Source of the DNA: an uncultured delta proteobacterium
Lineage (GTDB): Bacteria > Myxococcota > Myxococcia > Myxococcales > Myxococcaceae
Reading direction: 5' to 3'
Assembly (NCBI GenBank): GCA_963771175.1
Contig: CAVYSY010000049.1
Location: 1 to 52,166 of the forward strand
DNA length: 52,166 nucleotides
Shown here: one piece after another, positions 1 to 52,166 of the stretch
How the letters are laid out: every line of letters begins with the position of its first letter
Numbering within the stretch: the first letter of the stretch is position 1
The notes under the pieces: generated by a model
Database searches by the model: none
Told to the model about the DNA's origin: nothing
The model's input: only the letters and a program-made list of their open reading frames with translations
Made by a program: the position numbers and the translations under genes

Positions 1-245
1 GCGCTCCACGGGCCGAGCCGAGCGGGCCGGGCGTCCGACGCGCGAGGGCTCCACGGTGAGCGCCGCTGCGGCTCCTGGCGCGCGTGCTCCACGGGCCGAG
101 CCGAGCGGGCCGGGCCTCCGACGCGCGAGGGCTCCACGGTGAGCACCGCTGCGGCCCTGGGGCGCGCTCCACGGGCCGAGCCGAGCGGGCCGGGCGTCCG
201 ACGCGCGAGGGCTCCACGGTGAGCGCCGCTGCGGCTCCTGGCGCG
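1..245. repeat. Tandem repeat, about 3 x 80-83 bp
   Basis: Unit GC(G/T)CTCCACGGGCCGAGCCGAGCGGGCCGGGC..CGACGCGCGAGGGCTCCACGGTGAG starts at about 1, 84 and 164. Confidence 0.85.
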
Positions 246-490
246 GGCTCCACGGGGCCGGAGCAATGGCGCCGGAGAAAGGCGCCGCTGCTATTCGCCA
301 GCGGGCGCGCGGAAAGGGAGCCGCGAGGGCTCCACGGGGGCTGGGGGAGGGGCGCCGGAGAAAGGCGCCGCTGCGATCCGCCAAACGGGCGCGCGGAAAG
401 GGAGCCGCGCGGGCTCCACGGGGCCGGGGGAAAGGCGCCGGGAGAAGCGCGCCGCTGCGATCCGCCAAACGGGCGCGCGAGGGCTCGACG
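245..490. repeat. Second tandem repeat, about 3 x 83 bp, sharing the GCTCCACGG core
   Basis: GGGCTCCACGGGG..GGCGCCGGAGAAAGGCGCCGCTGC..CGGGCGCGCGGAAAGGGAGCCGCG recurs at about 245, 328 and 411. Confidence 0.8.
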
Positions 491-664
491 TAACTGGTCG
501 CCCTGCCCCCGTAGGGGAGCAAACGTCAGCACCCCCGGCGTCACAAACACTCGGTTGTGACGCAGGGATGGCGAGCCCGGCTTTTGACGCGTGTCCCGGT
601 TGACAGGCACGTCGGGTGGGATCGGATGAAGGAGGCCCTTTCAAGGACGTTGGGCAGGTGACAC

Positions 665-1331
665 ATGAAGGCAGCTGAGGCAGTCGCATGGTTCGACGAG
701 GTCAGTGCGCGCCAGGTACCCAAGGAAGACACTTCCATCTACCACCAAGGTGAAGCGGTTCGGTGGATTACTGAGGCCGAGTCCGCACTCAGGAGCGTCT
801 TTCCACCGGGTCACGCCGTAGTGAGGCGGTGGGACAACATTTTCGAGAATCTGAGTCGGACGTTCCGCCGCGGAGGGTCGATAACTATTTCGACTCAGCT
901 AGAGCAGTATTCGAGTCCGCGCGGGCGCAACTGAAACAGGGCCGCATCGCCAGTCTCCTGCCCTCTATAGCATCCGCGCTGAGTCGGTTGGAGAACTGCT
1001 CGATCAGGCGGAAGCGCTCCTGGCCAGCAAGTACTTCGTCGCAGCAGTGGTAACCGCAGGCGGTGCCCTAGAGACGTTCCTAAAGCACCTGTGCGAGAAA
1101 AACGGACTGGCGTGGGCAGGGGCTGGCTCTATCACCCGCTATGAGCAGGCTCTGGCGCAAGCGCGTAACGCAGGAAACGAAATCGTTTCCGCCAATCACG
1201 GCAAGTTGGTCACCGGTTGGGGTGGCATGCGCAACACTGCCGCGCATACCCCGGCGCAATTCAATCACGTTGAAGCTGAAGTGCGGATGATGATTGAGGG
1301 GATCCGCGAGTTCGTAGCGCGCCATGCCTAA
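665..1331 (+). CDS. HEPN-domain (DUF4145-like) protein, split by about 2 frameshifts
   Basis: ORFs 665-934, 829-1053 and 1047-1331 join; C-terminus has AAVVTAGGALETFLKHLC and an RxxxxH motif (RNTAAH); lower GC than flanks. Confidence 0.65.
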
Positions 1332-1460
1332 AACCGACCGATGCACGGTCAGTCCGAGAAGTACCAAATCCGGACAAGGGGGCTGGCGGGCTATCCACCG
1401 CAGCGGCGAAACGGGCAGCAAACCGGCCCCCAACTTTTCCGGACGGCGCCTTCTGGGCAG

Positions 1461-1512
1461 GGTGTCAGACGACTCGTAGGGGGCGAGGTGTCGGAACGAG
1501 TCCTTTGACACC
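1461..1512 (+). repeat. Complete 52-bp A-spacer-B element (reference copy)
   Basis: GGTGTCAGACGACTCGTAGGGGGCGAGGTGTCGGAACGAGTCCTTTGACACC. Confidence 0.97.
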
Positions 1513-1827
1513 TTCTCGTTGGGCACGAATGCAGGGGCCAAGCTCATGCACACGGGGTGGCGCCACAAGCTGGCTCGGGGGCATGTCGTCCGGGCGACGA
1601 AGGACACGGCCCCGACCTGCCCGGGCTCGGCCGCCATGGGGGAGAGCACCGGGCGCCACTACGATGTGGTTAGGGTGCGCCGCAACGCCTGAGCGGCCTC
1701 ATGCGCGGATCGGCGGGACCGGAATTTCCGCCGATCCGGCCTGAATCCCCGCTCTTCCCTTCCTCGGGGTCCCGACGCATCCTCTGGTCCAATCGCCCGC
1801 CTCCCGCGGGTCTCCCGAGGACACGTC

Positions 1828-2559
1828 ATGACTCACGAACACCCTGCCCCCTCCCTCCACCACATCGTGCCGGGCTTTGGCGCCGACCGCGCCGCCCACT
1901 ACGATACCCAGGCATCCGTCAACCTCGCCGGCATCCAGGCGGCGTACGAGCTCGGCGTCAGCGCGCTGACCGCCCAGCTCGACGGCCAGGACACGGCGTC
2001 GCTGCTCTTCGTGGGACTGGGCACGGGGGCGGAGTTGATGCCCTACACCCGCTTCGACGTGCCGGGCTGGCGCTTCACGGGCGTGGAGCCCTCCGAGGCC
2101 ATGCTCGCCGTCGCCCGCAAGCGCCTGGAGGCCGAGGGAATGCTCTCGCGCACGCACCTGCACGTGGGCGAGCTGCATACCCTGCCTCCCGGACCTCCGT
2201 TCGACGGCGCGCAGATGATGGGGGTACTGCACCATGTGGAGGGCGAGGAGGCCCGCCTCGAGCTGCTGCAAGAGGTGACTCGGCGGCTCAAGCCCGGAGC
2301 GCCCCTCGTTCTGGGCTGCCGCGTCGGCAAGGACCCCGAGCTGACGAACGTGGAGCTGCGGCGGTGGCGGGCGTATGGAATCCCCCCGGACGAACTGGAG
2401 CGTCGGCGCCAGCTCTTCGCGGTGATGCGGCCCATCGAGTCCGATGCCGCCCTGTTCGCGATGTTCGCCCGGACCGGGCTGGTGGCGCCGCGTCAGCTCT
2501 TCGTCTCGCTGCAGTTCAAGGTCTTCCTCGCGCGCTTCGAGCCCGGAGCCGCGGGCTGA
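1828..2559 (+). CDS. Class I SAM-dependent methyltransferase
   Basis: Motif I LLFVGLGTGAE, FTGVEPSEAML, VLHHV. Confidence 0.85.
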   Translation: MTHEHPAPSLHHIVPGFGADRAAHYDTQASVNLAGIQAAYELGVSALTAQLDGQDTASLLFVGLGTGAELMPYTRFDVPGWRFTGVEPSEAMLAVARKRLEAEGMLSRTHLHVGELHTLPPGPPFDGAQMMGVLHHVEGEEARLELLQEVTRRLKPGAPLVLGCRVGKDPELTNVELRRWRAYGIPPDELERRRQLFAVMRPIESDAALFAMFARTGLVAPRQLFVSLQFKVFLARFEPGAAG

Positions 2560-2618
2560 GACCCGGTCCAGCGTGCATGAGCACGTGGACGAGGAAGCCC
2601 GCGCGAGCGAGAGCCGGA

Positions 2619-2635
2619 ACGAGTCCTTTGACACC
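2619..2635 (+). repeat. Lone arm B
   Basis: ACGAGTCCTTTGACACC followed by TTCCC. Confidence 0.9.
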
Positions 2636-2701
2636 TTCCCGCCTTCCCGGGGTTTGACGGTGGGCGGCGGCCGCAGCATCCTCGCGCGCGAGGTGCCGCC
2701 G

Positions 2702-3418
2702 ATGTTCGAGTACAGTCCGGCCTGGCCGCACGGAGCGATCGAGGCCGCGTTCCCCGAGGTGTTCGTCGTCGTCGGGACCAACAAGACGTCCCACGCTGGC
2801 GTCGACTTCCAGACCAGCCGGACGATGACCGTGGTCCGCGAGGCCGGCGCGCTGACGCTGCTGAACACGGTCCGCCTCGACGACGACGGGCTGCGCGCGC
2901 TCGAGGGCCTCGGCGAGGTCCGCCACGTTGTCCGCCTGGGGGCGTTCCACGGCCGCGACGACCCGTTCTACTGCGACCGCTACGGCGCGACGCTGTGGGC
3001 GCTGCCGGCGGCGACCCACGCCGACGGCCGCGCGACTGGGTGCCCGCTGGCCGAGGGCGGCCCGTTCCCGCTCGCGAACGGCGCGGCGTTCGTGTTCGCG
3101 TCGGCGCGCTTTCCCGAGGCCGCGGTCCTGCTCGCCCGCGAGGGCGGCATCTTGATCACCTGCGATGCGATCCAGAACTGGACGCACGTCGACCGCTTCT
3201 TCTCGCCGGAGTGCGGGGCGATGTTCGCCGCGCAGGGGCTGATCCGCCCCGCGAACCTCCCGTCGACGTGGATCGGCGCCTGCAAGCCGCGCGCGGACGA
3301 CTTCCGCCGCCTGCTCGCGCTGCCGTTCCTCCACCTGATCAGCGCCCACGGCGAGCCGCTGCGCGACGAGGCCCACGCCCGCGTCGCCGCGAGCGTCGCT
3401 ATGGCGTTCCCGGGTTGA
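2702..3418 (+). CDS. Hypothetical protein, metallo-beta-lactamase-like/DUF4336-like
   Basis: SRTMTVVRE, VRHVVRLGAFHGRD, LITCDAIQN, LISAHG; start taken at the ATG after arm B. Confidence 0.65.
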   Translation: MFEYSPAWPHGAIEAAFPEVFVVVGTNKTSHAGVDFQTSRTMTVVREAGALTLLNTVRLDDDGLRALEGLGEVRHVVRLGAFHGRDDPFYCDRYGATLWALPAATHADGRATGCPLAEGGPFPLANGAAFVFASARFPEAAVLLAREGGILITCDAIQNWTHVDRFFSPECGAMFAAQGLIRPANLPSTWIGACKPRADDFRRLLALPFLHLISAHGEPLRDEAHARVAASVAMAFPG

Positions 3419-3429
3419 GCCACAGCCAG

Positions 3430-3551
3430 GGTGTCCACAGCCAGGGTGTCAGACGACTCGTAGGGGGCCCGAGCCAGAGCCAGGGTATCCGGAACGAGTC
3501 CTTTGACACCTCCCGAGGACACCTCCCGAGGGGAACGAGTCCTTTGACACC
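3430..3551 (+). repeat. Element locus with stutter (1 arm A, 2 arm B)
   Basis: A at 3445-3461; B at 3494-3510 and 3535-3551. Confidence 0.92.
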
Positions 3552-3639
3552 TTCCCGAGTGCCCGGCGGAGGACATTGCGAAGCCGAACGAGCGCGGACA
3601 ATAATGCCTGCGGAAGCTCCAACTGATGGGGGCGAGCAT

Positions 3640-5460
3640 ATGCATGAGCGCCTCCGCCGTGGCGGTATCCCTGCTCAGGATGAGCGGAAGACGGTCGCTG
3701 CCCCCTCTCTTCCCTTGACTCCTTCCGCCGCTCCCTCGAAAGCGCCGCCAGAACAGGCGGCGTCGCCAGGGCGACACCCAGGCTTCGACTTCAGCCGCCT
3801 TCCCCTGTTCCCTCCCGACCACTCCCCCACGGCGTCGCCAGGAGTCTCCTCCGTCGGCGTGCCCCTGCCCGGCCCGGTGCGCTCCTACTTCGAGGAGCGC
3901 CTCGGCAGCGACTTCTCCCAGGTGCGCATTCACACCGGCCCTCCGGCACACGCGGCCGCTCGGGCCCTCCATGCCCATGCCTTCACCACGGGTTCCGACA
4001 TCCTCTTCGGTGAAGGCCGGTATGCCCCGGGCACGCGCTCCGGGCGCCAGCTGCTCGCCCATGAGCTCACCCATGTCGTGCAGCAGCGAGGGCGCGCGCC
4101 CCTGACCGGACCCGTCACCGTGAGTCGTCGCGGCGATCCGGCGGAGCAGGAGGCGGGCCGGGTTGCCCGGGTGGTGGCGCATGGAGGCGTCGCGCCGGAC
4201 ATCCGCGCCACGGCCTCGGCGGGCATCCACGCCCAGGATGCGCACGACGCGGGCATGGCGGACGCGGGTGTCTACGATGCCGGGGCGCCCCTTCCCGGAG
4301 GCATTCCCCCCACGGCGGAGGAGCTGGCCGAGGCGCGCCTGCGGGACACTCCCGTCGCCGAGCTGCGAGACGACGAGATAGGTCCCGCGCTGGAGCTGGC
4401 GCAGCGAACCAGCGCCACCCGGCGCTACACCGAGCTGCTCGTCCAGGTCCGGGACCGGGACACGGACTACAGCTTCGGCGTGGGCCTGCCGCTGGCCATT
4501 CCCCGAGGTGCCGGCGGGAATGCGATGGTCACGCCCCAGGTCGCGGTGGCCATCCTGGAGAACGTGCTGAGCGGCCGGCCTCCGTTCCGGCCGGAGCTGG
4601 GCGTGGGAGGCTGCTCGTGGTTCGTCACCGAGGGAAGCCCGCACACGGGCGTGGGCTCGGGCAACTCCATCCCCGTCCAGGCGGAGCTCATCAACACCGA
4701 GGGGGCCATCCGCTTCGAGCAGGCGGAGCTCGATCGGCTCTTCGCCGAGGAGGAAGCCCGTGCGCGCCCGGAGGTCGAGCAGCAGGTCCGCGAGCGCTTC
4801 CGGCTCCGCACGGGACGTGACGCGCCCGCGCAGCTCAGCAACACCCTGGCCGACCGCGTCGCCCGCCAGCTTCGTGGGCTGGCCGAGCGCCGCATGTGGG
4901 AGCGGGTCGCGGCACGGGTCCGCGCCTCCGCCTCCGGTGTGGGCGAGGTCATCCTCCCGGCGGGAGGGCGCTTCTCGACCAACCCGGGCCGCTTCACGGT
5001 CATCGCGCAGGCGGCGAAGATTCGCCTCCGGGGTGGGTTGATGCTGCTGTTGAATGCCCTCCGAGCCTCGGGACAGGCGACGGTCGTTCCGGCCCTGGAG
5101 CGGTCCGCCGCGGAGCTGGCGCGCAGCATGCGCCTGGCGGGCCGCGTCCGTCAGGTGTTCCGCGTTGGAGGGAAGATCCTCATCGTCGTCGCCGTCGCGG
5201 TCGACCTGTACGAAATCATCACCGCGGAGGACCACCTGGAAGCGACGCTCGTGAGCGTCTCGGGCTGGGTCGGGGCCTCCGCCGCGGCGGCGGCCTTCTC
5301 CGCGTTCTGGACTCCCGCGGACGTCGCGGGTCCCTGGGCCTGGGCCGGGCACGGCGTGGGAGTGCTCGTGAGCGGGGCCATCGGTTACTGGGTGGGCTCC
5401 TCCACCACCCGCTACATCTACCGCCTCGTGGTCAGCCACCGCGGGCAGGTCCGGGGTTGA
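3640..5460 (+). CDS. DUF4157 (eCIS core-like, HExxH) domain protein with unknown C-terminal region
   Basis: FSQVRIHT..ARALHAHAFTTGSDILFGEGRYAPGT..LLAHELTHVVQQ; hydrophobic Gly/Ala-rich C-terminus; start uncertain (3604 or 3640). Confidence 0.85.
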   Translation: MHERLRRGGIPAQDERKTVAAPSLPLTPSAAPSKAPPEQAASPGRHPGFDFSRLPLFPPDHSPTASPGVSSVGVPLPGPVRSYFEERLGSDFSQVRIHTGPPAHAAARALHAHAFTTGSDILFGEGRYAPGTRSGRQLLAHELTHVVQQRGRAPLTGPVTVSRRGDPAEQEAGRVARVVAHGGVAPDIRATASAGIHAQDAHDAGMADAGVYDAGAPLPGGIPPTAEELAEARLRDTPVAELRDDEIGPALELAQRTSATRRYTELLVQVRDRDTDYSFGVGLPLAIPRGAGGNAMVTPQVAVAILENVLSGRPPFRPELGVGGCSWFVTEGSPHTGVGSGNSIPVQAELINTEGAIRFEQAELDRLFAEEEARARPEVEQQVRERFRLRTGRDAPAQLSNTLADRVARQLRGLAERRMWERVAARVRASASGVGEVILPAGGRFSTNPGRFTVIAQAAKIRLRGGLMLLLNALRASGQATVVPALERSAAELARSMRLAGRVRQVFRVGGKILIVVAVAVDLYEIITAEDHLEATLVSVSGWVGASAAAAAFSAFWTPADVAGPWAWAGHGVGVLVSGAIGYWVGSSTTRYIYRLVVSHRGQVRG

Positions 5461-5464
5461 TGTG

Positions 5465-6013
5465 ATGAGCCGCACCCACGTGATGGCACGACTGATGACC
5501 CTGGCCGGTCCGCGGGGCCCACTGGGGACGGATGAAGTGCTCGACCGGCTCCGCGACGAGCTGCTGGAGGGCGAGCCGCTCACCGCGGCCTCCGCCATTC
5601 TCGATGCGGTGGAGACACGCCCCGAGCTGCCGGCGAATGTCTCACGCGAGGACTTCGAGGGCACTGCCGCCGACCTGCTGGCGGAGCTGGGGGAGAGGCC
5701 CGGAGTCGTGGACTACCTCTGCCAGCAGCTCGAACGTCCCGGACTCCGGGGCGTGCTCCTGGATGCACTGGCGCTGCTGGCAGACCCGGCGGCGGCGCCC
5801 GCGGTGGCCGCGCTCGCGAAGGCCCAGCTTCCGCAACCCGCCTTGGAGACGCGGGAGCTGGTCAAGCTGCTCTCCGCGCTGGGCTGTGTGGGAGGCCCGG
5901 AGTCACGGGAGGCACTCGACTCTCTTCGTGCGCGTGGGGGTTGGAGTCCCGAGGTCTCCCGGGAGCTGGAGATCGCCGACGAAGCTCTGGGCAGGGTGTC
6001 AGACGACTCGTAG
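5465..6013 (+). CDS. Helical (HEAT-like) hypothetical protein, possible partner or immunity protein
   Basis: Starts 4 nt after the DUF4157 stop; Leu/Ala-rich helices; stop codon lies inside arm A. Confidence 0.65.
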   Translation: MSRTHVMARLMTLAGPRGPLGTDEVLDRLRDELLEGEPLTAASAILDAVETRPELPANVSREDFEGTAADLLAELGERPGVVDYLCQQLERPGLRGVLLDALALLADPAAAPAVAALAKAQLPQPALETRELVKLLSALGCVGGPESREALDSLRARGGWSPEVSRELEIADEALGRVSDDS

Positions 6014-6046
6014 GGGGCGAGGTGTCGGAACGAGTCCTTTGACACC
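5995..6046 (+). repeat. Complete 52-bp element
   Basis: Identical to 1461-1512. Confidence 0.97.
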
Positions 6047-6072
6047 TCCCGGGCGGACTTACCTGAAAGGGA

Positions 6073-6609
6073 TTAGGGGAGAGACCGCGGTTGGCTCGCG
6101 GTCTCGAGTTCGGCGTAGTTGGCGAGGTCGGGCATCAGGCCATCGACCTGGTGGACGTTGAAGCTCGCTTCGCTGTTCTTCATGCCGCCCCAGGTGCCGA
6201 TGAGGCGGACCGTGCAGGTGCCGCCGCCGGGGCAGAGTTCGTTCACGCGGTCGACGAGGCTGACGCCGAGGGCGCTGTCGTTCACCCATATCGTGGCGGG
6301 CCCAAGGCGCGCGCTCTGGATCGAAATGCGATCGAAGGTGAACGTCACGGGGAGCCGAACCGTGTCCTCGGCGTGCGCATCGAGCCAGGTGATGAGCGCG
6401 TCGAACGGCACGAGGTTGGGGCCGCGCGCGAAGGTGCGCTTCGGGTAGGGCGTCAGGTTTCCGGGAATGGGTTTCTCCGTCGGTTGCGGACGCGGCGTGC
6501 TGCAGGCCGCGACGGACGCGACCGCGATGAGAGCGGCGATTGCGAGAAGGGATACCCGTGCGCCGTGTCCTCGTCGGTTGCCTGCGGTATCCAAAGCTTC
6601 TCCCGCCAT
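6073..6609 (-). CDS. Hypothetical lipoprotein
   Basis: LLAIAALIAVASVAAC lipobox-like signal; start uncertain. Confidence 0.6.
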   Translation of the reverse strand: MAGEALDTAGNRRGHGARVSLLAIAALIAVASVAACSTPRPQPTEKPIPGNLTPYPKRTFARGPNLVPFDALITWLDAHAEDTVRLPVTFTFDRISIQSARLGPATIWVNDSALGVSLVDRVNELCPGGGTCTVRLIGTWGGMKNSEASFNVHQVDGLMPDLANYAELETASQPRSLP

Positions 6610-6904
6610 CGTCCACCACCATCGCAGACTTCGGCGACACTCCGCCCTTGCGAATCGCCGGTCAACGGCGAATCTCCGTGCGTTTTTCGGTATTCCCGCG
6701 CGCCCGTGCCTGCCAGCACGTTGTCCACGCTGGGATCGAGTTCCACTGGCCATTGTTCAGGGGCGAGCGGCACTGCCACGATTCCCGCACAAAAATGGGC
6801 AGCGCTCTCCAGCACTGGACGGCTCACTCCGGCTCGGGCGTGATTACACCCGCTCGAAAGGTGCTTGACGCTCTCGAGCGCCCGGGGCGAGCATCGCCCG
6901 CACC

Positions 6905-7198
6905 ATGAACGGCAGTTCTACCCTCCGACATTTGCTGCTCGCGGCGATATTGACTGCCCTGACGGCCTGCTCGACCGGGCCCAGCCACGCAGCGATCGAT
7001 CACAAGTACTTCAAATGCGACAAGTCGCGGAACCTGGAGGGCGGCATTTACGGCAAGGGGCCGTTCAAAAGCTTCGGCCCCGGCAAGGCCGACTGCGCCA
7101 CGTCCGAGTGGGTCGAGATCGACAAGGCCGAGTTCAAGCGGCTCGCGACGAGCTGGTACGGGGTCGACTGGTCGAAGGAAATCCCTTTCTGGCAGTAA
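6905..7198 (+). CDS. Small hypothetical lipoprotein
   Basis: LLAAILTALTAC signal; good codon bias. Confidence 0.7.
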   Translation: MNGSSTLRHLLLAAILTALTACSTGPSHAAIDHKYFKCDKSRNLEGGIYGKGPFKSFGPGKADCATSEWVEIDKAEFKRLATSWYGVDWSKEIPFWQ

Positions 7199-7236
7199 CC
7201 CTGACACCTTCCCTGGAGCGTGCCTCCCACGGGGAA

Positions 7237-7342
7237 GGTGTCAAAGGACTCGTTCCGACACCTCGCCCCCCTACGAGTCGTCCCCTACGAATCGTCTGAC
7301 ACCCTGAGCCGGAGCAGCCCGGAAGGGTGTCAGACGACTCGT
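7237..7342. repeat. Reverse-oriented element (7237-7303) back-to-back with a forward arm A (7326-7342)
   Basis: GGTGTCAAAGGACTCGT..ACGAATCGTCTGACACC, then GGTGTCAGACGACTCGT. Confidence 0.92.
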
Positions 7343-7455
7343 GTGGGTAGGCCCTCACCTGACACACCGAGCACCTCCTGGAAGTCGGGCGCGGTCCATG
7401 CGAACACTCGCAGCACGTGGCCTCCAGCAGGCGGAGAGGCCCGTGAGGAGCACGC

Positions 7456-8229
7456 ATGGACGAGAAGAAGAAGTCCGAGGTGAGCGGGGAGGGACCGGAG
7501 CGGGTGGGGCCGTACCTGATTCAGGAACAGGTGCAGCAGTCCCATGACAGCCAGGTGGAGCTCTACCTGGCCACGAACGAGACGAGCGGGGCCACGGCCC
7601 TGGTGCGGAAGCACACCGCCGAGGAGGGCGCGGCACCGGGGAAGAACTGGCGGGTGCGCCTCGGCTTCTGGGCCTCACGGGGCTACTCCGCCATGGATAT
7701 GGAGCACACCGACTGGGCCAGGGCCCAGGACCATCAGTCGGCGGAGTCGCTGCTGCTCACGTTGGAGAGTGTGCTCGAGGAAGTGCGGCACATGGCCCGC
7801 GCCTTGTCCGACACCGACAAGCCCCGCCTCCGGTGGCGCCTGGGGTTGGGCGTGGTGAGCGCCGCCACGGTGGGAACCCTGCTCTTCGCGCTGGTGCGTC
7901 TTACCTCGGTGTCCCAACCCCCGAGCGCCCCGCCAGCGCCCATGAGCCACGGGGTGCCCACGGCAGCTGAGACGTCGGACTTCCGCGCGTGGCTCGCGGA
8001 CACCACTCCCCAGGGGCAAACCGTGTTCGCCCGACCTCTCCCGAAAGAGCCCTTCAAAGGACAGAAGCGTCCCCCCTGCACGCGCTACACCGAAGTTGAG
8101 CTGGTGGGCGCCTGCTGGATGCCTCACGAGCTGAAGGCCCCGTGCCCGGAGGACCTCTTCGAGTACCAGGGCAAGTGCTACGCGCCCTCCTTCAGCGCGA
8201 AGCCGCCGCCCTCGTCGCTCGGGCAATGA
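7456..8229 (+). CDS. Myxobacterial membrane protein with Cys-rich C-terminus like that of myxobacterial Ser/Thr kinases (copy 1)
   Basis: PLPKEPFKGQKRPPC..ELVGACW..CPEDLFEYQGKCYAP; one TM helix; degenerate kinase-like start ERVGPYLIQEQV. Confidence 0.75.
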   Translation: MDEKKKSEVSGEGPERVGPYLIQEQVQQSHDSQVELYLATNETSGATALVRKHTAEEGAAPGKNWRVRLGFWASRGYSAMDMEHTDWARAQDHQSAESLLLTLESVLEEVRHMARALSDTDKPRLRWRLGLGVVSAATVGTLLFALVRLTSVSQPPSAPPAPMSHGVPTAAETSDFRAWLADTTPQGQTVFARPLPKEPFKGQKRPPCTRYTEVELVGACWMPHELKAPCPEDLFEYQGKCYAPSFSAKPPPSSLGQ

Positions 8230-8320
8230 GTGGTGCGGGCGCTCGCGGGCTTCACTTACAGACGTCCGTACGTGAGGCCACACTTCCCGTGGAAGGTGCA
8301 GGAAGGGTGTCTGCAGGAAG

Positions 8321-8372
8321 GGTGTCAGACGATTCGTAGGAGACGAGGTATCAGAACGAGTCCTTTGACACC
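8321..8372 (+). repeat. Complete element, variant allele
   Basis: GGTGTCAGACGATTCGTAGGAGACGAGGTATCAGAACGAGTCCTTTGACACC. Confidence 0.95.
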
Positions 8373-8400
8373 ATTTCCGGCCGATGTTGCCGCCCAGATA

Positions 8401-8844
8401 TTAGTGGCCCGTATCAATCCGGAGGACGACCGGATTGAACTCCATGGACATGCTCGCAAATCCGACGTCGGGACCGTTCCGGTCGCCCTGAATCACCCAG
8501 CGGGCCACGAGCTCGTTGGGCTGGCCGAGGAACACGTCCTTCTCCCAGGTGGTATCCCGGTAGCGAACCTGCGACTGCCCTGTCAGGACATCTTTGATCA
8601 CCCCAGGGCCAGGCAGCACATACTCCGGCGCCACAGCCGAGCCAACGACAGTCGTGTAGTCCCATCCCGCCTCGGTTGCGGACATTCCGTATTCAATCCG
8701 GAACGCTCGCCGGTCGTCCCTGACGTGCACGCGCGCCCAGACGTGGATATCGACCTTGCCCCAGAAGTCGTTGTCTCCCTGTGTGTGTCCCCGGGGCACG
8801 AACGTAATGGGATTTACTTGCACTGTATGATTGATGAGTGGCAT
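8401..8844 (-). CDS. Hypothetical beta-rich protein
   Basis: 147-aa ORF with GGAGG RBS upstream and protein-like composition. Confidence 0.65.
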   Translation of the reverse strand: MPLINHTVQVNPITFVPRGHTQGDNDFWGKVDIHVWARVHVRDDRRAFRIEYGMSATEAGWDYTTVVGSAVAPEYVLPGPGVIKDVLTGQSQVRYRDTTWEKDVFLGQPNELVARWVIQGDRNGPDVGFASMSMEFNPVVLRIDTGH

Positions 8845-8936
8845 TGACCCCTCCGAGCCAGGAAAGACTACCGGCTCATTGACGATACACGGCCGTCAGG
8901 GCATTTACAATTCAACGGCGAGGACGCTTCCCCGGG

Positions 8937-9206
8937 TCAGCGGAGGGAAATGCCCTTGATGCGAACCACGGGGCGGTGTCGGGAGATGCCGGCCTGGACG
9001 ATCTGCGCGTTCATCGCGACGCGCCGGTCCTGGAAGTTCCGGATGTCCGGCACCGGGGTCACCTCCAACGTGCGGCCAATGAACTGGCGCGCATTCGGGG
9101 ATGCGTCCTCCACGCGGATGTGCCACTCGGAACCCAGTTCGCCCCCCGCAGCCATCTTGTTGGTGTTGCTCTCCCAGTAGATGACTCCAAACAGGTCTGC
9201 ATCCAT
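8937..9206 (-). CDS. Hypothetical protein (start uncertain)
   Basis: 89-aa ORF with protein-like composition, co-oriented with 8401-8844. Confidence 0.45.
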   Translation of the reverse strand: MDADLFGVIYWESNTNKMAAGGELGSEWHIRVEDASPNARQFIGRTLEVTPVPDIRNFQDRRVAMNAQIVQAGISRHRPVVRIKGISLR

Positions 9207-9349
9207 CGCGGCCCCCAGGTTGAGGAGACAACCCTAGCACCGCTCGTGATCGGTGGCGTAACGCCCCATCGCGCGACCCACGCCTGCGAGCTACGGGCTC
9301 CAAGCGCCCCATTCTGTTGCGCACCAACAACATGGGCCATGGCAGCCGG

Positions 9350-9402
9350 GGTGTCAGGCGATTCGTAGGGGGGCGAGGTGTCGGAACGAGTCCTTTGACA
9401 CC
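9350..9402 (+). repeat. Complete element, variant
   Basis: GGTGTCAGGCGATTCGT..ACGAGTCCTTTGACACC followed by a TGACACCTTCCCT stutter. Confidence 0.93.
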
Positions 9403-9421
9403 TTCCCTGACACCTTCCCTG

Positions 9422-9715
9422 GGGCTCTACACGCCCGAGATGCTGGCCGCGATCCTGCGAGACTGGTTGCTCCAATTCCCCGACAGGGTGCTCTTCGGGA
9501 CCGATGCCGCGTCTTTCGGGCCGGACGTCGGCTGGGAGCTGGCCGCCTGGATCGGAACGACCCAGGCGCGGACCGCGCTGGCGATCGCCCTCGGCAACAT
9601 GATGCGCAGCGGAGAGGTGAGCCGCACCCGCGCCGAGGAGCTCGCGACGATGGTGATGCGCACGAATTCCGGGGTGCTCTACGGCCTGTCCCTTGGCACC
9701 GAGGGGGGGCTGTAG
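9422..9715 (+). pseudogene. C-terminal fragment of an amidohydrolase-family protein
   Basis: FPDRVLFGTDA..AEELATMVMRTNSGVLYGL is typical of an amidohydrolase end; N-terminal part absent, reading begins right after arm B. Confidence 0.65.
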
Positions 9716-9774
9716 GCGGCGGGTGTCGAGCCCGCCGCGCCCAGCCTCGACACCCGTGGCGGCCCGATCGCTTC

Positions 9775-11793
9775 TCAGCCCGCGGACTTGCGGCGGCGCG
9801 CGCCCAGCATCGCCAGGGCCGCCAGGAGCACCCCACCGAGGGCCTCACTGGAAGAGGACGCTCCGCAGGCGCAGCCGCGCCGGGCGTACTGCCGGCTCAC
9901 CGAGACGGTGAACATGCAGCGCGAGGTGTTGCCGGCTGCATCGGTGGCGGTGACGACGACCGGAGTGTTGCCCACCACGAAGTCGCTGCCAGACGGAGGG
10001 TTGTAGGTCAACGCCGGCGGGGAGATGGAGTCGGTGGCCGTCGCCGGCGGGTATTCGACGGTGGCGCCCAAATGGTTCGTCCTCCAGGACTCCTGGTCCA
10101 GCGGGCAGGTGATCGACGGCGGCTGGGTGTCCCGCACCTTCACGGTGAAGGTGCACTGCGAGCTGTTTCCGGACTCATCGGTCGCCGTGACGGTGACCGG
10201 GGTCGGGCCGAGCGGGAAGGTGCCGCCCGTGGAGTGGCTGTAGCTCAGGGTCACCGGCCCGGGCTTGTTGTCACTCGCCGTGGCGGCCGGATAGGTCACG
10301 CTCACACCAGCCGGGGCCATCGCCTCGGAGGTCCTTTCAGAGGGGCAGGCGAGCTCCGGCGGAGTGCAGTCGTTCAGCGACCAGGGCTCGGCGCCGGCGG
10401 TGCTGTCTCCGGCGATGAAGAAGACGCGCGGGCCCACGGGGGTGAGCAGGGAGGGCGCCAGGGAGCCGGTGCCCGGGACGGCGTCGTGGAGCAGCATCGT
10501 CCCTTCCTGGGTGCCATCGCTCGACCAGAGCTCCCGGCCGTGCTCCGCCGTCTCGGCGCTGAACAGCACCGTGCCGTCCACCACCGTCAGCCAGTAGGGG
10601 GCCGAGCCATCGCTCCCGGGACGGATGTCCTCGACGAGCACCGTGCCGGTGACCGTCCCATCACTGCGCCACAGCTCGAAGCCGCTCGCGTCATCCCACG
10701 CGGAGAAGAGGAGCTGCCCGTCCAGGTCCGTCAGGAAGCGGGCGTTGGCCGAGGGCTTGACGAGGAGCGTGCCCTTGTCGGTGCCGTCACTGCGCCACAG
10801 GGAGCCGTCCGCTCCCGCGAGGAAGTAGATCAGCCCTCCCACGGGCACCATCTTCCCTGGGCCCGCCGCGTAGTCCGAGGCGCTCAGGCCCAGCGGGGTG
10901 ACTCGGACCGTCCCCGGACCCGTCCCGTCGCTCTTCCAGAGGTCCCACCGCTTCGCATAGTCGGACCCGGCGAAGAAGTAGAGCCGATCTCCCAGGGTCA
11001 ACAGGCCCTGGATGAGCTGCTCGCCGGGATCGCTCTCGATGACGCGGATGACCGCGACGCGCTCGGTGCCCGCCTGGGTGCCATCGCTCTTCCAGAGCTC
11101 GGTCTCGTGGGGCCCGCCGTCGGCGGCGAAGTAGAGCACGTCCTTCATCACGGCCAGCGAGCCGAGCCCCGCGCCCTGCGAGCCGGGGAGGAGATCCGCG
11201 ACCAGCGCGGTGCCGGACTCGGAGCCATCGCTCTTCCACAGCTCGGGGCCGTGGACGCCGTCGTCGGCGATGAAGAAGAGCGTCTGGCCCAGCGCCAGCA
11301 GCGAGGACGCCGCCGAGCCCTCGAGGCCAGGCCGGATGTCCCGGACGAGCAAGGTGCCTTCGGCCGTGCCATCCGTCTTCCACAGCTCGCGGCCGTGGGC
11401 GCCGTCATCGGCGATGAAGAAGAGTGTGTTGCCGATGGTGGTGAGGGACCGAGGATCCGAATCCCTGGCGCCTGGGAAGATGTCCTTCACCAGGGCCGTA
11501 TCACCCTCCCTGCCACGGCTCCGCCAGAGCTCGAGGCCGGTCGTTCCATCCCTGGCGGTGAAGAAGACTGTCTTGCCGCTGACGGCCGGCGGTTGGACGT
11601 CATAGTCCGGGACCGAGCTGGCGGTGCCCGGGGCGATGTTCTTGATGAGGGTGATGGGCTGACAAGTGGCGGACGCCGCCTGGAGGGCCTGGGGAGAGGT
11701 CGTGTCCAGTGCGTCCGCTGTGTGCGAGGCCAGGGCTCCAGCCAGCACACAGACGGAGAGCAGCGAAGACACTCCGGTTCGATACCGACGCAT
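9775..11793 (-). CDS. ELWxxDGT-repeat surface protein with two HYR domains and MYXO-CTERM-like tail
   Basis: Repeated ELWKSDGT; DxxPPxITCP..VTATDxxGNxSxCxFTV twice; GCACG + hydrophobic stretch + RRRK. Confidence 0.9.
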   Translation of the reverse strand: MRRYRTGVSSLLSVCVLAGALASHTADALDTTSPQALQAASATCQPITLIKNIAPGTASSVPDYDVQPPAVSGKTVFFTARDGTTGLELWRSRGREGDTALVKDIFPGARDSDPRSLTTIGNTLFFIADDGAHGRELWKTDGTAEGTLLVRDIRPGLEGSAASSLLALGQTLFFIADDGVHGPELWKSDGSESGTALVADLLPGSQGAGLGSLAVMKDVLYFAADGGPHETELWKSDGTQAGTERVAVIRVIESDPGEQLIQGLLTLGDRLYFFAGSDYAKRWDLWKSDGTGPGTVRVTPLGLSASDYAAGPGKMVPVGGLIYFLAGADGSLWRSDGTDKGTLLVKPSANARFLTDLDGQLLFSAWDDASGFELWRSDGTVTGTVLVEDIRPGSDGSAPYWLTVVDGTVLFSAETAEHGRELWSSDGTQEGTMLLHDAVPGTGSLAPSLLTPVGPRVFFIAGDSTAGAEPWSLNDCTPPELACPSERTSEAMAPAGVSVTYPAATASDNKPGPVTLSYSHSTGGTFPLGPTPVTVTATDESGNSSQCTFTVKVRDTQPPSITCPLDQESWRTNHLGATVEYPPATATDSISPPALTYNPPSGSDFVVGNTPVVVTATDAAGNTSRCMFTVSVSRQYARRGCACGASSSSEALGGVLLAALAMLGARRRKSAG

Positions 11794-11911
11794 GTCCACC
11801 TTCCTATGGGATGCAGAGGGGGGACGTAGTCTGGGTATTCGGACTGGAGGAACAACTGGAGCCCCAGGGAGGGTTGAATTTCAGCTGCCGGACGCTCGCG
11901 GCCTCGGCCCG

Positions 11912-13903
11912 TCAGCCGAGCAGACCGAGCGCGGGCGCGGCATGCCTCTCCTGGTGGGCATTGGACTCACCCTGGAGCAGGACCACACCCACTACCGAGG
12001 CCAGCGCTTCCAGGAGGGGCAGGTGCAGCCAGCCCTGCAGGCGCAACTCCTGGAGAGCACGCGCGGCGCTGGCGGGCTCGGGCGTGGCGTGCTGAACCCG
12101 GAGGGTGAAGGCGATGGCCGCCGCCATGGCCTGGGCGGCGGGACGCGCCTGCTTGAGTGGGGGGAGTGCCTCGTGTCTCATCACGAGCGTCAGCACCTCG
12201 GCCACTTCAGGAGCAACGCCCGCCAGCAAGTCCTGCGAGGCCAGGCAGACGGCCAATGCCAGACCCTGGGCCGCGGCGGAGGCCACGCCGAGCTCCTTCG
12301 CATTGGCGCCGAGCTGTGCCGCCGTGCGCTGGGCGAGACGCACCAGCAAGGGGAGCAGGGCCGGGTCTTCTCCCAGCCGTGACAGCAGGCTCTTCATCGA
12401 CGGCTCCATCAGGGCCTGGGGCCGCTCCCGGGTGGCGCCCATCTCCGGCCCACTCCCTCCATAGAAGCGATGGATGGCGTGGCGGATGGCGCTCTCCGAG
12501 GCATGGAGCCCGCGCACCGTGCGCACCCCCGTGGCGAAGCGCAGCGCATCCAGCACCTCGAGGTTCCGTGGGTCCCTCATGGCGCAGCCCAGCTCCCGCC
12601 CCCCCTGCATGAACACCGGCACCACGCAAAACCGCTTGCAGAGCTCCTCCGGCAGGAGTTGCAGCAGCGCCCTGGGCACGGCCATGGTCCGCAGCTGCTC
12701 GTCCAGACGGGAGTGGGCGTCTCGGCGCCGCCGCATGGCCAGGGTCTCCTCCAGCATCCGGACCGCATGGGGCCGCCTCGCGACCAGGAGCTCGCCCCTC
12801 CGCGGGAGCAAGGGCACGGGAGCATGGCCACCGGGCACGGGCTGCTTTCGCGGGAGGAGGGGCCGCACGGAGGCGCGAGTCTCCGCTTCCTCGCAGACGT
12901 CGACCATGAGGCTGAAGGGCTCCTCGGGAAGGACCGGTGGCGCGTGGTTCTTCAAGCAGACGAGTGCGTCGCTGGGCTCGGGCGTGCCCTGCAGCGGCGA
13001 GCTCCACCGGGGAAAGCACTGGGCGAAGACTCGGGCCATGTCGACGGGGCCGGGGCTCATCCCGCTGTCCTCGAGGAAGGTGCCCAGCTCGTCCGCGAGC
13101 TCTCGTGCCGAGCCCATGCGGGCAAGCCGGGAGGCGGCCAGCGCCCGCTGCAGCACCCTCCACAGGGGTCGGGGAATCCACGGAATGGGTTCCAGGCACC
13201 GCTCATCGAACCGAGTAATCTGTTGCAGCAGTTGTAGGTCGGTGCCGTGGAAGAGGTGTCGCCCGGTGAGCAGCTCGTACAACAGCAAGCCCAGAAGGAA
13301 GACATCACAGCGTTGATCCAACCGCTCTCCGCGTGCCTGTTCGGGTGACAGGTACTGCAGCTTGCCCTTGATGATGCCGGCCTGGGTGTCGCGGGAGCCA
13401 TCGGCCACCTTGGCGATGCCGAAGTCCACCAGCTTCACCTCTCCCGTGCACGACAGCAGCACGTTGGAGGGATTGATGTCGCGGTGGATGAGGCCCAGCG
13501 GCTCCCGCGAGGGGCCGCGCAGCGCGTGGGCGTAGGCCAGTCCCTCCGCCACCTGCCGCACCACGTAGCACGCCTCGGCCAGCCGCATCTTCTCGTGTCG
13601 CTGGAGATGCGCCCGCTGCACCGCGTTCAGGTTCTCCCCTTCCACGAACTCCATCACCGTATAGAGCCGCTCCTGGCTGACTCCAGCATCCAGCACCGGC
13701 ACCACGTTGGGGTGTCGAAAGCCCTGGCACACCCGCGCTTCGCGCAGGAACTGCTCCACCTGGTGCTCATCCCGCGCGTACATCGGAAGCAAGCGTTTGA
13801 GGGCCACCCTCCGTCCCGGACCCTCCGGCCTCCACTCCTGGCCCAGGAACACCTCCGACATTCCGCCTGTCGCGAGCTTCTTGATGATGCGGTAGTTACC
13901 CAT
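11912..13903 (-). CDS. Ser/Thr protein kinase with a T2SSE_N/MshEN-like domain
   Basis: LATGGMSEV, VALK, HRDINPSN, DFG, YLSPEQ; LLPEELCKRFCVVPV..AMRDPRNLEVLDALRFATG. Confidence 0.9.
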   Translation of the reverse strand: MGNYRIIKKLATGGMSEVFLGQEWRPEGPGRRVALKRLLPMYARDEHQVEQFLREARVCQGFRHPNVVPVLDAGVSQERLYTVMEFVEGENLNAVQRAHLQRHEKMRLAEACYVVRQVAEGLAYAHALRGPSREPLGLIHRDINPSNVLLSCTGEVKLVDFGIAKVADGSRDTQAGIIKGKLQYLSPEQARGERLDQRCDVFLLGLLLYELLTGRHLFHGTDLQLLQQITRFDERCLEPIPWIPRPLWRVLQRALAASRLARMGSARELADELGTFLEDSGMSPGPVDMARVFAQCFPRWSSPLQGTPEPSDALVCLKNHAPPVLPEEPFSLMVDVCEEAETRASVRPLLPRKQPVPGGHAPVPLLPRRGELLVARRPHAVRMLEETLAMRRRRDAHSRLDEQLRTMAVPRALLQLLPEELCKRFCVVPVFMQGGRELGCAMRDPRNLEVLDALRFATGVRTVRGLHASESAIRHAIHRFYGGSGPEMGATRERPQALMEPSMKSLLSRLGEDPALLPLLVRLAQRTAAQLGANAKELGVASAAAQGLALAVCLASQDLLAGVAPEVAEVLTLVMRHEALPPLKQARPAAQAMAAAIAFTLRVQHATPEPASAARALQELRLQGWLHLPLLEALASVVGVVLLQGESNAHQERHAAPALGLLG

Positions 13904-14093
13904 GACGCAGTCCCTTCAACGGAGGTCGTCTCTCGCGGGCGCCTCCCGTGTCTGCCGCCCCCCCGCGTCACCACCAGTTCCGAGCTTTTCCGTTTGGGAA
14001 GACATTTCGTCCTTCCTTCATCAACCTATGAACGAGGGGACGCCTGTCAGCCCTCCCTCGAGTGCAGGGGGACTGCGAAGAAGTGGATAGGAC

Positions 14094-14783
14094 TCACCGG
14101 GTGGAGAGGAGCCGGTACAGGCTCAGGAACAGCACGCTGCCTCCAGCGGCCACGTAGAACCGGCGTGCCCAGGGCCCTCCGCTGTCCGTCCCGCTGAACA
14201 GGCCGTGCACCAGCGCGAGCACGAACACCGCGAAGCTGGCGAAGTGGATGAGCCTCCAGGTCCGGTGGCCAATCTCCCCGCGCAGGTGGAAGCTGAACGC
14301 CACCAGCACCATCACATAGAGGCCCACCTGTCCCAGGCCCACCCAGAGGGGCTGGTAGCCGGTGCTGGCGAACGGAAGCAGCAGCCGCGCCAGCGTGAAG
14401 TCGATGTACCCGTCCCCCAGCAGGATGAAGGCGTGGAAGAGCGCGAAGACGAGCCCCAACAGGCTCGTGTACTGGTGCAGCTCGAACGCCGCCGGGCCGC
14501 CGGGCCACACGCGCGCCAGCTTGTTCGTCATCAGCAGGCCGAGCACCATCGAGCACCACATGAGCCCCAGGGCCACGAAGGCGCTGGCTCGCGAGAGGTA
14601 CCAGAAGGCCCTCGGCTCCGGGCCGGTGAGCGAGGCGCTGAGCCCGGGCACCCACGTGGGCAGCACCAGGAACGCCGCCCCCGTGCCCAGGCCGAGGGCG
14701 GCGAGCAGCCACAAGAGACTGGAGAACGGAAGGGGCGGTGGAAGCTCCTGCCCCGCGGGCACCGGGTGTCGCTGGGTGTTCAT
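14094..14783 (-). CDS. Ferric reductase-like (MsrQ-type) heme-binding membrane protein
   Basis: WYLSRASA, FELHQY..LFHAFILLGD, WRLIHFASF..LVHGLFSGTD; ATGA overlap with apbE. Confidence 0.85.
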   Translation of the reverse strand: MNTQRHPVPAGQELPPPLPFSSLLWLLAALGLGTGAAFLVLPTWVPGLSASLTGPEPRAFWYLSRASAFVALGLMWCSMVLGLLMTNKLARVWPGGPAAFELHQYTSLLGLVFALFHAFILLGDGYIDFTLARLLLPFASTGYQPLWVGLGQVGLYVMVLVAFSFHLRGEIGHRTWRLIHFASFAVFVLALVHGLFSGTDSGGPWARRFYVAAGGSVLFLSLYRLLSTR

Positions 14784-15718
14784 GGTTCCTCCCACAGAAA
14801 ATGTCCGAGCCGGCGGCTGCGCAGCACCGTGCCGTCCTCGAGCACCAGCAGCCCCGCCAGCTCGGGTCGGGACTCCAGCCAGGCCAGGCCCTCGCGCGAG
14901 CCCCGGAGCAGGACCCCCTTGGCGGCGACCTCGGCCTGGAGCGCGGAGCCGGCGATGACGGTGGCGGCGAGCACGTCCGTCCTCCCCGGCTGTCCGGTGC
15001 GTGGGTCGATGAGGTGATGCCGCCACCGTCCGCCCTGGCGCCAGCGGCGGAAGTCCCTCCCCGAGGTGGCCACTCCTCCCGCCTCGAGCAGCAGCAACGC
15101 GAGCTCGCGCTCCGGATGCAGCGGGTCCGCCACGCCGATGGCCCAGGGCCGCCCATCGCGGCGCGGGCCACTCACCGCCACGTCTCCTCCCGCGTCGACC
15201 AGCGCGGGGCCCTCCTCCGACAGCCACTTCGCCGCGGCATCCGCCGCGCCTCCCTTCGCCGTGCCGCCCAGGTCGAGCCCCACTCCGGGAGGCAGCAGGA
15301 GCGAGCGCGTCGGCTCGTCCCTCCCCACCTCCCGCCAGTCCGGGCAGCGGCGAGCCCCCGCGGCTTCCGCGTCGCCGCTCTCCGGGCCCTCCCCGTGCGC
15401 CAGTTGCTCGAAGGTCCGGTCGTAGCCCGCCCGCTCGAGCGCCTCGAGCACCGTCGGAGTCACCAGCCCCTCGCTCCAGCGAGCCGCCTCCAGCGCCGCG
15501 CCGACGGCGTCCCACAGCACCGGGCTGGCGGGGAACGGACGGCCCGAGGCTCGGTTGAGCCGGCTCAGCTCGCTGTCCGGAAGGAAGCGGCTCAGCCGCG
15601 ACTCCCGCTCGTGGAACCACTCCGGCAGCGACTCCAGCCGCCGGGCGGTGGCCACCGGCTCCGCGTCGAGGGCCCCGAGGATGTCACTGCCCATGGCTCG
15701 GAAACGGAGCTGACGCAT
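14780..15718 (-). CDS. apbE: FAD:protein FMN transferase
   Basis: FRAMGS, LSRFLPDSELSRLN, LDLGGTAKG, VDAGGD, VATSG, HHLIDPRTGQP. Confidence 0.92.
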   Translation of the reverse strand: MRQLRFRAMGSDILGALDAEPVATARRLESLPEWFHERESRLSRFLPDSELSRLNRASGRPFPASPVLWDAVGAALEAARWSEGLVTPTVLEALERAGYDRTFEQLAHGEGPESGDAEAAGARRCPDWREVGRDEPTRSLLLPPGVGLDLGGTAKGGAADAAAKWLSEEGPALVDAGGDVAVSGPRRDGRPWAIGVADPLHPERELALLLLEAGGVATSGRDFRRWRQGGRWRHHLIDPRTGQPGRTDVLAATVIAGSALQAEVAAKGVLLRGSREGLAWLESRPELAGLLVLEDGTVLRSRRLGHFLWEEP

Positions 15719-15728
15719 GGCCCTCTCC

Positions 15729-16004
15729 TCAACGCGACGAGCGCGTGACCGTCACCGCGCGGGGACGCCGCACGGTCCGCACGAAGCGCACGCCAGGGGG
15801 CGGTGGTGGTGGCGCACCGGCGGCTGGCGCGGACATGGCACCGGTGGACGCCGGACGCGCCTCGGTGGGAGGCAGCCCACGCTCCTCCCCGAGGGTCAGC
15901 CAGGCCCAGCCACCCACCATGGCCGCCACGGAGGCCGCGGTGAGCAGCACCTTCATCTCCAGGAACGAGCGGCTCGGCGAGCGCGCGGGGGTGGCTGGCT
16001 TCAT
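15729..16004 (-). CDS. Small membrane-anchored protein ending VTVTRSSR
   Basis: One TM helix, Pro-rich linker, operonic with apbE. Confidence 0.65.
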   Translation of the reverse strand: MKPATPARSPSRSFLEMKVLLTAASVAAMVGGWAWLTLGEERGLPPTEARPASTGAMSAPAAGAPPPPPPGVRFVRTVRRPRAVTVTRSSR

Positions 16005-16015
16005 CGGAAGTCTCC

Positions 16016-16522
16016 TCAGACGTCTTCGTGGTACTCGTGGCGCTCGGAGGCGTGCTCGCGGCGCGGTCGGTCGCGGGAATGCTTCTCGTGCTCGTGCTCC
16101 TCGTGCTCGTCGTCCTCGTCATCGTCCTCCCACCGGCGCTGCGAGCCCCCGGTGCGGCGCGTACCGTCCTGGAGCAGCCGGCCACTGTTCGCGTCGAGGT
16201 AGACGTGGCCCCGGTTCAGGCGGACCTCGTAGGCGAGCGTCCCCTCGAGGGAGACCAGCTCCGGCGCGCCAGCGGGGCTCGCGCCGGGAACGAAGCTCGA
16301 GGCGATGGCCACGGCCTGCTCCGGTGTCAGCGCTGGAGCGGCGGGCCGGGGTGGCTCCCGCTCGTTCGTTGGAGCGGGCCGGGCCTCCTGGGTGGAGGGA
16401 GGAGGAGTGGCCTCGGACACAGGGGCGTTGGCGGGCAGGACGCGGGCCACCACTCCACCGATGAGGACCAGGATGAACGCCGTCAGGATGACAGACAGGA
16501 TGAGTGCACCACGCTTCGACAT
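16016..16522 (-). CDS. PepSY-domain protein with acidic/His-rich tail
   Basis: LTPEQAVAIA..ELVSLEGTLAYEVRL..VYLDANSGRLL; EDDDEDDEHEEHEHE. Confidence 0.8.
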   Translation of the reverse strand: MSKRGALILSVILTAFILVLIGGVVARVLPANAPVSEATPPPSTQEARPAPTNEREPPRPAAPALTPEQAVAIASSFVPGASPAGAPELVSLEGTLAYEVRLNRGHVYLDANSGRLLQDGTRRTGGSQRRWEDDDEDDEHEEHEHEKHSRDRPRREHASERHEYHEDV

Positions 16523-16558
16523 GGGAGTCTCCTTGGGGTGGTTTTGGGGTGAAGGGAG

Positions 16559-17026
16559 TCAGGGCCGAGCGGTGGTGTAGGCGGAGGCGGCGCCGTGCGA
16601 GTACACCAGCGCCCCCCCCGAGTGGCCGGTCCACACCGCGAGCAGCGCCATGGCCACCGTGCCGGCCGTCACGCCGGTGGCGAGCACCCGCCGCGGCCCC
16701 TCCTTCTTCAGGACGAGCGCCCCGAGCGCGAGCGCCAGCACGGCCCCCGTCGTCCAGACGAAGGCTTCCGCCCGCTCCTCGTGCTGCTCGATGACCGACT
16801 CGGGGACCACACGCTCCACCACTTCTTCCTGTTGCTCGCCCGTCCCCATGGAGGCCATGCCGCCGCCCACGGTCAGGACCAGCAGGCCCACCAGTACGGC
16901 CCAGGCGCCGGGGGACCAGCGGCCGCGCAGCGCGGCGATGGTGAGCCCCAACGCCAGCAGGGGGAGGACGAAGGCGAGGCCCAGCGGCAGATGGACCAGG
17001 GCGGGATGTAGGGGAAGGTTCGACAT
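16559..17026 (-). CDS. DUF2231-like membrane protein
   Basis: LHPALVHLPLGL, IEQHEERAE, TGHSGGALVYSHG. Confidence 0.8.
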   Translation of the reverse strand: MSNLPLHPALVHLPLGLAFVLPLLALGLTIAALRGRWSPGAWAVLVGLLVLTVGGGMASMGTGEQQEEVVERVVPESVIEQHEERAEAFVWTTGAVLALALGALVLKKEGPRRVLATGVTAGTVAMALLAVWTGHSGGALVYSHGAASAYTTARP

Positions 17027-17197
17027 GGCGGTTCTCCTTTTGTTCGCTATCCAGGTAGCTCCGGGCGCCATGTCCCTCCATCCAGCAAACGACGCAGCCC
17101 AAAAAAGCCCAGGGATTCCGAGCCCTTGGAGCCCATGGTTGCGGCGGATGACGCAGGGGGCCGGACGTGTGGGGGCAGGTGGTCTGCCGGCGGCCAA

Positions 17198-17566
17198 GGT
17201 GTCAGACCCGGCCAAGGTGTCAGACGACTCGTAAGGGGCCCCCCCGGCCAGGGTGTCCGGCCAAGGTGTCAGACGACTCGTAAGGGGCCTCGGCCAGGGT
17301 GTCCCGGCCTCCGCCGGGGTGTCAGACGACTCGTAGGGGGCCCGGCCCGGCCGGCCCTGGCCAGGGTGTCCGGCCAGGGGGTCAGACGACTCGTACGGGG
17401 CTCGGCCAGGGTGTCAGACCGGCCAGACCGGACCGGCCAGACCGGCAGGGTGTCCGGCAGGGTGTCAGACGACTCGTAGGGGGCCGAGGTGTCCGGCCAG
17501 GGTGTCAGACGACTCGTAGGGGGCGAGGTGTCGGAACGAGTCCTTTGACACCTTCTCCGGACACCT
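17198..17566 (+). repeat. Stuttered cluster: about 6 arm A copies ending in a complete element (17501-17552)
   Basis: A at 17216, 17265, 17318, ~17378, 17461 and 17501, with CCGGCCAGGGTGTC fragments between. Confidence 0.95.
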
Positions 17567-17611
17567 TCCCGGCCCTCGGCAGCCACGCGCTGGCGGCGGC
17601 AGCCAGGGTCA

Positions 17612-18430
17612 GTGATCATGCAGGGCATGTCACAAGCCACGCCAATCCAGGCCCGTGGCCAGGCCACTCCGCTGCGTGGCCCCATCAGGCTGCTGCTGAG
17701 CCATGGCGAGGCGCTCAGCGAGCAGGAACTGCGGGAGATGTGGTGCTTCCGGATCGGCATCCTTCCGCTCAAGCCTCATGTGCCACCGGAGGAGGACTTC
17801 GCCCGCTTCTGCCGCTTGTGCCGTCGATGCACGAGCGTGGTGCGGCTGTGGAGTGCGGATGGGGTGCTGTGCGGAATCACCGTCATGTCCTTCCATGACG
17901 GCACCTTCGAGGGACAGCACTACAGGCTGCTCCTGCCAGAGTACGGTATCGTAGACGCGCGGCTGCGGGGCTCGCCGGTGGTGCCCTGGTTCTGTCTGCG
18001 CATCGTGCTGCACGCCCTGTGGCACATGCCGCCTCGGCAGCGCGGCGCCCGCATCTTCCTGGGGGGCATCGGCTACCCCACCAGTGCGTTGATGATCGAG
18101 CGCTTCTTGCCGCCGCTCTGGCTGTATGGCGATACAGAGGCCCCACCCCTCGCCACCCACCTGCTCGAGTGGATGCGCGAGCACCTGGCCGGTGAGCGCT
18201 GGGATCCGCGGGCGCGCCACGTCTCCATGCCTACGCTCCCCCGGACTCCCTCTGAGCGCTGGCTCGCGCGCCAGCAGGCCCGGCCCCTCTACCAGCGCTA
18301 TATGCGGCGCTGCCCGGACTGGACACAGGGCCGTGCCCTGCCACTGCTGGCTGCCATGACCTGGCGCATGCCATTGCAGGTGGCCCTGCACCTGCTGCGG
18401 CGGCGGTGGCGCGCACCGCAGTCCCCCTGA
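17612..18430 (+). CDS. Hypothetical protein (possibly GNAT-like fold)
   Basis: 272-aa ORF filling the inter-element segment; EYGIVDARLRG. Confidence 0.6.
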   Translation: MIMQGMSQATPIQARGQATPLRGPIRLLLSHGEALSEQELREMWCFRIGILPLKPHVPPEEDFARFCRLCRRCTSVVRLWSADGVLCGITVMSFHDGTFEGQHYRLLLPEYGIVDARLRGSPVVPWFCLRIVLHALWHMPPRQRGARIFLGGIGYPTSALMIERFLPPLWLYGDTEAPPLATHLLEWMREHLAGERWDPRARHVSMPTLPRTPSERWLARQQARPLYQRYMRRCPDWTQGRALPLLAAMTWRMPLQVALHLLRRRWRAPQSP

Positions 18431-18457
18431 ACGGATGGCTCCAGCTCCACCAGCCAG

Positions 18458-18509
18458 GGTGTCAGACGACTCGTAGGGGGCGAGGTGTCGGAACGAGTCC
18501 TTTGACACC
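18458..18509 (+). repeat. Complete element
   Basis: Consensus copy followed by GGACACCTTCCCGGG stutter to about 18545. Confidence 0.97.
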
Positions 18510-18739
18510 TTCCCGGGGGACACCTTCCCGGGGACACCTTCCCGGGCCTATGCGCCGGGCGTGCTGGCCGAGACAGTTGCCTGCACTGGCAGCCAGTATC
18601 GCGCGCACCCCGTTCCCGGTACTGCTCCCCGTGAATTCCAGCGGATGACAGGGCGAGGTCCTTGAAAGGCTTGGCGCCAGAAGCCGCCTGCGCCACTCCC
18701 TCGCCCCGCGCGCGGAGCGGCCGGAATGGAAGGTGGGAA

Positions 18740-19558
18740 ATGAGAAGAACCCATTCGTGGAGCAGGTGGGCCTGTGGGCTGTCATGGGCCGCGATGCTCG
18801 TGGCGCTCGGGTGCTCCAGCGACCCCTCCGGGGAACTCGAGGCAGAGCAACCGCTGGACGCGGAGGCCGCGGTGCTCGAGGCCGCCAGGGGGGGCGGGCA
18901 TCTCCGCTGGGACCACAAGGCGGGGACCTTCCGTTACTCCATCACCCGCACCTCGGGCTTCGACGCGCCAGGGGGACCCACCACGACGCGCGCCGTCGTC
19001 AGCGTCACCCTCGACGGCAAGCAGCGTGTCCTGGTGAGTGGAGACGGGCTCGAGGCGACCTTCTACAGGTTTCATCCGTGGAGACTGTGCGAGACGAACG
19101 AGGCGAACACGGTCGTCCAGGAGAATGCAGCCATCCTCGCGCTGCCGCCCTTTCCCGCGGCGCCGCGCGTGGGGAGACAGCACGTCTCGGAGACGCACGT
19201 GGGCAATGAGGTGACCCTCCAGAGCCGGAGGACCACCCGCATCGACGGCGTGGGCTCCCACCAGGTTGCCTATACGACGAGCCTCGCCTTTCGCATCCCC
19301 GAGAACCGGGCCGTGAGGGACTTCGCGTCCCAGTTCTGGGGCGACGGCGCAGCCGACTCCCTGCGGAACTTGGAGTGGTTGACCCACGAGTGGACCCCGT
19401 ATGGCCTCTGTGAGGGCCGCTTCAACTCACGGCTGGGGGTCCTCGAGACGAAGCGCTGTGTGCTGCGAGTGCTGCCGGACCGCGGCGCGACCCTGGCCCA
19501 GGTGCTCTCCGACCCCCTGCGGGAAGAAATCCAGGTCGAGCGGCTGTCCGGCCCCTGA
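18740..19558 (+). CDS. Hypothetical lipoprotein
   Basis: WAAMLVALGC lipobox. Confidence 0.65.
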   Translation: MRRTHSWSRWACGLSWAAMLVALGCSSDPSGELEAEQPLDAEAAVLEAARGGGHLRWDHKAGTFRYSITRTSGFDAPGGPTTTRAVVSVTLDGKQRVLVSGDGLEATFYRFHPWRLCETNEANTVVQENAAILALPPFPAAPRVGRQHVSETHVGNEVTLQSRRTTRIDGVGSHQVAYTTSLAFRIPENRAVRDFASQFWGDGAADSLRNLEWLTHEWTPYGLCEGRFNSRLGVLETKRCVLRVLPDRGATLAQVLSDPLREEIQVERLSGP

Positions 19559-19581
19559 GCGTCTGCGAGACGAGGACCCCC

Positions 19582-20250
19582 ATGGTGAAACCAACCCAGC
19601 GTCATACCTTCATGCGCCTGGCGGCCCTGTGCGCCCTGGGCGCGCTGAGCGCCGCCGCGGTCTGCACCACCGCTCCGGCATCCTCCATCGAGGAGATAGA
19701 CAAGGCCATCGAGAACGCCATCGTGCGCTGCCGCTCCACTGGGCAGATTGCGCCCGAGCCGGCGGCGGGAGAGGTGGTGGGCGGCGGGCTCAACTGTCCG
19801 ACCCGGGAGTTCTCCGATCTGCCGCTCGTGGAGTGCGGCACGAGCCTGACCGTGAAGGTGAACTACGACATCGAGGGAAACAAAGGGACGACGGATGCGT
19901 CTGGGTCGATTACCGTCAAGTCGACCGAGAACAGGAGCGTCCAGCACAGCCACCAGCGGTGCGGCGCGCAGCCCGGCGAGTGCGAGCCTCGGTTCGTGTT
20001 CTGGGTGACCACTCTCAATGCCAACCTCCAGGTGACGATCGCTCAGACGGTGAACTTCCGCGCCATCAACGCCGACGTCAGCGCCGCCTTCCAGGGCTAC
20101 AAGAACCAGTACCGGTTCAAGCAGATGCGGGACCACACTCCTTCCGATCCGGAAGGGCGCCGGTGTAACTGCCCTGATGGAGGCAGTGACGGCGGAGGAG
20201 GTGACGGAGGCGGAGGAGGTGACGGAGGCGGAGGAGGTGACGGAGGCTAG
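19582..20250 (+). CDS. Secreted Cys-containing hypothetical protein with Gly/Asp tail
   Basis: Signal peptide; GGGGDG repeats encoded by an 18-bp tandem repeat. Confidence 0.7.
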   Translation: MVKPTQRHTFMRLAALCALGALSAAAVCTTAPASSIEEIDKAIENAIVRCRSTGQIAPEPAAGEVVGGGLNCPTREFSDLPLVECGTSLTVKVNYDIEGNKGTTDASGSITVKSTENRSVQHSHQRCGAQPGECEPRFVFWVTTLNANLQVTIAQTVNFRAINADVSAAFQGYKNQYRFKQMRDHTPSDPEGRRCNCPDGGSDGGGGDGGGGGDGGGGGDGG

Positions 20251-20254
20251 CCAG

Positions 20255-20446
20255 GGTGTCCAGCCCAGCCAGGGTGTCAGACGACTCGTAGGGGGCCAGC
20301 CAGGGTGTCAGACGATTTGTAGGGGCGAGGTGTCGGAACGAGTCCTTTGACACCTTCCCGGAACATCCCGCCCCCGAGCTGAGCGCTCCAGCCAGGGGGT
20401 CGGACGACGAGAGGGGGCGAGGTGTCGAAAGGCACGACCTCGACAC
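20255..20446 (+). repeat. Element locus: arm A (20273), complete element (20304-20354) and degenerate element (20396-20446)
   Basis: Direct motif matches; degenerate copy reads GGGGTCGGACGACGAGAGGGGGCGAGGTGTCGAA. Confidence 0.9.
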
Positions 20447-20476
20447 GCGCGGGGTCCCTCACTCCGGAAGAGGGCC

Positions 20477-21416
20477 CTACATGCAAATCAGACGCACCCA
20501 GAGCTTCCAGCTCGGCGCGTACGTGCTGTGGTTCTTCGCGTTGGTGAGCCAGGTGCTCCCATCGTATCCGGACTCGAAGTGCAGCGCCGCGCCGTCGAGG
20601 ATGCCACTGGAGCTGTCGAGCACGCCCCACCCCGCTCCGAGCGCCTTCTTTCCGGTGGAGCAGGCCGCCTGCACCTGCTTCCACGACGTGCCGTCCACGG
20701 GACTCTCCGTGGTGACGACCTCGTAGCCCGAGAGGCTGCTCTCTGGCGCGCACAAGAGCTGCCCCTTGAGCTTCCAGCTCGATGCGAAGCTGGACGTGTT
20801 GCGAGCATTCACGAGCCAGCCCGAGCCGTCGTAGCTCGGTCCGAAGTAGAGCGCCTCCCCCTCGAGGATGATGTTGGTGCTGTCGAGCACGCTCCACCCC
20901 GCCCCGAGCGCCTTCTTTCCCGCCGGGCAGCTCATCTGCAATTGCTTCCCCGCCACCGAGTCGACCGCGGTCTCGAAGGGCACCACTTCGTAGCCGGTGA
21001 GCGCGCTGGCGCACAGCACCCGGACTTGCAGCTTCCAGGTCGAAGCATAGGTGCTCAGGTTCCTGGCATTCACCATCCACTCGGTGCCATCCCAGCTCGG
21101 CGCGGAATACGTGGCGCTCCCCTCGAGCATGCCACCGGTGCTGTCGAGCACGCTCCACCCTCCGCTGAGCGCCTTCCTTCCCGTCGGGCATGCCACGCTG
21201 AGCTGTTTGCTCGAGTTGCTGTCGACCTGGGTCTCGCTCGTGACGACCTCGTAGCCCGAGAGCAGGCTCGACTGGACCCCCCGAGCTCGCTCGTGTCGGA
21301 CTCGGCGGCGCCAGGGCCGCAGCCGCTCGACGAGAGCCCCACTGCCACGGTCAGGGCCATCCAAAAGCGGTCCCTGACCCACGACGTACCCGAAAGCCGC
21401 TGGTCATGTTCTTCAT
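20477..21416 (-). CDS. Lipoprotein with three ~87-aa Cys-containing repeats (copy 1, frameshifted near 5' end)
   Basis: GYEVV..C.xG(K/R)KALxxGWxVLDS..WKL..C three times; near-identical to 22401-23341. Confidence 0.75.
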
Positions 21417-21520
21417 TGCTTTATTCTTGCGTGTATAATATTATAAATAATAAAATAATAATAGAAGTATGGATAAGAATGAAATGATGATAGTTGAGTT
21501 AGAAAGGAAAAGAATTTTTT

Positions 21521-22340
21521 GTGAGGGGCGGAGGCGGACTTCGGCGTCGTCACCTCCTTCCTCTTCAAGCTGCAGCCGGTGAACAACATCATCGGCGGCA
21601 TGACCCTGTGGCCTCTGGACCAGGCCGCGGAGGTGATGCGCTGGTATCGCGAATTCCTGCCCCAGGCGCCGGAGGACCTCAACGGCTTCCTCGCCTTCCT
21701 GACGGTGCCGCCGACGGCGCCCTTCCCCGAGTCCCTCCAACTGGAGAAGGTCTGCGGCATCGTGTGGTGCTACACGGGGCCGCCGGAGCGGGCGGACGAG
21801 ACGTTCAAGCCCATCCGGGAGTTCGGCCGGCCGGCGCTCGTCGGCATCCATGCGATGCCCTACCCCGCCCTGCAGAGCCTGTTCGATGCGTTCTACCCGA
21901 AGGGCCTGCAGTGGTACTGGCGGGCCGACTTCGTCCGCGAGCTGGGGGACGAGGCCATCGCGCGACACATCGAGTACGCCGAGCGGATGCCCACGCCGCT
22001 CTCCAGCATGCACCTCTACCCCGTCGATGGAGCGGTGCACCGGGTGGGGGTGAAGGACACGGCCTTCGCCTACCGTGACGTCCTGTGGTCCGAGGTCATC
22101 GTCGGGGTGGATGCCTCGCCAGAGAACGCGGAGCGAATCACCACCTGGACGAAGGAGTACTGGGACGCGGTGCACCCCTACTCAGCGGGGGGCGCCTACG
22201 TGAACTTCATGATGCAGGAGGGGACCGAGCGGGTGCGGGCCACGTACCGGGAGAACTACGACCGGCTGGAGGAGGTGAAGGGCCGGTATGATCCGACGAA
22301 CCTCTTCCACGTGAACCAGAACATCCCGCCCCCGAGCTGA
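21521..22340 (+). pseudogene. C-terminal half of an FAD-linked oxidase (BBE domain), paralog of 24991-26409
   Basis: Begins at VRGGG..FGVVTSF; ends YDPTNLFHVNQNIPPPS; N-terminal half replaced by an AT-rich stretch. Confidence 0.85.
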
Positions 22341-22353
22341 GCGCTCCAGCCAG

Positions 22354-22388
22354 GGGGTCGGACGACGAGAGGGGGCGAGGTGTCGAAA
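22354..22388 (+). repeat. Degenerate element
   Basis: Same degenerate sequence as 20396. Confidence 0.7.
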
Positions 22389-22400
22389 GGCACCACCTCG

Positions 22401-23341
22401 CTACATGCAAATCAGACGCACCCAGAGCTTCCAGCTCGGCGCGTACGTGCTGTGGTTCTTCGCGTTGGTGAGCCAGGTGCTCCCATCGTATCCGGACTCG
22501 AAGTGCAGCGCCGCGCCGTCGAGGATGCCACTGGTGCTGTCGAGACGCCCCACCCCGCTCCGAGCGCCTTCTTTCCGGTGGAGCAGGCCGCCTGCACCTG
22601 CTTCCACGACGTGCCGTCCACGGGACTCTCCGTGGTGACGACCTCGTAGCCCGAGAGGCTGCTCTCTAGCGCGCACAAGAGCTGCCCCTTGAGCTTCCAG
22701 CTCGATGCGAAGCTGGACGTGTTGCGAGCATTCACGAGCCAGCCCGAGCCGTCGTAGCTCGGTCCGAAGTAGAGCGCCTCCCCCTCGAGGATGATGTTGG
22801 TGCTGTCGAGCACGCTCCACCCCGCCCCGAGCGCCTTCTTTCCCGCCGGGCAGCTCATCTGCAATTGCTTCCCCGCCACCGAGTCGACCGCGGTCTCGAA
22901 GGGCACCACTTCGTAGCCGGTGAGCGCGCTGGCGCACAGCACCCGGACTTGCAGCTTCCAGGTCGAAGCATAGGTGCTCAGGTTCCTGGCATTCACCATC
23001 CACTCGGTGCCATCCCAGCTCGGCGCGGAATACGTGGCGCTCCCCTCGAGGATGCCACCGGTGCTGTCGAGCACGCTCCACCCTCCGCTGAGCGCCTTCC
23101 TTCCCGTCGGGCATGCCACGCGGAGCTGTTTGCTCGAGTTGCTGTCGACCTGGGTCTCGCTCGTGACGACCTCGTAGCCCGAGAGCAGGCTCGACTGGGC
23201 CCCCCCGAGCTCGCTCGTGTCGGACTCGGCGGCGCCAGGGCCGCAGCCGCTCGACGAGAGCCCCACTGCCACGGTCAGGGCCATCCAAAAGCGGTCCCTG
23301 CCCCACGACGTACCCGAAAGCCGCTGGTCCATGTTCTTCAT
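22401..23341 (-). CDS. Three-repeat lipoprotein (copy 2, frameshift near 22545)
   Basis: MKNMDQR..VAVGLSSSGC signal; ORFs 22412-23380 and 22401-23546 join. Confidence 0.8.
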
Positions 23342-23714
23342 TGCTTCCTCCCTTGCGTGTGATGGCCACAGGAGCGGCAAGCCCCCGGAGCGCGCGCAGG
23401 GAAGGCAGTGAAGCAGATCTATTCCTCAGGGCCCAGGTCCGGGCCGGATCTTCTTCCTGAGCCGATGGAGCACAACACGGCAGAGTGACAGCACTGCGTT
23501 TGTGACCGTCAGCGGAATGAGCGTCGCCAGCCCGTTGCCCGCACACAGCTCACCCGTAAGAGTCCAACGAGTCCGTCGAAAACGCTAGGGACGCCGGCTC
23601 CGGAGCGGCAGCGGACCCAAGGGCAGTCCGTTTCCAGCAAACCGGGCCTGGAGGGAGGGGCCCCCTGACACCGGAAAAACAAACGTTGTGGTTGGAATGT
23701 TGATTGTTGGCGGA

Positions 23715-23731
23715 GCGAGTCCTTTGACACC
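23715..23731 (+). repeat. Lone arm B
   Basis: GCGAGTCCTTTGACACC followed by TTCCC. Confidence 0.88.
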
Positions 23732-23887
23732 TTCCCAGCCATCCCGAAGGGCAATTGCCCGATCGTCTTGCAAACAGTCCACGGAGAAGAAGGTTGCCTC
23801 GCGGGCGAACACGGTCGGGAGCGAGAGTGCGAATGAACCTCTCCTGGGAGACTGCGACGTCCCCCGGTCTTCCCAAGGAGAAGGACG

Positions 23888-24760
23888 ATGAAAGCCTCTT
23901 GCTTCCGTGTCGTGCTCGCGCTCGCGGCCTCTGCTCTCGTGGGGTGCGACGATGAGCCAGACAAGCCATCGGACTCGGAGCTGGCCACCCAGGCCCTGCA
24001 GCAGATTGCCCAGTACGCTCCCACCAGCCTGCCAGCCAGTGCACCGGATGAGCTGCTACGGGTGACGCTCGGAGGCGTACCGTACAACCTCCGCGAGCTC
24101 CTCAGCCGCCCTTCCGACTCGCGGCCCTCCGCACGCATCGTCGCGGCCTACCGCACCCTCCCCACTCCTTCGGACCCACCTCCCCTTGGCACCAGCACCA
24201 CGACCGTCCCTCCGGACTACACGCGCTCGGCGCCGGCGGCCCAGGTCTACGAGTGCCGCCAGAACGGTAGCAGCTTCGCCTGGGTCCTCCTCCAACCCGA
24301 GGCAGGCCTCGAGCCCATCACCACCCAGCCCGTCTCGGGGCTGGAGCTGCTCGTGATCGATCATTTCCGCTACCCGGGAGGCATCGACTACGGCCCGCCT
24401 ACCGGCACGCCACCGACGGGCCCCTCGTGGCGTGTCTCCGCGCCCGCGCTCAACCAAGGCTCGCCCACCCTCGGCCAGACCCTCTTCATCGGTGTCATCG
24501 AGGCCTCGGTCCCCAATGGGTCGAGCAACATCCCCCTCCTGCGCGTGGCCCAGGCCGCACGCGTTGATCAGGGCATCCCGTCCGAAGTGTTCTCGAGGAC
24601 CTTGTCCGACGGCACCCAGACGGGCTACCTGCTCCGGCTCGACACCGTGGGGGGAATCGCGCCGACGACGGGCTGCGACGGTGCCGGGGACGTAGGCAGT
24701 CGGTATCGGTCGCCGTACTCCACCGAGTACTACTTCATCAACGTCTTCACGTCTCCGTAG
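23888..24760 (+). CDS. DUF3455-like lipoprotein
   Basis: ALVGC lipobox; QVYEC..WVLLQPEA..HF..GPSW..NIPLLRV..RLDTVGGIAP..C..PYSTEYYF. Confidence 0.75.
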   Translation: MKASCFRVVLALAASALVGCDDEPDKPSDSELATQALQQIAQYAPTSLPASAPDELLRVTLGGVPYNLRELLSRPSDSRPSARIVAAYRTLPTPSDPPPLGTSTTTVPPDYTRSAPAAQVYECRQNGSSFAWVLLQPEAGLEPITTQPVSGLELLVIDHFRYPGGIDYGPPTGTPPTGPSWRVSAPALNQGSPTLGQTLFIGVIEASVPNGSSNIPLLRVAQAARVDQGIPSEVFSRTLSDGTQTGYLLRLDTVGGIAPTTGCDGAGDVGSRYRSPYSTEYYFINVFTSP

Positions 24761-24831
24761 CGCCTCAACGTCTTCACGTCTCCGTAGCGCCTCGGAAGTG
24801 GAACGTGAGGCCGGCCAGGGTGTCCGGCCAG

Positions 24832-24883
24832 GGTGTCAGACGACTCGTAGGGCGCAAGGTGTCGGAGCGAGTCCTTTGACACC
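24832..24883 (+). repeat. Complete element, variant spacer
   Basis: GGTGTCAGACGACTCGTAGGGCGCAAGGTGTCGGAGCGAGTCCTTTGACACC. Confidence 0.95.
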
Positions 24884-24990
24884 TCCCCGGGACCTTCCCG
24901 GACAGGCAGGGGAGGGAGGGCTGCCTTGCCTGAGGCGAAGCGGTGTCTCCGACGCGACCTACCTTCGAGCAGCAGAAGGGAGCGCGCACG

Positions 24991-26409
24991 ATGACCGAAG
25001 AAATCAGCACCAATGGGGGGGCGGCGCCAGGCGTGGCTCCTGCCGCCAGCGAGGCCCTACGGGCTCGCCTACGAGGACCACTCATTCAGCCTCGCGACGA
25101 GGAGTACGACACCGTCCGTCGCGTCTACAACGGAATGATTGACAAGCACCCGGCGCTCATCGCCCGCTGCTTCGACGTGGCGGACGTCCTGGCGGCGGTG
25201 GACTTCGCTCGCGAGCACCGGGTGACGGTGGCCATCCGCGGCGGCGGCCATAACGGCGGGGGGCTGGGAGTCTGTGACAACGGCCTGGTCATCGACCTGT
25301 CGCTGATGCGGGGCGTGCACGTGGACCCCTCGGCCCGCACGGTCCGTGTCGAGGGCGGGGCTGTCTGGGGCGACGTGGACCACGCGACGCATGCCTTTGG
25401 CCTGGCGACGCCCTCGGGCATCTTCTCGACGACGGGCGTGGCCGGCCTGACTCTGGGCGGGGGCACCGGGCACCTCACCCGCAAGTATGGCCTGAGCATC
25501 GACAACCTGCTCGCGGTGGACATGGTGCTGGCGGACGGGCGCTTCGTGACGGCCAGCGAGCGGGAGCACCCGGACCTCTTCTGGGCGGTGAGGGGCGGAG
25601 GCGGCAACTTCGGCGTCGTCACCTCCTTCCTCTTCAAGCTGCAGCCGGTGGGCATCATCGTCGGCGGCCTGACCCTGTGGCCGCTGGACCAGGCCGCGGA
25701 GGTGATGCGCTGGTATCGCGAATTCCTGCCCCAGGCGCCGGAGGAGCTCAACGGCTTCCTCGCCTTCATGACGGTGCCGCCGGTGGCGCCCTTCCCCGAG
25801 TCCCTCCAACTGGAGAAGGTCTGCGCTATCGTGTGGTGCTACACGGGGCCGCCGGAGCGGGCGGACGAGATATTCAAGCCCATCCGGGAGTTCGGCCGGC
25901 CGGCGCTCGTCGGCATCCAGGCGATGCCCTACCCCGCCCTGCAGAGCATGTTCGATGTGTTCTACCCGAAGGGCCTGCAGTGGTACTGGCGGGCCGACTT
26001 CGTCCGCGAGCTGGGGGACGAGGCCATCGCACGGCACCTCGAGTTCGCCGAGCGGCTGCCCACGCCGCTCTCCAGCATGCACCTCTACCCCGTCGATGGA
26101 GCGGTACACCGGGTGGGGGTGAAGGACACGGCCTTCGCCTACCGTGACGTCCTGTGGTCCGAAGTCATCGTCGGGGTGGATGCGTCGCCAGAGAACGCGG
26201 CGCTCATCACCGCCTGGACGAAGGAGTACTGGGACGCGGTGCACCCCTACTCAGCGGGGGGCGCCTACGTGAACTTCATGATGCAGGAGGGGAGCGAGCG
26301 GGTGCGGGCCACGTACCGGGAGAACTACGACCGGCTGGTGGAGGTGAAGGGCCGGTATGATCCGACGAACCTCTTCCACGTGAACCAGAACATCCCGCCC
26401 CCGAGCTGA
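24991..26409 (+). CDS. FAD-binding oxidoreductase (FAD_binding_4 + BBE)
   Basis: IRGGGHN, GVAGLTLGGG, DLFWAVRGGGGNFGVVT, YVNF..KGRYDPTNLF. Confidence 0.93.
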   Translation: MTEEISTNGGAAPGVAPAASEALRARLRGPLIQPRDEEYDTVRRVYNGMIDKHPALIARCFDVADVLAAVDFAREHRVTVAIRGGGHNGGGLGVCDNGLVIDLSLMRGVHVDPSARTVRVEGGAVWGDVDHATHAFGLATPSGIFSTTGVAGLTLGGGTGHLTRKYGLSIDNLLAVDMVLADGRFVTASEREHPDLFWAVRGGGGNFGVVTSFLFKLQPVGIIVGGLTLWPLDQAAEVMRWYREFLPQAPEELNGFLAFMTVPPVAPFPESLQLEKVCAIVWCYTGPPERADEIFKPIREFGRPALVGIQAMPYPALQSMFDVFYPKGLQWYWRADFVRELGDEAIARHLEFAERLPTPLSSMHLYPVDGAVHRVGVKDTAFAYRDVLWSEVIVGVDASPENAALITAWTKEYWDAVHPYSAGGAYVNFMMQEGSERVRATYRENYDRLVEVKGRYDPTNLFHVNQNIPPPS

Positions 26410-26439
26410 GCGCTCAGGACGACGAGGGCCCGCGCACAG

Positions 26440-26491
26440 GGTGTCAGACGACTCGTAGGGGGCGAGATGTCGGAACGAGTCCTTTGACACC
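26440..26491 (+). repeat. Complete element
   Basis: One spacer substitution relative to consensus. Confidence 0.96.
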
Positions 26492-26521
26492 TTTCCGGAG
26501 CTGGACCCGGCTCTGTCGTGG

Positions 26522-26806
26522 TTACCCGCAGACGTTGTAGCTGAACGCGCGATACCAGGGGGTCACTTCCCCGTAGTAGATGGCGTTGCCGTCGCAGGTG
26601 CAATCCCGGCGGCCTACCTCCACGGTCCTCGTGGAGTTGCTGTAGTACGTGACGTACTGGTTCGGCTCCACGCCGCAATCCAGCGGCGCGATGCCCTGCT
26701 CCACCGTGTCGAGTTGCACGTCATCGCCGGGCGACGTCTCCACGCCTCCGCACGCACCGAGGAGCATCGCACCTGTCAGCATCACACCCGTGAGAAAACG
26801 GTTCAT
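26522..26806 (-). CDS. Small Cys-rich lipoprotein (DUF6289-like)
   Basis: MLLGAC lipobox; YYSNSTRTVEVG..CxCDG..YG; GGAGG RBS; only gene between two repeat loci. Confidence 0.75.
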   Translation of the reverse strand: MNRFLTGVMLTGAMLLGACGGVETSPGDDVQLDTVEQGIAPLDCGVEPNQYVTYYSNSTRTVEVGRRDCTCDGNAIYYGEVTPWYRAFSYNVCG

Positions 26807-26911
26807 CCGACCTCCGTAAAGGGAGGTGACAGCTTAGCTCAGTCACCTCCCCTTTTGCCGGCCAAGGTGGGCCTGCCCCTTCGGACCTCGGAAAAATGGG
26901 TAGGGTCGAAA

Positions 26912-26928
26912 ACGAGTCCTTTGACACC
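26912..26928 (+). repeat. Lone arm B
   Basis: ACGAGTCCTTTGACACC plus GGACACCTTCCC stutter. Confidence 0.9.
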
Positions 26929-26950
26929 GTCCCGGACACCTTCCCGGCTG

Positions 26951-28519
26951 CTACGGAATGGGCTTGCAGGCGGTCTTCAGCCCCAGTCCGGCGATGAGGT
27001 GGGCTCGCGCCGGGCTCTGCCAGAACAGCCGCAGGGTGCGCTCCGCGTGCGGCATGGTGTTCTGGTCACACACATCGCTCTTGATGATGCTCGAGAGGCT
27101 GGTGAAGTCGCTGTACTGCGTCCAGTTATACGGAGCGCTGTCCGCCGCGACGTGGCAGGTGCGGCAGTAGGGCTTGACCACGTTGTTGTAGAGCTTCTTG
27201 GACGCACTGCTGTCCTGCCAGCCGGCGGGGATATAGGTGTCCACGGCCACCGCGGCCGGGTCGTTCACGTTGCCCCCGTACATGCCGTTGATCATGTCGG
27301 TAATGGCCGTGTTGGCACCAGCCGCCAGCGCATGGGCATTGAGCTTGCGCAGCTTCTCCTCCTGGTCCGCGTAGGTGTAGCCCGCGGTGGTGGAGTACTT
27401 GAAGCTGAAGACATCAAAGGGCAGGAAGTGGGCGCCGGTGACCTCGTTGGTCGCCGTGTTGTAGGCGCCGGCAATGGCATGGCAGGACATGCAGTTCTGC
27501 GGCACCGAGGTGTTGTAGCCCGTGCTGTCCAGCGGAGCCTCGTTGGTCAGGTTGCCGCTCCCGTCATACACGATGAACTGGATACTGTTGGGCGCGGTGA
27601 TGGGGGGCGTGTAGACCATGGCCACCGTGGCAATGGGGTTGGTGTTGTTGATGGCCTGGGTGAGGGCTGCGTTGGCGTCCAGACCGAAGACCACCTTGCC
27701 CGTCGAGTCCCGGCCGTAGTTGGCCACGTAGCAGGCCTGCCCCGTGCCGGAGGAGCTGCTGAAGGACTTGCAGCGCATGGAGCGCGCCAGCCCCAGGTCT
27801 CCGTTGTTGTAGAAGATGGCGCTCACCTGGTCCGTGACCAGCAGGTTGAAGCCATACTTGAGCCGGAAGGCGGCCAGCGTGGCTGGGGCATTGATGGTGG
27901 TGTAGTACTGAGCCGTCTCCGTCGGCGTCCCCACCCCCAGGCGGCTCAGGTAGGGCGGGTTGGTCCGTCCTGAATCGGTAGGGGTCGGTGAGGTGGACAC
28001 CTGCACCGTGGCCCCTTCAATGGCGTAGGGCGTGGCGCACCGCGAGCCAATCGTCTTCCACGACTCGTCGAGGTTCTCGCCGAGACAGCTGTTGTAGTCG
28101 TCGTCAAAGACATAGACGTTCATGTCTCCGTCCGGATCGTGGGCAACGGCCCGGATGCGCGCCACTCCGCCCGCAGGCCAGCGCAGCGAGTACCCCACTG
28201 GCACCGGCACCGCACTCAGGCTCCAGGCGTAGAGCGGGTCCGGATCGTTCCAGCTCGTGGGCGAGGAGGACGACACCGCCGTCCCCACCGTCTTCCAATT
28301 GCTGGACACCGTGGGGTCCGCATCCGGCTTGTAGAGGATCTGCACCTCGATGGGGATGTTGGGCTCGTTGTAATAGCCGCTGAAGGTCTGCGTGTCGCCC
28401 TCCGCCGAGCCGCTGATGGTGGTGCCGTTGTTCGGGTTCGTCATGCACCCCATCGCCCCGAGCACCACCAGCGCCAACGGCCTCCCAAGCCTCTGCCAAG
28501 CCAACGTCACCTTGTCCAT
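26951..28519 (-). CDS. Di-heme c-type cytochrome lipoprotein
   Basis: LGAMGC lipobox; CMSCH and CRTCH; distal MPHAE. Confidence 0.8.
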   Translation of the reverse strand: MDKVTLAWQRLGRPLALVVLGAMGCMTNPNNGTTISGSAEGDTQTFSGYYNEPNIPIEVQILYKPDADPTVSSNWKTVGTAVSSSSPTSWNDPDPLYAWSLSAVPVPVGYSLRWPAGGVARIRAVAHDPDGDMNVYVFDDDYNSCLGENLDESWKTIGSRCATPYAIEGATVQVSTSPTPTDSGRTNPPYLSRLGVGTPTETAQYYTTINAPATLAAFRLKYGFNLLVTDQVSAIFYNNGDLGLARSMRCKSFSSSSGTGQACYVANYGRDSTGKVVFGLDANAALTQAINNTNPIATVAMVYTPPITAPNSIQFIVYDGSGNLTNEAPLDSTGYNTSVPQNCMSCHAIAGAYNTATNEVTGAHFLPFDVFSFKYSTTAGYTYADQEEKLRKLNAHALAAGANTAITDMINGMYGGNVNDPAAVAVDTYIPAGWQDSSASKKLYNNVVKPYCRTCHVAADSAPYNWTQYSDFTSLSSIIKSDVCDQNTMPHAERTLRLFWQSPARAHLIAGLGLKTACKPIP

Positions 28520-28758
28520 GCTCTGCTCCCCCTGTGTCTTGGGCGCTCTCCGACGGGCGGAGCGCACTGTTTCCGGAAAATTACGCCCCCTTGGTGGAGA
28601 AATCCAGGAAAATCCGGTAATGTCGATAATGCCCACTGTGACGGACATCCAGCCCTTTCTGCTTGAGCTGTGGGCCTGACAACCAGGGCTGGCCGTCAGC
28701 TGCGGCGCAGGGCCCGCGGGCACATTGGCCTTTACCCTGTCACCCCCGGAGTCTCACC

Positions 28759-30481
28759 ATGGACATGCCTCGCTCCTGGCGTCTGCTCATGCCAGGCTTT
28801 GCCGTGCTCGCTTCAGCCTGTCTCTCCACCGAAGAGGCGGAGCCAGGGGCACCGCTGCTGGAGCAGCGCGCCGCCCTGGGCAACCCCAGCATCACCGTGG
28901 ATGCGAATGACTTTGGCACGGCCCCCAAGCTGACGCCGATGCACCGTGGGCTCAACTTCCATATCATTGGCAGCGGCCTCACCTGCTGGGATGGGTGCAC
29001 CTGTCCCGAGGAGGGCTTCTATGACGTCGACACCGATGCGACCTTCCGTGCACTCATGGGGTCGCTCGGCCTGGGCTCGGTGCGCATCGCCGGCGGCATG
29101 GATGCCAACTCTTACGACCACGGGCCGAAGAAGAGCTGGATTTCCTGGGCGCGCAATCCTGGCTTCCGGCTCAACGCGGACGTGCTGTGGTCGGACTGGT
29201 GGAACTTCCATGATGCGCTCGGCCGGCCGGCGCTGATGACCACCGGCAATGTCTACATGCGAGGCAACCCCACCTACGCCTCCTGGGTGCCCGCGGGCAT
29301 GAATGGGAACTGGGTGGCGGACTATCTCGCCCGAGGCCTGTCTGGCACGCATTGGGAGGCCGGCAACGAGGTCTATATCCCGGAGACGGTGCCCGGCTTG
29401 GACTATATCTCAGGCAGCGGGGTGCCCTATGCCCAGCGCGCGTGCAGCTACGCCGCCGAGGTGCATGCCGCCGATGACACCGCCCGGGTGGGCCTGGTTC
29501 TCTACGAGCACGGCTCGAACGAAGACATTTCCTTCTTCCGCACCGACGATTTCTTCTCCCAGGTGGCGTCCTACTGCTCCCTGAGCAGCTTCGATTTCTT
29601 CATCATCCATGACTATGCGCCGCTGGTGCCGCGGCTCAACAGCACGGGCTCGCCCGAGTTCTATGCGGGCGGCGTGGAGCGCTCGCTGGCCTACCAGGAT
29701 TCTGGTGAGCACCGTGGCGGAGACCCGTTCCAAGCTGGCCGCCTACCCGGGCGCGGCCGGCAAGCCTGTCTATGTCACCGAGTACGGCCTGCTCTTCGAT
29801 TCCAACGACACCGGGGGCCTGTGGGAGTCTGGCTGGCATGACAAAGGCGTGGCGCTGCTGCTGCTCCACCACTACTTCGACCTGATCACCGAGGGGGCGG
29901 ACGGGCTATGGTTCTGGGATGCGCTGGGCAAGTGGAACCGCCTGGTGGACCCGGGGGACGTGTGCGCGGGCGTCATTTCACCGACCCCCACCTCGGCCTA
30001 CCACCTGTTGAAGCAAGCCTTTGCGCAGCAGGGCAAGGTGCTGTCCGTGCCGGTGGTGGGCAGCCCCCGGTTCTCGGTGAGCGGCCCGGTGGGCAGCGGC
30101 TGCATCGAGCCTGTCTCTGGCACCGCGGACACCTGCTGGTGGGAGGCTCTGCCCTCGGGCTCCACCACCAGCGGGCCCTCCCTGCGCGCCTTCGCCTCCT
30201 ACCGCGTCATGCCCAGCCGCAGCCTGGCGGTGACATTGCTCAACTTCTCCGAGTCCTCGCAGATGCTGGACCTGAACCTGGCGGACTTTGGCATTGGCTC
30301 GAGCACCCTCACCTGGGAGCGCTGGAGCACCAGCGCCAGTGGCTGGAACGCGCCCCTGGCCTCCCCCACCAGCTCGTTCGTGCCCAAGACCCCCACCTTC
30401 CCAACTGGCCCCAGCACGGCGCGCTTCTCGGTCCAGGTCCCCGCGCGTGGCGTGGTCATCCTCGACATTCCCTTGCCGTAG
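28759..30481 (+). CDS. Clan GH-A-like glycoside hydrolase lipoprotein (frameshift near 29700)
   Basis: VRIAGG, HWEAGNE (acid/base), IIHDY, VYVTEYG (nucleophile), beta-sandwich tail. Confidence 0.7.
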
Positions 30482-30489
30482 CTGCTCAG

Positions 30490-30900
30490 GGTGTCGCTCA
30501 GGGTGTCAGACGACTCGTAGGGGCCGCTCCGCTCAGGGTGTCAGACGACTCGTAGGGGGGCTCCGCTGCTCAGGGTGTCAGACGACTCGTAGGGGGCGAG
30601 GTGTTGGAACGAGTCCTTTGACACCTTCCCGGACACCTTCCCGGGACACCTTCCCGGACACCTTCCCGGAGCCGGAACGAGTCCTTTGACACCTTCCCGG
30701 AGGAACGAGTCCTTTGACACCTTCCCGGACACCTTCCCGGAGAACGAGTCCTTTGACACCTTCCCGGGACACCTTCCGGAGTCCTTTGACACCTTCCGGA
30801 GGACACCTTCCCGGAGGGGAACGAGTCCTTTGACACCTTCCCGCCGGAGCCTTCCGGGGGGAACGACTCCTTTGACACCTTCTCGGGACACCTTCCCGGG
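30490..30900 (+). repeat. Stuttered cluster: 3 arm A and about 7 arm B
   Basis: A at 30502, 30537, 30574; B at 30609, 30677, 30705, 30744, ~30779, 30821, 30863. Confidence 0.95.
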
Positions 30901-30908
30901 GGGCCACT

Positions 30909-33077
30909 CTATTCCAGCACCGCCGGCGGGGGTGCCACGGGCTCCGGCTCCGTCCCGCCTGAGCCCCTCGTCACCAGGCCCACCAGCCCTCCGAGCACCA
31001 CCGCCGCCACCAGTCCCAGCACGTAGCGCCGATCCTCCCAGACGGGCGGCTTCAGCGCGGCCTCCACCGCCGACTGTGTCGCGGGCAGCCACAGCGTGGC
31101 CTTCGTCTTCATCTGCTGTGCCTTCTCCACCTTCGCCGCAAGCTGCCGCGAGCGCTTCACCAGCTCCTGCGACCACGTCCGCAGCCGCGCCACCTCCGCT
31201 TCCATCCTCGACCTCAAGGACGCCTTGCGCTGCTGGAAGTGGGCGCTCAAGGCCCGTCGCTCCGCCTCTCCCACCGCCAGGCCTGGATCGAACCGGAAGC
31301 CCTTCTCCACCTCCTTCGCCCACGCCACCAGCTTCGCCGAGCGCACCGCTCCGAAGCCCGGCACCTGCGTCACGTCCTCCTTCAGCACGTCGTACACGGA
31401 CTCGATTCCGTAGCGCACCAGGTTGCCCTTCAGCCCCTGTTTGACCCCCTTGATCTCTTGATCCTCGATGAGCGTGTTGCGCAGGAACTGCTCGCGCTGG
31501 AGCGTCTCGCGATGCTGGAGCTGCCGCTGCTGCTCGGCCTCGTACTCCGGCTGGAGCCTGCCGTACTCCTCCCTCAGCCCGAGCATCGGCTGGAGCGCCC
31601 GCTCCGACAGCCGGTTCAGCTCCTCCAGGAAGCGCTCGTACTCGGCCCGTGCCGCGGTCAGGCCCGGTTCCGCCTGCTGGAGCAACCGCTGCTGCTCGGC
31701 CATCAGCGACGGGAGCCGCAAGTCCCTCCGGGCCCTCCACCACAGCACCGAGGCGCTCGCCAGCAGCGTACACGCCGACACCAGCACCACCTGCCCCACC
31801 TTCGAGGACACCAACAGCAGCACCCACCAGCCCACCGTGGCCAGCACGCCCCCCACCAGCATGGCCAGGCTCGCCCGCCGTGCCTCATCCACCTCGTCCT
31901 GGACATCCTTCGGCAGCTGCTCCGCCAGCGCGGGTATCGGCCCCTCCGGCGCCGGCGTCACCAGGTTCGGCCACAGCAGCCGTTGCGACTCGAGCCACAG
32001 CGGCTCGATGTCCGGGAAACCGCACGTGAAGACCAGCGGCCCTGGCGTGTGGTTCCCCGGCGCGGTGAAGAAGGCCACTCCACGCGTGACCCTCATCTCG
32101 CACCACGGGCAGGCCTCCAGGTGCTGCGAATACTTGTGCGTGGGCACCTGGGGGCACGTGCGCAGCGCGCTCGCCAGCCCTTGCAGGGCCTGGAGCCACG
32201 CCGAGGCCCCAGGCCGCCCCGTCCGCGGCGCCTCCGGGGCGAAGGCCTGCTCGAAGAGCCCCACCAGCTCCGGGGGAAGCGTGGTCAGCGGCAGGTGGAT
32301 GGCGGGCGGCGCCATCTGCAGCGCCCTCGCGTCGCGCCCGTAGGCGAAGCGGAACTCGCGGATGGCCCGCTCCGGCGTCATCTCCCCCTGCCCGGTGAAG
32401 ACGCCGGTGAAGGGATGGCGTCCCAGGAAGAGCAGGTGGAAGAGCAGCACCGCCAGGCTGAAGCCCTCGTGCGAGTCGGTCCGCTCCAGCCCCGCGAAGG
32501 CCTGTCCCTGGAGCTCGGGCGGCGTGAAGAGCGGCACGCCCACGTCGCAGCGGTACACCCGGCTGTCCGCCCGGAGCTGGAACGAGTCGCAGTCAATCAG
32601 TCGCACCGTGGCGTCCAGCGGGGACACCAGCAGGTTGCTCTCGTTGACGTCCCCCACCAGGTGGCCGACGGCGTGCAACTCCGCGAAGACGCTCGCGCAG
32701 TTGAGCGCCGTCTGCACCAGGAAGGACCAGTCCGCGGTGGGGAACTCCTTGCGGCGGCTCGCCGTGGAGTACAGCAGGTGGATGGGTTTGAAGCCGCTCA
32801 CCCGGGCCATGGTGAAGCCGCGCACCGGACCTCCGGCACTGCCCTCGTGCAGCACCTCGAGCGGCCAGGCCGCCAGCTTCTCCACTCCCGGCGGCACATG
32901 GGCGGCCATCCACAGCAGCTTCTGGCCTCGCTCCTCCGGGGGGGTCGACAGGTACACCTTCGCCACGCGCTGGGGCTCTCCCGGCAGGGAGTACACCGCT
33001 CCCTCTCCCCCTCGGCCCAGCTCGGCACCCAGGGCGAGCCGCTCACCTCGCGAGTTGAAGAGCGGCGATGGCGACAC
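30909..33077 (-). CDS. YegI-like Ser/Thr kinase with TM helices and HhH region (TerY-P triad)
   Basis: LGRGGEGAVY, VAKVY, VGDVNESN, LIDCDSFQ, FTPPELQG, GRHPF, CPWC, VPGFGAVR. Confidence 0.88.
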   Translation of the reverse strand: MSPSPLFNSRGERLALGAELGRGGEGAVYSLPGEPQRVAKVYLSTPPEERGQKLLWMAAHVPPGVEKLAAWPLEVLHEGSAGGPVRGFTMARVSGFKPIHLLYSTASRRKEFPTADWSFLVQTALNCASVFAELHAVGHLVGDVNESNLLVSPLDATVRLIDCDSFQLRADSRVYRCDVGVPLFTPPELQGQAFAGLERTDSHEGFSLAVLLFHLLFLGRHPFTGVFTGQGEMTPERAIREFRFAYGRDARALQMAPPAIHLPLTTLPPELVGLFEQAFAPEAPRTGRPGASAWLQALQGLASALRTCPQVPTHKYSQHLEACPWCEMRVTRGVAFFTAPGNHTPGPLVFTCGFPDIEPLWLESQRLLWPNLVTPAPEGPIPALAEQLPKDVQDEVDEARRASLAMLVGGVLATVGWWVLLLVSSKVGQVVLVSACTLLASASVLWWRARRDLRLPSLMAEQQRLLQQAEPGLTAARAEYERFLEELNRLSERALQPMLGLREEYGRLQPEYEAEQQRQLQHRETLQREQFLRNTLIEDQEIKGVKQGLKGNLVRYGIESVYDVLKEDVTQVPGFGAVRSAKLVAWAKEVEKGFRFDPGLAVGEAERRALSAHFQQRKASLRSRMEAEVARLRTWSQELVKRSRQLAAKVEKAQQMKTKATLWLPATQSAVEAALKPPVWEDRRYVLGLVAAVVLGGLVGLVTRGSGGTEPEPVAPPPAVLE

Positions 33078-33080
33078 GGC

Positions 33081-33854
33081 CTACCCGCTGCCTTCCCGGA
33101 CGGCCAGCACGAGCGTCTTGTCATCATCCGTGCGCTCGTTGACCGCGGGCGAGTCCAGGAACGCGCGCAGGGGCTCCCTCAGCTCCTCCGGGTGCGCGGC
33201 CCCGCGCAGCGTGGCGAACAGGGGCTCGAAGAAGGGACGGTGCACCGAGCGCGAGGCGAAGTGGAGCGCCATCATCTGGAGCCCGTCGGTGAGCAGGGCC
33301 ACCTCGTCCACCGGCTCCCCGCACGTCACCTCCAGCACCTGCTCCATGTCCCGCGAGGTGAGGAACCAGGTGCTGTTGGCGTACTGGCCCACCTGGGGCC
33401 AGAAGACGGGCACGTAGTCCTCTCCCCGGCGCACGACGATGACCCCATCCCCCACCTGGGCGAACACGGACCCGTGCGCCCCCACCACCGCCGTCAGCAG
33501 CGTGCAGGACAGCTCGTGCGGCGACACCTCGCGCCTCGCGGCCTCCTCCTCCAGCGCCTGGCGCACCTGCCGGTACCAGCCGCGAATCACCTCCGGGTTC
33601 CTCAGTCCCTCCGCGCCCTCGCGCGCGAGCGCCTCGCGGGCCAGCTCGACGAAGCGCCGGCACGCCAGCGCCGAGCCCTCCTGGCTCAGCCCCGCACTGC
33701 CCGCACCGTCGGCGCACGCCACCACCAGAAAGCACTCCTGCCCCGGACTCGTGACCGTGCCCGCGCAGCTGTCCTGGCACGGGGTGGCCGAGCGCCGGTG
33801 CGAAGTCCCCTCCAGGGACTGCTGGAGCAGCCTCCACATGTGGGCGTTCTCCAA
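33081..33854 (-). CDS. YegK-like PP2C-family phosphatase (TerY-P triad)
   Basis: GTSH..PCQD, ACADGAGSA, QVGDG, LLTDG, TDDDKTL. Confidence 0.9.
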   Translation of the reverse strand: MENAHMWRLLQQSLEGTSHRRSATPCQDSCAGTVTSPGQECFLVVACADGAGSAGLSQEGSALACRRFVELAREALAREGAEGLRNPEVIRGWYRQVRQALEEEAARREVSPHELSCTLLTAVVGAHGSVFAQVGDGVIVVRRGEDYVPVFWPQVGQYANSTWFLTSRDMEQVLEVTCGEPVDEVALLTDGLQMMALHFASRSVHRPFFEPLFATLRGAAHPEELREPLRAFLDSPAVNERTDDDKTLVLAVREGSG

Positions 33855-33857
33855 CTC

Positions 33858-34528
33858 CTAGACGGTGGCCCAGCCGCCAGGGGCCGCCGGGTTCTCCAGC
33901 CGCACCTCGTCCGTCGTTTGCGAGCGGGAGACGGCCTTCTGAGAGTTGGACAACCACTGGAACAGGTCTCGGAAGCGCAGGCCGTCCAGCTTGAGCGGCT
34001 CCCGCACGGAGATTTGCTTGAGCACGTCGAAGTTGGCTCCCTCCACCCCCACGGCGAAGAAGGAGAAGGCCTTGGCGGCCTCGCCCTGGCGCACGCGCTG
34101 GGCGGCGGTCAGCCACACGTCCGTGGGGCCCCCATCCGTGATGAGGAAGATCCACGGCCGGTAGAAGAGGATTCCGTTCTGCCGGTAGAGGCTCTTGCGC
34201 TCCGTCAGCATGTCCGTGGCCCGGAGGATGGCCTCGCCCATGGGGGTGTTCCCCTCGGCCACCAGCGAGGGGGGAAGAAGGACTCGGTGGTGGAGAAGTC
34301 GTGCAGGGTCCGCACCTGGCCCCCGAAGGTGACCACGGCCACCTCCACTCGCTTGGAGGCGAGGCTGTCGGCGGTCAGCTCGTCGCGGTACTGGCGCAGC
34401 CCTGTGTTGAGTGCCTCGAGGGGAGCCCCGTTCATGGAGCTGGAGGTGTCCAACAGCAGCACGCACGGGCAGCGCGGCTCAGGGTTCTCTGCGAACGACA
34501 AGGCTCCAAACGGTACTTGCTCGGCCAC
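33858..34528 (-). CDS. YegL/TerY-like vWA protein (frameshift in a G-run near 34270)
   Basis: [48 protein letters not shown]. Confidence 0.9.
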
Positions 34529-34598
34529 GTGCCTCCCTCTGCGCTTGGGCGGGGGTCGTGGATCTACCAGGGAGGCCCCGGGTTGAACAGCCAGCCAG

Positions 34599-34870
34599 GG
34601 TGTCAGACGACTGGCCAGGGTGTCAGACGACTCGTAGAGACGACTCCAGCCAGGGTGTCAGACGACTCGTAGAGCAGCCAGGGTGTCAGACGACTCGTAG
34701 AGACGACTCGTGGAGCGCAGCCAGCAGCCAGGGTGTCAGACGACTCGTAGAGCCGAGGTGGCGGAACGAGTCCTTTGACACCTTCCCTGACACCTTCCCT
34801 GAGGGGAACGAGTCCTTTGACACCTTCCCTGGACACCTTCCCAGGGAACGAGTCCTTTGACACCTTCCCT
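34599..34870 (+). repeat. Stuttered cluster: about 5 arm A and 3 arm B
   Basis: A at 34599 (partial), 34619, 34654, 34682, 34732; B at 34766, 34808, 34848. Confidence 0.95.
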
Positions 34871-34921
34871 GGGCATTGAAGCCAGTGACCTCCGGCTCAA
34901 TCTTCCACGCAGGAGGCTCCC

Positions 34922-36610
34922 ATGCGTCCCACCCTGCTCCTCGTCCTCGCGCTGGCCCTGCCACTCGGACAGGGCTCGCTGGCCCAGCCCCTGGCCACCC
35001 GCGGAGAGCACTCCCAGTCCTCCCCGGGCATGAGGTCCCTGGACTCGCTCGCCGAGGGGGCGCTCAGCTTCGACGACCTCGGCACCTACCACTACCCGGT
35101 GACGACGACGTCGAGGGAGGCCCAGGCGTACTTCGACCAGGGCCTGCGGCTCACCTACGCCTTCAACCATGACGAGGCCGCGCGCTCGTTCGCCCGGGCC
35201 GCCCAGCTCGACCCCTCGTGCGCGATGTGCTTCTGGGGCGTGGCCCTGGTGCTCGGGCCCAACTACAACGTGCCCATGCTCCCCGACCGCGCCGCGACCG
35301 CCTGGGAGGGATTGCAACGCGCGGTGGCGCTCGCCCCGCGACCACTCCGGTGGAGCAGGCCCTCATCGGTGCGCTCGCCCGGCGCTACGGCGGGCCGGAG
35401 CCCCGAGACCCGGTGGCGATGAAGCCCTTCAACGAGGCCTACGCCGCCGCCATGCGCGACGTGGCCCGGCGCTTCCCCGAGGACCTCGACGTCCAGGTGC
35501 TCTTCGCCGAGTCGCTGATGGACCTCAACCCCTGGAAGCTGTGGACGCTGGAGGGCCAGCCGGCGCCGGGCACGGAGGAGATCGTCTCCCGGCTGGAGGC
35601 GGTGCTCGCGCGGGCTCCCGACCACCCCGGCGCCAACCACTACTACATCCACGCGGTGGAGGCCTCCAACCACCCCGAGCGCGCGCTGCCCTCGGCGCGG
35701 CGGCTCCCGGGGCTGATGCCGGGGGCCGGGCACATCGTGCACATGCCGGCGCACATCTACCAGCGCGTGGGGATGTACGCGGACGCCTCGGAGGCCAACC
35801 GGCGCGCCGTCGAGGCGGACGAAGCCTACGTGCGCCAGGCCAGGCCCCGTGGCTACTACCCGATGTACCTCGCCCACAACTGGGGCTTCCTCGCCTTCTC
35901 CGCCTCGATGGAGGGGCGCGCCGAGGAGTCGCTGAAGGCGGCGCGCGAGTCGGCGAAGGCGTTTCCTCCGGAGATGCTGGAGATGATGCCCGGCATGGAC
36001 TTCTTCGTCTCCGAGCCGCTGCTCGTGATGGTGCGCTTCGGGCGCTACGACGAGCTGCTCGCCGAGCCGCGGCCGGACCCGAAGTACCCGGTGCTCACGG
36101 GCCTGTGGCTGCACGCGCACGGGCTGGCGCTCGCGGCGAAGGGGCGGCTCGACGAGGCCCGCGCGGACCACGCCGAGCTCGTGAAGCTGGCCGCCGAGGT
36201 CCCCGAGGACATGACCGCCGGCAACAACACCGCGCGCGACGTGCTCGAGGTGGCGGCCAAGGTGCTCGAGGCCTCCATCGCCGAGCGCCAGGGCCGCCCC
36301 GAGGCGCTGGCCTCGTGGGCCGCCGCGGTGCGGGCCGCCGACAGGCTGGCCTACTCCGAGCCCAACGACTGGTTCTACCCCGTGCGCCACTACCAGGGCG
36401 CGGCGCTGCTGAAGGCGAGGCGGTGGAAGCAGGCCGAGGCGGTCTACCGCGAGGACCTGCGCCGCAACCCGAACAACGGCTGGGCGCTCTTCGGCCTCGT
36501 CCCAGGCGCTCGAGGGACAGGGCCGGGGCGCCGAGGCGGCCCAGGTGAAGCGGCGCTTCCAGAAGGAGTGGGCCCGCGCCGACATCCACCTCTCCTCCAC
36601 GGCCTTCTGA
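34922..36610 (+). CDS. Secreted TPR-repeat protein (frameshifts near 35340 and 36500)
   Basis: AQAYFDQGLRLTYAFNHDEA, HPGANHYYIHAVE, GHIVHMPAHIY, YREDLRRNPNNGWALFGL. Confidence 0.8.
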
Positions 36611-36628
36611 GGCTCTCGATGGCGGGAT

Positions 36629-36644
36629 GGTGTCAAAGGACTCG
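36629..36644 (-). repeat. Arm B, inverted, upstream of the HUH transposase
   Basis: GGTGTCAAAGGACTCG on the + strand. Confidence 0.9.
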
Positions 36645-36774
36645 AAACGCGGGACTCAATCCAGAACGAGACTCGGCGTGGACGGGTGAGCCTACCGGCC
36701 TCCAAGTCTTTCTGAGGACTTGCGGCTGGCCCGAGGGGTGCATTGACCTCGCGGACCGAACGGAGGGGGAGGGG

Positions 36775-37706
36775 ATGGGCTGGCCGCTGAGGATGTTCCA
36801 AGAGGAGGGCTATTACTTCGTCACGTCCAGGTGCTTCCAGGGACGGCTGCTGCTGCGTCCCAGCTCGGAGGTGAACGAGGTGGTGGGTGGAGTGCTGGCG
36901 CGAGCCGTACAGCAGAGCGCCGGCACCATACGGCTGCACGCCTTCACCTTCGCCTCCAACCACTTCCACCTGCTGGTGTGGGCGAGGGGGGCGGCACTCG
37001 CGAGCTTCATGCAGTACCTGCGCGCCAACCTGTCCAAGAAGGTGGGGCGGCTGGTGGGCTGGAGTGGAGGCTTCTGGGAGAGGCGCTACTCGGCGGAGCC
37101 AGTGCTGGACGACGCGGCGCTGGTAGGCCGGCTGCGCTACGTGCTCGCCCATGGGGTGAAGGAGGGCCTGGTGGAGAGGAGCGCCGAATGGCCGGGCCTC
37201 ACGTGCCTGCCGCAACTGCTGGGGCCGGCACGGCGACTGTTCCAGTGGTTCAACTGGACGAAGCGCTGGAGCAAGAGGGGGGCGAGGACATGGGTGGTGC
37301 GCAGGGGCGCTTCGCGCAGGAGTGGGCCGTGCCGGTGGAGTTGGAGGTGGAGCCACTGCCGTGCTGGAAAGGACTGCGAGAGGAGGAGCGGCAGCGCGCG
37401 GTGCGGAGCCTGCTGGAGGATGTGGAAGCCGAGGCCAAGACCCGGGGCACGCCTGTCTTGGGGGCACGGGCCGTGCGGGCACAGCACCCGCATACCCGGC
37501 CCGAGCGACTCAAGCGCAGCCCACGTCCACTGGGGCATGCCTCCACGCGCCAGGCGTTGAAGGAGTTGCGCGAGCAGTACCGTGCCTACGTCGCGGCGTT
37601 CCGCGCTGCGGCGGCTCGGTGGCTGCAAGGGGATTTTTCAGCGTGCTTTCCTCTCTACTCCTTCCCCCCGCGTGTCGTGCCGGGTCGCGTCGCCCGAATT
37701 CTTTGA
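36775..37706 (+). CDS. HUH/Y1 tyrosine transposase, RAYT (TnpA-REP)-like, about 310 aa with one G-run frameshift near 37280
   Basis: YYFVTSRC, LHAFTFASNHFHLLV (HUH), GGFWERRY, LRYVLAHGVKEGLV..EWPG (Tyr helix; typical NPVxAGLV is altered). Confidence 0.88.
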
Positions 37707-37856
37707 CATCCTGACGGGGCGAGTCCTTTGACACCTTCCCGGAGCCCGAATTCTTTGACATCCTGACGGGGCGAGTCCTTTGACACCTTCCCGGTGGCTA
37801 ACCCCGAGGGAACGAGTCCTTTGACACCTTCCCGGCCCCGGTGTCAGACGACTCGT
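37692..37856 (+). repeat. Three arm B copies plus one arm A downstream of the transposase
   Basis: B at 37719, 37771, 37812; A at 37840; a unit including the stop codon is duplicated with 52-bp period. Confidence 0.93.
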
Positions 37857-37901
37857 ACTGGCCGCACCACCGCGCTGGAGTGAAGCACCCGGGGCCGTGC
37901 G

Positions 37902-38634
37902 TCAGAAGCCCTCCCGAGCCTGGGCCAGGGTGTACTCCGTTTGGGCAGGGACGAACGGACCTGTCTTCTCCACCAGCCATGCGGGGGCGCCCTGGGGCAG
38001 GTAGAAGTCCTCTTCGAAGGGCGACAGCCCCAGGTGACGCAGGTACTCCTTGAGCATGTCGAAGGTGAACCGGTCCCTCACCTTGCGCGCCTGGTACTGC
38101 TCCAGTTTCTCGAAGGGGAAGGGCTCACCGAACTGGTCGAAGACCCAGCGGCCCCCGTCATTGGACGCGCTCACGGCTGCGCACGGTAGTTGATCCAGTG
38201 CCGTCCGGTGTGGGCCGTACACCTCGAGCATCACGGCCCCATAGCGACCTTTGTCCTTGCGGTAGGGTGTTGGGCACCGCGACGACACGCAGGCCCCGGC
38301 AGCCCAGCGTCCGGGCCATGTAGGCCATGGCGCTCGCGGCATCGGTCCCCCCCCACCCGTTTTCGACATACGCCGTCCAGGGGCTGCGCGTGGGAATGAA
38401 GAGGTGCCGCCGCGTCTCGGGACTGGTCAGCGGCAGCAGGGCGGAGAGGGACTGCTCCAGGGTGCCCGAAACCGGGCGCACCTCCACGGCGATGCCACGG
38501 GGCGCCAGCAGCCCCGCCTGCCACGCCGCGAAGGCGCGAGCGGCATGCTCCGCATCGGCCTCCAGAAAGCCCATCTCCGAGGTGATAGGCGCCCAGCGGT
38601 CATCCAGGAGCAGTCCCTTCATGTTCTCCGTCAT
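37902..38634 (-). CDS. Putative immunity protein (frameshifted)
   Basis: ORFs 38158-38634 and 37902-38369 join; NDGGRWVFDQFGEPFPFE..RFTFDML; directly follows the toxin-like gene. Confidence 0.65.
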
Positions 38635-38651
38635 CAGGTGGGCCTCGCCCG

Positions 38652-39892
38652 TCAGGGCACGATGAGGAGGATGGTCTCCGCATCCGGGTCGTTGGACGTG
38701 ATGCGCGACTGGTGGCCGGGGCCACGGCCCGACGTGGGCGTGTCGTACTCCACGTGGTAGCGGCGGCCTTTATAGTCGAACTGCAGGTCCGGTCGGTTGG
38801 TTCCCACTCGCTGGCCGTTGCGCACCGTGAGCTGCTGCTGGTTCACCCGGATGTTCCTGGCGCCTATGTCCTGCAGATATTGGACGTCCGCTTGGACCTG
38901 CGCGTTCTGGCTCGGGCTGGGGCCGATGGGACGGGTTGTTGGACGAATATTGGGCACCTTCGGGTTGACCGCGACATCCTGAGGAAGGCGCGGGCCAGCG
39001 GCCATCGGCGGCGTCGGGTTGTTGCCAGTGAGCGCCTGCACCAAACCCGGCGATGGGGCGGGAGAGCCCGGCGCGGGAGCGGGCGCCGGTGGCGCGGGAG
39101 CGGGTTCTGGAGTGGGTGCGGTGGATCGCTGTTCCGGCTGTCTCGGCGCCGATTGTCGCGGCGCCGGTGCCTCACCCCCGAGCCGCTCCTCCCGAGAAAG
39201 CGGACGGAGAGCGGGTTCCGAGCCCACCCGCAGCGCCCGTGAGAAGACGCCCTGAAGAACCTTGGTGCCCGTGAGGGTCAACAACAGGACCTTCAGCTCG
39301 CGCTGGGTCGTCTGTGCCAGGTGCGTGCGCACCTCGAGCATCGTCCGGGCGATGCGCGGGGTGGTGGCCGGGGAGAAGAGGGTGGGCACGATGAGCGCGC
39401 CGCCCGCTCCACGGTACCAGGCATACCTCGGGTGTCCTGCCTCCGAGGCGCTGGCCGCCAGCTCCGCCAGGGCGGTGTCGCGAGTCCGGGTAGATGGAGG
39501 AATGGAGCGGCTCGGCGCTCGTCACTCCCAGGTCGACATGGGACTCCGGGACGAGGACGGGCAGCGGCAACCCCTCGCAGTAGAGGAGATAGCCGCCCGT
39601 GGTGAGGCCAAAGCCCACGGCCGTGACGCGGAACTCGACGAAGTCTCGATGGGCGCGTGGGTCGGCGGTCCGTGCGGAGACCCGGGGCAGTTGGACGCCG
39701 CCGCGGCGCAGCGCCTCCGCCTGTTGAGGCGTTGGGGACTCGAAGTCGATTTCGACGGTTCGCGGCAGAGACAGGACTGCTCTGCCCGTACCACCGAGGG
39801 ACCCTCGAGGGGGGCTGCGCAGCGCATCCCGTGAGCAACAACAGGAGCGCGAGCCTGCTCAACCGGTGGAGCCAGCCGACGATGAGTCGCAC
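38652..39892 (-). CDS. Polymorphic toxin-like lipoprotein with C-terminal PD-(D/E)XK-like domain (frameshifted)
   Basis: LLLLLTGC lipobox; Pro-rich linker; IRVNQQQ..NRPDLQF..YHVEYD. Confidence 0.65.
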
Positions 39893-39991
39893 CCAGCCAC
39901 GATGCCGGATAGGCGCGGAAGCCTGAAGGACGAGAGAGGTAGATGGCAGCGGGCCGGCAGAGGTCCTCGGGCGAGTCGACTGTCCGAGCGC

Positions 39992-41339
39992 TCAGGCCCC
40001 CTCGGCCGGCGTGGACGGCACGTGCCGGGGCAGCTCCAGGCGCAGGCGCGCGCCGCCCTCGGGCCGGTTCTCCGCGCGCAGCGTGCCGCCGAAGCGCTCC
40101 ACCAATTCGCGCGAGATGGACAGGCCCAGCCCCGTGCCCTTGTCCACCGCCTTCGTGGTGAAGAAGGCCTCGAAGAGCCGAGGCAGTGCCTCGGGCGGAA
40201 AGCCCGGGCCGTTGTCCTCCACCAGCAGCACCACCCTCCCCTCCTCCGCCACCCCCCTCACCCTCACCTCGCCCCCCTGCACCCTCGCCTCCTCCAGCGC
40301 GTCGCCCGCGTTCACCAGCAGGTTCAGCAGCACCTGCGCCAGCCTCCGCCGCGTGGCGAAGACCTCGGGCAGGTCCGCCGGCACCTCCACCTCCAGCCTC
40401 GCCACGTGCTTGAGCCTCACCGCCGCCAGCCTCGCCGCGTCCGACACCACGTCCGCCAGCATGCACTCGCTCGGCTCCTCCACGTCCATCCGCGAGAAGC
40501 CCTTCAGGTCCGACACAATCTGCCGGATGCGCTCCACCCCCGTGCGCGTCTCCTCGAAGACCTCCGTCAGCTCCGTCCGCGCCCCCTCCGGCAAGTCCTG
40601 CTCCAGCACCTCGGTGCGCAGGAAGTCCAGGTTGGAGCGCACGAAGGCCAGCGGGTTGTTGATTTCATGGATGACACTCGCGGCCAGCCGCCCCACCGTC
40701 GCCAGCTTCTCCGTCTGGGCTCGGTGGCGCTCGGCCACGGCCGCCTTCTCCAGCGACTCGCGGCGGGTGCGCTCGATGGCGGGTCTCGTCCTCGGCCGCC
40801 TGGGCCTTGCGCACCTGCGTCGAGCCGTACACTCCGAAGAAGGTGGCCGCCCCCACCATGAGGGCCCACGCCAGCGCGTGCGCCAGGCTCTCGTGCGTCA
40901 GCAGCAGCACGCCCATGATGCCCAGCGCGCTGGAGATGCCGCTGCCGATGGCGCCCCACGGCTCCCGTGGCTGGATGAGGGCCACCATCAGCGGAAGGGT
41001 GGGCACCACGTGGATGTAGGGGCTCTCGTCTCCTCCGGTGTGGAAGGTGATGGTCAGGAAGAAGCCGCTGAGGAGCACGCCATTGAGGGCGTCCAGCATC
41101 GGCGTCTGGCGCGCGTCCACCCGCGGACGCAGCCACCCATAGAGGAGCAGCTCCGCGGCCCACGCCACCCGCGTCAGCAGCGTCGCGAGGCTCGGGGCCG
41201 GCACGAGCAGCAGGTCCATCGGGTACAGCACGAGGATGGTCGTCGCGAACACCAGCACCGGCGCCTTCAGCCGCCGAGCGGGCGCTGCTCCAGCGGCGAG
41301 CGGCTCCGGGGCGGGAAGACGGTGGGTCGTGGGCTGCAT
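39992..41339 (-). CDS. Membrane sensor histidine kinase (frameshift near 40780)
   Basis: Multiple TM helices; HEINNP, QVLLNLLVNA, DNGPG, FFTTK..GTGLGL. Confidence 0.88.
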
Positions 41340-41352
41340 GGTCGGGCTCCCC

Positions 41353-42075
41353 TCAGCGCCGGGTGGCGATCACCACGCGGAACCCGTAGCGCGAGTACGG
41401 CTCGGGCAGCGCGTCGTGTCGGGCCTCCACGCTGAAGCCCTGGGCCTCCAGCAGCGCCCGGGCGCGCGGAAGCAGGAAGGTCAGGTAGTACATGACGAAG
41501 GGGGGCTGCCAGAGGGCGTTGCGCACCCGCATGGCCGCGTTGAAGGCCCGTGCCACCCAGTAGCCGGGGCGCAGCGGCGAGGGCGTGTCCCCGGTGACGA
41601 AGACGAAGCGCCCTCCCGGTTTCAGCGCCCGGTGGATGCCTTGCACCAGCCGCGGCTCGTCCTCCTCGGGGATGTGGCCGAAGGCGCCGAAGCTCGTCAC
41701 CAGGTCGAACTCCTCGCGCCACGGCAGCTCCAGGGCGTCGCCGCGCACGAACTCCAGGGCGGCCTCGCCCGGGGCGTCCGCCAGCCGCCGGCTCGCCTCC
41801 TCCAGCATGCCCTGGCTCAGGTCCAGCCCCACCACTCGCTCGCGGCACAGCGGCCTCAGGTAGCGCATCGCCGCTCCCGTGCCGCAGCACACGTCCAGCG
41901 CGCTGCCCACCGAGCCCGGCGGCCCGAGCAGCTCCAGGCTCGCCTTCAGCAGCCCGTTGGGCGTGCGGAACGGCGTGTATTCGAACTTCGGCGCGAGCAG
42001 GTCATACCCGCGCTCCACCGAGCTCAGGCCCTGCTGGAGGAGCTCCACGAAGCTCGGTCCCTTGGGATGGAACAT
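41353..42075 (-). CDS. Class I SAM-dependent methyltransferase
   Basis: ALDVCCGTG, GLDLSQGML, GDALELP, LKPGGRF. Confidence 0.9.
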   Translation of the reverse strand: MFHPKGPSFVELLQQGLSSVERGYDLLAPKFEYTPFRTPNGLLKASLELLGPPGSVGSALDVCCGTGAAMRYLRPLCRERVVGLDLSQGMLEEASRRLADAPGEAALEFVRGDALELPWREEFDLVTSFGAFGHIPEEDEPRLVQGIHRALKPGGRFVFVTGDTPSPLRPGYWVARAFNAAMRVRNALWQPPFVMYYLTFLLPRARALLEAQGFSVEARHDALPEPYSRYGFRVVIATRR

Positions 42076-42304
42076 GGTCGCCCCTCTACCCCAGGACGGG
42101 CTCGGGATTGGGTGTGAATGGTGTAAAATTTGCGTAGAACTGGATTATAGGGCGCCATGGCGTGCGGTGGTCAACGTTCACCTCGCTGGCGAAGACGCGC
42201 GCGGACCGCGAGAGCCGGACGGTGTCGTTCTCGTGGCGCGCCCCGTGTAACGAACCGCGTGGCTTGGAGACTGGCCCGCAGAACCTGCCAAGGAGCGGTC
42301 CCAC

Positions 42305-43391
42305 ATGAAGGAAAACCCGGCGGAACCAGGCCCGCAGAACCTTCAGGCGTTCGTGAGCGAGTACTACGGCAAGCTGCTTGCCTCGAGCGCCGATCTGAAA
42401 ACGAATGCCTGCTGCGCGAGTGGGGCGCCGCCCACGTGGCTCGCCTCCCGGCTGGCGAACATCCACCCGGACGTGGCGAACCGCTTCTACGGGTTGCGGG
42501 TTCCCCATCCCGCACGGACTTCGTGGCGCCACGGTGGTGGACCTCGGGTGCGGTACCGGCCGCGACGTCTACGTCCTCGCGCAGCTCGTCGGTCCGGATG
42601 GGCACGTCCATGGAATCGACATGACCGAGGAGCAGCTGGCCCTGGCGCGCGACACCGCGAGCTGGCACGCCGACAAGTTCCGCTTCCCTCGCCCCAACAC
42701 GAGCTTCCATCGGGGGTACATCGAAGACCTGCGAAGCCTCGGCCTCGGTGACGCGAGCGTTGATGTCGTCGTCTCGAACTGCGTCGTCAACCTCAGCCCT
42801 CGCAAGGAGCTCGTGCTCGCCGAGGTGTTCCGGGTGCTGAAGCCCGGCGGGGAGCTGTACATCAGCGACGTCTTCGCGGACCGGCGACTTCCTCCGGAGG
42901 TCTCGAGCGACCCCGTGCTCTACGCGGAGTGTCTCGGAGGCGCGCTCTACCAGGCCGACTTCGTCAGCCTCGCCAGGCGCGTGGGCTTCACCGACCCGAG
43001 GGTCGTCAGCAGCTCGCCGATCACGATTCACAACGAGGAGATCTCCCACAAGGCCGGCGCGGCGCGTTTCACGTCGGTGACCTATCGGCTCTTCAAGCTG
43101 GAAGGGCTCGATGACCAGTGCGAGGACTACGGCCAGTCCGCCGTGTATCGTGGCGGTATCGAAGGCGCTGAGTCGCTGTTCTGGCTCGACGACCACCACG
43201 CCTTCGAGCGGGCTCGACCCGAGCGCGTGTGCGCGAACACCGCGGCCATGCTGTCGAGCACTCGCTTCGCTCCTTGGTTCGAGGTCCTGGGCTCACGCAC
43301 CACGCACTTCGGCGTGTACCCGTGTGCTCCGACCCTGGCCGCCGCGCAGTACCAGAGCACGGTTCGGGAGGGCGGCGGGGCCTGCTGCTGA
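42305..43391 (+). CDS. arsM: Arsenite methyltransferase-like protein (frameshift near 42495)
   Basis: YYGK..DLKTNACC, FYGCGFPIP, VDLGCGTGRD, SNCVVNL, ECLGGALY, CEDYGQ, terminal CC. Confidence 0.82.
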
Positions 43392-43606
43392 AGCGGAATG
43401 AGGGCGCTGTGCTGGCCGAGCAACGCGCGCAGCTCCACGGGTGTGTGAGTCGCCTGGCGGAGCTCCAGCGGCACGTCGTGAGGATGCGCATGCTCGAGGA
43501 AATGTCCGGAGCCGACGCTGCCTCAACGCTCGAGCTGCAGCCGGGGCACGTTGCCGTGCTCCTCCACCGCGCGAAGAGGGACCTCCTTCGGTGCATGGCG
43601 GAGTGA
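43392..43606 (+). pseudogene. ECF sigma factor region-4 fragment
   Basis: CVSRLAELQRHVVRMRMLEEMSGADAASTLEL..VAVLLHRAKRDLLRC; region 2 absent. Confidence 0.6.
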
Positions 43607-43672
43607 GACCGAAGGGGATGGCGGCGAGTATTGGCATACGTGACGGCCAAGGCCGGCGTGTGTCCCACGGAG

Positions 43673-43698
43673 GGTGTCGGAACGAGTTCTTTGACACC
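43673..43698 (+). repeat. Spacer end plus arm B variant
   Basis: GGTGTCGGAACGAGTTCTTTGACACC. Confidence 0.88.
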
Positions 43699-43778
43699 TT
43701 TCCGGTTCGCGTAACCGTCCGGCGGAGCCTGCGTATCTACTCCGCGCAACGCGCTGGGCACTCAACGGGAGATGAACG

Positions 43779-44789
43779 ATGACGCGTGCATCCGTAGCTA
43801 CCACTCGCAGCTTGCCGAGCTTCTCCGCGGCTCCCTCATTTGAGCAAGCCCTGGCTGACCATGGCGCCGCGCCGCTTGTCCGTGGGCGCGTCCGAACACT
43901 TCAGGTCAATGTCGGCAAGCTCTGCAACATGGCGTGCCATCACTGCCATGTCGAGGCCGGGCCCAAGCGAACCGAGAGCATGGGGCGCGACGTCGCCGAA
44001 CGTCTCATCGAGCTGCTCTCCAGAAATCCCGACGTCGAGGTCGTCGACTTCACGGGTGGCGCCCCCGAGCTCAACCCGCACTTCCGGTGGCTCGTCGAGG
44101 AGGCTCGACGGCTTGGACGGAGAGTCATCGATTGATGCAACTTGACGGTGCTCTTCGAGCCAGGCCAGGCGGAGCTTCCTGACTTCTTGGCCAGGCACGA
44201 CGTCGAGATTGTCGCCAGCCTTCCCTGCTACAGTCCCGAGAACGTCGAAAAGCAACGGGGGCGCGGCGCGTTCGACAAGAGCATCCAGGCCCTGCTCCTG
44301 CTGAACAAGCTCGGCTACGGGCGGGTGGGCTCGCGCCTCAAATTGAGTCTCGTTTACAACCCCGTCGGGCCGTCGCTGCCCCCCGCCCAGGGAAAACTCG
44401 AGGCGAAGTACAAGGAAGAGCTGTCGCGGCTCTTCGGCATCGAGTTTCACGACCTGCTCACCATCACGAACATGCCGATCAAGAGATTCGCGCACGCCCT
44501 CGAACGCGCGAACGCGCTCGAGTCCTACATGGGCTTGCTCGCGAATCACTTCAACGTGAGCACGGTACCGGAGCTGATGTGCCGGTCCCTCGTGAGCGTG
44601 AGCTGGGATGGTCAGCTCTACGACTGCGACTTCAACCAGATGATGGACCTGCCTCCTGGCGCGGGAGCGCGTTCGATCTGGGACATCGACTCGTTCGCGG
44701 AGCTCGAGCGCGCCCGAATCGCGACCGACGGCCACTGCTTCGGCTGCACCGCGGGGGCGGGCTCGAGCTGCTCGGGGGCGTTGCGTTGA
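43779..44789 (+). CDS. arsS: Arsenosugar-biosynthesis radical SAM protein, with in-frame TGA at 44133
   Basis: LQVNVGKLCNMACHHCHV, FTGGAPELNP, YDCDFNQM, HCFGCTAGAGSSCSG. Confidence 0.82.
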
Positions 44790-44810
44790 CCCACATGACC
44801 ACGGCCACTG

Positions 44811-45078
44811 TCATCCTCGCGGCGAGCACTCAGCGCAGCTGCGCGGTGGAGCGTCCCACTGGGCGAGCCGCACGCGAACCCGGGCCTCGCGCGGGGTGTA
44901 CTTCATGGCGTTGTCGAGGAGGTTGGCCAGCACCTGCTCAATCCGGTCGCGGTCCGCGCCCACCCAGGCGACGCCCTCGGTGAGCTCCACGTCCAGGTGG
45001 CGCTGGGGGTGCTGGTGGCGGAAGTCGTCGGCCACGTCGGCCACCAGGGCGCGCAGGTCCACGGGCCGCGGGCGGATT
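44811..45078 (-). pseudogene. Internal fragment of a histidine kinase HATPase domain
   Basis: VDLRALVADV..DRDRIEQVLANLLDNAMKYT; lacks H-box and G-boxes; abuts the repeat. Confidence 0.75.
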
Positions 45079-45088
45079 TGAAGCCGGA

Positions 45089-45105
45089 ACGAGTTCTTTG
45101 ACACC
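45089..45105 (+). repeat. Lone arm B variant
   Basis: ACGAGTTCTTTGACACC, the same variant as 43682. Confidence 0.88.
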
Positions 45106-45138
45106 TTTCCTGCTTGGGGGAGCACTGGTGTCATGCGG

Positions 45139-45941
45139 TCAGTTTCGGCCCAACGCCCTGTCCCAGTCAGCCAACTGCAGGGTCACCGTATACTTGTAGG
45201 CGCTGGAGATTTTCTCGAAGTCTTTCGGGGGAAGCGCGGAGAGGCGCTCGCGCAGGAAGCCCGGGTCGCTGAGCTCCTCGCGGTGTTTGAAGCCGGTGTC
45301 CACCTCGACCAGGACAGGTATCACCCGGAGCACGGCCTCCATGCACTCCTCTCGAGTAGCGCGAGACATGCGCTCCACCGTCAGAGACAGGTGCTCGCGC
45401 ACCGAAGGGGGGCCCCCGGGGCACCATGCCTCCAGCGTCATACCGTAGATGTCCTCTACCAACTCCTCCAGCGTGTACTCCCTCGAACCAGAACGCGTAG
45501 CGCGGGCCCTGGAGCACCTCCCAGAAGCGCAGCAGCGCGGCGAGCCGCCTGGCCATGCGCTCCGCGCTCCGCGGCGGGGGGGGAGACACGGCATGGTAGA
45601 GCGCGCCCCAAGGGGCGCTCAGGCAGAAGGTCTCGAAGACCTCCTCCATTCGCTGGCGCTTTTCTTTTGGGACGCCGTCATTCAAGCCGATGAAGACGTC
45701 GGCGAACAGGTACACCCGCCAGCGGGGGTGGGGGATGATGTTGGAGTCGGCCCCCGAGTCCACGATCAGCGCCTCGCCGGGCGGCACCTGGAGCATCCGC
45801 CGAGGCTGGGTAAAGGCACCCGTCTCGAGGTACTCCCGGGCCCACTCCTGCCCCTTGGCTCTCACCTTGTCGGAGGATGGCGCCGGTGAGGCCGTGGAAC
45901 ATCGCTGGAAATTCGAGCCCCGGGGACTGTGGCACGGTCAT
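45139..45941 (-). CDS. Myxobacterial hypothetical protein, possible immunity protein (frameshifted)
   Basis: ORFs 45678-45941, 45167-45865 and 45139-45594 join into one protein. Confidence 0.6.
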
Positions 45942-45974
45942 GGCCCTGGCCCTACCACAGTGGTTACGTGCGTC

Positions 45975-47284
45975 TCAATGGCAGTCCACGGGCAGGTAGA
46001 CCTGGCCTTGGAAGCCGCTGGGCCATTTGCCCCCTTCATAGGCAGCCCGGAGCGCCTGCTCGGCCACCTCACCGAGCTTTTCCATTTCCCCCTGAGGCAC
46101 CTGCTCTTCTTTCTGGGCCGCGCGTTCCTTCCAGGAGGCGTTGGGCTGCTTGCGCCGGTAGCTCCAGCGGTAGAGCGTCACGCCGGGCTCTGGCGTGCGC
46201 AAGGACAACTGCCAGAGCGCTCCCCCGTTCTCGAACTCGAGAAAGAGCGAGCCGTCGAAGCCAGTGCCTCCCGAGAGTTGTTTGTGGGGCTCAACGGCCG
46301 CATTGAGCGCCGCCAGGTAGTGCCCCGCCTGCTCCCTCCCCTGCCTGCGCGCCTCCTCGGTGTCCGGCTTGATCTCGAAGAGCACGAGCGCGCGGGTGTC
46401 GGTGATGTCCGGGCGCAACGCCAGGTAGTGCCCCGCCTGCTCCCTCCCCTGCCTGCGCGCCTCCTCGGTGTCCGCTGAAGCATCCCCTCATTCAGCAAGC
46501 TGGCGAGGAGGGGGCGGTAGGCTGTTTAGTTCGAGCGGTAGGGTCATGGACGTTACTGGAGAAGTGGGTATCTTCCAGCTATCAACGAGCAGCAGGTCCA
46601 TGAATTCCTCTCCAGCCTCTTCGCGGAGGATGTCCACTCCAAGCGGGTGCTGTCGCTCTCGCTGGCGACGCTGGGGGCCGCAGGTGAGAGTCTTGGCATG
46701 GAGCGCCACCTCAAGGCCAACACCTCCAAGAAACGCACCTACTCCCTCTTCCGTCAGGGATGTATGTACTACCAGGCCCTGCCGATGATGCGCGAAGCCG
46801 CGTTGCGGCCGCTCATCGAGCGCTTCGCCCAACTCGTCCGTGAGCAGCTCTGTCTTCCGCGAAGCTTTCGGTCTCATCTAAAATGAGGGGATGGCTCAGC
46901 GGTGTCCGGCTTGATCTCGAAGAGCACGAGCGCGCGGGGTGCTCGGTGTTCCGGGCGCAGGAGTCTGACGAACTTGGGGAGACGCTCGGGGTCTCCCAAC
47001 TCCCCGTCCTTCACGATGGTGAAGAGATTGACGGTGTCGAGGAAGACGCGGTTGGAGGGATTCTGCGCGCGGTACTGCCTGCCAATGGCTTCATGTTGCG
47101 GCCCGGCCAAGAAAGGCGCCCCAGGGCTCCGTGGAGTCTGACTTGCGGCCCTGGAGCCTGGAGGAGGGGGGCTCCGCCTGGGCACTGAGGGTCGCCACGA
47201 GCACCAGGAGAAAACCCGCCAGCCCCAGGGTGCTCCTCCCCAAGGCGCGCCTCGTCCTGGCCGCACGTTCTTTCATGGACAACA
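45975..47284 (-). pseudogene. Secreted PD-(D/E)XK-like protein interrupted by an IS remnant and a 108-bp duplication
   Basis: Signal LAGFLLVLVATLSAQA; HEAIG..LRPDITD..LFEIKP; split at 46475-46899. Confidence 0.6.
46475..46899 (+). mobile_element. Internally deleted IS4-family element (425 bp)
   Basis: TIRs CTGAAGCATCCCCTCATT and AATGAGGGGATGGCTCAG; 9-bp TSD CGGTGTCCG at 46466 and 46900; transposase C-terminus LGAAGESLGMERHLKANTSKKRTYSLFRQG. Confidence 0.85.
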
Positions 47285-47643
47285 TGCTCCTCCCGGTGCA
47301 GTTCAAGGTCGGGAGGCAACCATCTGACGGCTGCGCACCTAGGCCCGCGCAGGACCGTGAACCCCCACCTGGACGGCAGCCAGCGTCGAGGTTCAACAAA
47401 AAGTACTCCCCGGCAGAACTCGCCAGTTCGAGGCCGCGCAGTCTCGGCATGCTCGCCCCCCCCGCGATCCACGTCCATGCGGCCCCAGCGCCCTGTGTGG
47501 ACGATCTCCACGAAGCCCAGCGCCCCTCACGGTCGTATCAACGTACCCCGCCCCGCTCACCTGGACGCTCGCCCTGTAGCCTCAGCGCTCACCATAATGC
47601 CCGCTTCCTTCAGTGAAGCAGCGGGACGCTGTAGGCTTCGCTT

Positions 47644-48902
47644 ATGACCACTCTACGCTTCCCTCGTTTTGAACGAACTCTCGGAGTTTCGCTGAATGAA
47701 CTCAAATTTGAGCATCTCGTTCAGCTGGCTGCTCGATTTACCTCCGACCCTGTGTTGGAGGACTTTGATCTGGAGTTCAAAGAGCGAGTCTACGACGAGA
47801 ATGAAAAGAATCGTCGGGAGCTTCCCGCAGACATAGCTGCGATGGCTAATAGCCAAGGCGGCATCATACTCCTCGGCATCAAGGCGGAGAATGGCGCCGC
47901 AAAAGAAGCCGTTGAGTTGCCGCTCACCGAAGCAGAGGAACTCAGAATGACAAATATGATCCTGTCGGCCATCTTTCCACGGCCGAGGTTTGAGTTCCTC
48001 CGCGTTGTCAAAGCAACAGACCCTACAAAGGGCTGCTTTGCCATACTAGTCCCCAAGAGTCCTGACGCACCACATGCCGTGAGGCTTGATGAAAATTATC
48101 GCTACTATCGACGAGACAGCGCAGCAAAACGCATCATGTGGGAGTCCGAGATCGCTGACGCATATCGCAGCCGCTTTCATGAGTCCGACAATCAAGTCCA
48201 GCGACTCCAGAAAGTAGCAAGCGATGGGGCCAGCCAACTTAGCCGGACCGGAATGGGATGGCTTTCTATGTCACTTGTCCCCAACAACCCCGGCGGGATG
48301 AATTTGACCAATCAGAGCCTACAGCGGCTGGAGAGTTGGATCAGAACCTACACTCAAGACAGCGTGACCCGCATTCCCGCCTTTTACGGTCGAACGGCAC
48401 GCCAGCGTATCGGAGCCCGCCGGGTAAGTTCAGCGCGGGGCGCAACAATACTGATCATCTTAATGAGTACTCCTACGCTGAACTTCACACGGACGGCAGT
48501 GGCTTTTATTCGTACTGGCTTCCTCTAAATCCCGACGGCAAAAACATCGAACCTCAAGCCCTCAGAGTCCAAGACTCAAGTGTCACAGAACGAGCCCTCT
48601 GCGGATTGCGCCTTCTTGCGGATCATGCGATCAGCAATGCTGGCTGCCATGGGGACGCACTTGTATCTGCCAGCATTGTTCTGCCCAAAGACATGAGTAA
48701 TATCATTCCTATTGAATTCAGCTCGAATGACTTTTCGCCCTCGCAACCGCTTGACCCCATTCCTTGCCCTGATGAGTCAAGTGCAACCGTCAACCTGGAT
48801 GAAATAGTCGGCGCTTGGCGTGGAACGCTGCTGGCCACTAGACTAGTGCTTGCTGACTTCATGCAGGCGTGCGGAATTCCCCGATGCCGCCAGATTTCTT
48901 GA
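47644..48902 (+). CDS. AlbA_2/Schlafen-domain protein (frameshift near 48430)
   Basis: EDFDLEFKE..DIAAMANSQGGIILLGI..PKSPDAPHAV..YYRRD; markedly lower GC. Confidence 0.8.
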
Positions 48903-48949
48903 GTGTGGGGAACTCAATCCTCAAACTTGGCCAAACGAAGGACTACAGG

Positions 48950-49910
48950 AATGGACTCAGCGCGCGAGGCTAACTTTCATCAACCGCCGAGACTAAGAAC
49001 AAAGGCGTGCATCGCACTTCTGCTCTTTCTCTCAGCCTGCGCTACGACACCGCCCACCCCAAGAGAGCCAGCGGCCCGGGACCCGAGGCTCGCCAACCTC
49101 CAGCGAGCGGCGAAGCTGCCCTGGACGGACGGGGGGCAGTGTGCCGTCCGCGAAGCTTCTGAGCCCTGGCCCGTGCTGGCGGAGCGGTGCTTTTATGCCC
49201 TCGACCATGACCGGGTTCGGTTTCGGGACATCACGGGCAGATGCGCCGTCGCCTCCGCAGGTGCGGCAGTGGGCGTCGGACTCTGTGTCTTGGCGGCACC
49301 GGAGATCATCGTGGGAGCAGTGATCGTCGCGGGCGTGGTGGTGGTGGGATTCGCCATCAAAGAGGCCCTGGATGCGTATGCGCTGGATATGGGCCACCCC
49401 GAGGTAAGGCCCGTGCCAGAAACGCGGCCCGTGCCTGAAACAGCGCCCGCCCCGCAGAAACCCTCGCCGAAAAAAAGGCCCAAGCCGGAGCCCAAAGGGC
49501 CGGATTTCCCTCCCGTGGAGCCACCCGAACTCTCGGAGCGAGATCGTCACAGGTGCGAGCCCGTCCCAGTGCCGATCACCGGGCGAGAATAAGCTGCATA
49601 ACAAGTGCGCCGATCAGTTTCCGCCCAACCGTTATCCCCGGAATGGATGTGCTCGTGGGCGGTGTGAGCTTCGATGCACTGCAAGTCGGCGCGCGTGTGC
49701 TGTGGGAGATCAAGACCCATCGATTTGATACGTACCCTGACTTTATTCGACGAGAAATGGAGATTGATAGATCAAATGGAAAAATTGCAGCAGGAGCGTG
49801 CGGCGGCATGTGGATATGCTTAGGTCGTTGGGGTGAGCACCCAAGCGCACAAAGCCGCGCTGCTCGACGAGATCAACCCTCAATATCGTTGTCAGGGGTG
49901 CAAACGATGA
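48950..49910 (+). CDS. DUF6310-like lipoprotein toxin with REase-like C-terminus (multiple frameshifts, start uncertain)
   Basis: ACIALLLFLSAC; LQRAAKLPWTDGG; CEPVPVP; FDALQVGARVLWEIKT. Confidence 0.7.
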
Positions 49911-50664
49911 CCAAGCGTAGAGACCCTCATCTTCATCGTCTACGCGCCTGCTCTCGTGGGCAACGACCGCCGCGCGCTTAGCGTCGTCATGGAATGGAAA
50001 GGGCGCTCCCCGGCTTGCGCCTGGAGTGGAGGATTTCCGAGAGGGGAGCTGATCCCGCGTTGCCGCAGCGCGACGCGTGGCTCGTAGAAAGCATTGAGGA
50101 CGGGGGATTCCCGCTCCTGTGCAATGGCGACGAGAGCTACCCCGTGACGGTTTCGGGAATGGGAAGATCGGGACTCTTCAGCCCAGGCGGTCAGGACCAG
50201 TTTGAAGTGCATGCAAAACTGCCACTGGACGAGCCCGTGATCGCGGCAGCGGCGGATGTGCTTGAAGGCATGGCGGAGGGGGCTCGCGCGTTTTGGGGGC
50301 GTGCGACGCCGGACGGCGTGGCGGCGGAGATGGCGTAGCAGGTGCGCCATTCGCTGGACGGAGCCGCATGCTCCGCCCCGGGGGCTGCCCGCGCTCAAGC
50401 TCTCCGACGCACATCCGCTCGCCAGAGATTCCGCATCACCTCGGGTGGCTGAACTACTGGTCCGCCGCTGCCGCAGAAGCCATCGGCTTTCCGGACCCGG
50501 CCCGCGACGCGGAGCTGCTGTCACGCTCACGGCGTACCGCGACGGGCGGGTGGGTCGTGCAGCTCACCGATGCGCCGCTCGACCTGGACAACCCGGCCCA
50601 CCTGGACGCGCTCAAACGGGCCTACGAGCGCTTCCCGGAGATTGGCGGGCGCTCCGCCCCTTGA
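49907..50664 (+). CDS. DUF5953-like immunity protein (frameshifted)
   Basis: IVYAPALVGND..MERALPGLRLEW..LGWLNYWSAAAA..LTDAPLDLDNPAHLDALKRAYERFPEIGGR. Confidence 0.75.
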
Positions 50665-50692
50665 GGCTCGGCACGGCTCGCGCTGGCCGTGC

Positions 50693-51170
50693 TCAGGGCC
50701 CCTTCGCTTTGCCCTCGGGGAAGGTGACGTTCCCAAGGGTGACGGTGCGCGGCCCGGTTGCCTCCCACAGCTTGAGGGTACAGGGGCAGCCGAGCTGCGC
50801 GCGCTCCCCCTCGATGCCCACCACGACGGCACCGGCACCATTCGCGGGGATGGGTGCCTGTTGCCACCGGGCAAGCTCCACCTCTTCCCCCGCCTTGTCC
50901 ACCAGCGCCGCCCCCGCGAGCGTCCAGGGCTCGGCACCGGGGTTCTTGAGGCTCAGTCGCGCAGCCACGCTCACCGGGCGGGTCTTGTCGCTGAGCGTGT
51001 AGCTGGAGCTCGTGGTCGCTTCCAACCCGAGCGCGTTTCCCGGCTGCTCCCTCACCGACCCGAAAAGCGGCTTGCGACGCGAGGGTCCCGGCCCGCTCCA
51101 GCCACGCGGCCCCCATGAGCCCGCCCGGCTCCTGACGCTCGGCCAGAAGCCGCGCTTTGTCCTCCTGGCA
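50693..51170 (-). pseudogene. C-terminal fragment of a DUF2381-like protein
   Basis: LKNPGAEPWTLAGAALV..GCPCTLKLWEA..VTLGNVTFP; N-terminus missing at the repeat. Confidence 0.65.
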
Positions 51171-51178
51171 CCGGAAAT

Positions 51179-51230
51179 GGTGTCAAAGGACTCGTTCTGA
51201 TACCTCGTCTCCTACGAATCGTCTGACACC
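51179..51230 (-). repeat. Complete element, same variant allele as 8321-8372, inverted
   Basis: Reverse complement equals 8321-8372. Confidence 0.96.
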
Positions 51231-51259
51231 CTTCCTGGGACACCTTCCCCGAGCACCAC

Positions 51260-52035
51260 TCATTGCCCGAGCGACGAGGGCGGCGGCTTCGCGCTGAAGG
51301 AGGGCGCGTAGCACTCCCCCGGTGTTCGAAGAGGTCCTCCGGGCACGGGGCCTTGAGCTTGTGAGGCATCCAGCAGGCGCCCACCAAGCCCAACTTCGGT
51401 GTAGCGCGTGCAGGGGGGACGCTTCTGTCCTTTGAAGGGCTCTTTCGGGAGAGGTCGGGCGAACACGGTTTGCCCCTGGGGAGTGGTGTCCGCGAGCCAC
51501 GCGCGGAAGTCCGACGTCTCAGCTGCCGTGGGCACCCCGTGGCTCATGGGCGCTGGCGGGGGCGCTCGGGGGTTGGGACACCGAGGGAAGACGCACCAGC
51601 GCGAAAGAGCAGGGTTCCCACCGTGGCGGCGCTCACCACGCCCAACCCCAGGCGCCACCGGAGGCGGGGCTTGTCGGTGTCGGACAAGGCGCGGGCCATG
51701 TGCCGCACTTCCTCGAGCACATTCTCCAATGTGAGCAGCAGCGACTCCGCCGACTGATGGTCCTGGCCCTGGCCCAGTTCGGTGTGCTCCATATCCATGG
51801 CGGAGTAGCCCCGTGAGGCCCAGAAGCCGAGGCGCACCCGCCAGTTCTTCCCCGGTGCCGCGGCCTCCTCGGCGGTGTGCTTCCGCACCAGGGCCGTGGC
51901 CCCGCTCGTCTCGTTCGTGGCCAGGTAGAGCTCCACCTGGCTGTCATGGGACTGCTGCACCTGTTCCTGAATCAGGTACGGCCCCACCCGCTCCGGGCCC
52001 CCTCCCCGCTCACCTCGGACTTCTTCTTCGTCCAT
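51260..52035 (-). CDS. Copy 2 of the 7456-8229 gene (frameshifted)
   Basis: Near-identical sequence on the opposite strand. Confidence 0.8.
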
Positions 52036-52150
52036 GCGTGCTCCTCACGGGCCTCTCTCCGCCTGCTGGAGGCCACGTGCTGCGGGTGTTCGCATGGACC
52101 GCGCCCGACCTCCAGGAGGTGCTCGGTGTGTCAGGTGAGGGCCTACCCAC

Positions 52151-52166
52151 ACGAGTCGTCTGACAC
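52151..52166 (-). repeat. Arm A, inverted, at the window edge
   Basis: ACGAGTCGTCTGACAC. Confidence 0.9.

Follow-up and report, generated by a model that had tools for sequence, protein, structure and literature searches.

A probable local burst of a RAYT-associated hairpin element in a myxobacterial gene neighborhood

The window analysed here, a 52,166-nt stretch that is the whole of our coverage of its source genome, carries a dense, mostly co-oriented family of short repeats beside a RAYT-like HUH transposase gene. The most probable explanation is that a RAYT-mobilised hairpin element, which also marks rearrangement breakpoints, has recently spread in a local burst, and not that genes are captured as in an integron. 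The RAYT-like HUH/Y1 family to which the element belongs is widespread and multi-copy in Archangiaceae. An earlier, sequence-only reading had described an integron-like array driven by this enzyme; its RAYT link, clustering and co-orientation hold, its breakpoints hold in part, and the integron-like interpretation does not.

In the window, arm A has 59 matches at up to three mismatches, compared with 0.25 expected from shuffles, and arm B has 57, compared with 0.17. Because just two fixed positions separate A from the reverse complement of B, each pattern also picks up sites of the other; each site was given to its best-fitting pattern, and the resulting 60 arm copies (26 A and 29 B on the plus strand, two A and three B on the minus strand) include 55 in the same direction. 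They group into 21 intergenic clusters (chance expectation, ~0.2 arms), 18 of which run purely A to B on the plus strand, with one of mixed orientation (7237-7342) and two on the minus strand (36629 and 51179-51230), so that the original figure of about 25 loci, about 21 co-oriented, was a fair estimate. There are 12 complete A-spacer-B units (11 plus, one minus), nine with an 18-nt spacer and ten with a common loop type; 23 copies of arm B are exact, and the element density is about one per 2.5 kb. Sequence conservation ends 7-8 nt beyond the arms, with a left flank of 7-8 nt ending (C)CA(G/A) and a right flank TTCCC(C)GG. The element is probably a REP-type palindrome of ~67 nt, comprising left flank, arm A, 18-nt loop, arm B, and right flank. 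The features of the window are as follows.

1461-1512, plus: complete element (A, 18 nt, B), by arm match
2619-2635, plus: solo arm B, by arm match
3445-3551, plus: cluster A B B, by arm match
5995-6046, plus: complete element between convergent genes; ORF 5462-6013 has its stop within arm A
7237-7342, both strands: mixed cluster, B and A on minus, then A on plus, by arm match
7327-8380, plus: left copy of a ~1-kb inverted duplication, with a 257-aa gene; 97-100% identical to 51171-52166
8321-8372, plus: complete element, with GATTCGT as the variant in arm A; the 1-kb inverted duplication has a border at the right end of this element, 8380
9350-9402, plus: complete element in a divergent intergenic space
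17216-17552, plus: array of six left halves (A) and one right half (B) between divergent genes
18458-18509, plus: complete element, 27 nt past a stop codon
20273-20354, plus: cluster A A B; right end (…GACACCTTCCCGG) abutting the final 21 nt of a BBE-type gene
20389-20430, plus: decayed element copy (nhmmer E 1.3e-3)
22347-22388, plus: decayed element copy after a BBE gene fragment, at the position of the intact element after the full-length gene
23715-23731, plus: solo arm B, by arm match
24832-24883, plus: complete element, by arm match
26440-26491, plus: complete element, 30 nt past the stop of the BBE oxidase gene
26912-26928, plus: solo arm B, by arm match
30502-30879, plus: array of three A and seven B, occupying all the space between convergent genes
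34599-34864, plus: array of five A and three B in a divergent intergenic space
36629-36645, minus: reversed arm B, conserved on the 5' side of the RAYT-like gene and invariant in five loci
36775-37706, plus: RAYT-like HUH/Y1 transposase gene, one frameshift near 37282; stop codon inside a B-like arm
37719-37856, plus: cluster B B B A flanking the RAYT-like gene on its 3' side
43682-43698, plus: solo arm B, one mismatch, by arm match
45089-45105, plus: solo arm B, one mismatch, with a counterpart beside the homologous gene in locus L015
51171-52166, minus: right copy of the inverted duplication, with a frameshift in its gene, running off the window end
51179-51230, minus: complete element, reversed; part of the inverted duplicate of 7327-8380

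The mobility gene at 36775, earlier called near-intact, has SNHFHLLV as its HUH motif and RYVLAHGVKEG as its Tyr motif, and is broken by one lesion, a 1-nt deletion in a G run, seen by comparison with two intact homologues, where an assembly error is possible. All 22 aligned homologues keep the HUH motif and the Tyr unchanged. The NCBIfam profile REP_Tyr_transpos matches over positions 4-144 of 146 (E 4e-14 to 1.7e-13), although at 51-53 bits, under the cut-off of 80, and Pfam Y1_Tnp scores 20.6, under its cut-off of 23. The AF2 model (pLDDT 82.9) has as its best PDB match 4er8_A, in which the E. coli RAYT is bound to a REP hairpin (E 2.5e-4, TM 0.65), followed by ISDra2, IS200, and IS608 TnpA. 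Intact relatives are 310 aa long, with a predicted fold like that of the E. coli RAYT; their C-terminal half of ~170 aa has so far turned up only in Myxococcota. In all five aligned loci (three genomes and the window), arm B in reverse precedes the ATG by ~130 nt, and in all four loci aligned at the 3' end the stop codon falls within a stretch shared with a B-like arm. The family has 809 homologues at E<=1e-3, with several paralogue clusters in each Archangium or Cystobacter genome, including diverged copies and pseudogenes, and homologues are annotated as RayT by JGI. The predicted fold and the arms flanking the gene in five loci support the proposed link between hairpin and enzyme, and a RAYT-like fold in a gene between inverted arm copies therefore points to a REP/RAYT system of Archangiaceae, of a known kind.

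The resemblance to REP/REPIN-RAYT systems (E. coli TnpA_REP with REP/BIME; Pseudomonas REPINs) extends from the HUH/Y1 enzyme, with its 4er8-like modelled fold, and the gene between inverted repeat copies to the short imperfect intergenic palindromes, often just past stop codons. Clusters beside RAYT genes and flank-including tandem arrays are likewise already known for REPINs (PMC3116915). The system here differs in its 310-aa protein with a Myxococcota-only C-terminal half and scores under curated cut-offs, in having several diverged paralogues and pseudogenes per genome, and in arrays built of left halves followed by right halves. Its copies are also gathered in 50-100 kb co-oriented accessory islands, whereas in P. 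fluorescens SBW25, the best-studied host, REPINs are random in extragenic space (PMC3116915) and strain-unique DNA is repeat-poor (PMC2718517). Kilobase-scale clustering thus departs from REPIN behavior in that host, and the distribution is unusual.

IS200/IS605 elements and their hairpin MITEs (IS608, ISDra2) share the catalytic fold, hairpin ends, apparent insertion 3' of a short motif and, at the one filled/empty site, the lack of a terminal duplication; however, instead of separate hairpins for the left and right ends, a single arm in inverted copies brackets this gene, and there is no TnpB partner in the window. For IS608, targeting of the lagging-strand template would be expected to give co-oriented copies. 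GC skew agreed with element orientation in 12 of 20 blocks, and a link to replication was not seen.

We propose that the enzyme would bind the element hairpin on single-stranded DNA and cut a few nucleotides outside the arms, and that new copies would be pasted at intergenic sites 3' of (C)CAG without target duplication, a target based on one filled/empty comparison and the flank consensus. No further filled/empty pairs were found among the flanks of 207 clusters. A putative preference for action near its own gene would yield a recent burst on one strand, and decay of the local gene copy may have followed. The half-element arrays could come from local tandem duplication including flank, and element ends might later act as breakpoints for duplication or inversion of neighboring genes.

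The elements occupy convergent, tandem, and divergent intergenic spaces alike; 17 of the 21 clusters lie outside any called gene and the other four touch only a gene start or stop. Stop codons had been noted very close to the repeat, and at all five sites named the gaps are indeed 20-29 nt (26, 22, and 20 nt after 3418, 20250, and 30481; 22 and 29 nt from repeat to gene before 26951 and 30909), with one further stop (6011-6013) inside arm A. Nine clusters begin 13-31 nt past a stop codon or overlap one, and five fill the space between convergent genes, a placement that would suit hairpins retained to end or stabilise transcripts or to bind a nucleoid protein, roles proposed for some REP/BIME sequences. 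So would the solo arm B beside the same homologous gene in the window and in locus L015, where the gene DNA is only ~79% identical. We nonetheless regard such a host function as very unlikely: no T-run was found 3' of the hairpin, the unit folds no better than shuffled sequence (z -0.74), Rfam has no match for it, orientation tracks the DNA strand and not the direction of neighboring genes, four clusters lie in divergent promoter regions, and arrays of up to seven half-elements are hard to account for.

Integrons and CALINs (attC arrays) also have co-oriented hairpin sites between unrelated accessory genes, often right after a stop codon, and in Vibrio superintegrons the repeats are sequence-homogeneous within an array, as is the window's element. 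An integron-like array is nevertheless not supported. A Pfam scan (E<=1e-3) of 194 ORFs of at least 110 aa found no integrase, including IntI, and no resolvase or DDE family, in agreement with the first impression that no tyrosine or serine integrase is visible; attI is absent, and so, on inspection of the consensus, is the GTTRRRY/RYYYAAC attC core. Genes between elements lie on both strands, in segments of 0.4-7.8 kb that can hold several genes (one is a six-gene stretch), and also against this reading are the elements in divergent promoter regions, the scattered single copies in relatives, and a BBE duplicate with an element on one side only. The suggestion that the cargo is rich in defence genes was not confirmed either: PADLOC matched six of 53 ORFs, all to generic domains (kinase, methyltransferase, radical SAM), and found no complete system. 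Conflict-type families in the window are eCIS_core, DUF6310/DUF5953, a TIGR02268 fragment, Schlafen AlbA_2, and PP2C+vWA.

The suggestion that breakpoints fall at the arms is partly supported. Window junctions 8380/51171 and 20357/20358 lie exactly at an element right end; at the latter break, BBE paralogues read AACCAG|AACATCC, without an element upstream, and in A. minus (locus L053) a 1-kb duplicate spans the right-end flank of one element to that of the next. Ends of duplicated segments adjoin arms in 16 of 119 cases compared with 2.3±1.45 expected, a number reached in none of 2,000 random placements, although the enrichment is inflated by intergenic bias and element turnover and one of the 16 is a window-end artefact. 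The BBE duplicate with the element is a gene fragment, however, and its other breakpoint is not at an element. Element ends thus appear to serve as breakpoints in some rearrangements.

The A. minus duplicate and the enrichment, together with the gene-carrying 1-kb inverted duplicate that has one border at an element right end, could also be explained by the HUH enzyme cutting two co-oriented element ends and moving or copying the stretch between them to build an accessory array. Dense co-oriented arrays around unrelated cargo in two genomes fit this too, as do recurring gene-plus-element units, both BBE in the window and, in an Archangium lansingense island, three copies of a 121-aa gene and two of a 425-aa gene. 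Moreover, both of the tested cargo genes are accessory, rare or foreign, and not core: one has eight homologues in the whole protein set, and for the other, an ApbE gene, homologue identity falls to <=60% after three fragments. We consider such mobilisation unlikely, given the mixed gene strands, the four clusters in divergent promoter regions, and the one-sided BBE fragment. Within the window, no segment was found that has elements at both ends in two different contexts. Homology to other genomes near elements extends only to single genes of multi-copy paralogue families, and relatives mostly have single scattered elements. Ectopic recombination between 52-nt repeats, or element decay inside larger duplicates, would equally put homology ends at elements. 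IS91/ISCR and Helitron-type elements likewise combine a HUH enzyme with duplicated host segments ending at an element end, but the fold here is of the small Y1 type; their enzymes are larger, rolling-circle proteins with two catalytic Tyr and capture flanking genes.

A local burst accords with the second island. The expected clustering and strand bias are evident in the window and recur in A. lansingense, where, among the matches listed, 18 of 25 exact arms sit in 0.70% of the contig (binomial 8e-34), all 18 on one strand and among unrelated genes. The loop type is alike in 17 of 20 A. lansingense units and differs from that of the window, and both islands contain a degraded RAYT copy. Relatives carry the element mostly as scattered single copies among the matches listed; genome-wide counts are values of 'at least', and sparseness elsewhere is to be read in the same way.

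Genome-wide transposition, with copies surviving mainly in a decaying, pseudogene-rich accessory region where insertion is costless, would also concentrate elements. Broken genes are numerous in the window (BBE, sigma factor, histidine kinase, and TIGR02268 genes in fragments; frameshifts in DUF5953 and in one copy of gene 7456-8229), and fragments that we take to be IS91-like transposase, from a separate repeat family, lie beside elements in the A. lansingense island. Such passive accumulation seems to us improbable: strict co-orientation across 44-50 kb requires another cause, and the arms are mostly exact copies although adjacent genes have decayed, which argues for youth rather than slow accumulation. 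One crude gene caller puts the coding fraction at 0.59 for the window and 0.61 for the A. lansingense island, but at 0.40-0.88 across 22 further loci with elements, and the islands are therefore not outliers.

The hairpin repeat and the HUH gene make up a REP/RAYT system. Systems of this kind are known; this one is in a new lineage and is unusually distributed. The repeat family picked out in the sequence-only reading is real: arm A (GGTGTCAGACGACTCGT) has 59 matches in the window with ≤3 mismatches, as against 0.25 in shuffles, and arm B (ACGAGTCCTTTGACACC) has 57, as against 0.17. A differs from the reverse complement of B at just two fixed positions, so that each pattern also picks up sites of the other; once every site is given to its best pattern, 60 arms remain (26 A+, 29 B+, 2 A-, and 3 B-) in 21 clusters. 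There are 12 complete A-spacer-B units, nine with an 18-nt spacer, and a profile search also picked up decayed copies at 20389-20430 and 22347-22388 and one arm truncated by the window end. Rfam and tRNA scans of the window identified no Rfam family and no tRNA.

A comparison of 62 oriented complete units from the window and the loci of related genomes shows that 7-8 nt are conserved to the left of arm A, with the flank ending in (C)CA(G/A), and that a further 8 nt, TTCCC(C)GG, are conserved on the right side of arm B before conservation ends; the element is therefore an imperfect palindrome of ~67 nt. By inspection, the top-strand stem formed by the 17-nt arms has two fixed mismatches, one G·T and one C·C. 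The predicted hairpin stability (-13.7 kcal/mol, z -0.74) is not above that of shuffles and is ordinary for G+C-rich DNA. With two inverted repeat halves forming a predicted hairpin, the element has the makeup of a REP/REPIN-type replicating unit.

Arrays of half-elements lie in the window as follows.

17216: array of six A arms and one B arm
30502: array of three A arms and seven B arms
34599: array of five A arms and three B arms
37719: array of three B arms and one A arm

Each extra A in these arrays carries the loop start and a locus-specific outer linker (for instance gctcag at 30502 and ggccag at 17216), and each extra B carries the loop end and TTCCCGG. The arrays are therefore tandem copies of half-elements including their flanks; nested insertion as the source of the A…B arrays is ruled out by the locus-specific outer linker on every extra A. 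The two largest arrays bracket an operon-like trio (30909-34466, reverse strand) coding for a vWA protein, a PP2C phosphatase, and a 695-aa protein without a family.

The RAYT-like open reading frame, which starts at 36775, keeps both its HUH motif (SNHFHLLV) and its Tyr motif (RYVLAHGVKEG), and relative to two intact homologues it is broken by a 1-nt deletion in a G run at about 37282, although this frameshift is possibly an assembly error instead. Intact homologues of 310 aa are present in Archangium lansingense (locus L013) and A. minus (locus L064), and all 22 of the aligned sequences share H63xH65 and Y122. The NCBIfam profile REP_Tyr_transpos (NF047646) is covered over nearly its whole length at 50.7-52.7 bits, short of its cut-off of 80, and Pfam Y1_Tnp (PF01797) scores 20.6, short of its threshold of 23; more distant homologues (~55% identical) carry PF01797. 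A PDB sequence search with the intact protein gave no relevant match. A structure model from 22 homologues (pLDDT 82.9) has as its best PDB fold match 4er8_A (E 2.5e-4, TM 0.65), an Escherichia coli RAYT bound to a REP hairpin, followed by the ISDra2, IS200, and IS608 transposases. By this fold match and its motifs, the protein is a predicted Y1 HUH enzyme with a RAYT fold, an HUH motif, and a putative catalytic Tyr. Its C-terminal half of ~170 aa belongs to no family, and its look-alikes are only Myxococcota clusters with scores <0.9, which serve as leads only.

The family has 809 members at E≤1e-3, many of them named RayT by JGI, and Archangium or Cystobacter genomes have several paralogue clusters each; counting paralogue clusters and fragments together, there are for example three in A. 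lansingense and five in C. fuscus Cbf 10. It is thus not a family of single-copy, vertically inherited RAYTs. Passages of PMC5581495 describe Group 3 RAYTs of Pseudomonas as multi-copy and RAYT groups as varying in copy number. In A. lansingense (L058 12254-13579), an insertion of ~1.3 kb divides the RAYT-like gene at 5.2 Mb, and seven solo B arms surround the gene.

The link between the HUH enzyme and the hairpin, proposed from the sequence alone, is borne out both by the match to 4er8_A and by arms that flank the RAYT-like gene in five loci. About 130 nt upstream of the ATG stands a reversed arm B, invariant in 5/5 loci (the window, L013, L064, and two further loci of relatives, L058 and L039), and the stop codon falls within a B-like arm, CGAATTCTTTGACAYC, in all four loci aligned at the 3′ end. 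Inverted copies of the repeat on either side of the gene are the classic RAYT arrangement. A second candidate for an element-associated enzyme, the gene at 7456-8229 with relatives near arms (L013 and the further locus L027), was rejected; the gene and these relatives code instead for a Cys-rich membrane protein that belongs to a myxobacterial paralogue type and matches no family.

To follow the element into other genomes, we used one exact-match scan for arm B, which returned at least 120 loci; the window is not among the matches listed. Of those listed, 71 loci come from Archangium, Cystobacter, Vitiosangium, or Pyxidicoccus and 49 from unrelated phyla, the latter with a lone arm each, a number near the ~70 chance 17-mers estimated for a collection of this size. 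Relatives carry 6-62 arms in the DNA examined (loci among the matches listed), and among these matches A. minus, A. gephyra, and two C. fuscus genomes have mostly scattered single elements. A. lansingense has at least 25 exact arms, and 18 of these 25 lie within 1,487,207-1,583,600, or 0.70% of the contig; among the matches listed, all 18 are on the reverse strand, and the clustering has a binomial probability of 8e-34. Among the matches listed, co-oriented clustering like that in the window recurs in a second genome.

The A. lansingense island has genes on both strands and a broken RAYT copy inside, and its cargo comprises an AraC regulator, an isochorismatase, a dehydrogenase, a DEAD helicase, a terpene synthase, an AHH toxin with immunity genes, and unknowns. 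A tblastx comparison of the window with this island identified no shared cargo; only the elements and the RAYT gene matched. Loop sequences are largely uniform within each island, with AGGAGGCAATATGCCTGT common to 17 of 20 units in A. lansingense and AGGGGGCGAGGTGTCGGA to 10 of 12 in the window. A recent one-strand burst of the element close to its own RAYT gene is the most likely origin of such clustering.

In the IS200/IS605 family, strand bias is tied to replication direction. Among the matches listed, C. fuscus Cbf 10 has seven loci on the forward strand at 0.47-5.1 Mb and one on the reverse strand at 9.76 Mb, and other genomes show mixed element orientation. Element orientation agrees with local GC skew in 12/20 blocks, and this comparison therefore gives no clear replication-strand signal. 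A tblastx comparison of four locus pairs showed single-gene homology only, and a tblastn search of 53 window proteins against the 71 myxobacterial loci listed gave 11 matches from nine proteins; gene order is kept, over three genes, only in one of these 71 loci (L015), in a stretch without an element. No orthologous element locus is common to the two C. fuscus genomes among the loci examined. We note that a 3.8-kb stretch is 96.5% identical between C. fuscus (L023 15142-18945) and A. lansingense (L040 11943-15746), far more than the genes around it; this is probably a mobile element that was transferred recently.

On a gene map made with a GC3-based caller and Pfam and NCBIfam matches, 21/21 clusters in the window are intergenic or touch only a gene end. 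By our reading of this map, about five lie between convergent genes, four between divergent genes, and the others between tandem genes; nine start 13-31 nt past a stop codon or overlap it. Element orientation tracks the DNA strand and not gene direction. The gene at 17612-18427 has only eight homologues at E≤1e-10, with no named isolate among their sources, and the ApbE gene has three near-identical fragments as matches, then nothing >60%, its few named matches being Chloroflexi MAGs; both genes are accessory. PADLOC found no complete defence system in the window, and several genes there are fragmented or frameshifted. Coding density was discarded as a sign of decay, since the islands are not outliers among element-bearing loci.

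The sequence-only reading likened the window to an integron cassette array shuffled at hairpin sites, and this analogy fails the defining tests, since IntI and an attC core are absent, genes lie on both strands, and some sites are between divergent genes. Its statement that no tyrosine integrase is present holds, with no Phage_integrase match among 194 window ORFs. By inspection, the attC R″/R′ cores (RYYYAAC … GTTRRRY) are absent from the element consensus, which has no GTT either. Integrons and CALINs consist mostly of single promoterless, co-oriented ORFs with a site after each, whereas the segments between elements here are 420-7813 bp long with genes on both strands, and four clusters lie between divergent genes.

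Several rearrangements coincide with element ends. The segments 7327-8380 and 51171-52166 are inverted duplicates with 97-100% identity that include the element; the homology stops 8 nt past arm B, and the other border lies beyond the window end. These inverted 1-kb repeats surround 43 kb, which contain most of the array, and could allow the whole block to invert. An element follows closely on the stop codon both of the BBE oxidase gene (24943-26409) and of a C-terminal fragment of this gene (21538-22340); the copy after the fragment is decayed. An intact element is fused by its right end, at 20357/20358, directly to the last 21 nt of the BBE gene, where the paralogues read AACCAG|AACATCC; this join, our sole filled/empty comparison, has the look of an insertion 3′ of CCAG and a subsequent deletion between a co-oriented pair of elements. 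IS200/IS605 elements insert directly 3′ of a tetra- or pentanucleotide that is fixed, and they leave no target duplication; a possible counterpart here is the left-flank consensus (C)CA(G/A), with that one comparison. A search for further pairs found no empty site for the flanks of 207 clusters. In A. minus (L053), a 1-kb duplicate runs from the right-end flank of one element to the right-end flank of the next.

Over 654 kb (window plus loci, with duplicated segments ≥200 bp at ≥88% identity), 16/119 segment ends fall ≤25 nt outside an arm, compared with 2.3±1.45 at random placement and with 0/2000 trials reaching 16, a count that includes one window-end artefact and is subject to the intergenic bias of such ends and to fast element change inside larger duplicates. 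We propose that element ends would act as breakpoints after the burst. The same duplicate ends bear on the bolder reading that the RAYT-family enzyme and the hairpin move whole element-bounded segments, and not merely the 67-nt element, which we consider unlikely. If it were true, segment movement would build and reshuffle co-oriented accessory-gene arrays in Archangiaceae, as a single-strand, HUH-based counterpart of the integron serving both gene orientations, and would be a new route for accessory-gene assembly.

A repeat of up to 779 nt is 92% identical between A. minus (L064 13931-14809) and A. lansingense (L075 2555-2745, 10716-10973, 14313-14417, and 17230-18007). It encodes the C-terminal part of a transposase with an HFH motif, which we take to be of IS91 type, and two copies begin 7-9 nt from an element arm.

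To our knowledge, REP/RAYT studies have been almost entirely confined to Proteobacteria, where the repeats are random and shun recently acquired DNA. Whereas those repeats are scattered, the family described here does the opposite, forming dense one-directional islands in accessory DNA beside dead transposase copies. A literature search found no paper connecting RAYT or REP with myxobacteria. For Pseudomonas fluorescens SBW25, passages of PMC3116915 describe REPINs as random in extragenic space, clustering beside RAYT genes, and forming tandem arrays that include flanks, and passages of PMC2718517 describe "repeat deserts" that hold 40% of coding capacity and in which 93.7% of CDSs are strain-unique. 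If the clustering reflects local enzyme action, the islands offer a natural system for the study of RAYT target choice; if neither local action nor segment movement applies, the lesson in practice is that an array of co-oriented hairpins lacking an integrase may be a REP burst and is not to be called an integron.

Other features of the window are also of note. Positions 3-479 hold two tandem arrays side by side, one of 80-nt and one of 84-nt units, with ~3 copies each; they are unrelated to the element. A near-identical gene pair (20477-21364 and 22401-23546, reverse strand) has three internal units of ~265 nt in each member and no family match; between a duplicated repeat-protein gene and the BBE fragment, ~110 nt (21410-21520) consist almost wholly of A and T, against a genomic G+C content of 68%. 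The segment 46500-50000 is low in G+C (57-58%), carries a Schlafen AlbA_2 domain gene (47644-48525), has no elements within it, and looks like a recent foreign insertion; just beyond, 49553-50664 holds DUF6310 and a frameshifted DUF5953 gene. An arsenite methyltransferase gene (42534-43391) lies upstream of a radical SAM gene (43779-44789, forward strand) that matches ArsS TIGR04167, "(seleno)protein", before and after an in-frame TGA (44133-44135), which is probably a selenocysteine codon and not a break.

Follow-up and report, generated by a model that had tools for sequence, protein, structure and literature searches.

How did a 52-kb stretch of a myxobacterial genome come to hold functionally unrelated segments separated by copies of one short inverted repeat? 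The stretch (the window; 52,166 bp) is an entire contig (C49) of the 9.83-Mb source genome (G000), that of an uncultured delta proteobacterium of the Myxococcaceae. An earlier note had described it as an integron-like cassette array containing about 25 mostly co-oriented loci of a 52-bp hairpin element and linked to a RAYT-like HUH transposase. The observation as a whole is confirmed: in the first element arm A (1461-1477) is followed by an 18-nt spacer and arm B (1496-1512). With at most one mismatch allowed, the window holds 56 of the 128 arms and 21 of the 65 loci in the genome, 18 on the plus strand and three on the minus strand, and the count of loci reaches about 24, near the figure in the earlier note, if degenerate copies near 20388 and 22347 and an arm at the contig end are included. 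A looser pattern places 21 of 106 loci in the window, which represents 0.5% of the genome (P about 1e-26). Eleven of the 12 complete window elements lie on the plus strand, and element numbers per genome are low (tens to about 100 loci). The length given for the element has to be revised, since it measures about 68 bp, with 7-8 semi-conserved bases beyond each arm and its true termini 7-8 nt outside the arms (i.e. outside GGTGTC). Judged by z scores, the predicted hairpin is modestly stable in the variant of the window (-1.3 to -2.3) and strongly so in that of a complete relative, G001 (-4.1 and -5.2); Rfam yielded no match to the element at the gathering threshold.

The small element corresponds to the two inverted ends of a transposase unit of ~1.1 kb, joined head to head. 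In the window this unit (36621..37742, plus strand) comprises an inward-facing left arm (36629-36645), a HUH/Y1 gene (36775-37706) and a right arm that overlaps the stop codon of the gene, and it is followed by repeated right ends and a lone arm A (37743..37856, plus). The gene does start at 36775, as the earlier note stated, but a one-base frameshift near 37276-37281 breaks it, so any activity would come in trans. Because the same arms bound 28 compared copies of the gene, whose flanks are unrelated, we assign the element to this gene. The 310-aa product belongs to the TnpA-Y1 HUH superfamily, as it has the HUH motif (H63/H65) and the single catalytic tyrosine (Y122), both invariant in 10 sequences, together with an IS200/TnpA-REP core fold (best structural match TnpA-REP 4er8; the top nine Foldseek matches are all TnpA-REP/IS200 transposases). 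It scores slightly below the cut-off of the Y1_Tnp profile (21.3 bits; cut-off 23) and reaches 50.9 and 52.7 bits against the RAYT family NF047646 (cut-off 80). The motif around the tyrosine is Y-x-L-A-H-G (Y122-VLAHG), and Pfam gave no HTH match in the protein. Each genome carries several near-complete gene copies plus fragments, and since copies within one genome are 81-87% identical (95% for one pair), it is not evident that the full unit has moved recently. Related terminal inverted repeats (TIRs) also flank ~50% identical relatives (L372, L373, L374, L376 and L377), no such arm clusters occur in seven loci of acidobacterial relatives (~40% identity), and the family is a broad one, comprising 1314 clusters at E<=1e-30. 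The identification as a RAYT thus gives way to a multi-copy, TIR-flanked Y1 gene rather than a single-copy domesticated one, and the element is probably the non-autonomous form of such a unit in Archangium-type myxobacteria. That no tyrosine or serine integrase is visible agrees with our searches, in which PF00589 had no match on C49, C28 or C44 (unassembled gaps remain in G000) and tblastn found no match in G000 to a large serine recombinase of G001.

At the left of the window a complete element (1453..1520, plus; left terminus, arm A, 18-nt spacer, arm B, right terminus) precedes a segment with a methyltransferase gene (1702..2565, plus), which has homologues with differing flanks in 15 relatives. 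A lone arm B with a terminal partial repeat (2616..2650, plus) and a locus of the form A,B,B with terminal partial repeats (3421..3558, plus) then enclose a fragment (2651..3420, plus) that is 95% identical to element-free DNA of G001 and is abutted at both ends by element termini. An eCIS-core-domain gene and a downstream ORF (3859..5986, plus), presumably toxin-immunity-like, are followed by a complete element (5987..6053, plus), by one with an internally duplicated spacer (7229..7311, minus) and by a block (7318..8380, plus) of a lone arm A, a multi-copy ORF (7456-8229) and a complete element (8321-8372). Positions 7327-8380 have an inverted duplicate at 51171-52166, which includes a complete element (51171..51245, minus), and the two copies part 8 nt outside arm B; an arm A truncated by the contig end (52151..52166, minus) closes the window. 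Beyond a complete element with a terminal partial repeat (9342..9422, plus) lies the longest segment (9775..17159, minus), with an ELWxxDGT/HYR protein, a Ser/Thr kinase and a ferric reductase-ApbE-PepSY cluster, which is itself a mosaic with element-free seams.

The middle of the window is dense in elements: a locus of six arm-A copies (terminus-anchored partial repeats) and an arm B (17190..17572), a complete element (18450..18542), a two-gene segment of no assigned function (18543..20250) and a locus of the form A,A,B (20247..20361), all on the plus strand. The right terminus of this last locus is where the first of two internal duplications in 20362..23360 begins (20358-21434 repeated at 22316-23360; 21521-22346 repeated at 25588-26415). 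The plus strand further holds a lone arm B (23715..23738), a complete element with a partial repeat, flanked by a DUF3455 and an FAD-oxidase gene (24811..24891), another complete element (26432..26499), a lone arm B with a partial repeat (26912..26948) and a locus of three arm-A and seven arm-B copies (30482..30900). An operon of vWA, PP2C and kinase-like genes (30909..34593, minus), which we take to resemble the TerY-P triad, adjoins a locus of five arm-A and three arm-B copies (34591..34871, plus); its homology to relatives stops 5 nt before arm A, and nine relatives run on into another shared gene. The island is anchored on the right by a core-chromosome piece (39984..42180, minus; histidine kinase and methyltransferase) present in 17 of 17 relatives. 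Within this core locus lie ArsM-like methyltransferase and ArsS-like radical SAM genes (42405..44789, plus), with an arm B (43673-43706) between them. A fragment of the next core kinase gene (44854..45113) is cut mid-gene at the inner side of an arm B (45089-45105); about 5-6 kb of core DNA is lost to the right of 45090. Multi-copy toxin-immunity-like modules (DUF6310, DUF5953, DUF2381) and a Schlafen/AlbA_2 gene follow (45146..51055). The description of the cargo as rich in defence genes holds as far as Pfam toxin-immunity-like domains are concerned, but PADLOC returned only generic kinase hits, in two of 28 proteins. No tRNA gene was found in the window or in the G001 island described below. 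A viral scan gave 60 single 16-mer matches, none clustered, which we took as chance and excluded from all counts.

We compared the flanks of 543 arms, and 1700 control hexamers, with element-free homologues. Beside arms, four homologies run through and 93 stop, 38 of the latter at 5-9 nt beyond the arm, whereas at the controls, which are mostly intragenic and so flatter the contrast, 60 stop (six at 5-9 nt) and 215 run through. The last shared base is C in 30 of the 38 terminal stops versus 15 of 33 distant ones. Partial copies accumulate anchored at the element termini: an outer partial copy accompanies 268 of 601 arms (background 2%), and 203 of the 268 share 5-9 outer bases. Both flanks could be traced for six of 113 complete elements; five were split and one was adjacent with an arm remnant. 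No clean empty site occurred in these six cases or among 196 loci tested against G000, where nine seemingly adjacent cases proved to be lone 16-mer look-alikes without an insertion. A comparison of gene-pair adjacency was underpowered (Fisher P 0.25), with one of 49 arm-containing pairs testable, and split, and 18 of 23 control pairs adjacent. On the inner side of the arms no fixed junction site was found, junctions being scattered over 0-40 nt and beyond. The elements therefore mark synteny breakpoints, a new observation; foreign DNA is joined at their termini, and the flanks of one element come from different places. In a close strain, a contig of run X20 joins 18449 to 20388 and skips the element 18450..18542 with the segment 18543..20250, so that it omits a segment exactly between element ends. 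We excluded from the counts X20 joints with a side under 30 letters (e.g. 24340 to 24824), and did not use as evidence either the non-coverage of 27560-30215 and 20920-22911 in X20 or depth differences in X1, which may relate to the source sample.

The segments themselves are arbitrary fragments in both orientations, often cut mid-gene (at 45090, 2651 and C6:154987), and the point at which a given donor DNA is joined varies from copy to copy. Seams without elements lie at about 11900, 14050, 21500, 39900, 42200 and 44850; therefore other routes also feed the island. The domesticated integron-like platform with defined gene cassettes, the strong form of the earlier note, fits the many segments of one to three genes and the several junctions just behind stop codons (the stops cited, at 3418, 20250, 30481, 26951 and 30909, are each no more than about 25 nt from an element locus). 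It is largely refuted by the variable junctions and very improbable, as cuts fall inside genes, cut points vary in one donor, genes lie on both strands (15 plus, 17 minus), and there is no fixed site, no intact adjacent recombinase and no conservation of arrays. What survives of the earlier interpretation is an array that is HUH-linked, clustered, polarised, located at breakpoints and strain-variable at element ends, rather than the even spread in random orientation between contiguous flanks that the earlier note had set against its own reading.

Similar arrays occur elsewhere. G001 has an independent array in a ~103-kb island of its chromosome-length contig, with 17 complete elements (16 co-oriented), one spacer in 12 of 14 consecutive elements, neighbouring clusters of differing orientation, the gene for a large serine recombinase and 19 kb that are free of arms; the flanks of the island are only 43-138 bp apart in four of five relatives. 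Two dispersed copies of its element variant lie elsewhere, one of them beside an intact transposase. A 140-kb metagenome contig shows the same architecture. Each array is co-oriented (173 of 185 within-array pairs) and has its own element variant: the median distance is 1 for the 185 pairs within arrays and 7 for 811 pairs drawn from different arrays of the same genome (permutation P 0.0005). In G092 and G147 one donor is joined to an arm at two points ~140 nt apart, and block order differs. Long arrays are found in two genomes and dispersed or paired elements in G016, G017, G092, G110, G122, G006, G008 and G015; most relatives carry only dispersed elements, and array positions are not conserved. 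At the window's site nine relatives have arm-free inserts of 0.5-7.5 kb. That this site and that of G001 are both variable was counted against the capture model set out next.

The explanation that we favour, at somewhat better than even confidence, is that the small element is a mobile linker whose ends are joined separately to new DNA by the transposase, arrays growing by capture and rearrangement with duplication of the element. The activity of the enzyme at the element is inferred. The transposase, supplied in trans by intact copies, would nick at a terminus and remain bound to the 5' end of the element, to which a free 3'-OH, mostly ending in C, would then be joined. A 3'-OH from the locally extended strand would duplicate a few to 40 terminal bases in tandem, giving the partial repeats; one from farther along or from another molecule would give a deletion or duplication. 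Were the ends of sister copies each to take one end of a fragment, the product would be flank-element-fragment-element-flank, and repeated rounds, each duplicating the element like a CRISPR repeat, would string captured fragments of 0.4-12 kb into a polarised array. That co-directional copies of the two transposon ends lie right at the seams of long strain-specific arrays in this group of soil myxobacteria suggests a transposase that cuts single strands, capturing DNA and at the same time replicating its linker while the array lengthens. For TnpA-REP, according to the available text, amplification through nicking, extension and rejoining has been proposed, as has the sequestration of genes (PMC3333891).

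Alternatively, a MITE could have hopped locally and in one orientation within a pre-existing mosaic, its copies deleting adjacent DNA and bringing nothing in. We regard such passive decoration as unlikely but worth serious consideration: it accounts for array-specific variants, polarity and terminal junctions, the nested junctions in one donor and the core loss to the right of 45090 resemble adjacent deletions, and element-free seams exist, as do relatives variable at these sites without arms. It predicts many clean insertions, of which the comparisons above contain none; moreover, the fragment 2651-3420 has element termini at both ends and its source has none, and array-internal duplicates start at termini.

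Growth by docking, as with IS26 translocatable units, would use the same enzyme: a distant element would take adjacent DNA as a circle of one element and one segment, and targeted or RecA-dependent recombination would insert this circle at an element already present, without duplication of that resident element. This yields the same co-oriented architecture, as far as the source describes it (PMC4196232). The X20 joint is consistent with excision between two left termini, and the dispersed G001-variant copies and the permuted blocks in G147 point the same way. We nevertheless consider it rather improbable, as docking would tend to mix variants, yet consecutive G001 elements largely share one spacer, donor sites are mostly without elements, and 68 bp is short for efficient RecA recombination. 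Scaffolding of a fragmented genome across the repeat can be practically dismissed. G000 is 82% complete in 58 contigs, with many frameshifts and contigs ending in elements, and no compared contig spans the array, but the architecture recurs in the G001 chromosome-length contig and the metagenome contig, and misassembly would not give such junction positions or array-specific variants.

The ends leave a precise footprint, consisting of a cut site 7-8 nt beyond the arm, a C before the join, partial repeats at the termini and a linker particular to each array, and this footprint coincides with the growth of large accessory islands. If linkers are indeed duplicated during capture, the process would provide an integrase-free route of gene acquisition and shuffling in myxobacteria, would explain part of the strain-level diversity in toxin-immunity and metabolic genes, and would involve a small enzyme that joins single strands and demands little of its target; since the family is wide, the mechanism may extend beyond myxobacteria. 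More tentatively, this may be a new type of gene-acquisition array. At a 68-bp hairpin linker a HUH transposase would take up kilobase-sized pieces of DNA, whether incoming or chromosomal, add a further linker with each uptake and so build polarised, strain-specific archives of 50-100 kb; whole genes would then accumulate by a rule of growth like that of CRISPR, with no integrase involved. Our literature search, with most subscription papers and ISfinder outside it, found no description of these arrays.

Integrons (IntI, attI, attC) and CRISPR adaptation likewise produce a polarised array in which one short repeat separates acquired DNA. The likeness extends to the hairpin-forming repeat and, for CRISPR, to its array specificity; unlike integrons, the present arrays have no tyrosine recombinase on the contigs searched (C49, C28 and C44), no fixed cassettes and no fixed gene orientation, and their inserts measure 0.4-12 kb versus the ~30-bp spacers of CRISPR. 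IS200/IS605 elements have dissimilar ends, precise single-strand insertion with contiguous flanks and a short TnpA, whereas here the ends are inverted and similar, the protein has 310 aa and the flanks are split. IS26 (820 bp) is a DDE element needing its own transposase gene, in contrast to the gene-less 68-bp linker of a HUH enzyme. Shared with its translocatable-unit arrays, as the available text presents them, are directly oriented elements that border or separate unrelated segments with arbitrary boundaries (PMC4196232). With REPtrons (E. coli TnpA-REP with REP/BIME) and RAYT/REPIN systems, as the available accounts present them, our case shares a HUH/Y1 fold and paired inverted arms and, on the reading favoured here, tandem amplification through nicking, strand extension and rejoining, cutting at a C with little specificity and a proposed sequestration of flanking genes (PMC3333891; bioRxiv 119735). 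Here, however, the gene occurs in several copies and forms a bounded unit, and the elements are few, clustered in islands and without a clean insertion found; RAYT groups 2 and 3 combine a single-copy, vertically inherited gene with abundant doublets dispersed between contiguous genes, as opposed to multi-copy genes with unrelated flanks and clustered elements without a clean empty site in the few testable cases. IS91, ISCR and Helitrons belong to the Y2 rolling-circle type, in which the ori and ter ends differ from each other, whereas our element has two similar inverted ends, each behaving as a fixed joining end. One-ended capture by these elements, as mentioned in PMC3333891, resembles our case in that a HUH enzyme joins a fixed end to new DNA and gene fragments are carried.

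TIRtrons/TIRYTs (Di Nocera et al. 2013, PMC3733652) and TnpA-Y1 subclasses 2.1 and 2.3 (Quentin et al. 2018, bioRxiv 279083) offer a further comparison; in the available text these surveys call the function of long TIR-flanked Y1 transposases unknown, and no myxobacterial name was found in the main text searched. What is described there as static gene-plus-TIR differs from our polarised 50-100 kb arrays, terminal breakpoints and captured fragments, which the available text does not report. Some of their TIRs carry GGGGWSAS, and subclass 2.1 has Y---NP and an HTH tail, in contrast to the GGTGTCA core and Y-x-L-A-H-G motif found here without an HTH match. As in those systems, so far as described there, a long Y1 transposase has flanking TIRs that may overlap the gene end, the TIRs form a repeat family of singles, dimers and clusters, and, as in subclass 2.3, several moderately diverged copies occur per genome. 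In anatomy, element and gene are thus a TIRtron, and neither a REP/RAYT system nor an integron.

The repeat that the earlier note had described, an arm A and an arm B around an 18-nt spacer, was located at 1461–1512 and recurs through genome G000 (9.83 Mb in 58 contigs, 82% complete). Mapping of the motif genome-wide with at most one mismatch confirmed that it clusters in the window, which is contig C49 in its entirety and holds 56 of the genome's 128 arms and 21 of its 65 loci, 18 of these loci being on the plus strand; with a looser arm pattern, 21 of 106 loci lie there (P about 1e-26). The co-orientation and two-stranded cargo that had been claimed were also recovered, with 11 of the 12 complete elements in the window on the plus strand and, in a hand-made list of 32 genes between 1.5 and 36.6 kb, 15 cargo genes on the plus and 17 on the minus strand. 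Nineteen segments of 421–7795 bp separate the element loci. Beyond the arm core GGTGTC, conserved bases continue outward for 7–8 nt and then conservation ends, which gives an element of about 68 bp; C occupies position -7 in 53/67 A arms and 100/119 B arms. Arm B is present in 17/17 genomes of the same genus, 1/7 other genomes of the same family and 0/16 genomes from other families.

The HUH gene of the transposase unit (36621–37742) starts at 36775 on the plus strand as the earlier note had it, but its description as near-intact holds only in part, a one-base frameshift lying near 37276–37281; contig C44 of the same genome carries two intact 310-aa copies, one of them at 35772–36704. Among named records the closest transposases are from Archangium and Cystobacter. 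H63, H65 and Y122 are invariant in an alignment of 10 sequences, the best matches of a structure model (pLDDT 78) are TnpA-REP (4er8) and IS200-family transposases, and the NF047646 profile scores 51–53 bits, below its cut-off of 80. The gene occurs, often in multiple copies, in 14/15 same-genus and 37/151 family genomes, and copies within a genome are 81–87% identical (95% for one pair). In the 28 copies that we compared, whose flanks are unrelated to each other, an inward-facing arm typically precedes the ATG by about 100–150 nt, and the arm at the opposite end overlaps the stop codon. These inward-facing arms at both ends indicate that the small element corresponds to two ends of the ~1.1-kb unit joined head to head.

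Homology breaks at the element termini. Among 543 outer flanks compared with element-free homologues (at least 88% identity over at least 120 bp), the homologue stops short of the arm in 93, with 38 stops at 5–9 nt outside it, and runs through the arm in only 4; for 1700 control GGTGTC hexamers in the neighbourhood of arms, homology stops at 60 (6 at 5–9 nt) and continues through 215, a contrast that is exaggerated because the controls lie mostly inside genes, the peak position being unaffected. The last shared base is C at 30/38 terminal junctions versus 15/33 distant ones. An earlier round of the flank comparison gave 22/51. Within the window, 2651–3420 abuts element termini at both ends, yet its counterpart in the complete relative G001 (95% identity) is element-free DNA; the vWA-PP2C-kinase operon ceases to match its relatives 5 nt before the arm A at 34599, a point from which nine of the relatives go on into another shared gene; and a core kinase gene is cut within its length at the arm B at 45090. 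The segment 51171–52166 is an inverted copy of 7327–8380, the two diverging 8 nt outside arm B, and the duplicate at 20358–21434 has its first base at the right terminus of an element. A very AT-rich 120-bp linker lies between two duplicated blocks at 21400–21520, where reads are apparently cut.

A further feature of the termini is a second GGTGTC no more than 60 nt outward of the arm, found at 268/601 arms as against 2% of random points. In 203 of the 268, the arm and this partial copy have 5–9 outer bases in common; the copy extends inward by 6 nt, the minimum searched, in 150 arms and by up to 44 nt in others. Each partial copy thus begins at the terminus and stops at a variable inner point. 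TIRs also surround several relatives of the transposase at ~50% protein identity, some with the same stutters.

The arrays are local and differ between strains. Complete elements differ by a median of 1 within an array (185 pairs, 173 co-oriented) and of 7 between arrays of one genome (811 pairs), so that variants are array-specific (P 0.0005, permutation within genomes), in a set of 84 elements in which three are counted on both strands and the L279 array repeats that of L280. In G001, 23 arm loci span 83 kb, 16 of 17 complete elements are co-oriented, and one spacer is common to 12 of 14 consecutive elements. This array sits inside an island of ~103 kb; in 4/5 relatives the sequences flanking the island are 43–138 bp apart. 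The island contains a large serine recombinase gene at its middle, 19 kb without arms, and a cargo made up chiefly of ordinary accessory genes, with toxin-immunity genes as well. Some cargo of the G001 array (L001:17327–17989; L002:4549–8448) has copies of 96–98% identity at different loci of G000, G004, G006 and G015, compared with 84–89% for flanking core DNA, which points to a recent exchange across species boundaries. The copy in G004 has its start precisely where the G001 terminus junction lies, and its end at an arm B. Two genomes of genus g37, G092 and G147, have the same donor sequence attached to an arm, but the points of attachment are about 140 nt from each other; in G110 and G131 that sequence occurs with no arm at that place, and G147 has the blocks in a different order. 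Against the generality of arrays, eight other assembled genomes have only dispersed or paired complete elements.

By sequence comparison the window is likewise the inside of an island, as in G001. In 12/14 relative loci the region ending at 137560 of contig C28 adjoins the kinase-methyltransferase locus (39984 in the window), with a gap of 42–79 bp in three relatives and up to 7.5 kb in others, and all 14 lack an arm at the corresponding site. Genome G000 does have an arm about 60 bp past C28:137560, and at least 46 kb separates that point from the core locus. Core DNA picks up again at C44:197777 (6/14 relative loci), so that about 5–6 kb to the right of 45090 has either been lost or is absent from the assembly, and the contig order would be C28, the window, C44. 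A contig from X20, a sequencing run of a close strain (12 other letters in 850), links 18449 to 20388, omitting two elements and the segment between; 10 terminal bases are shared at the joint, and the short side is 119 letters. Tandem repeats with a high GC content and a unit of about 80 bp, followed by a second, shorter repeat, occupy 1–480 and are probably the reason that the contig starts there. The C28 end (143956–144041, an element plus its right flank) is identical over 86 bp to the internal C42:4294–4379, which has another left neighbour, representing either an assembly fork or a population variant. In the complete relatives L344, L346 and L347 the core locus (39984–45087) lies within about 7–55 kb of one end of the record and is perhaps near the replication origin.

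Among other window genes, a lower-GC, apparently frameshifted ORF at 665–1331 ends in an R-x4-H motif, which we take to be HEPN-like; its last 94 aa had no match in Pfam or PADLOC. One-base frameshifts are many (34268, 37276 and others), and X20 contigs have one more base at 34268, so that a part of the breaks may stem from errors of assembly or be peculiar to a strain. Toxin-immunity-like modules (7456–8229, 45146–46422, 49005–50697) are multi-copy in G000, elsewhere often near arms or transposase fragments (C9, C21, C28, C30, C42, C44, C52, C54). The short ORF 46647–46886, without a Pfam match, looks like a piece of some other transposase. For window genes we presume the labels "TerY-P triad" and "SitA-like", Pfam giving the domains alone.

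The sequences show directly the element ends, where the junctions lie, flanks that are split, variants particular to each array, the stutters and the differences between strains; for the origin of the arrays we lean modestly towards capture by nicking and joining, with an activity that we infer for the Y1 enzyme. The enzyme would nick single-stranded DNA at an element terminus, keep hold of the element 5′ end and join it to a 3′-OH mostly ending in C. A 3′-OH from a locally extended strand would produce a stutter, one from a distant site a deletion or duplication, and two sister element copies each taking one fragment end would produce element–fragment–element. The stutter step parallels the nick-extend-rejoin model of BIME amplification (PMC3333891), a TnpA-REP study in which cleavage was measured between C and T and sequestration of flanking genes was suggested.

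Local hopping with adjacent deletion, within a mosaic that existed beforehand, is a less probable account that we nevertheless take seriously. Element-free seams near 11900, 14050, 21500, 39900, 42200 and 44850 count against the link between elements and breakpoints, and the gene-pair test of breakpoint placement was underpowered. Comparison of 196 relative loci with G000 yielded no clean empty site: both flanks lay apart in 24, and nine "adjacent" cases were rejected as lone look-alikes. Six of 113 complete elements were testable on both sides, of which five were split and one was adjacent but with an arm remnant. Somewhat less probable again are IS26-like translocatable units that dock at an element already in place (PMC4196232); in this account, as in the capture model, the enzyme is an active builder of the array. 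A fixed-cassette analogue of an integron is very improbable, and the system failed integron tests. An artefact is barely conceivable; the arrays are real, non-random and mechanistically informative.

By anatomy, the element together with the transposase is a TIRtron, a group in which TIRs flank Y1 genes and are found in addition as dimers and in clusters (PMC3733652). The transposase would fall close to 2.1/2.3 among the subclasses that Quentin et al. defined (bioRxiv 279083), although the Y---NP and GGGGWSAS motifs of the TIRtron/Quentin subclasses are absent from the transposase/TIRs here. A RAYT/REPIN identity failed its tests, a single copy and dispersed doublets being expected (bioRxiv 119735), as did an IS200/IS605 identity. 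In picocyanobacteria, multi-copy TnpA-REP genes are interspersed with variable genes, the cause being unproven (bioRxiv 2020.03.09.984088). A literature search, with figure 9 and the supplementary files of PMC3733652 outside its scope, returned no description of polarised arrays in which TIR dimers alternate with captured fragments. That these are a new kind of gene-capture array is a tentative reading, which we consider possible rather than probable. In their mode of working the arrays are like IS26 arrays and also like ISCR capture, and an array-specific repeat is a CRISPR-like trait.

Follow-up and report, generated by a model that had tools for sequence, protein, structure and literature searches.

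The window analysed here, a 52-kb stretch of myxobacterial DNA (52,166 nucleotides), carries the gene of a TIRYT-like Y1 HUH transposase between imperfect inverted arms, and one-ended cut-and-rejoin events at such arms are the probable builders of the shuffled gene islands in which arms and gene are found. Judged from the DNA, the enzyme likely cuts outside its arms and thereby duplicates, deletes and reshuffles adjacent genes. What is new here is a junction rule with controls, a reading of the right end of the gene, and a second array in another genome.

The window is the entire contig C49 of its source genome (G000; 9.83 Mb in 58 contigs, 69% GC, 82% complete), and the proteins closest to its own are named from Archangium, Cystobacter and Vitiosangium. 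The 16-nt arm GGTGTCAAAGGACTCG occurs in 49 exact copies genome-wide, 28 of which lie in the window, and the arm motif is far over chance: allowing up to 3 mismatches, it matches 60 times where 0.63 would be expected. The same genome holds two further abundant palindromic 16-mer families of about 70-78 copies, centred on CTTCTGGACGTCCAGAA and ACCTGTCCGACAGTCGGACAGGT. An Rfam search of the window gave no match, and the contig starts with a tandem repeat of about 83 bp period (1-479).

The protein is predicted to be a Y1 HUH transposase of about 310 aa with the TnpA-REP fold, belonging to a clade with the signature Y-x3-[HQN]G-x-KE. The HUH motif NHFH (H63, H65) and the Tyr stretch YVLAHGVKEGLV (Y122) claimed by the first-pass annotation are both read in the protein, and the three catalytic residues are conserved in 97%, 92% and 97%, respectively, of 151 aligned proteins. 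The missing NP motif, which had been presented as unusual, is real but not peculiar to the window's copy (YVLAHG), as it is normal for a large clade: the Tyr is followed by HG in 88 of these proteins, QG in 32, NG in 11, NP in 7 and another motif in 13. Four residues on from the Tyr, 98% of them have H, Q or N, and this is the position that we take, from IS200 structures, to be the third metal ligand, so that the absence of NP probably does not mean an inactive enzyme. The N-terminal part matches Y1_Tnp and NF047646, both under the cut-off (52.8 bits against 80 for NF047646). Profile placement, which had been proposed as a check, matches all 30 aligned homologs to Y1_Tnp and to no further Pfam family, and Pfam profiles gave no match to Bac_DnaA_C, HTH_23 or HTH_28 in the C-terminal tail of these 30 members. 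The predicted structure of the homolog P0006 (pLDDT 86.6) finds E. coli TnpA-REP (4er8) as its best structural match (Foldseek E 2.8e-5); VIA against 4er8 gives Z 13.8 and an rmsd of 2.8 over 156 residues, the next-best Z being 7.8, and profile positions 37-138 align to residues 35-133 of 4er8 without a large insert.

The family comprises 909 clusters at E <=1e-30, and the nearest Atlas clusters are mostly Myxococcota, as far as the few labelled members tell. NP-type relatives have the same overall 300-aa layout, one of them aligning across 286 aa at 31%; at L195-L200 (G125) and L202-L206 such 300-aa relatives are found as near-identical copies with another end motif and with similar stuttered duplications of the left end. 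The gene is multicopy in Archangium/Cystobacter: the source genome has five near-full paralogs (82-88% DNA identity), and five complete relatives contain 1-13 hits of at least 190 aa each and 13-55 matches in all, many of them fragments. A search of 72,556 plasmid records returned one weak hit only, at 35%. Of 28 near-full genes, 23 are oriented with the replication fork when the origin is set at dnaA, a bias that weakens once nearby genes are collapsed (20 of 25; p 0.04 against an assumed 60% background); element orientation shows no fork bias with the same origin (22/37). The window's gene has 932 nt, against 933 nt in two intact paralogs on contig C44, and its frame is broken at a G-run (Table 1) where three contigs of run X1, which includes a close strain, and one of X2 have an extra G. 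The frameshift is likely an assembly error, which is not proven, because the X1 and X2 contigs come from other strains or paralogs; the same comparison also shows several single-base differences in neighbouring genes.

A perfect 16-bp inverted pair had been seen around the gene, together with a stop codon lying in a B-like motif and a duplication of that end with a 52-bp period. All three are there: GGTGTCAAAGGACTCG upstream has its reverse complement at 37720-37735, 13 nt past the TGA (37704-37706), this TGA falls within CGAATTCTTTGACATC, and the duplication relates 37695 to 37747 and 37720 to 37772. The perfect pair does not, however, form the ends of the element. With 28 exact copies of the 16-mer in the window, a perfect inverted pair around one gene is, alone, uninformative. 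A left arm is present in 53 of 63 homologous genes whose 5' end is intact, and a right arm in 28 by a strict pattern, with truncated loci and variant arms included among the misses; the right arm of homologous genes overlaps the stop codon. Of the 26 genes having both arms, just 4 show the same sequence at positions 8-14 of the left and the right one, so that the true right end here is the degenerate arm over the stop codon, outside which the perfect arm was added. Perfect terminal inverted repeats as element ends were rejected in view of the 28 window copies and of the arms of the homologs. On the bottom strand, the perfect arm at 37720 reads as a short piece of B arm, joined via GC to position -8 of the right end.

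Table 1. Arms, arrays and gene blocks of the window (positions from its first nucleotide)
Feature	Position	Strand	Remarks
Polarised array in which blocks of 1-8 genes are separated by 52-bp A-to-B elements, runs of arms and stubs of 12-15 nt	1461-34864	+	
Sites of the array	1461, 2620, 3445, 5995, 8321, 9387, 17216, 18458, 20273, 23716, 24832, 26440, 26913, 30502, 34599	+	
Gene for a 257-aa protein (multicopy family), joined to an A arm, then an element	7237-8372		inverted 97% copy at 51179-52166
Block with flank cut mid-gene and joined to an element in run X1	14249-17492		missing in run X1
Two-gene block, bounded by the outer edges of an A arm and of a degenerate element (at about 20395)	18450-20387	+	missing in run X1
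Left-end arm, B type	36629-36644	+	GGTGTCAAAGGACTCG; 130 nt 5' of the ATG at 36775; counterpart at 53/63 homologous genes
Y1 HUH transposase gene	36775-37706	+	H63, H65, Y122; intact homologs 310 aa; lacks one base at the G-run 37277-37282
52-nt unit, present twice	37692-37795	-	on the bottom strand begins 8-9 nt outside the B arm and finishes at GGGC within the gene end
True right-end arm, over the stop codon	37695-37710	-	CGAATTCTTTGACATC; likewise at -9 from the stop in many homologs
Back-to-back pair of another B arm, on the bottom strand, and an A arm, on the top strand	37813-37855		
Two solitary arms of the right-end sequence variant	43683-45105	-	

The tie between enzyme and repeat that the first-pass annotation had drawn is borne out beyond the left arms of the homologous genes. 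The Archangium-type motif is present in 18 of 18 genomes of the genus, with 6-159 copies, and in 0-2 copies in each of 150 other genomes of the order, among which no full-length close homolog was found (38 hold relatives, all distant or fragmentary). Arm and clade also vary together, a check suggested at the time: distant homologs bear arm variants of their own, and homologs at about 50% identity have, among the matches listed, palindromic arms, for example GGTGTCAAACACC or GGTGCCAGGCACC, and again show stuttered stubs. The local arm variant agrees weakly with the left end of the nearest gene (30/67 against 21.6 expected, p 0.043). The source genome counts 158 arms in 89 sites, in each of its three arrays a variant of its own prevails, and no more than 20 kb separates 29 of 81 sites from one of the five paralogs, a space that makes up 2% of the genome; in a second genome (G001), 15 of 58 sites fall in 3.6% of the scanned part, which covers the first 100 of 190 listed arms. 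The 52-bp element, which contains a GTAG after arm A, gives a hairpin fold on either strand (z -3.2 and -3.6), and folding of single B arms gave no convincing hairpin.

The elements are arranged in polarised arrays. Leaving out the gene's own ends, 17 of the 19 sites in the window point one way, and the two of opposite polarity sit at the two copies of the gene for the 257-aa protein. This protein (7456-8229, 51544-51987) has no Pfam or NCBIfam match, is multicopy in the genus and often lies beside arms, and its gene has a conserved upstream stretch from 7342. Another genome contains a polarised array of 83 kb (G002:C1:1497207-1580150; L216-L220), with 20 of 23 arm sites in one polarity and with its own spacer and element variant. 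It holds duplicated and re-ordered gene pieces, often with an arm at one end and a mid-gene cut at the other, and of the transposase gene only a 5' fragment, near one end. In run X1 the two-gene block is absent, and the joint falls within 10 matching nt, from about -8 to +2 of the arm.

One gene block (30909-34528) comprises vWA, PP2C and kinase-like genes, presumably resembling the TerY triad, and its homology to relatives stops 5 nt before an A arm. Internal duplications of the 3' part of a FAD oxidoreductase gene and of a repeat-rich gene, in pieces 95-96% identical, occur in 20358-26415. An eCIS core domain gene (3859-5460) lies between elements in run X1 too, with 35 additional bases on its right side. 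Three gene pairs with many paralogs in the genome (37895-39874, 45145-47323 and 49005-50881) look like interbacterial toxin-immunity modules, and a DUF2381 gene is located at 50693-51055. Clean cassette ends were sought for the window blocks and rejected, as relatives carry these blocks without arms: 11 loci were examined for the vWA-PP2C-kinase block, 10 for an ELWxxDGT gene and 3 for a methyltransferase, the one exception being an arm near L113.

Such an organisation recalls integrons, and a dedicated analogue could be proposed in which the 52-bp hairpins are attC-like and the HUH enzyme moves whole cassettes, as a selected platform for diversification. The polarised arrays of 35-83 kb in two genomes, the hairpin fold of the element, its locally uniform variant within each array, the one clean arm-to-arm block loss in run X1, and near-identical blocks at two places of the G002 array, some of them ending at arms, would all agree with it. 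This proposal is nevertheless improbable, since the blocks hold 1-8 genes and use both strands, many of them end raggedly or within a gene, the homologs of window blocks in relatives are mostly without arms, no attI-like site or cassette promoter was seen, and the transposase gene is multicopy and often fragmented.

Breakpoints were mapped from 399 clean outer flanks: an arm-free homolog was available for 74, and for 41 of these an exact run of at least 10 nt allowed the junction to be placed. In 23 of the 41, foreign DNA meets the arm 6-9 nt outside GGTGTC, the remaining 18 lying outside this interval. These 23 junctions end in C in 22 cases and in GC in 13, compared to 83 and 24 of 226 control breakpoints (Fisher p 2e-8 for C and 9e-7 for GC), figures to be read with the loci drawn from related genomes, and hence not independent, and with a C bias partly inflated by microhomology, because the outer end of the arm often starts with C. 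A C stands 7 nt outside GGTGTC in 80-93% of 435 arms, 150 of which are preceded by stubs of 12-15 nt ending in GGTGTC. Tandem arm duplications follow the same position: of 185 co-oriented pairs, 51 were clean and the other 134 were set aside as not clean, and 40 of the 51 begin at -6 to -9; among those at -5 to -10, 35 of 46 end in C. The start of the window's own 52-bp repeat is in line with this breakpoint position. At kilobase scale, a 2.24-kb tandem duplicate at L215 (G000:C32:117660-122132) begins at -7 of an arm and ends in GTGCGC. Its copies are 85% identical, and each consists of a 310-aa gene without Pfam family and a TsiV (PF11876) immunity gene.

The first-pass annotation had taken the 52-bp elements for non-autonomous sites of the enzyme. 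They do behave as enzyme sites; hopping as simple inserts is not supported, none of 31 junctions tested (of 47) giving a clean filled/empty pair. A two-base GC target duplication, or simple insertion of any kind, was rejected on the same 31 junctions, the four continuation hits being local duplications. This result bears on another explanation, that the elements are MITE- or REPIN-like insertions into a permissive island, followed by host recombination between the repeats. The doublet with inverted arms is what such an element would look like, the islands also carry other mobile and multicopy genes, and repeats of 52 bp are able to recombine. The insertion step is already strained by the 31 junctions, host recombination would neither set breaks at -6 to -9 after C in unrelated DNA nor yield stubs with a fixed end, and polarities of 17/19 and 20/23 are not expected from random insertion, all of which makes this explanation improbable.

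In the preferred reading, that of one-ended cutting and rejoining, the enzyme would bind an arm and nick single-stranded DNA after C, most often GC, 6-9 nt outside, and the nicked end would be rejoined to a second C-ended cut nearby on the same strand, making every arm a one-ended origin. A second cut at short range would give the 12-15-nt stubs and the tandem arm runs, including the 52-bp repeat of the window, and a far one would give kilobase duplications, arm-adjacent deletions or circles able to re-insert. The A arms would act on one strand and the B arms on the other, so that repeated local events would preserve polarity and give rise to islands in which elements of one direction lie between gene blocks that are shuffled and often broken. 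From these patterns we infer that the enzyme is the maker of the cuts, which strand is cut (a point on which double-stranded products are silent), that single-strand circles are formed, and that the enzyme acts in cis at the replication fork. The logic of nick, extension and rejoining is that of the BIME amplification model (PMC3333891), TnpA-REP cleaves 3' of C (PMC8266576), and a kilobase reach is paralleled by the one-ended transposition of IS91 (PMC13181058), as the accessible text of these papers describes them.

Several observations count against one-ended cutting and rejoining. Transposase and arms could both accumulate in islands that tolerate insertion; the largest array of G002 has only a 5' fragment of the gene and the window's copy is frameshifted; the match of local variant to gene is weak, the elements have no fork bias, and 18 of the 41 junctions are off-position. 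That the arms are mere binding sites at which another nuclease or recombinase makes the breaks, with the HUH gene as a passenger, would suit the frameshifted copy and the arrays persisting beside gene fragments, and is very improbable given that the arm sequence varies with the HUH clade, that genomes in which the clade was not found hardly carry the motif, and that the right arm overlaps the stop codon of the gene. A more ambitious proposal, which can be held only tentatively, is that Archangium/Cystobacter possess an HUH-driven counterpart of integrons, in which a Y1 transposase would build polarised arrays of its own hairpin sites, 35-85 kb long, would capture chromosomal genes through one-ended GC cuts and would excise, duplicate and re-order them between arms, toxin-immunity pairs included.

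These results bear on how REP-type repeats spread and on whether their enzymes move host genes. The traces of this clade can be read in the DNA, as a likely cut position (6-9 nt outside the arm), a preference for C, mostly GC, before the cut, and products from 12 nt to 2.2 kb, and this breakpoint rule supplies exact oligonucleotide substrates and a product to seek in cells. If confirmed, a REP-type enzyme reshapes myxobacterial accessory islands, and a 16-nt arm together with a single 310-aa protein would offer a compact means of duplicating and deleting DNA locally.

Integrons consist of polarised hairpin sites between accessory genes, beside the gene of a single-strand tyrosine recombinase. 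The islands share with them the polarised hairpin sites among accessory genes and the enzyme gene next to them, and differ in having an HUH enzyme and multi-gene, ragged blocks on both strands instead of co-oriented, mostly single-gene cassettes with exact ends; no integrase match was obtained among 28 scanned proteins of the window, in a general and not IntI-specific scan. The protein differs from the TnpA of IS200/IS605, of about 150 aa and with Y---Q, by its 310 aa, and the source genome holds paralogs 82-88% identical in DNA where those elements have near-identical copies. IS200/IS605 elements are also biased in orientation to the replication fork, a trait for which the counts here are 23 of 28 genes and 22 of 37 elements. 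As in IS91, an HUH enzyme would start at one defined end and co-mobilise adjacent DNA up to a loose second site, but IS91 has ori and ter without inverted repeats according to the text available (PMC13181058), whereas here both ends are arms and the protein matches Y1_Tnp only.

Genes and fragments of TnpA-REP of subclass 2.1 have been described interspersed in variable prochlorosin gene clusters and proposed as diversifiers, and in an added note the authors regard the evidence on a causal link as strong in neither direction; the accessible text gives no breakpoint rule (bioRxiv 10.1101/2020.03.09.984088). Subclasses 2.1 and 2.3 of TnpA-Y1, as defined in the available part of PMC6006769, resemble the protein in NH[YF]H, the WE motif, a long C-terminal tail and several diverged copies per genome, and subclass 2.1 has been proposed to equal TIRYT (Quentin et al. 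2018). The protein lacks the Y---NP signature of class 2 and the 55-aa core insertion and YVDLNP of subclass 2.3, and the C-terminal HTH of subclass 2.1 has no counterpart found here by Pfam. None of six myxobacterial names appears in two supplements of that paper.

With TnpA-REP and RAYTs the enzyme shares the predicted fold (4er8), a cut 3' of C close to the repeat it binds (PMC3333891, PMC8266576, PMC5581495) and tandem amplification via nick, extension and rejoining (PMC3333891), to the extent that these would apply here, and the 52-bp doublet of inverted arms folding as a hairpin is like a REPIN (PMC5581495, PMC8266576). Compared to those systems as the accessible texts present them, there is no GTAG at the foot of the hairpin, GC is preferred and not CT/CA, Y-x3-HG replaces Y-x3-NP and about 150 C-terminal residues are added, many gene copies and fragments per genome replace a low-copy domesticated transposase, and the repeats stay local and would move kilobases of flanking DNA.

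The closest comparison is TIRYT/TIRtron, named in 2013 (Di Nocera et al. 2013, PMC3733652). The cut site, local polarised arrays and the rearrangement of neighbouring genes are not described for TIRYTs in its accessible text, which has no myxobacterial genus names in the main part, and no cut site or mechanism of a TIRYT was found in the literature searched. Nor did this search find an account of the present clade, arm or array, while Figure 9 and the alignment supplement of PMC3733652 might include relatives. The arms here are of the GGTGTCAR type (GGTGTCAG / GGTGTCAA), 1-2 mismatches away from the GGGGWSAS that the available text reports in some TIRs only. In the same text, a TIRYT is a Y1 transposase with HUH and a single Tyr lying between inverted repeats that may overlap the end of the gene and are not GTAG REPs, and copies of these repeats also make up a scattered family, as monomers, dimers and clusters. 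The gene and its arms in the source genome and in homologs present these traits, and the protein, as predicted from its sequence, fits this loose definition of a TIRYT.
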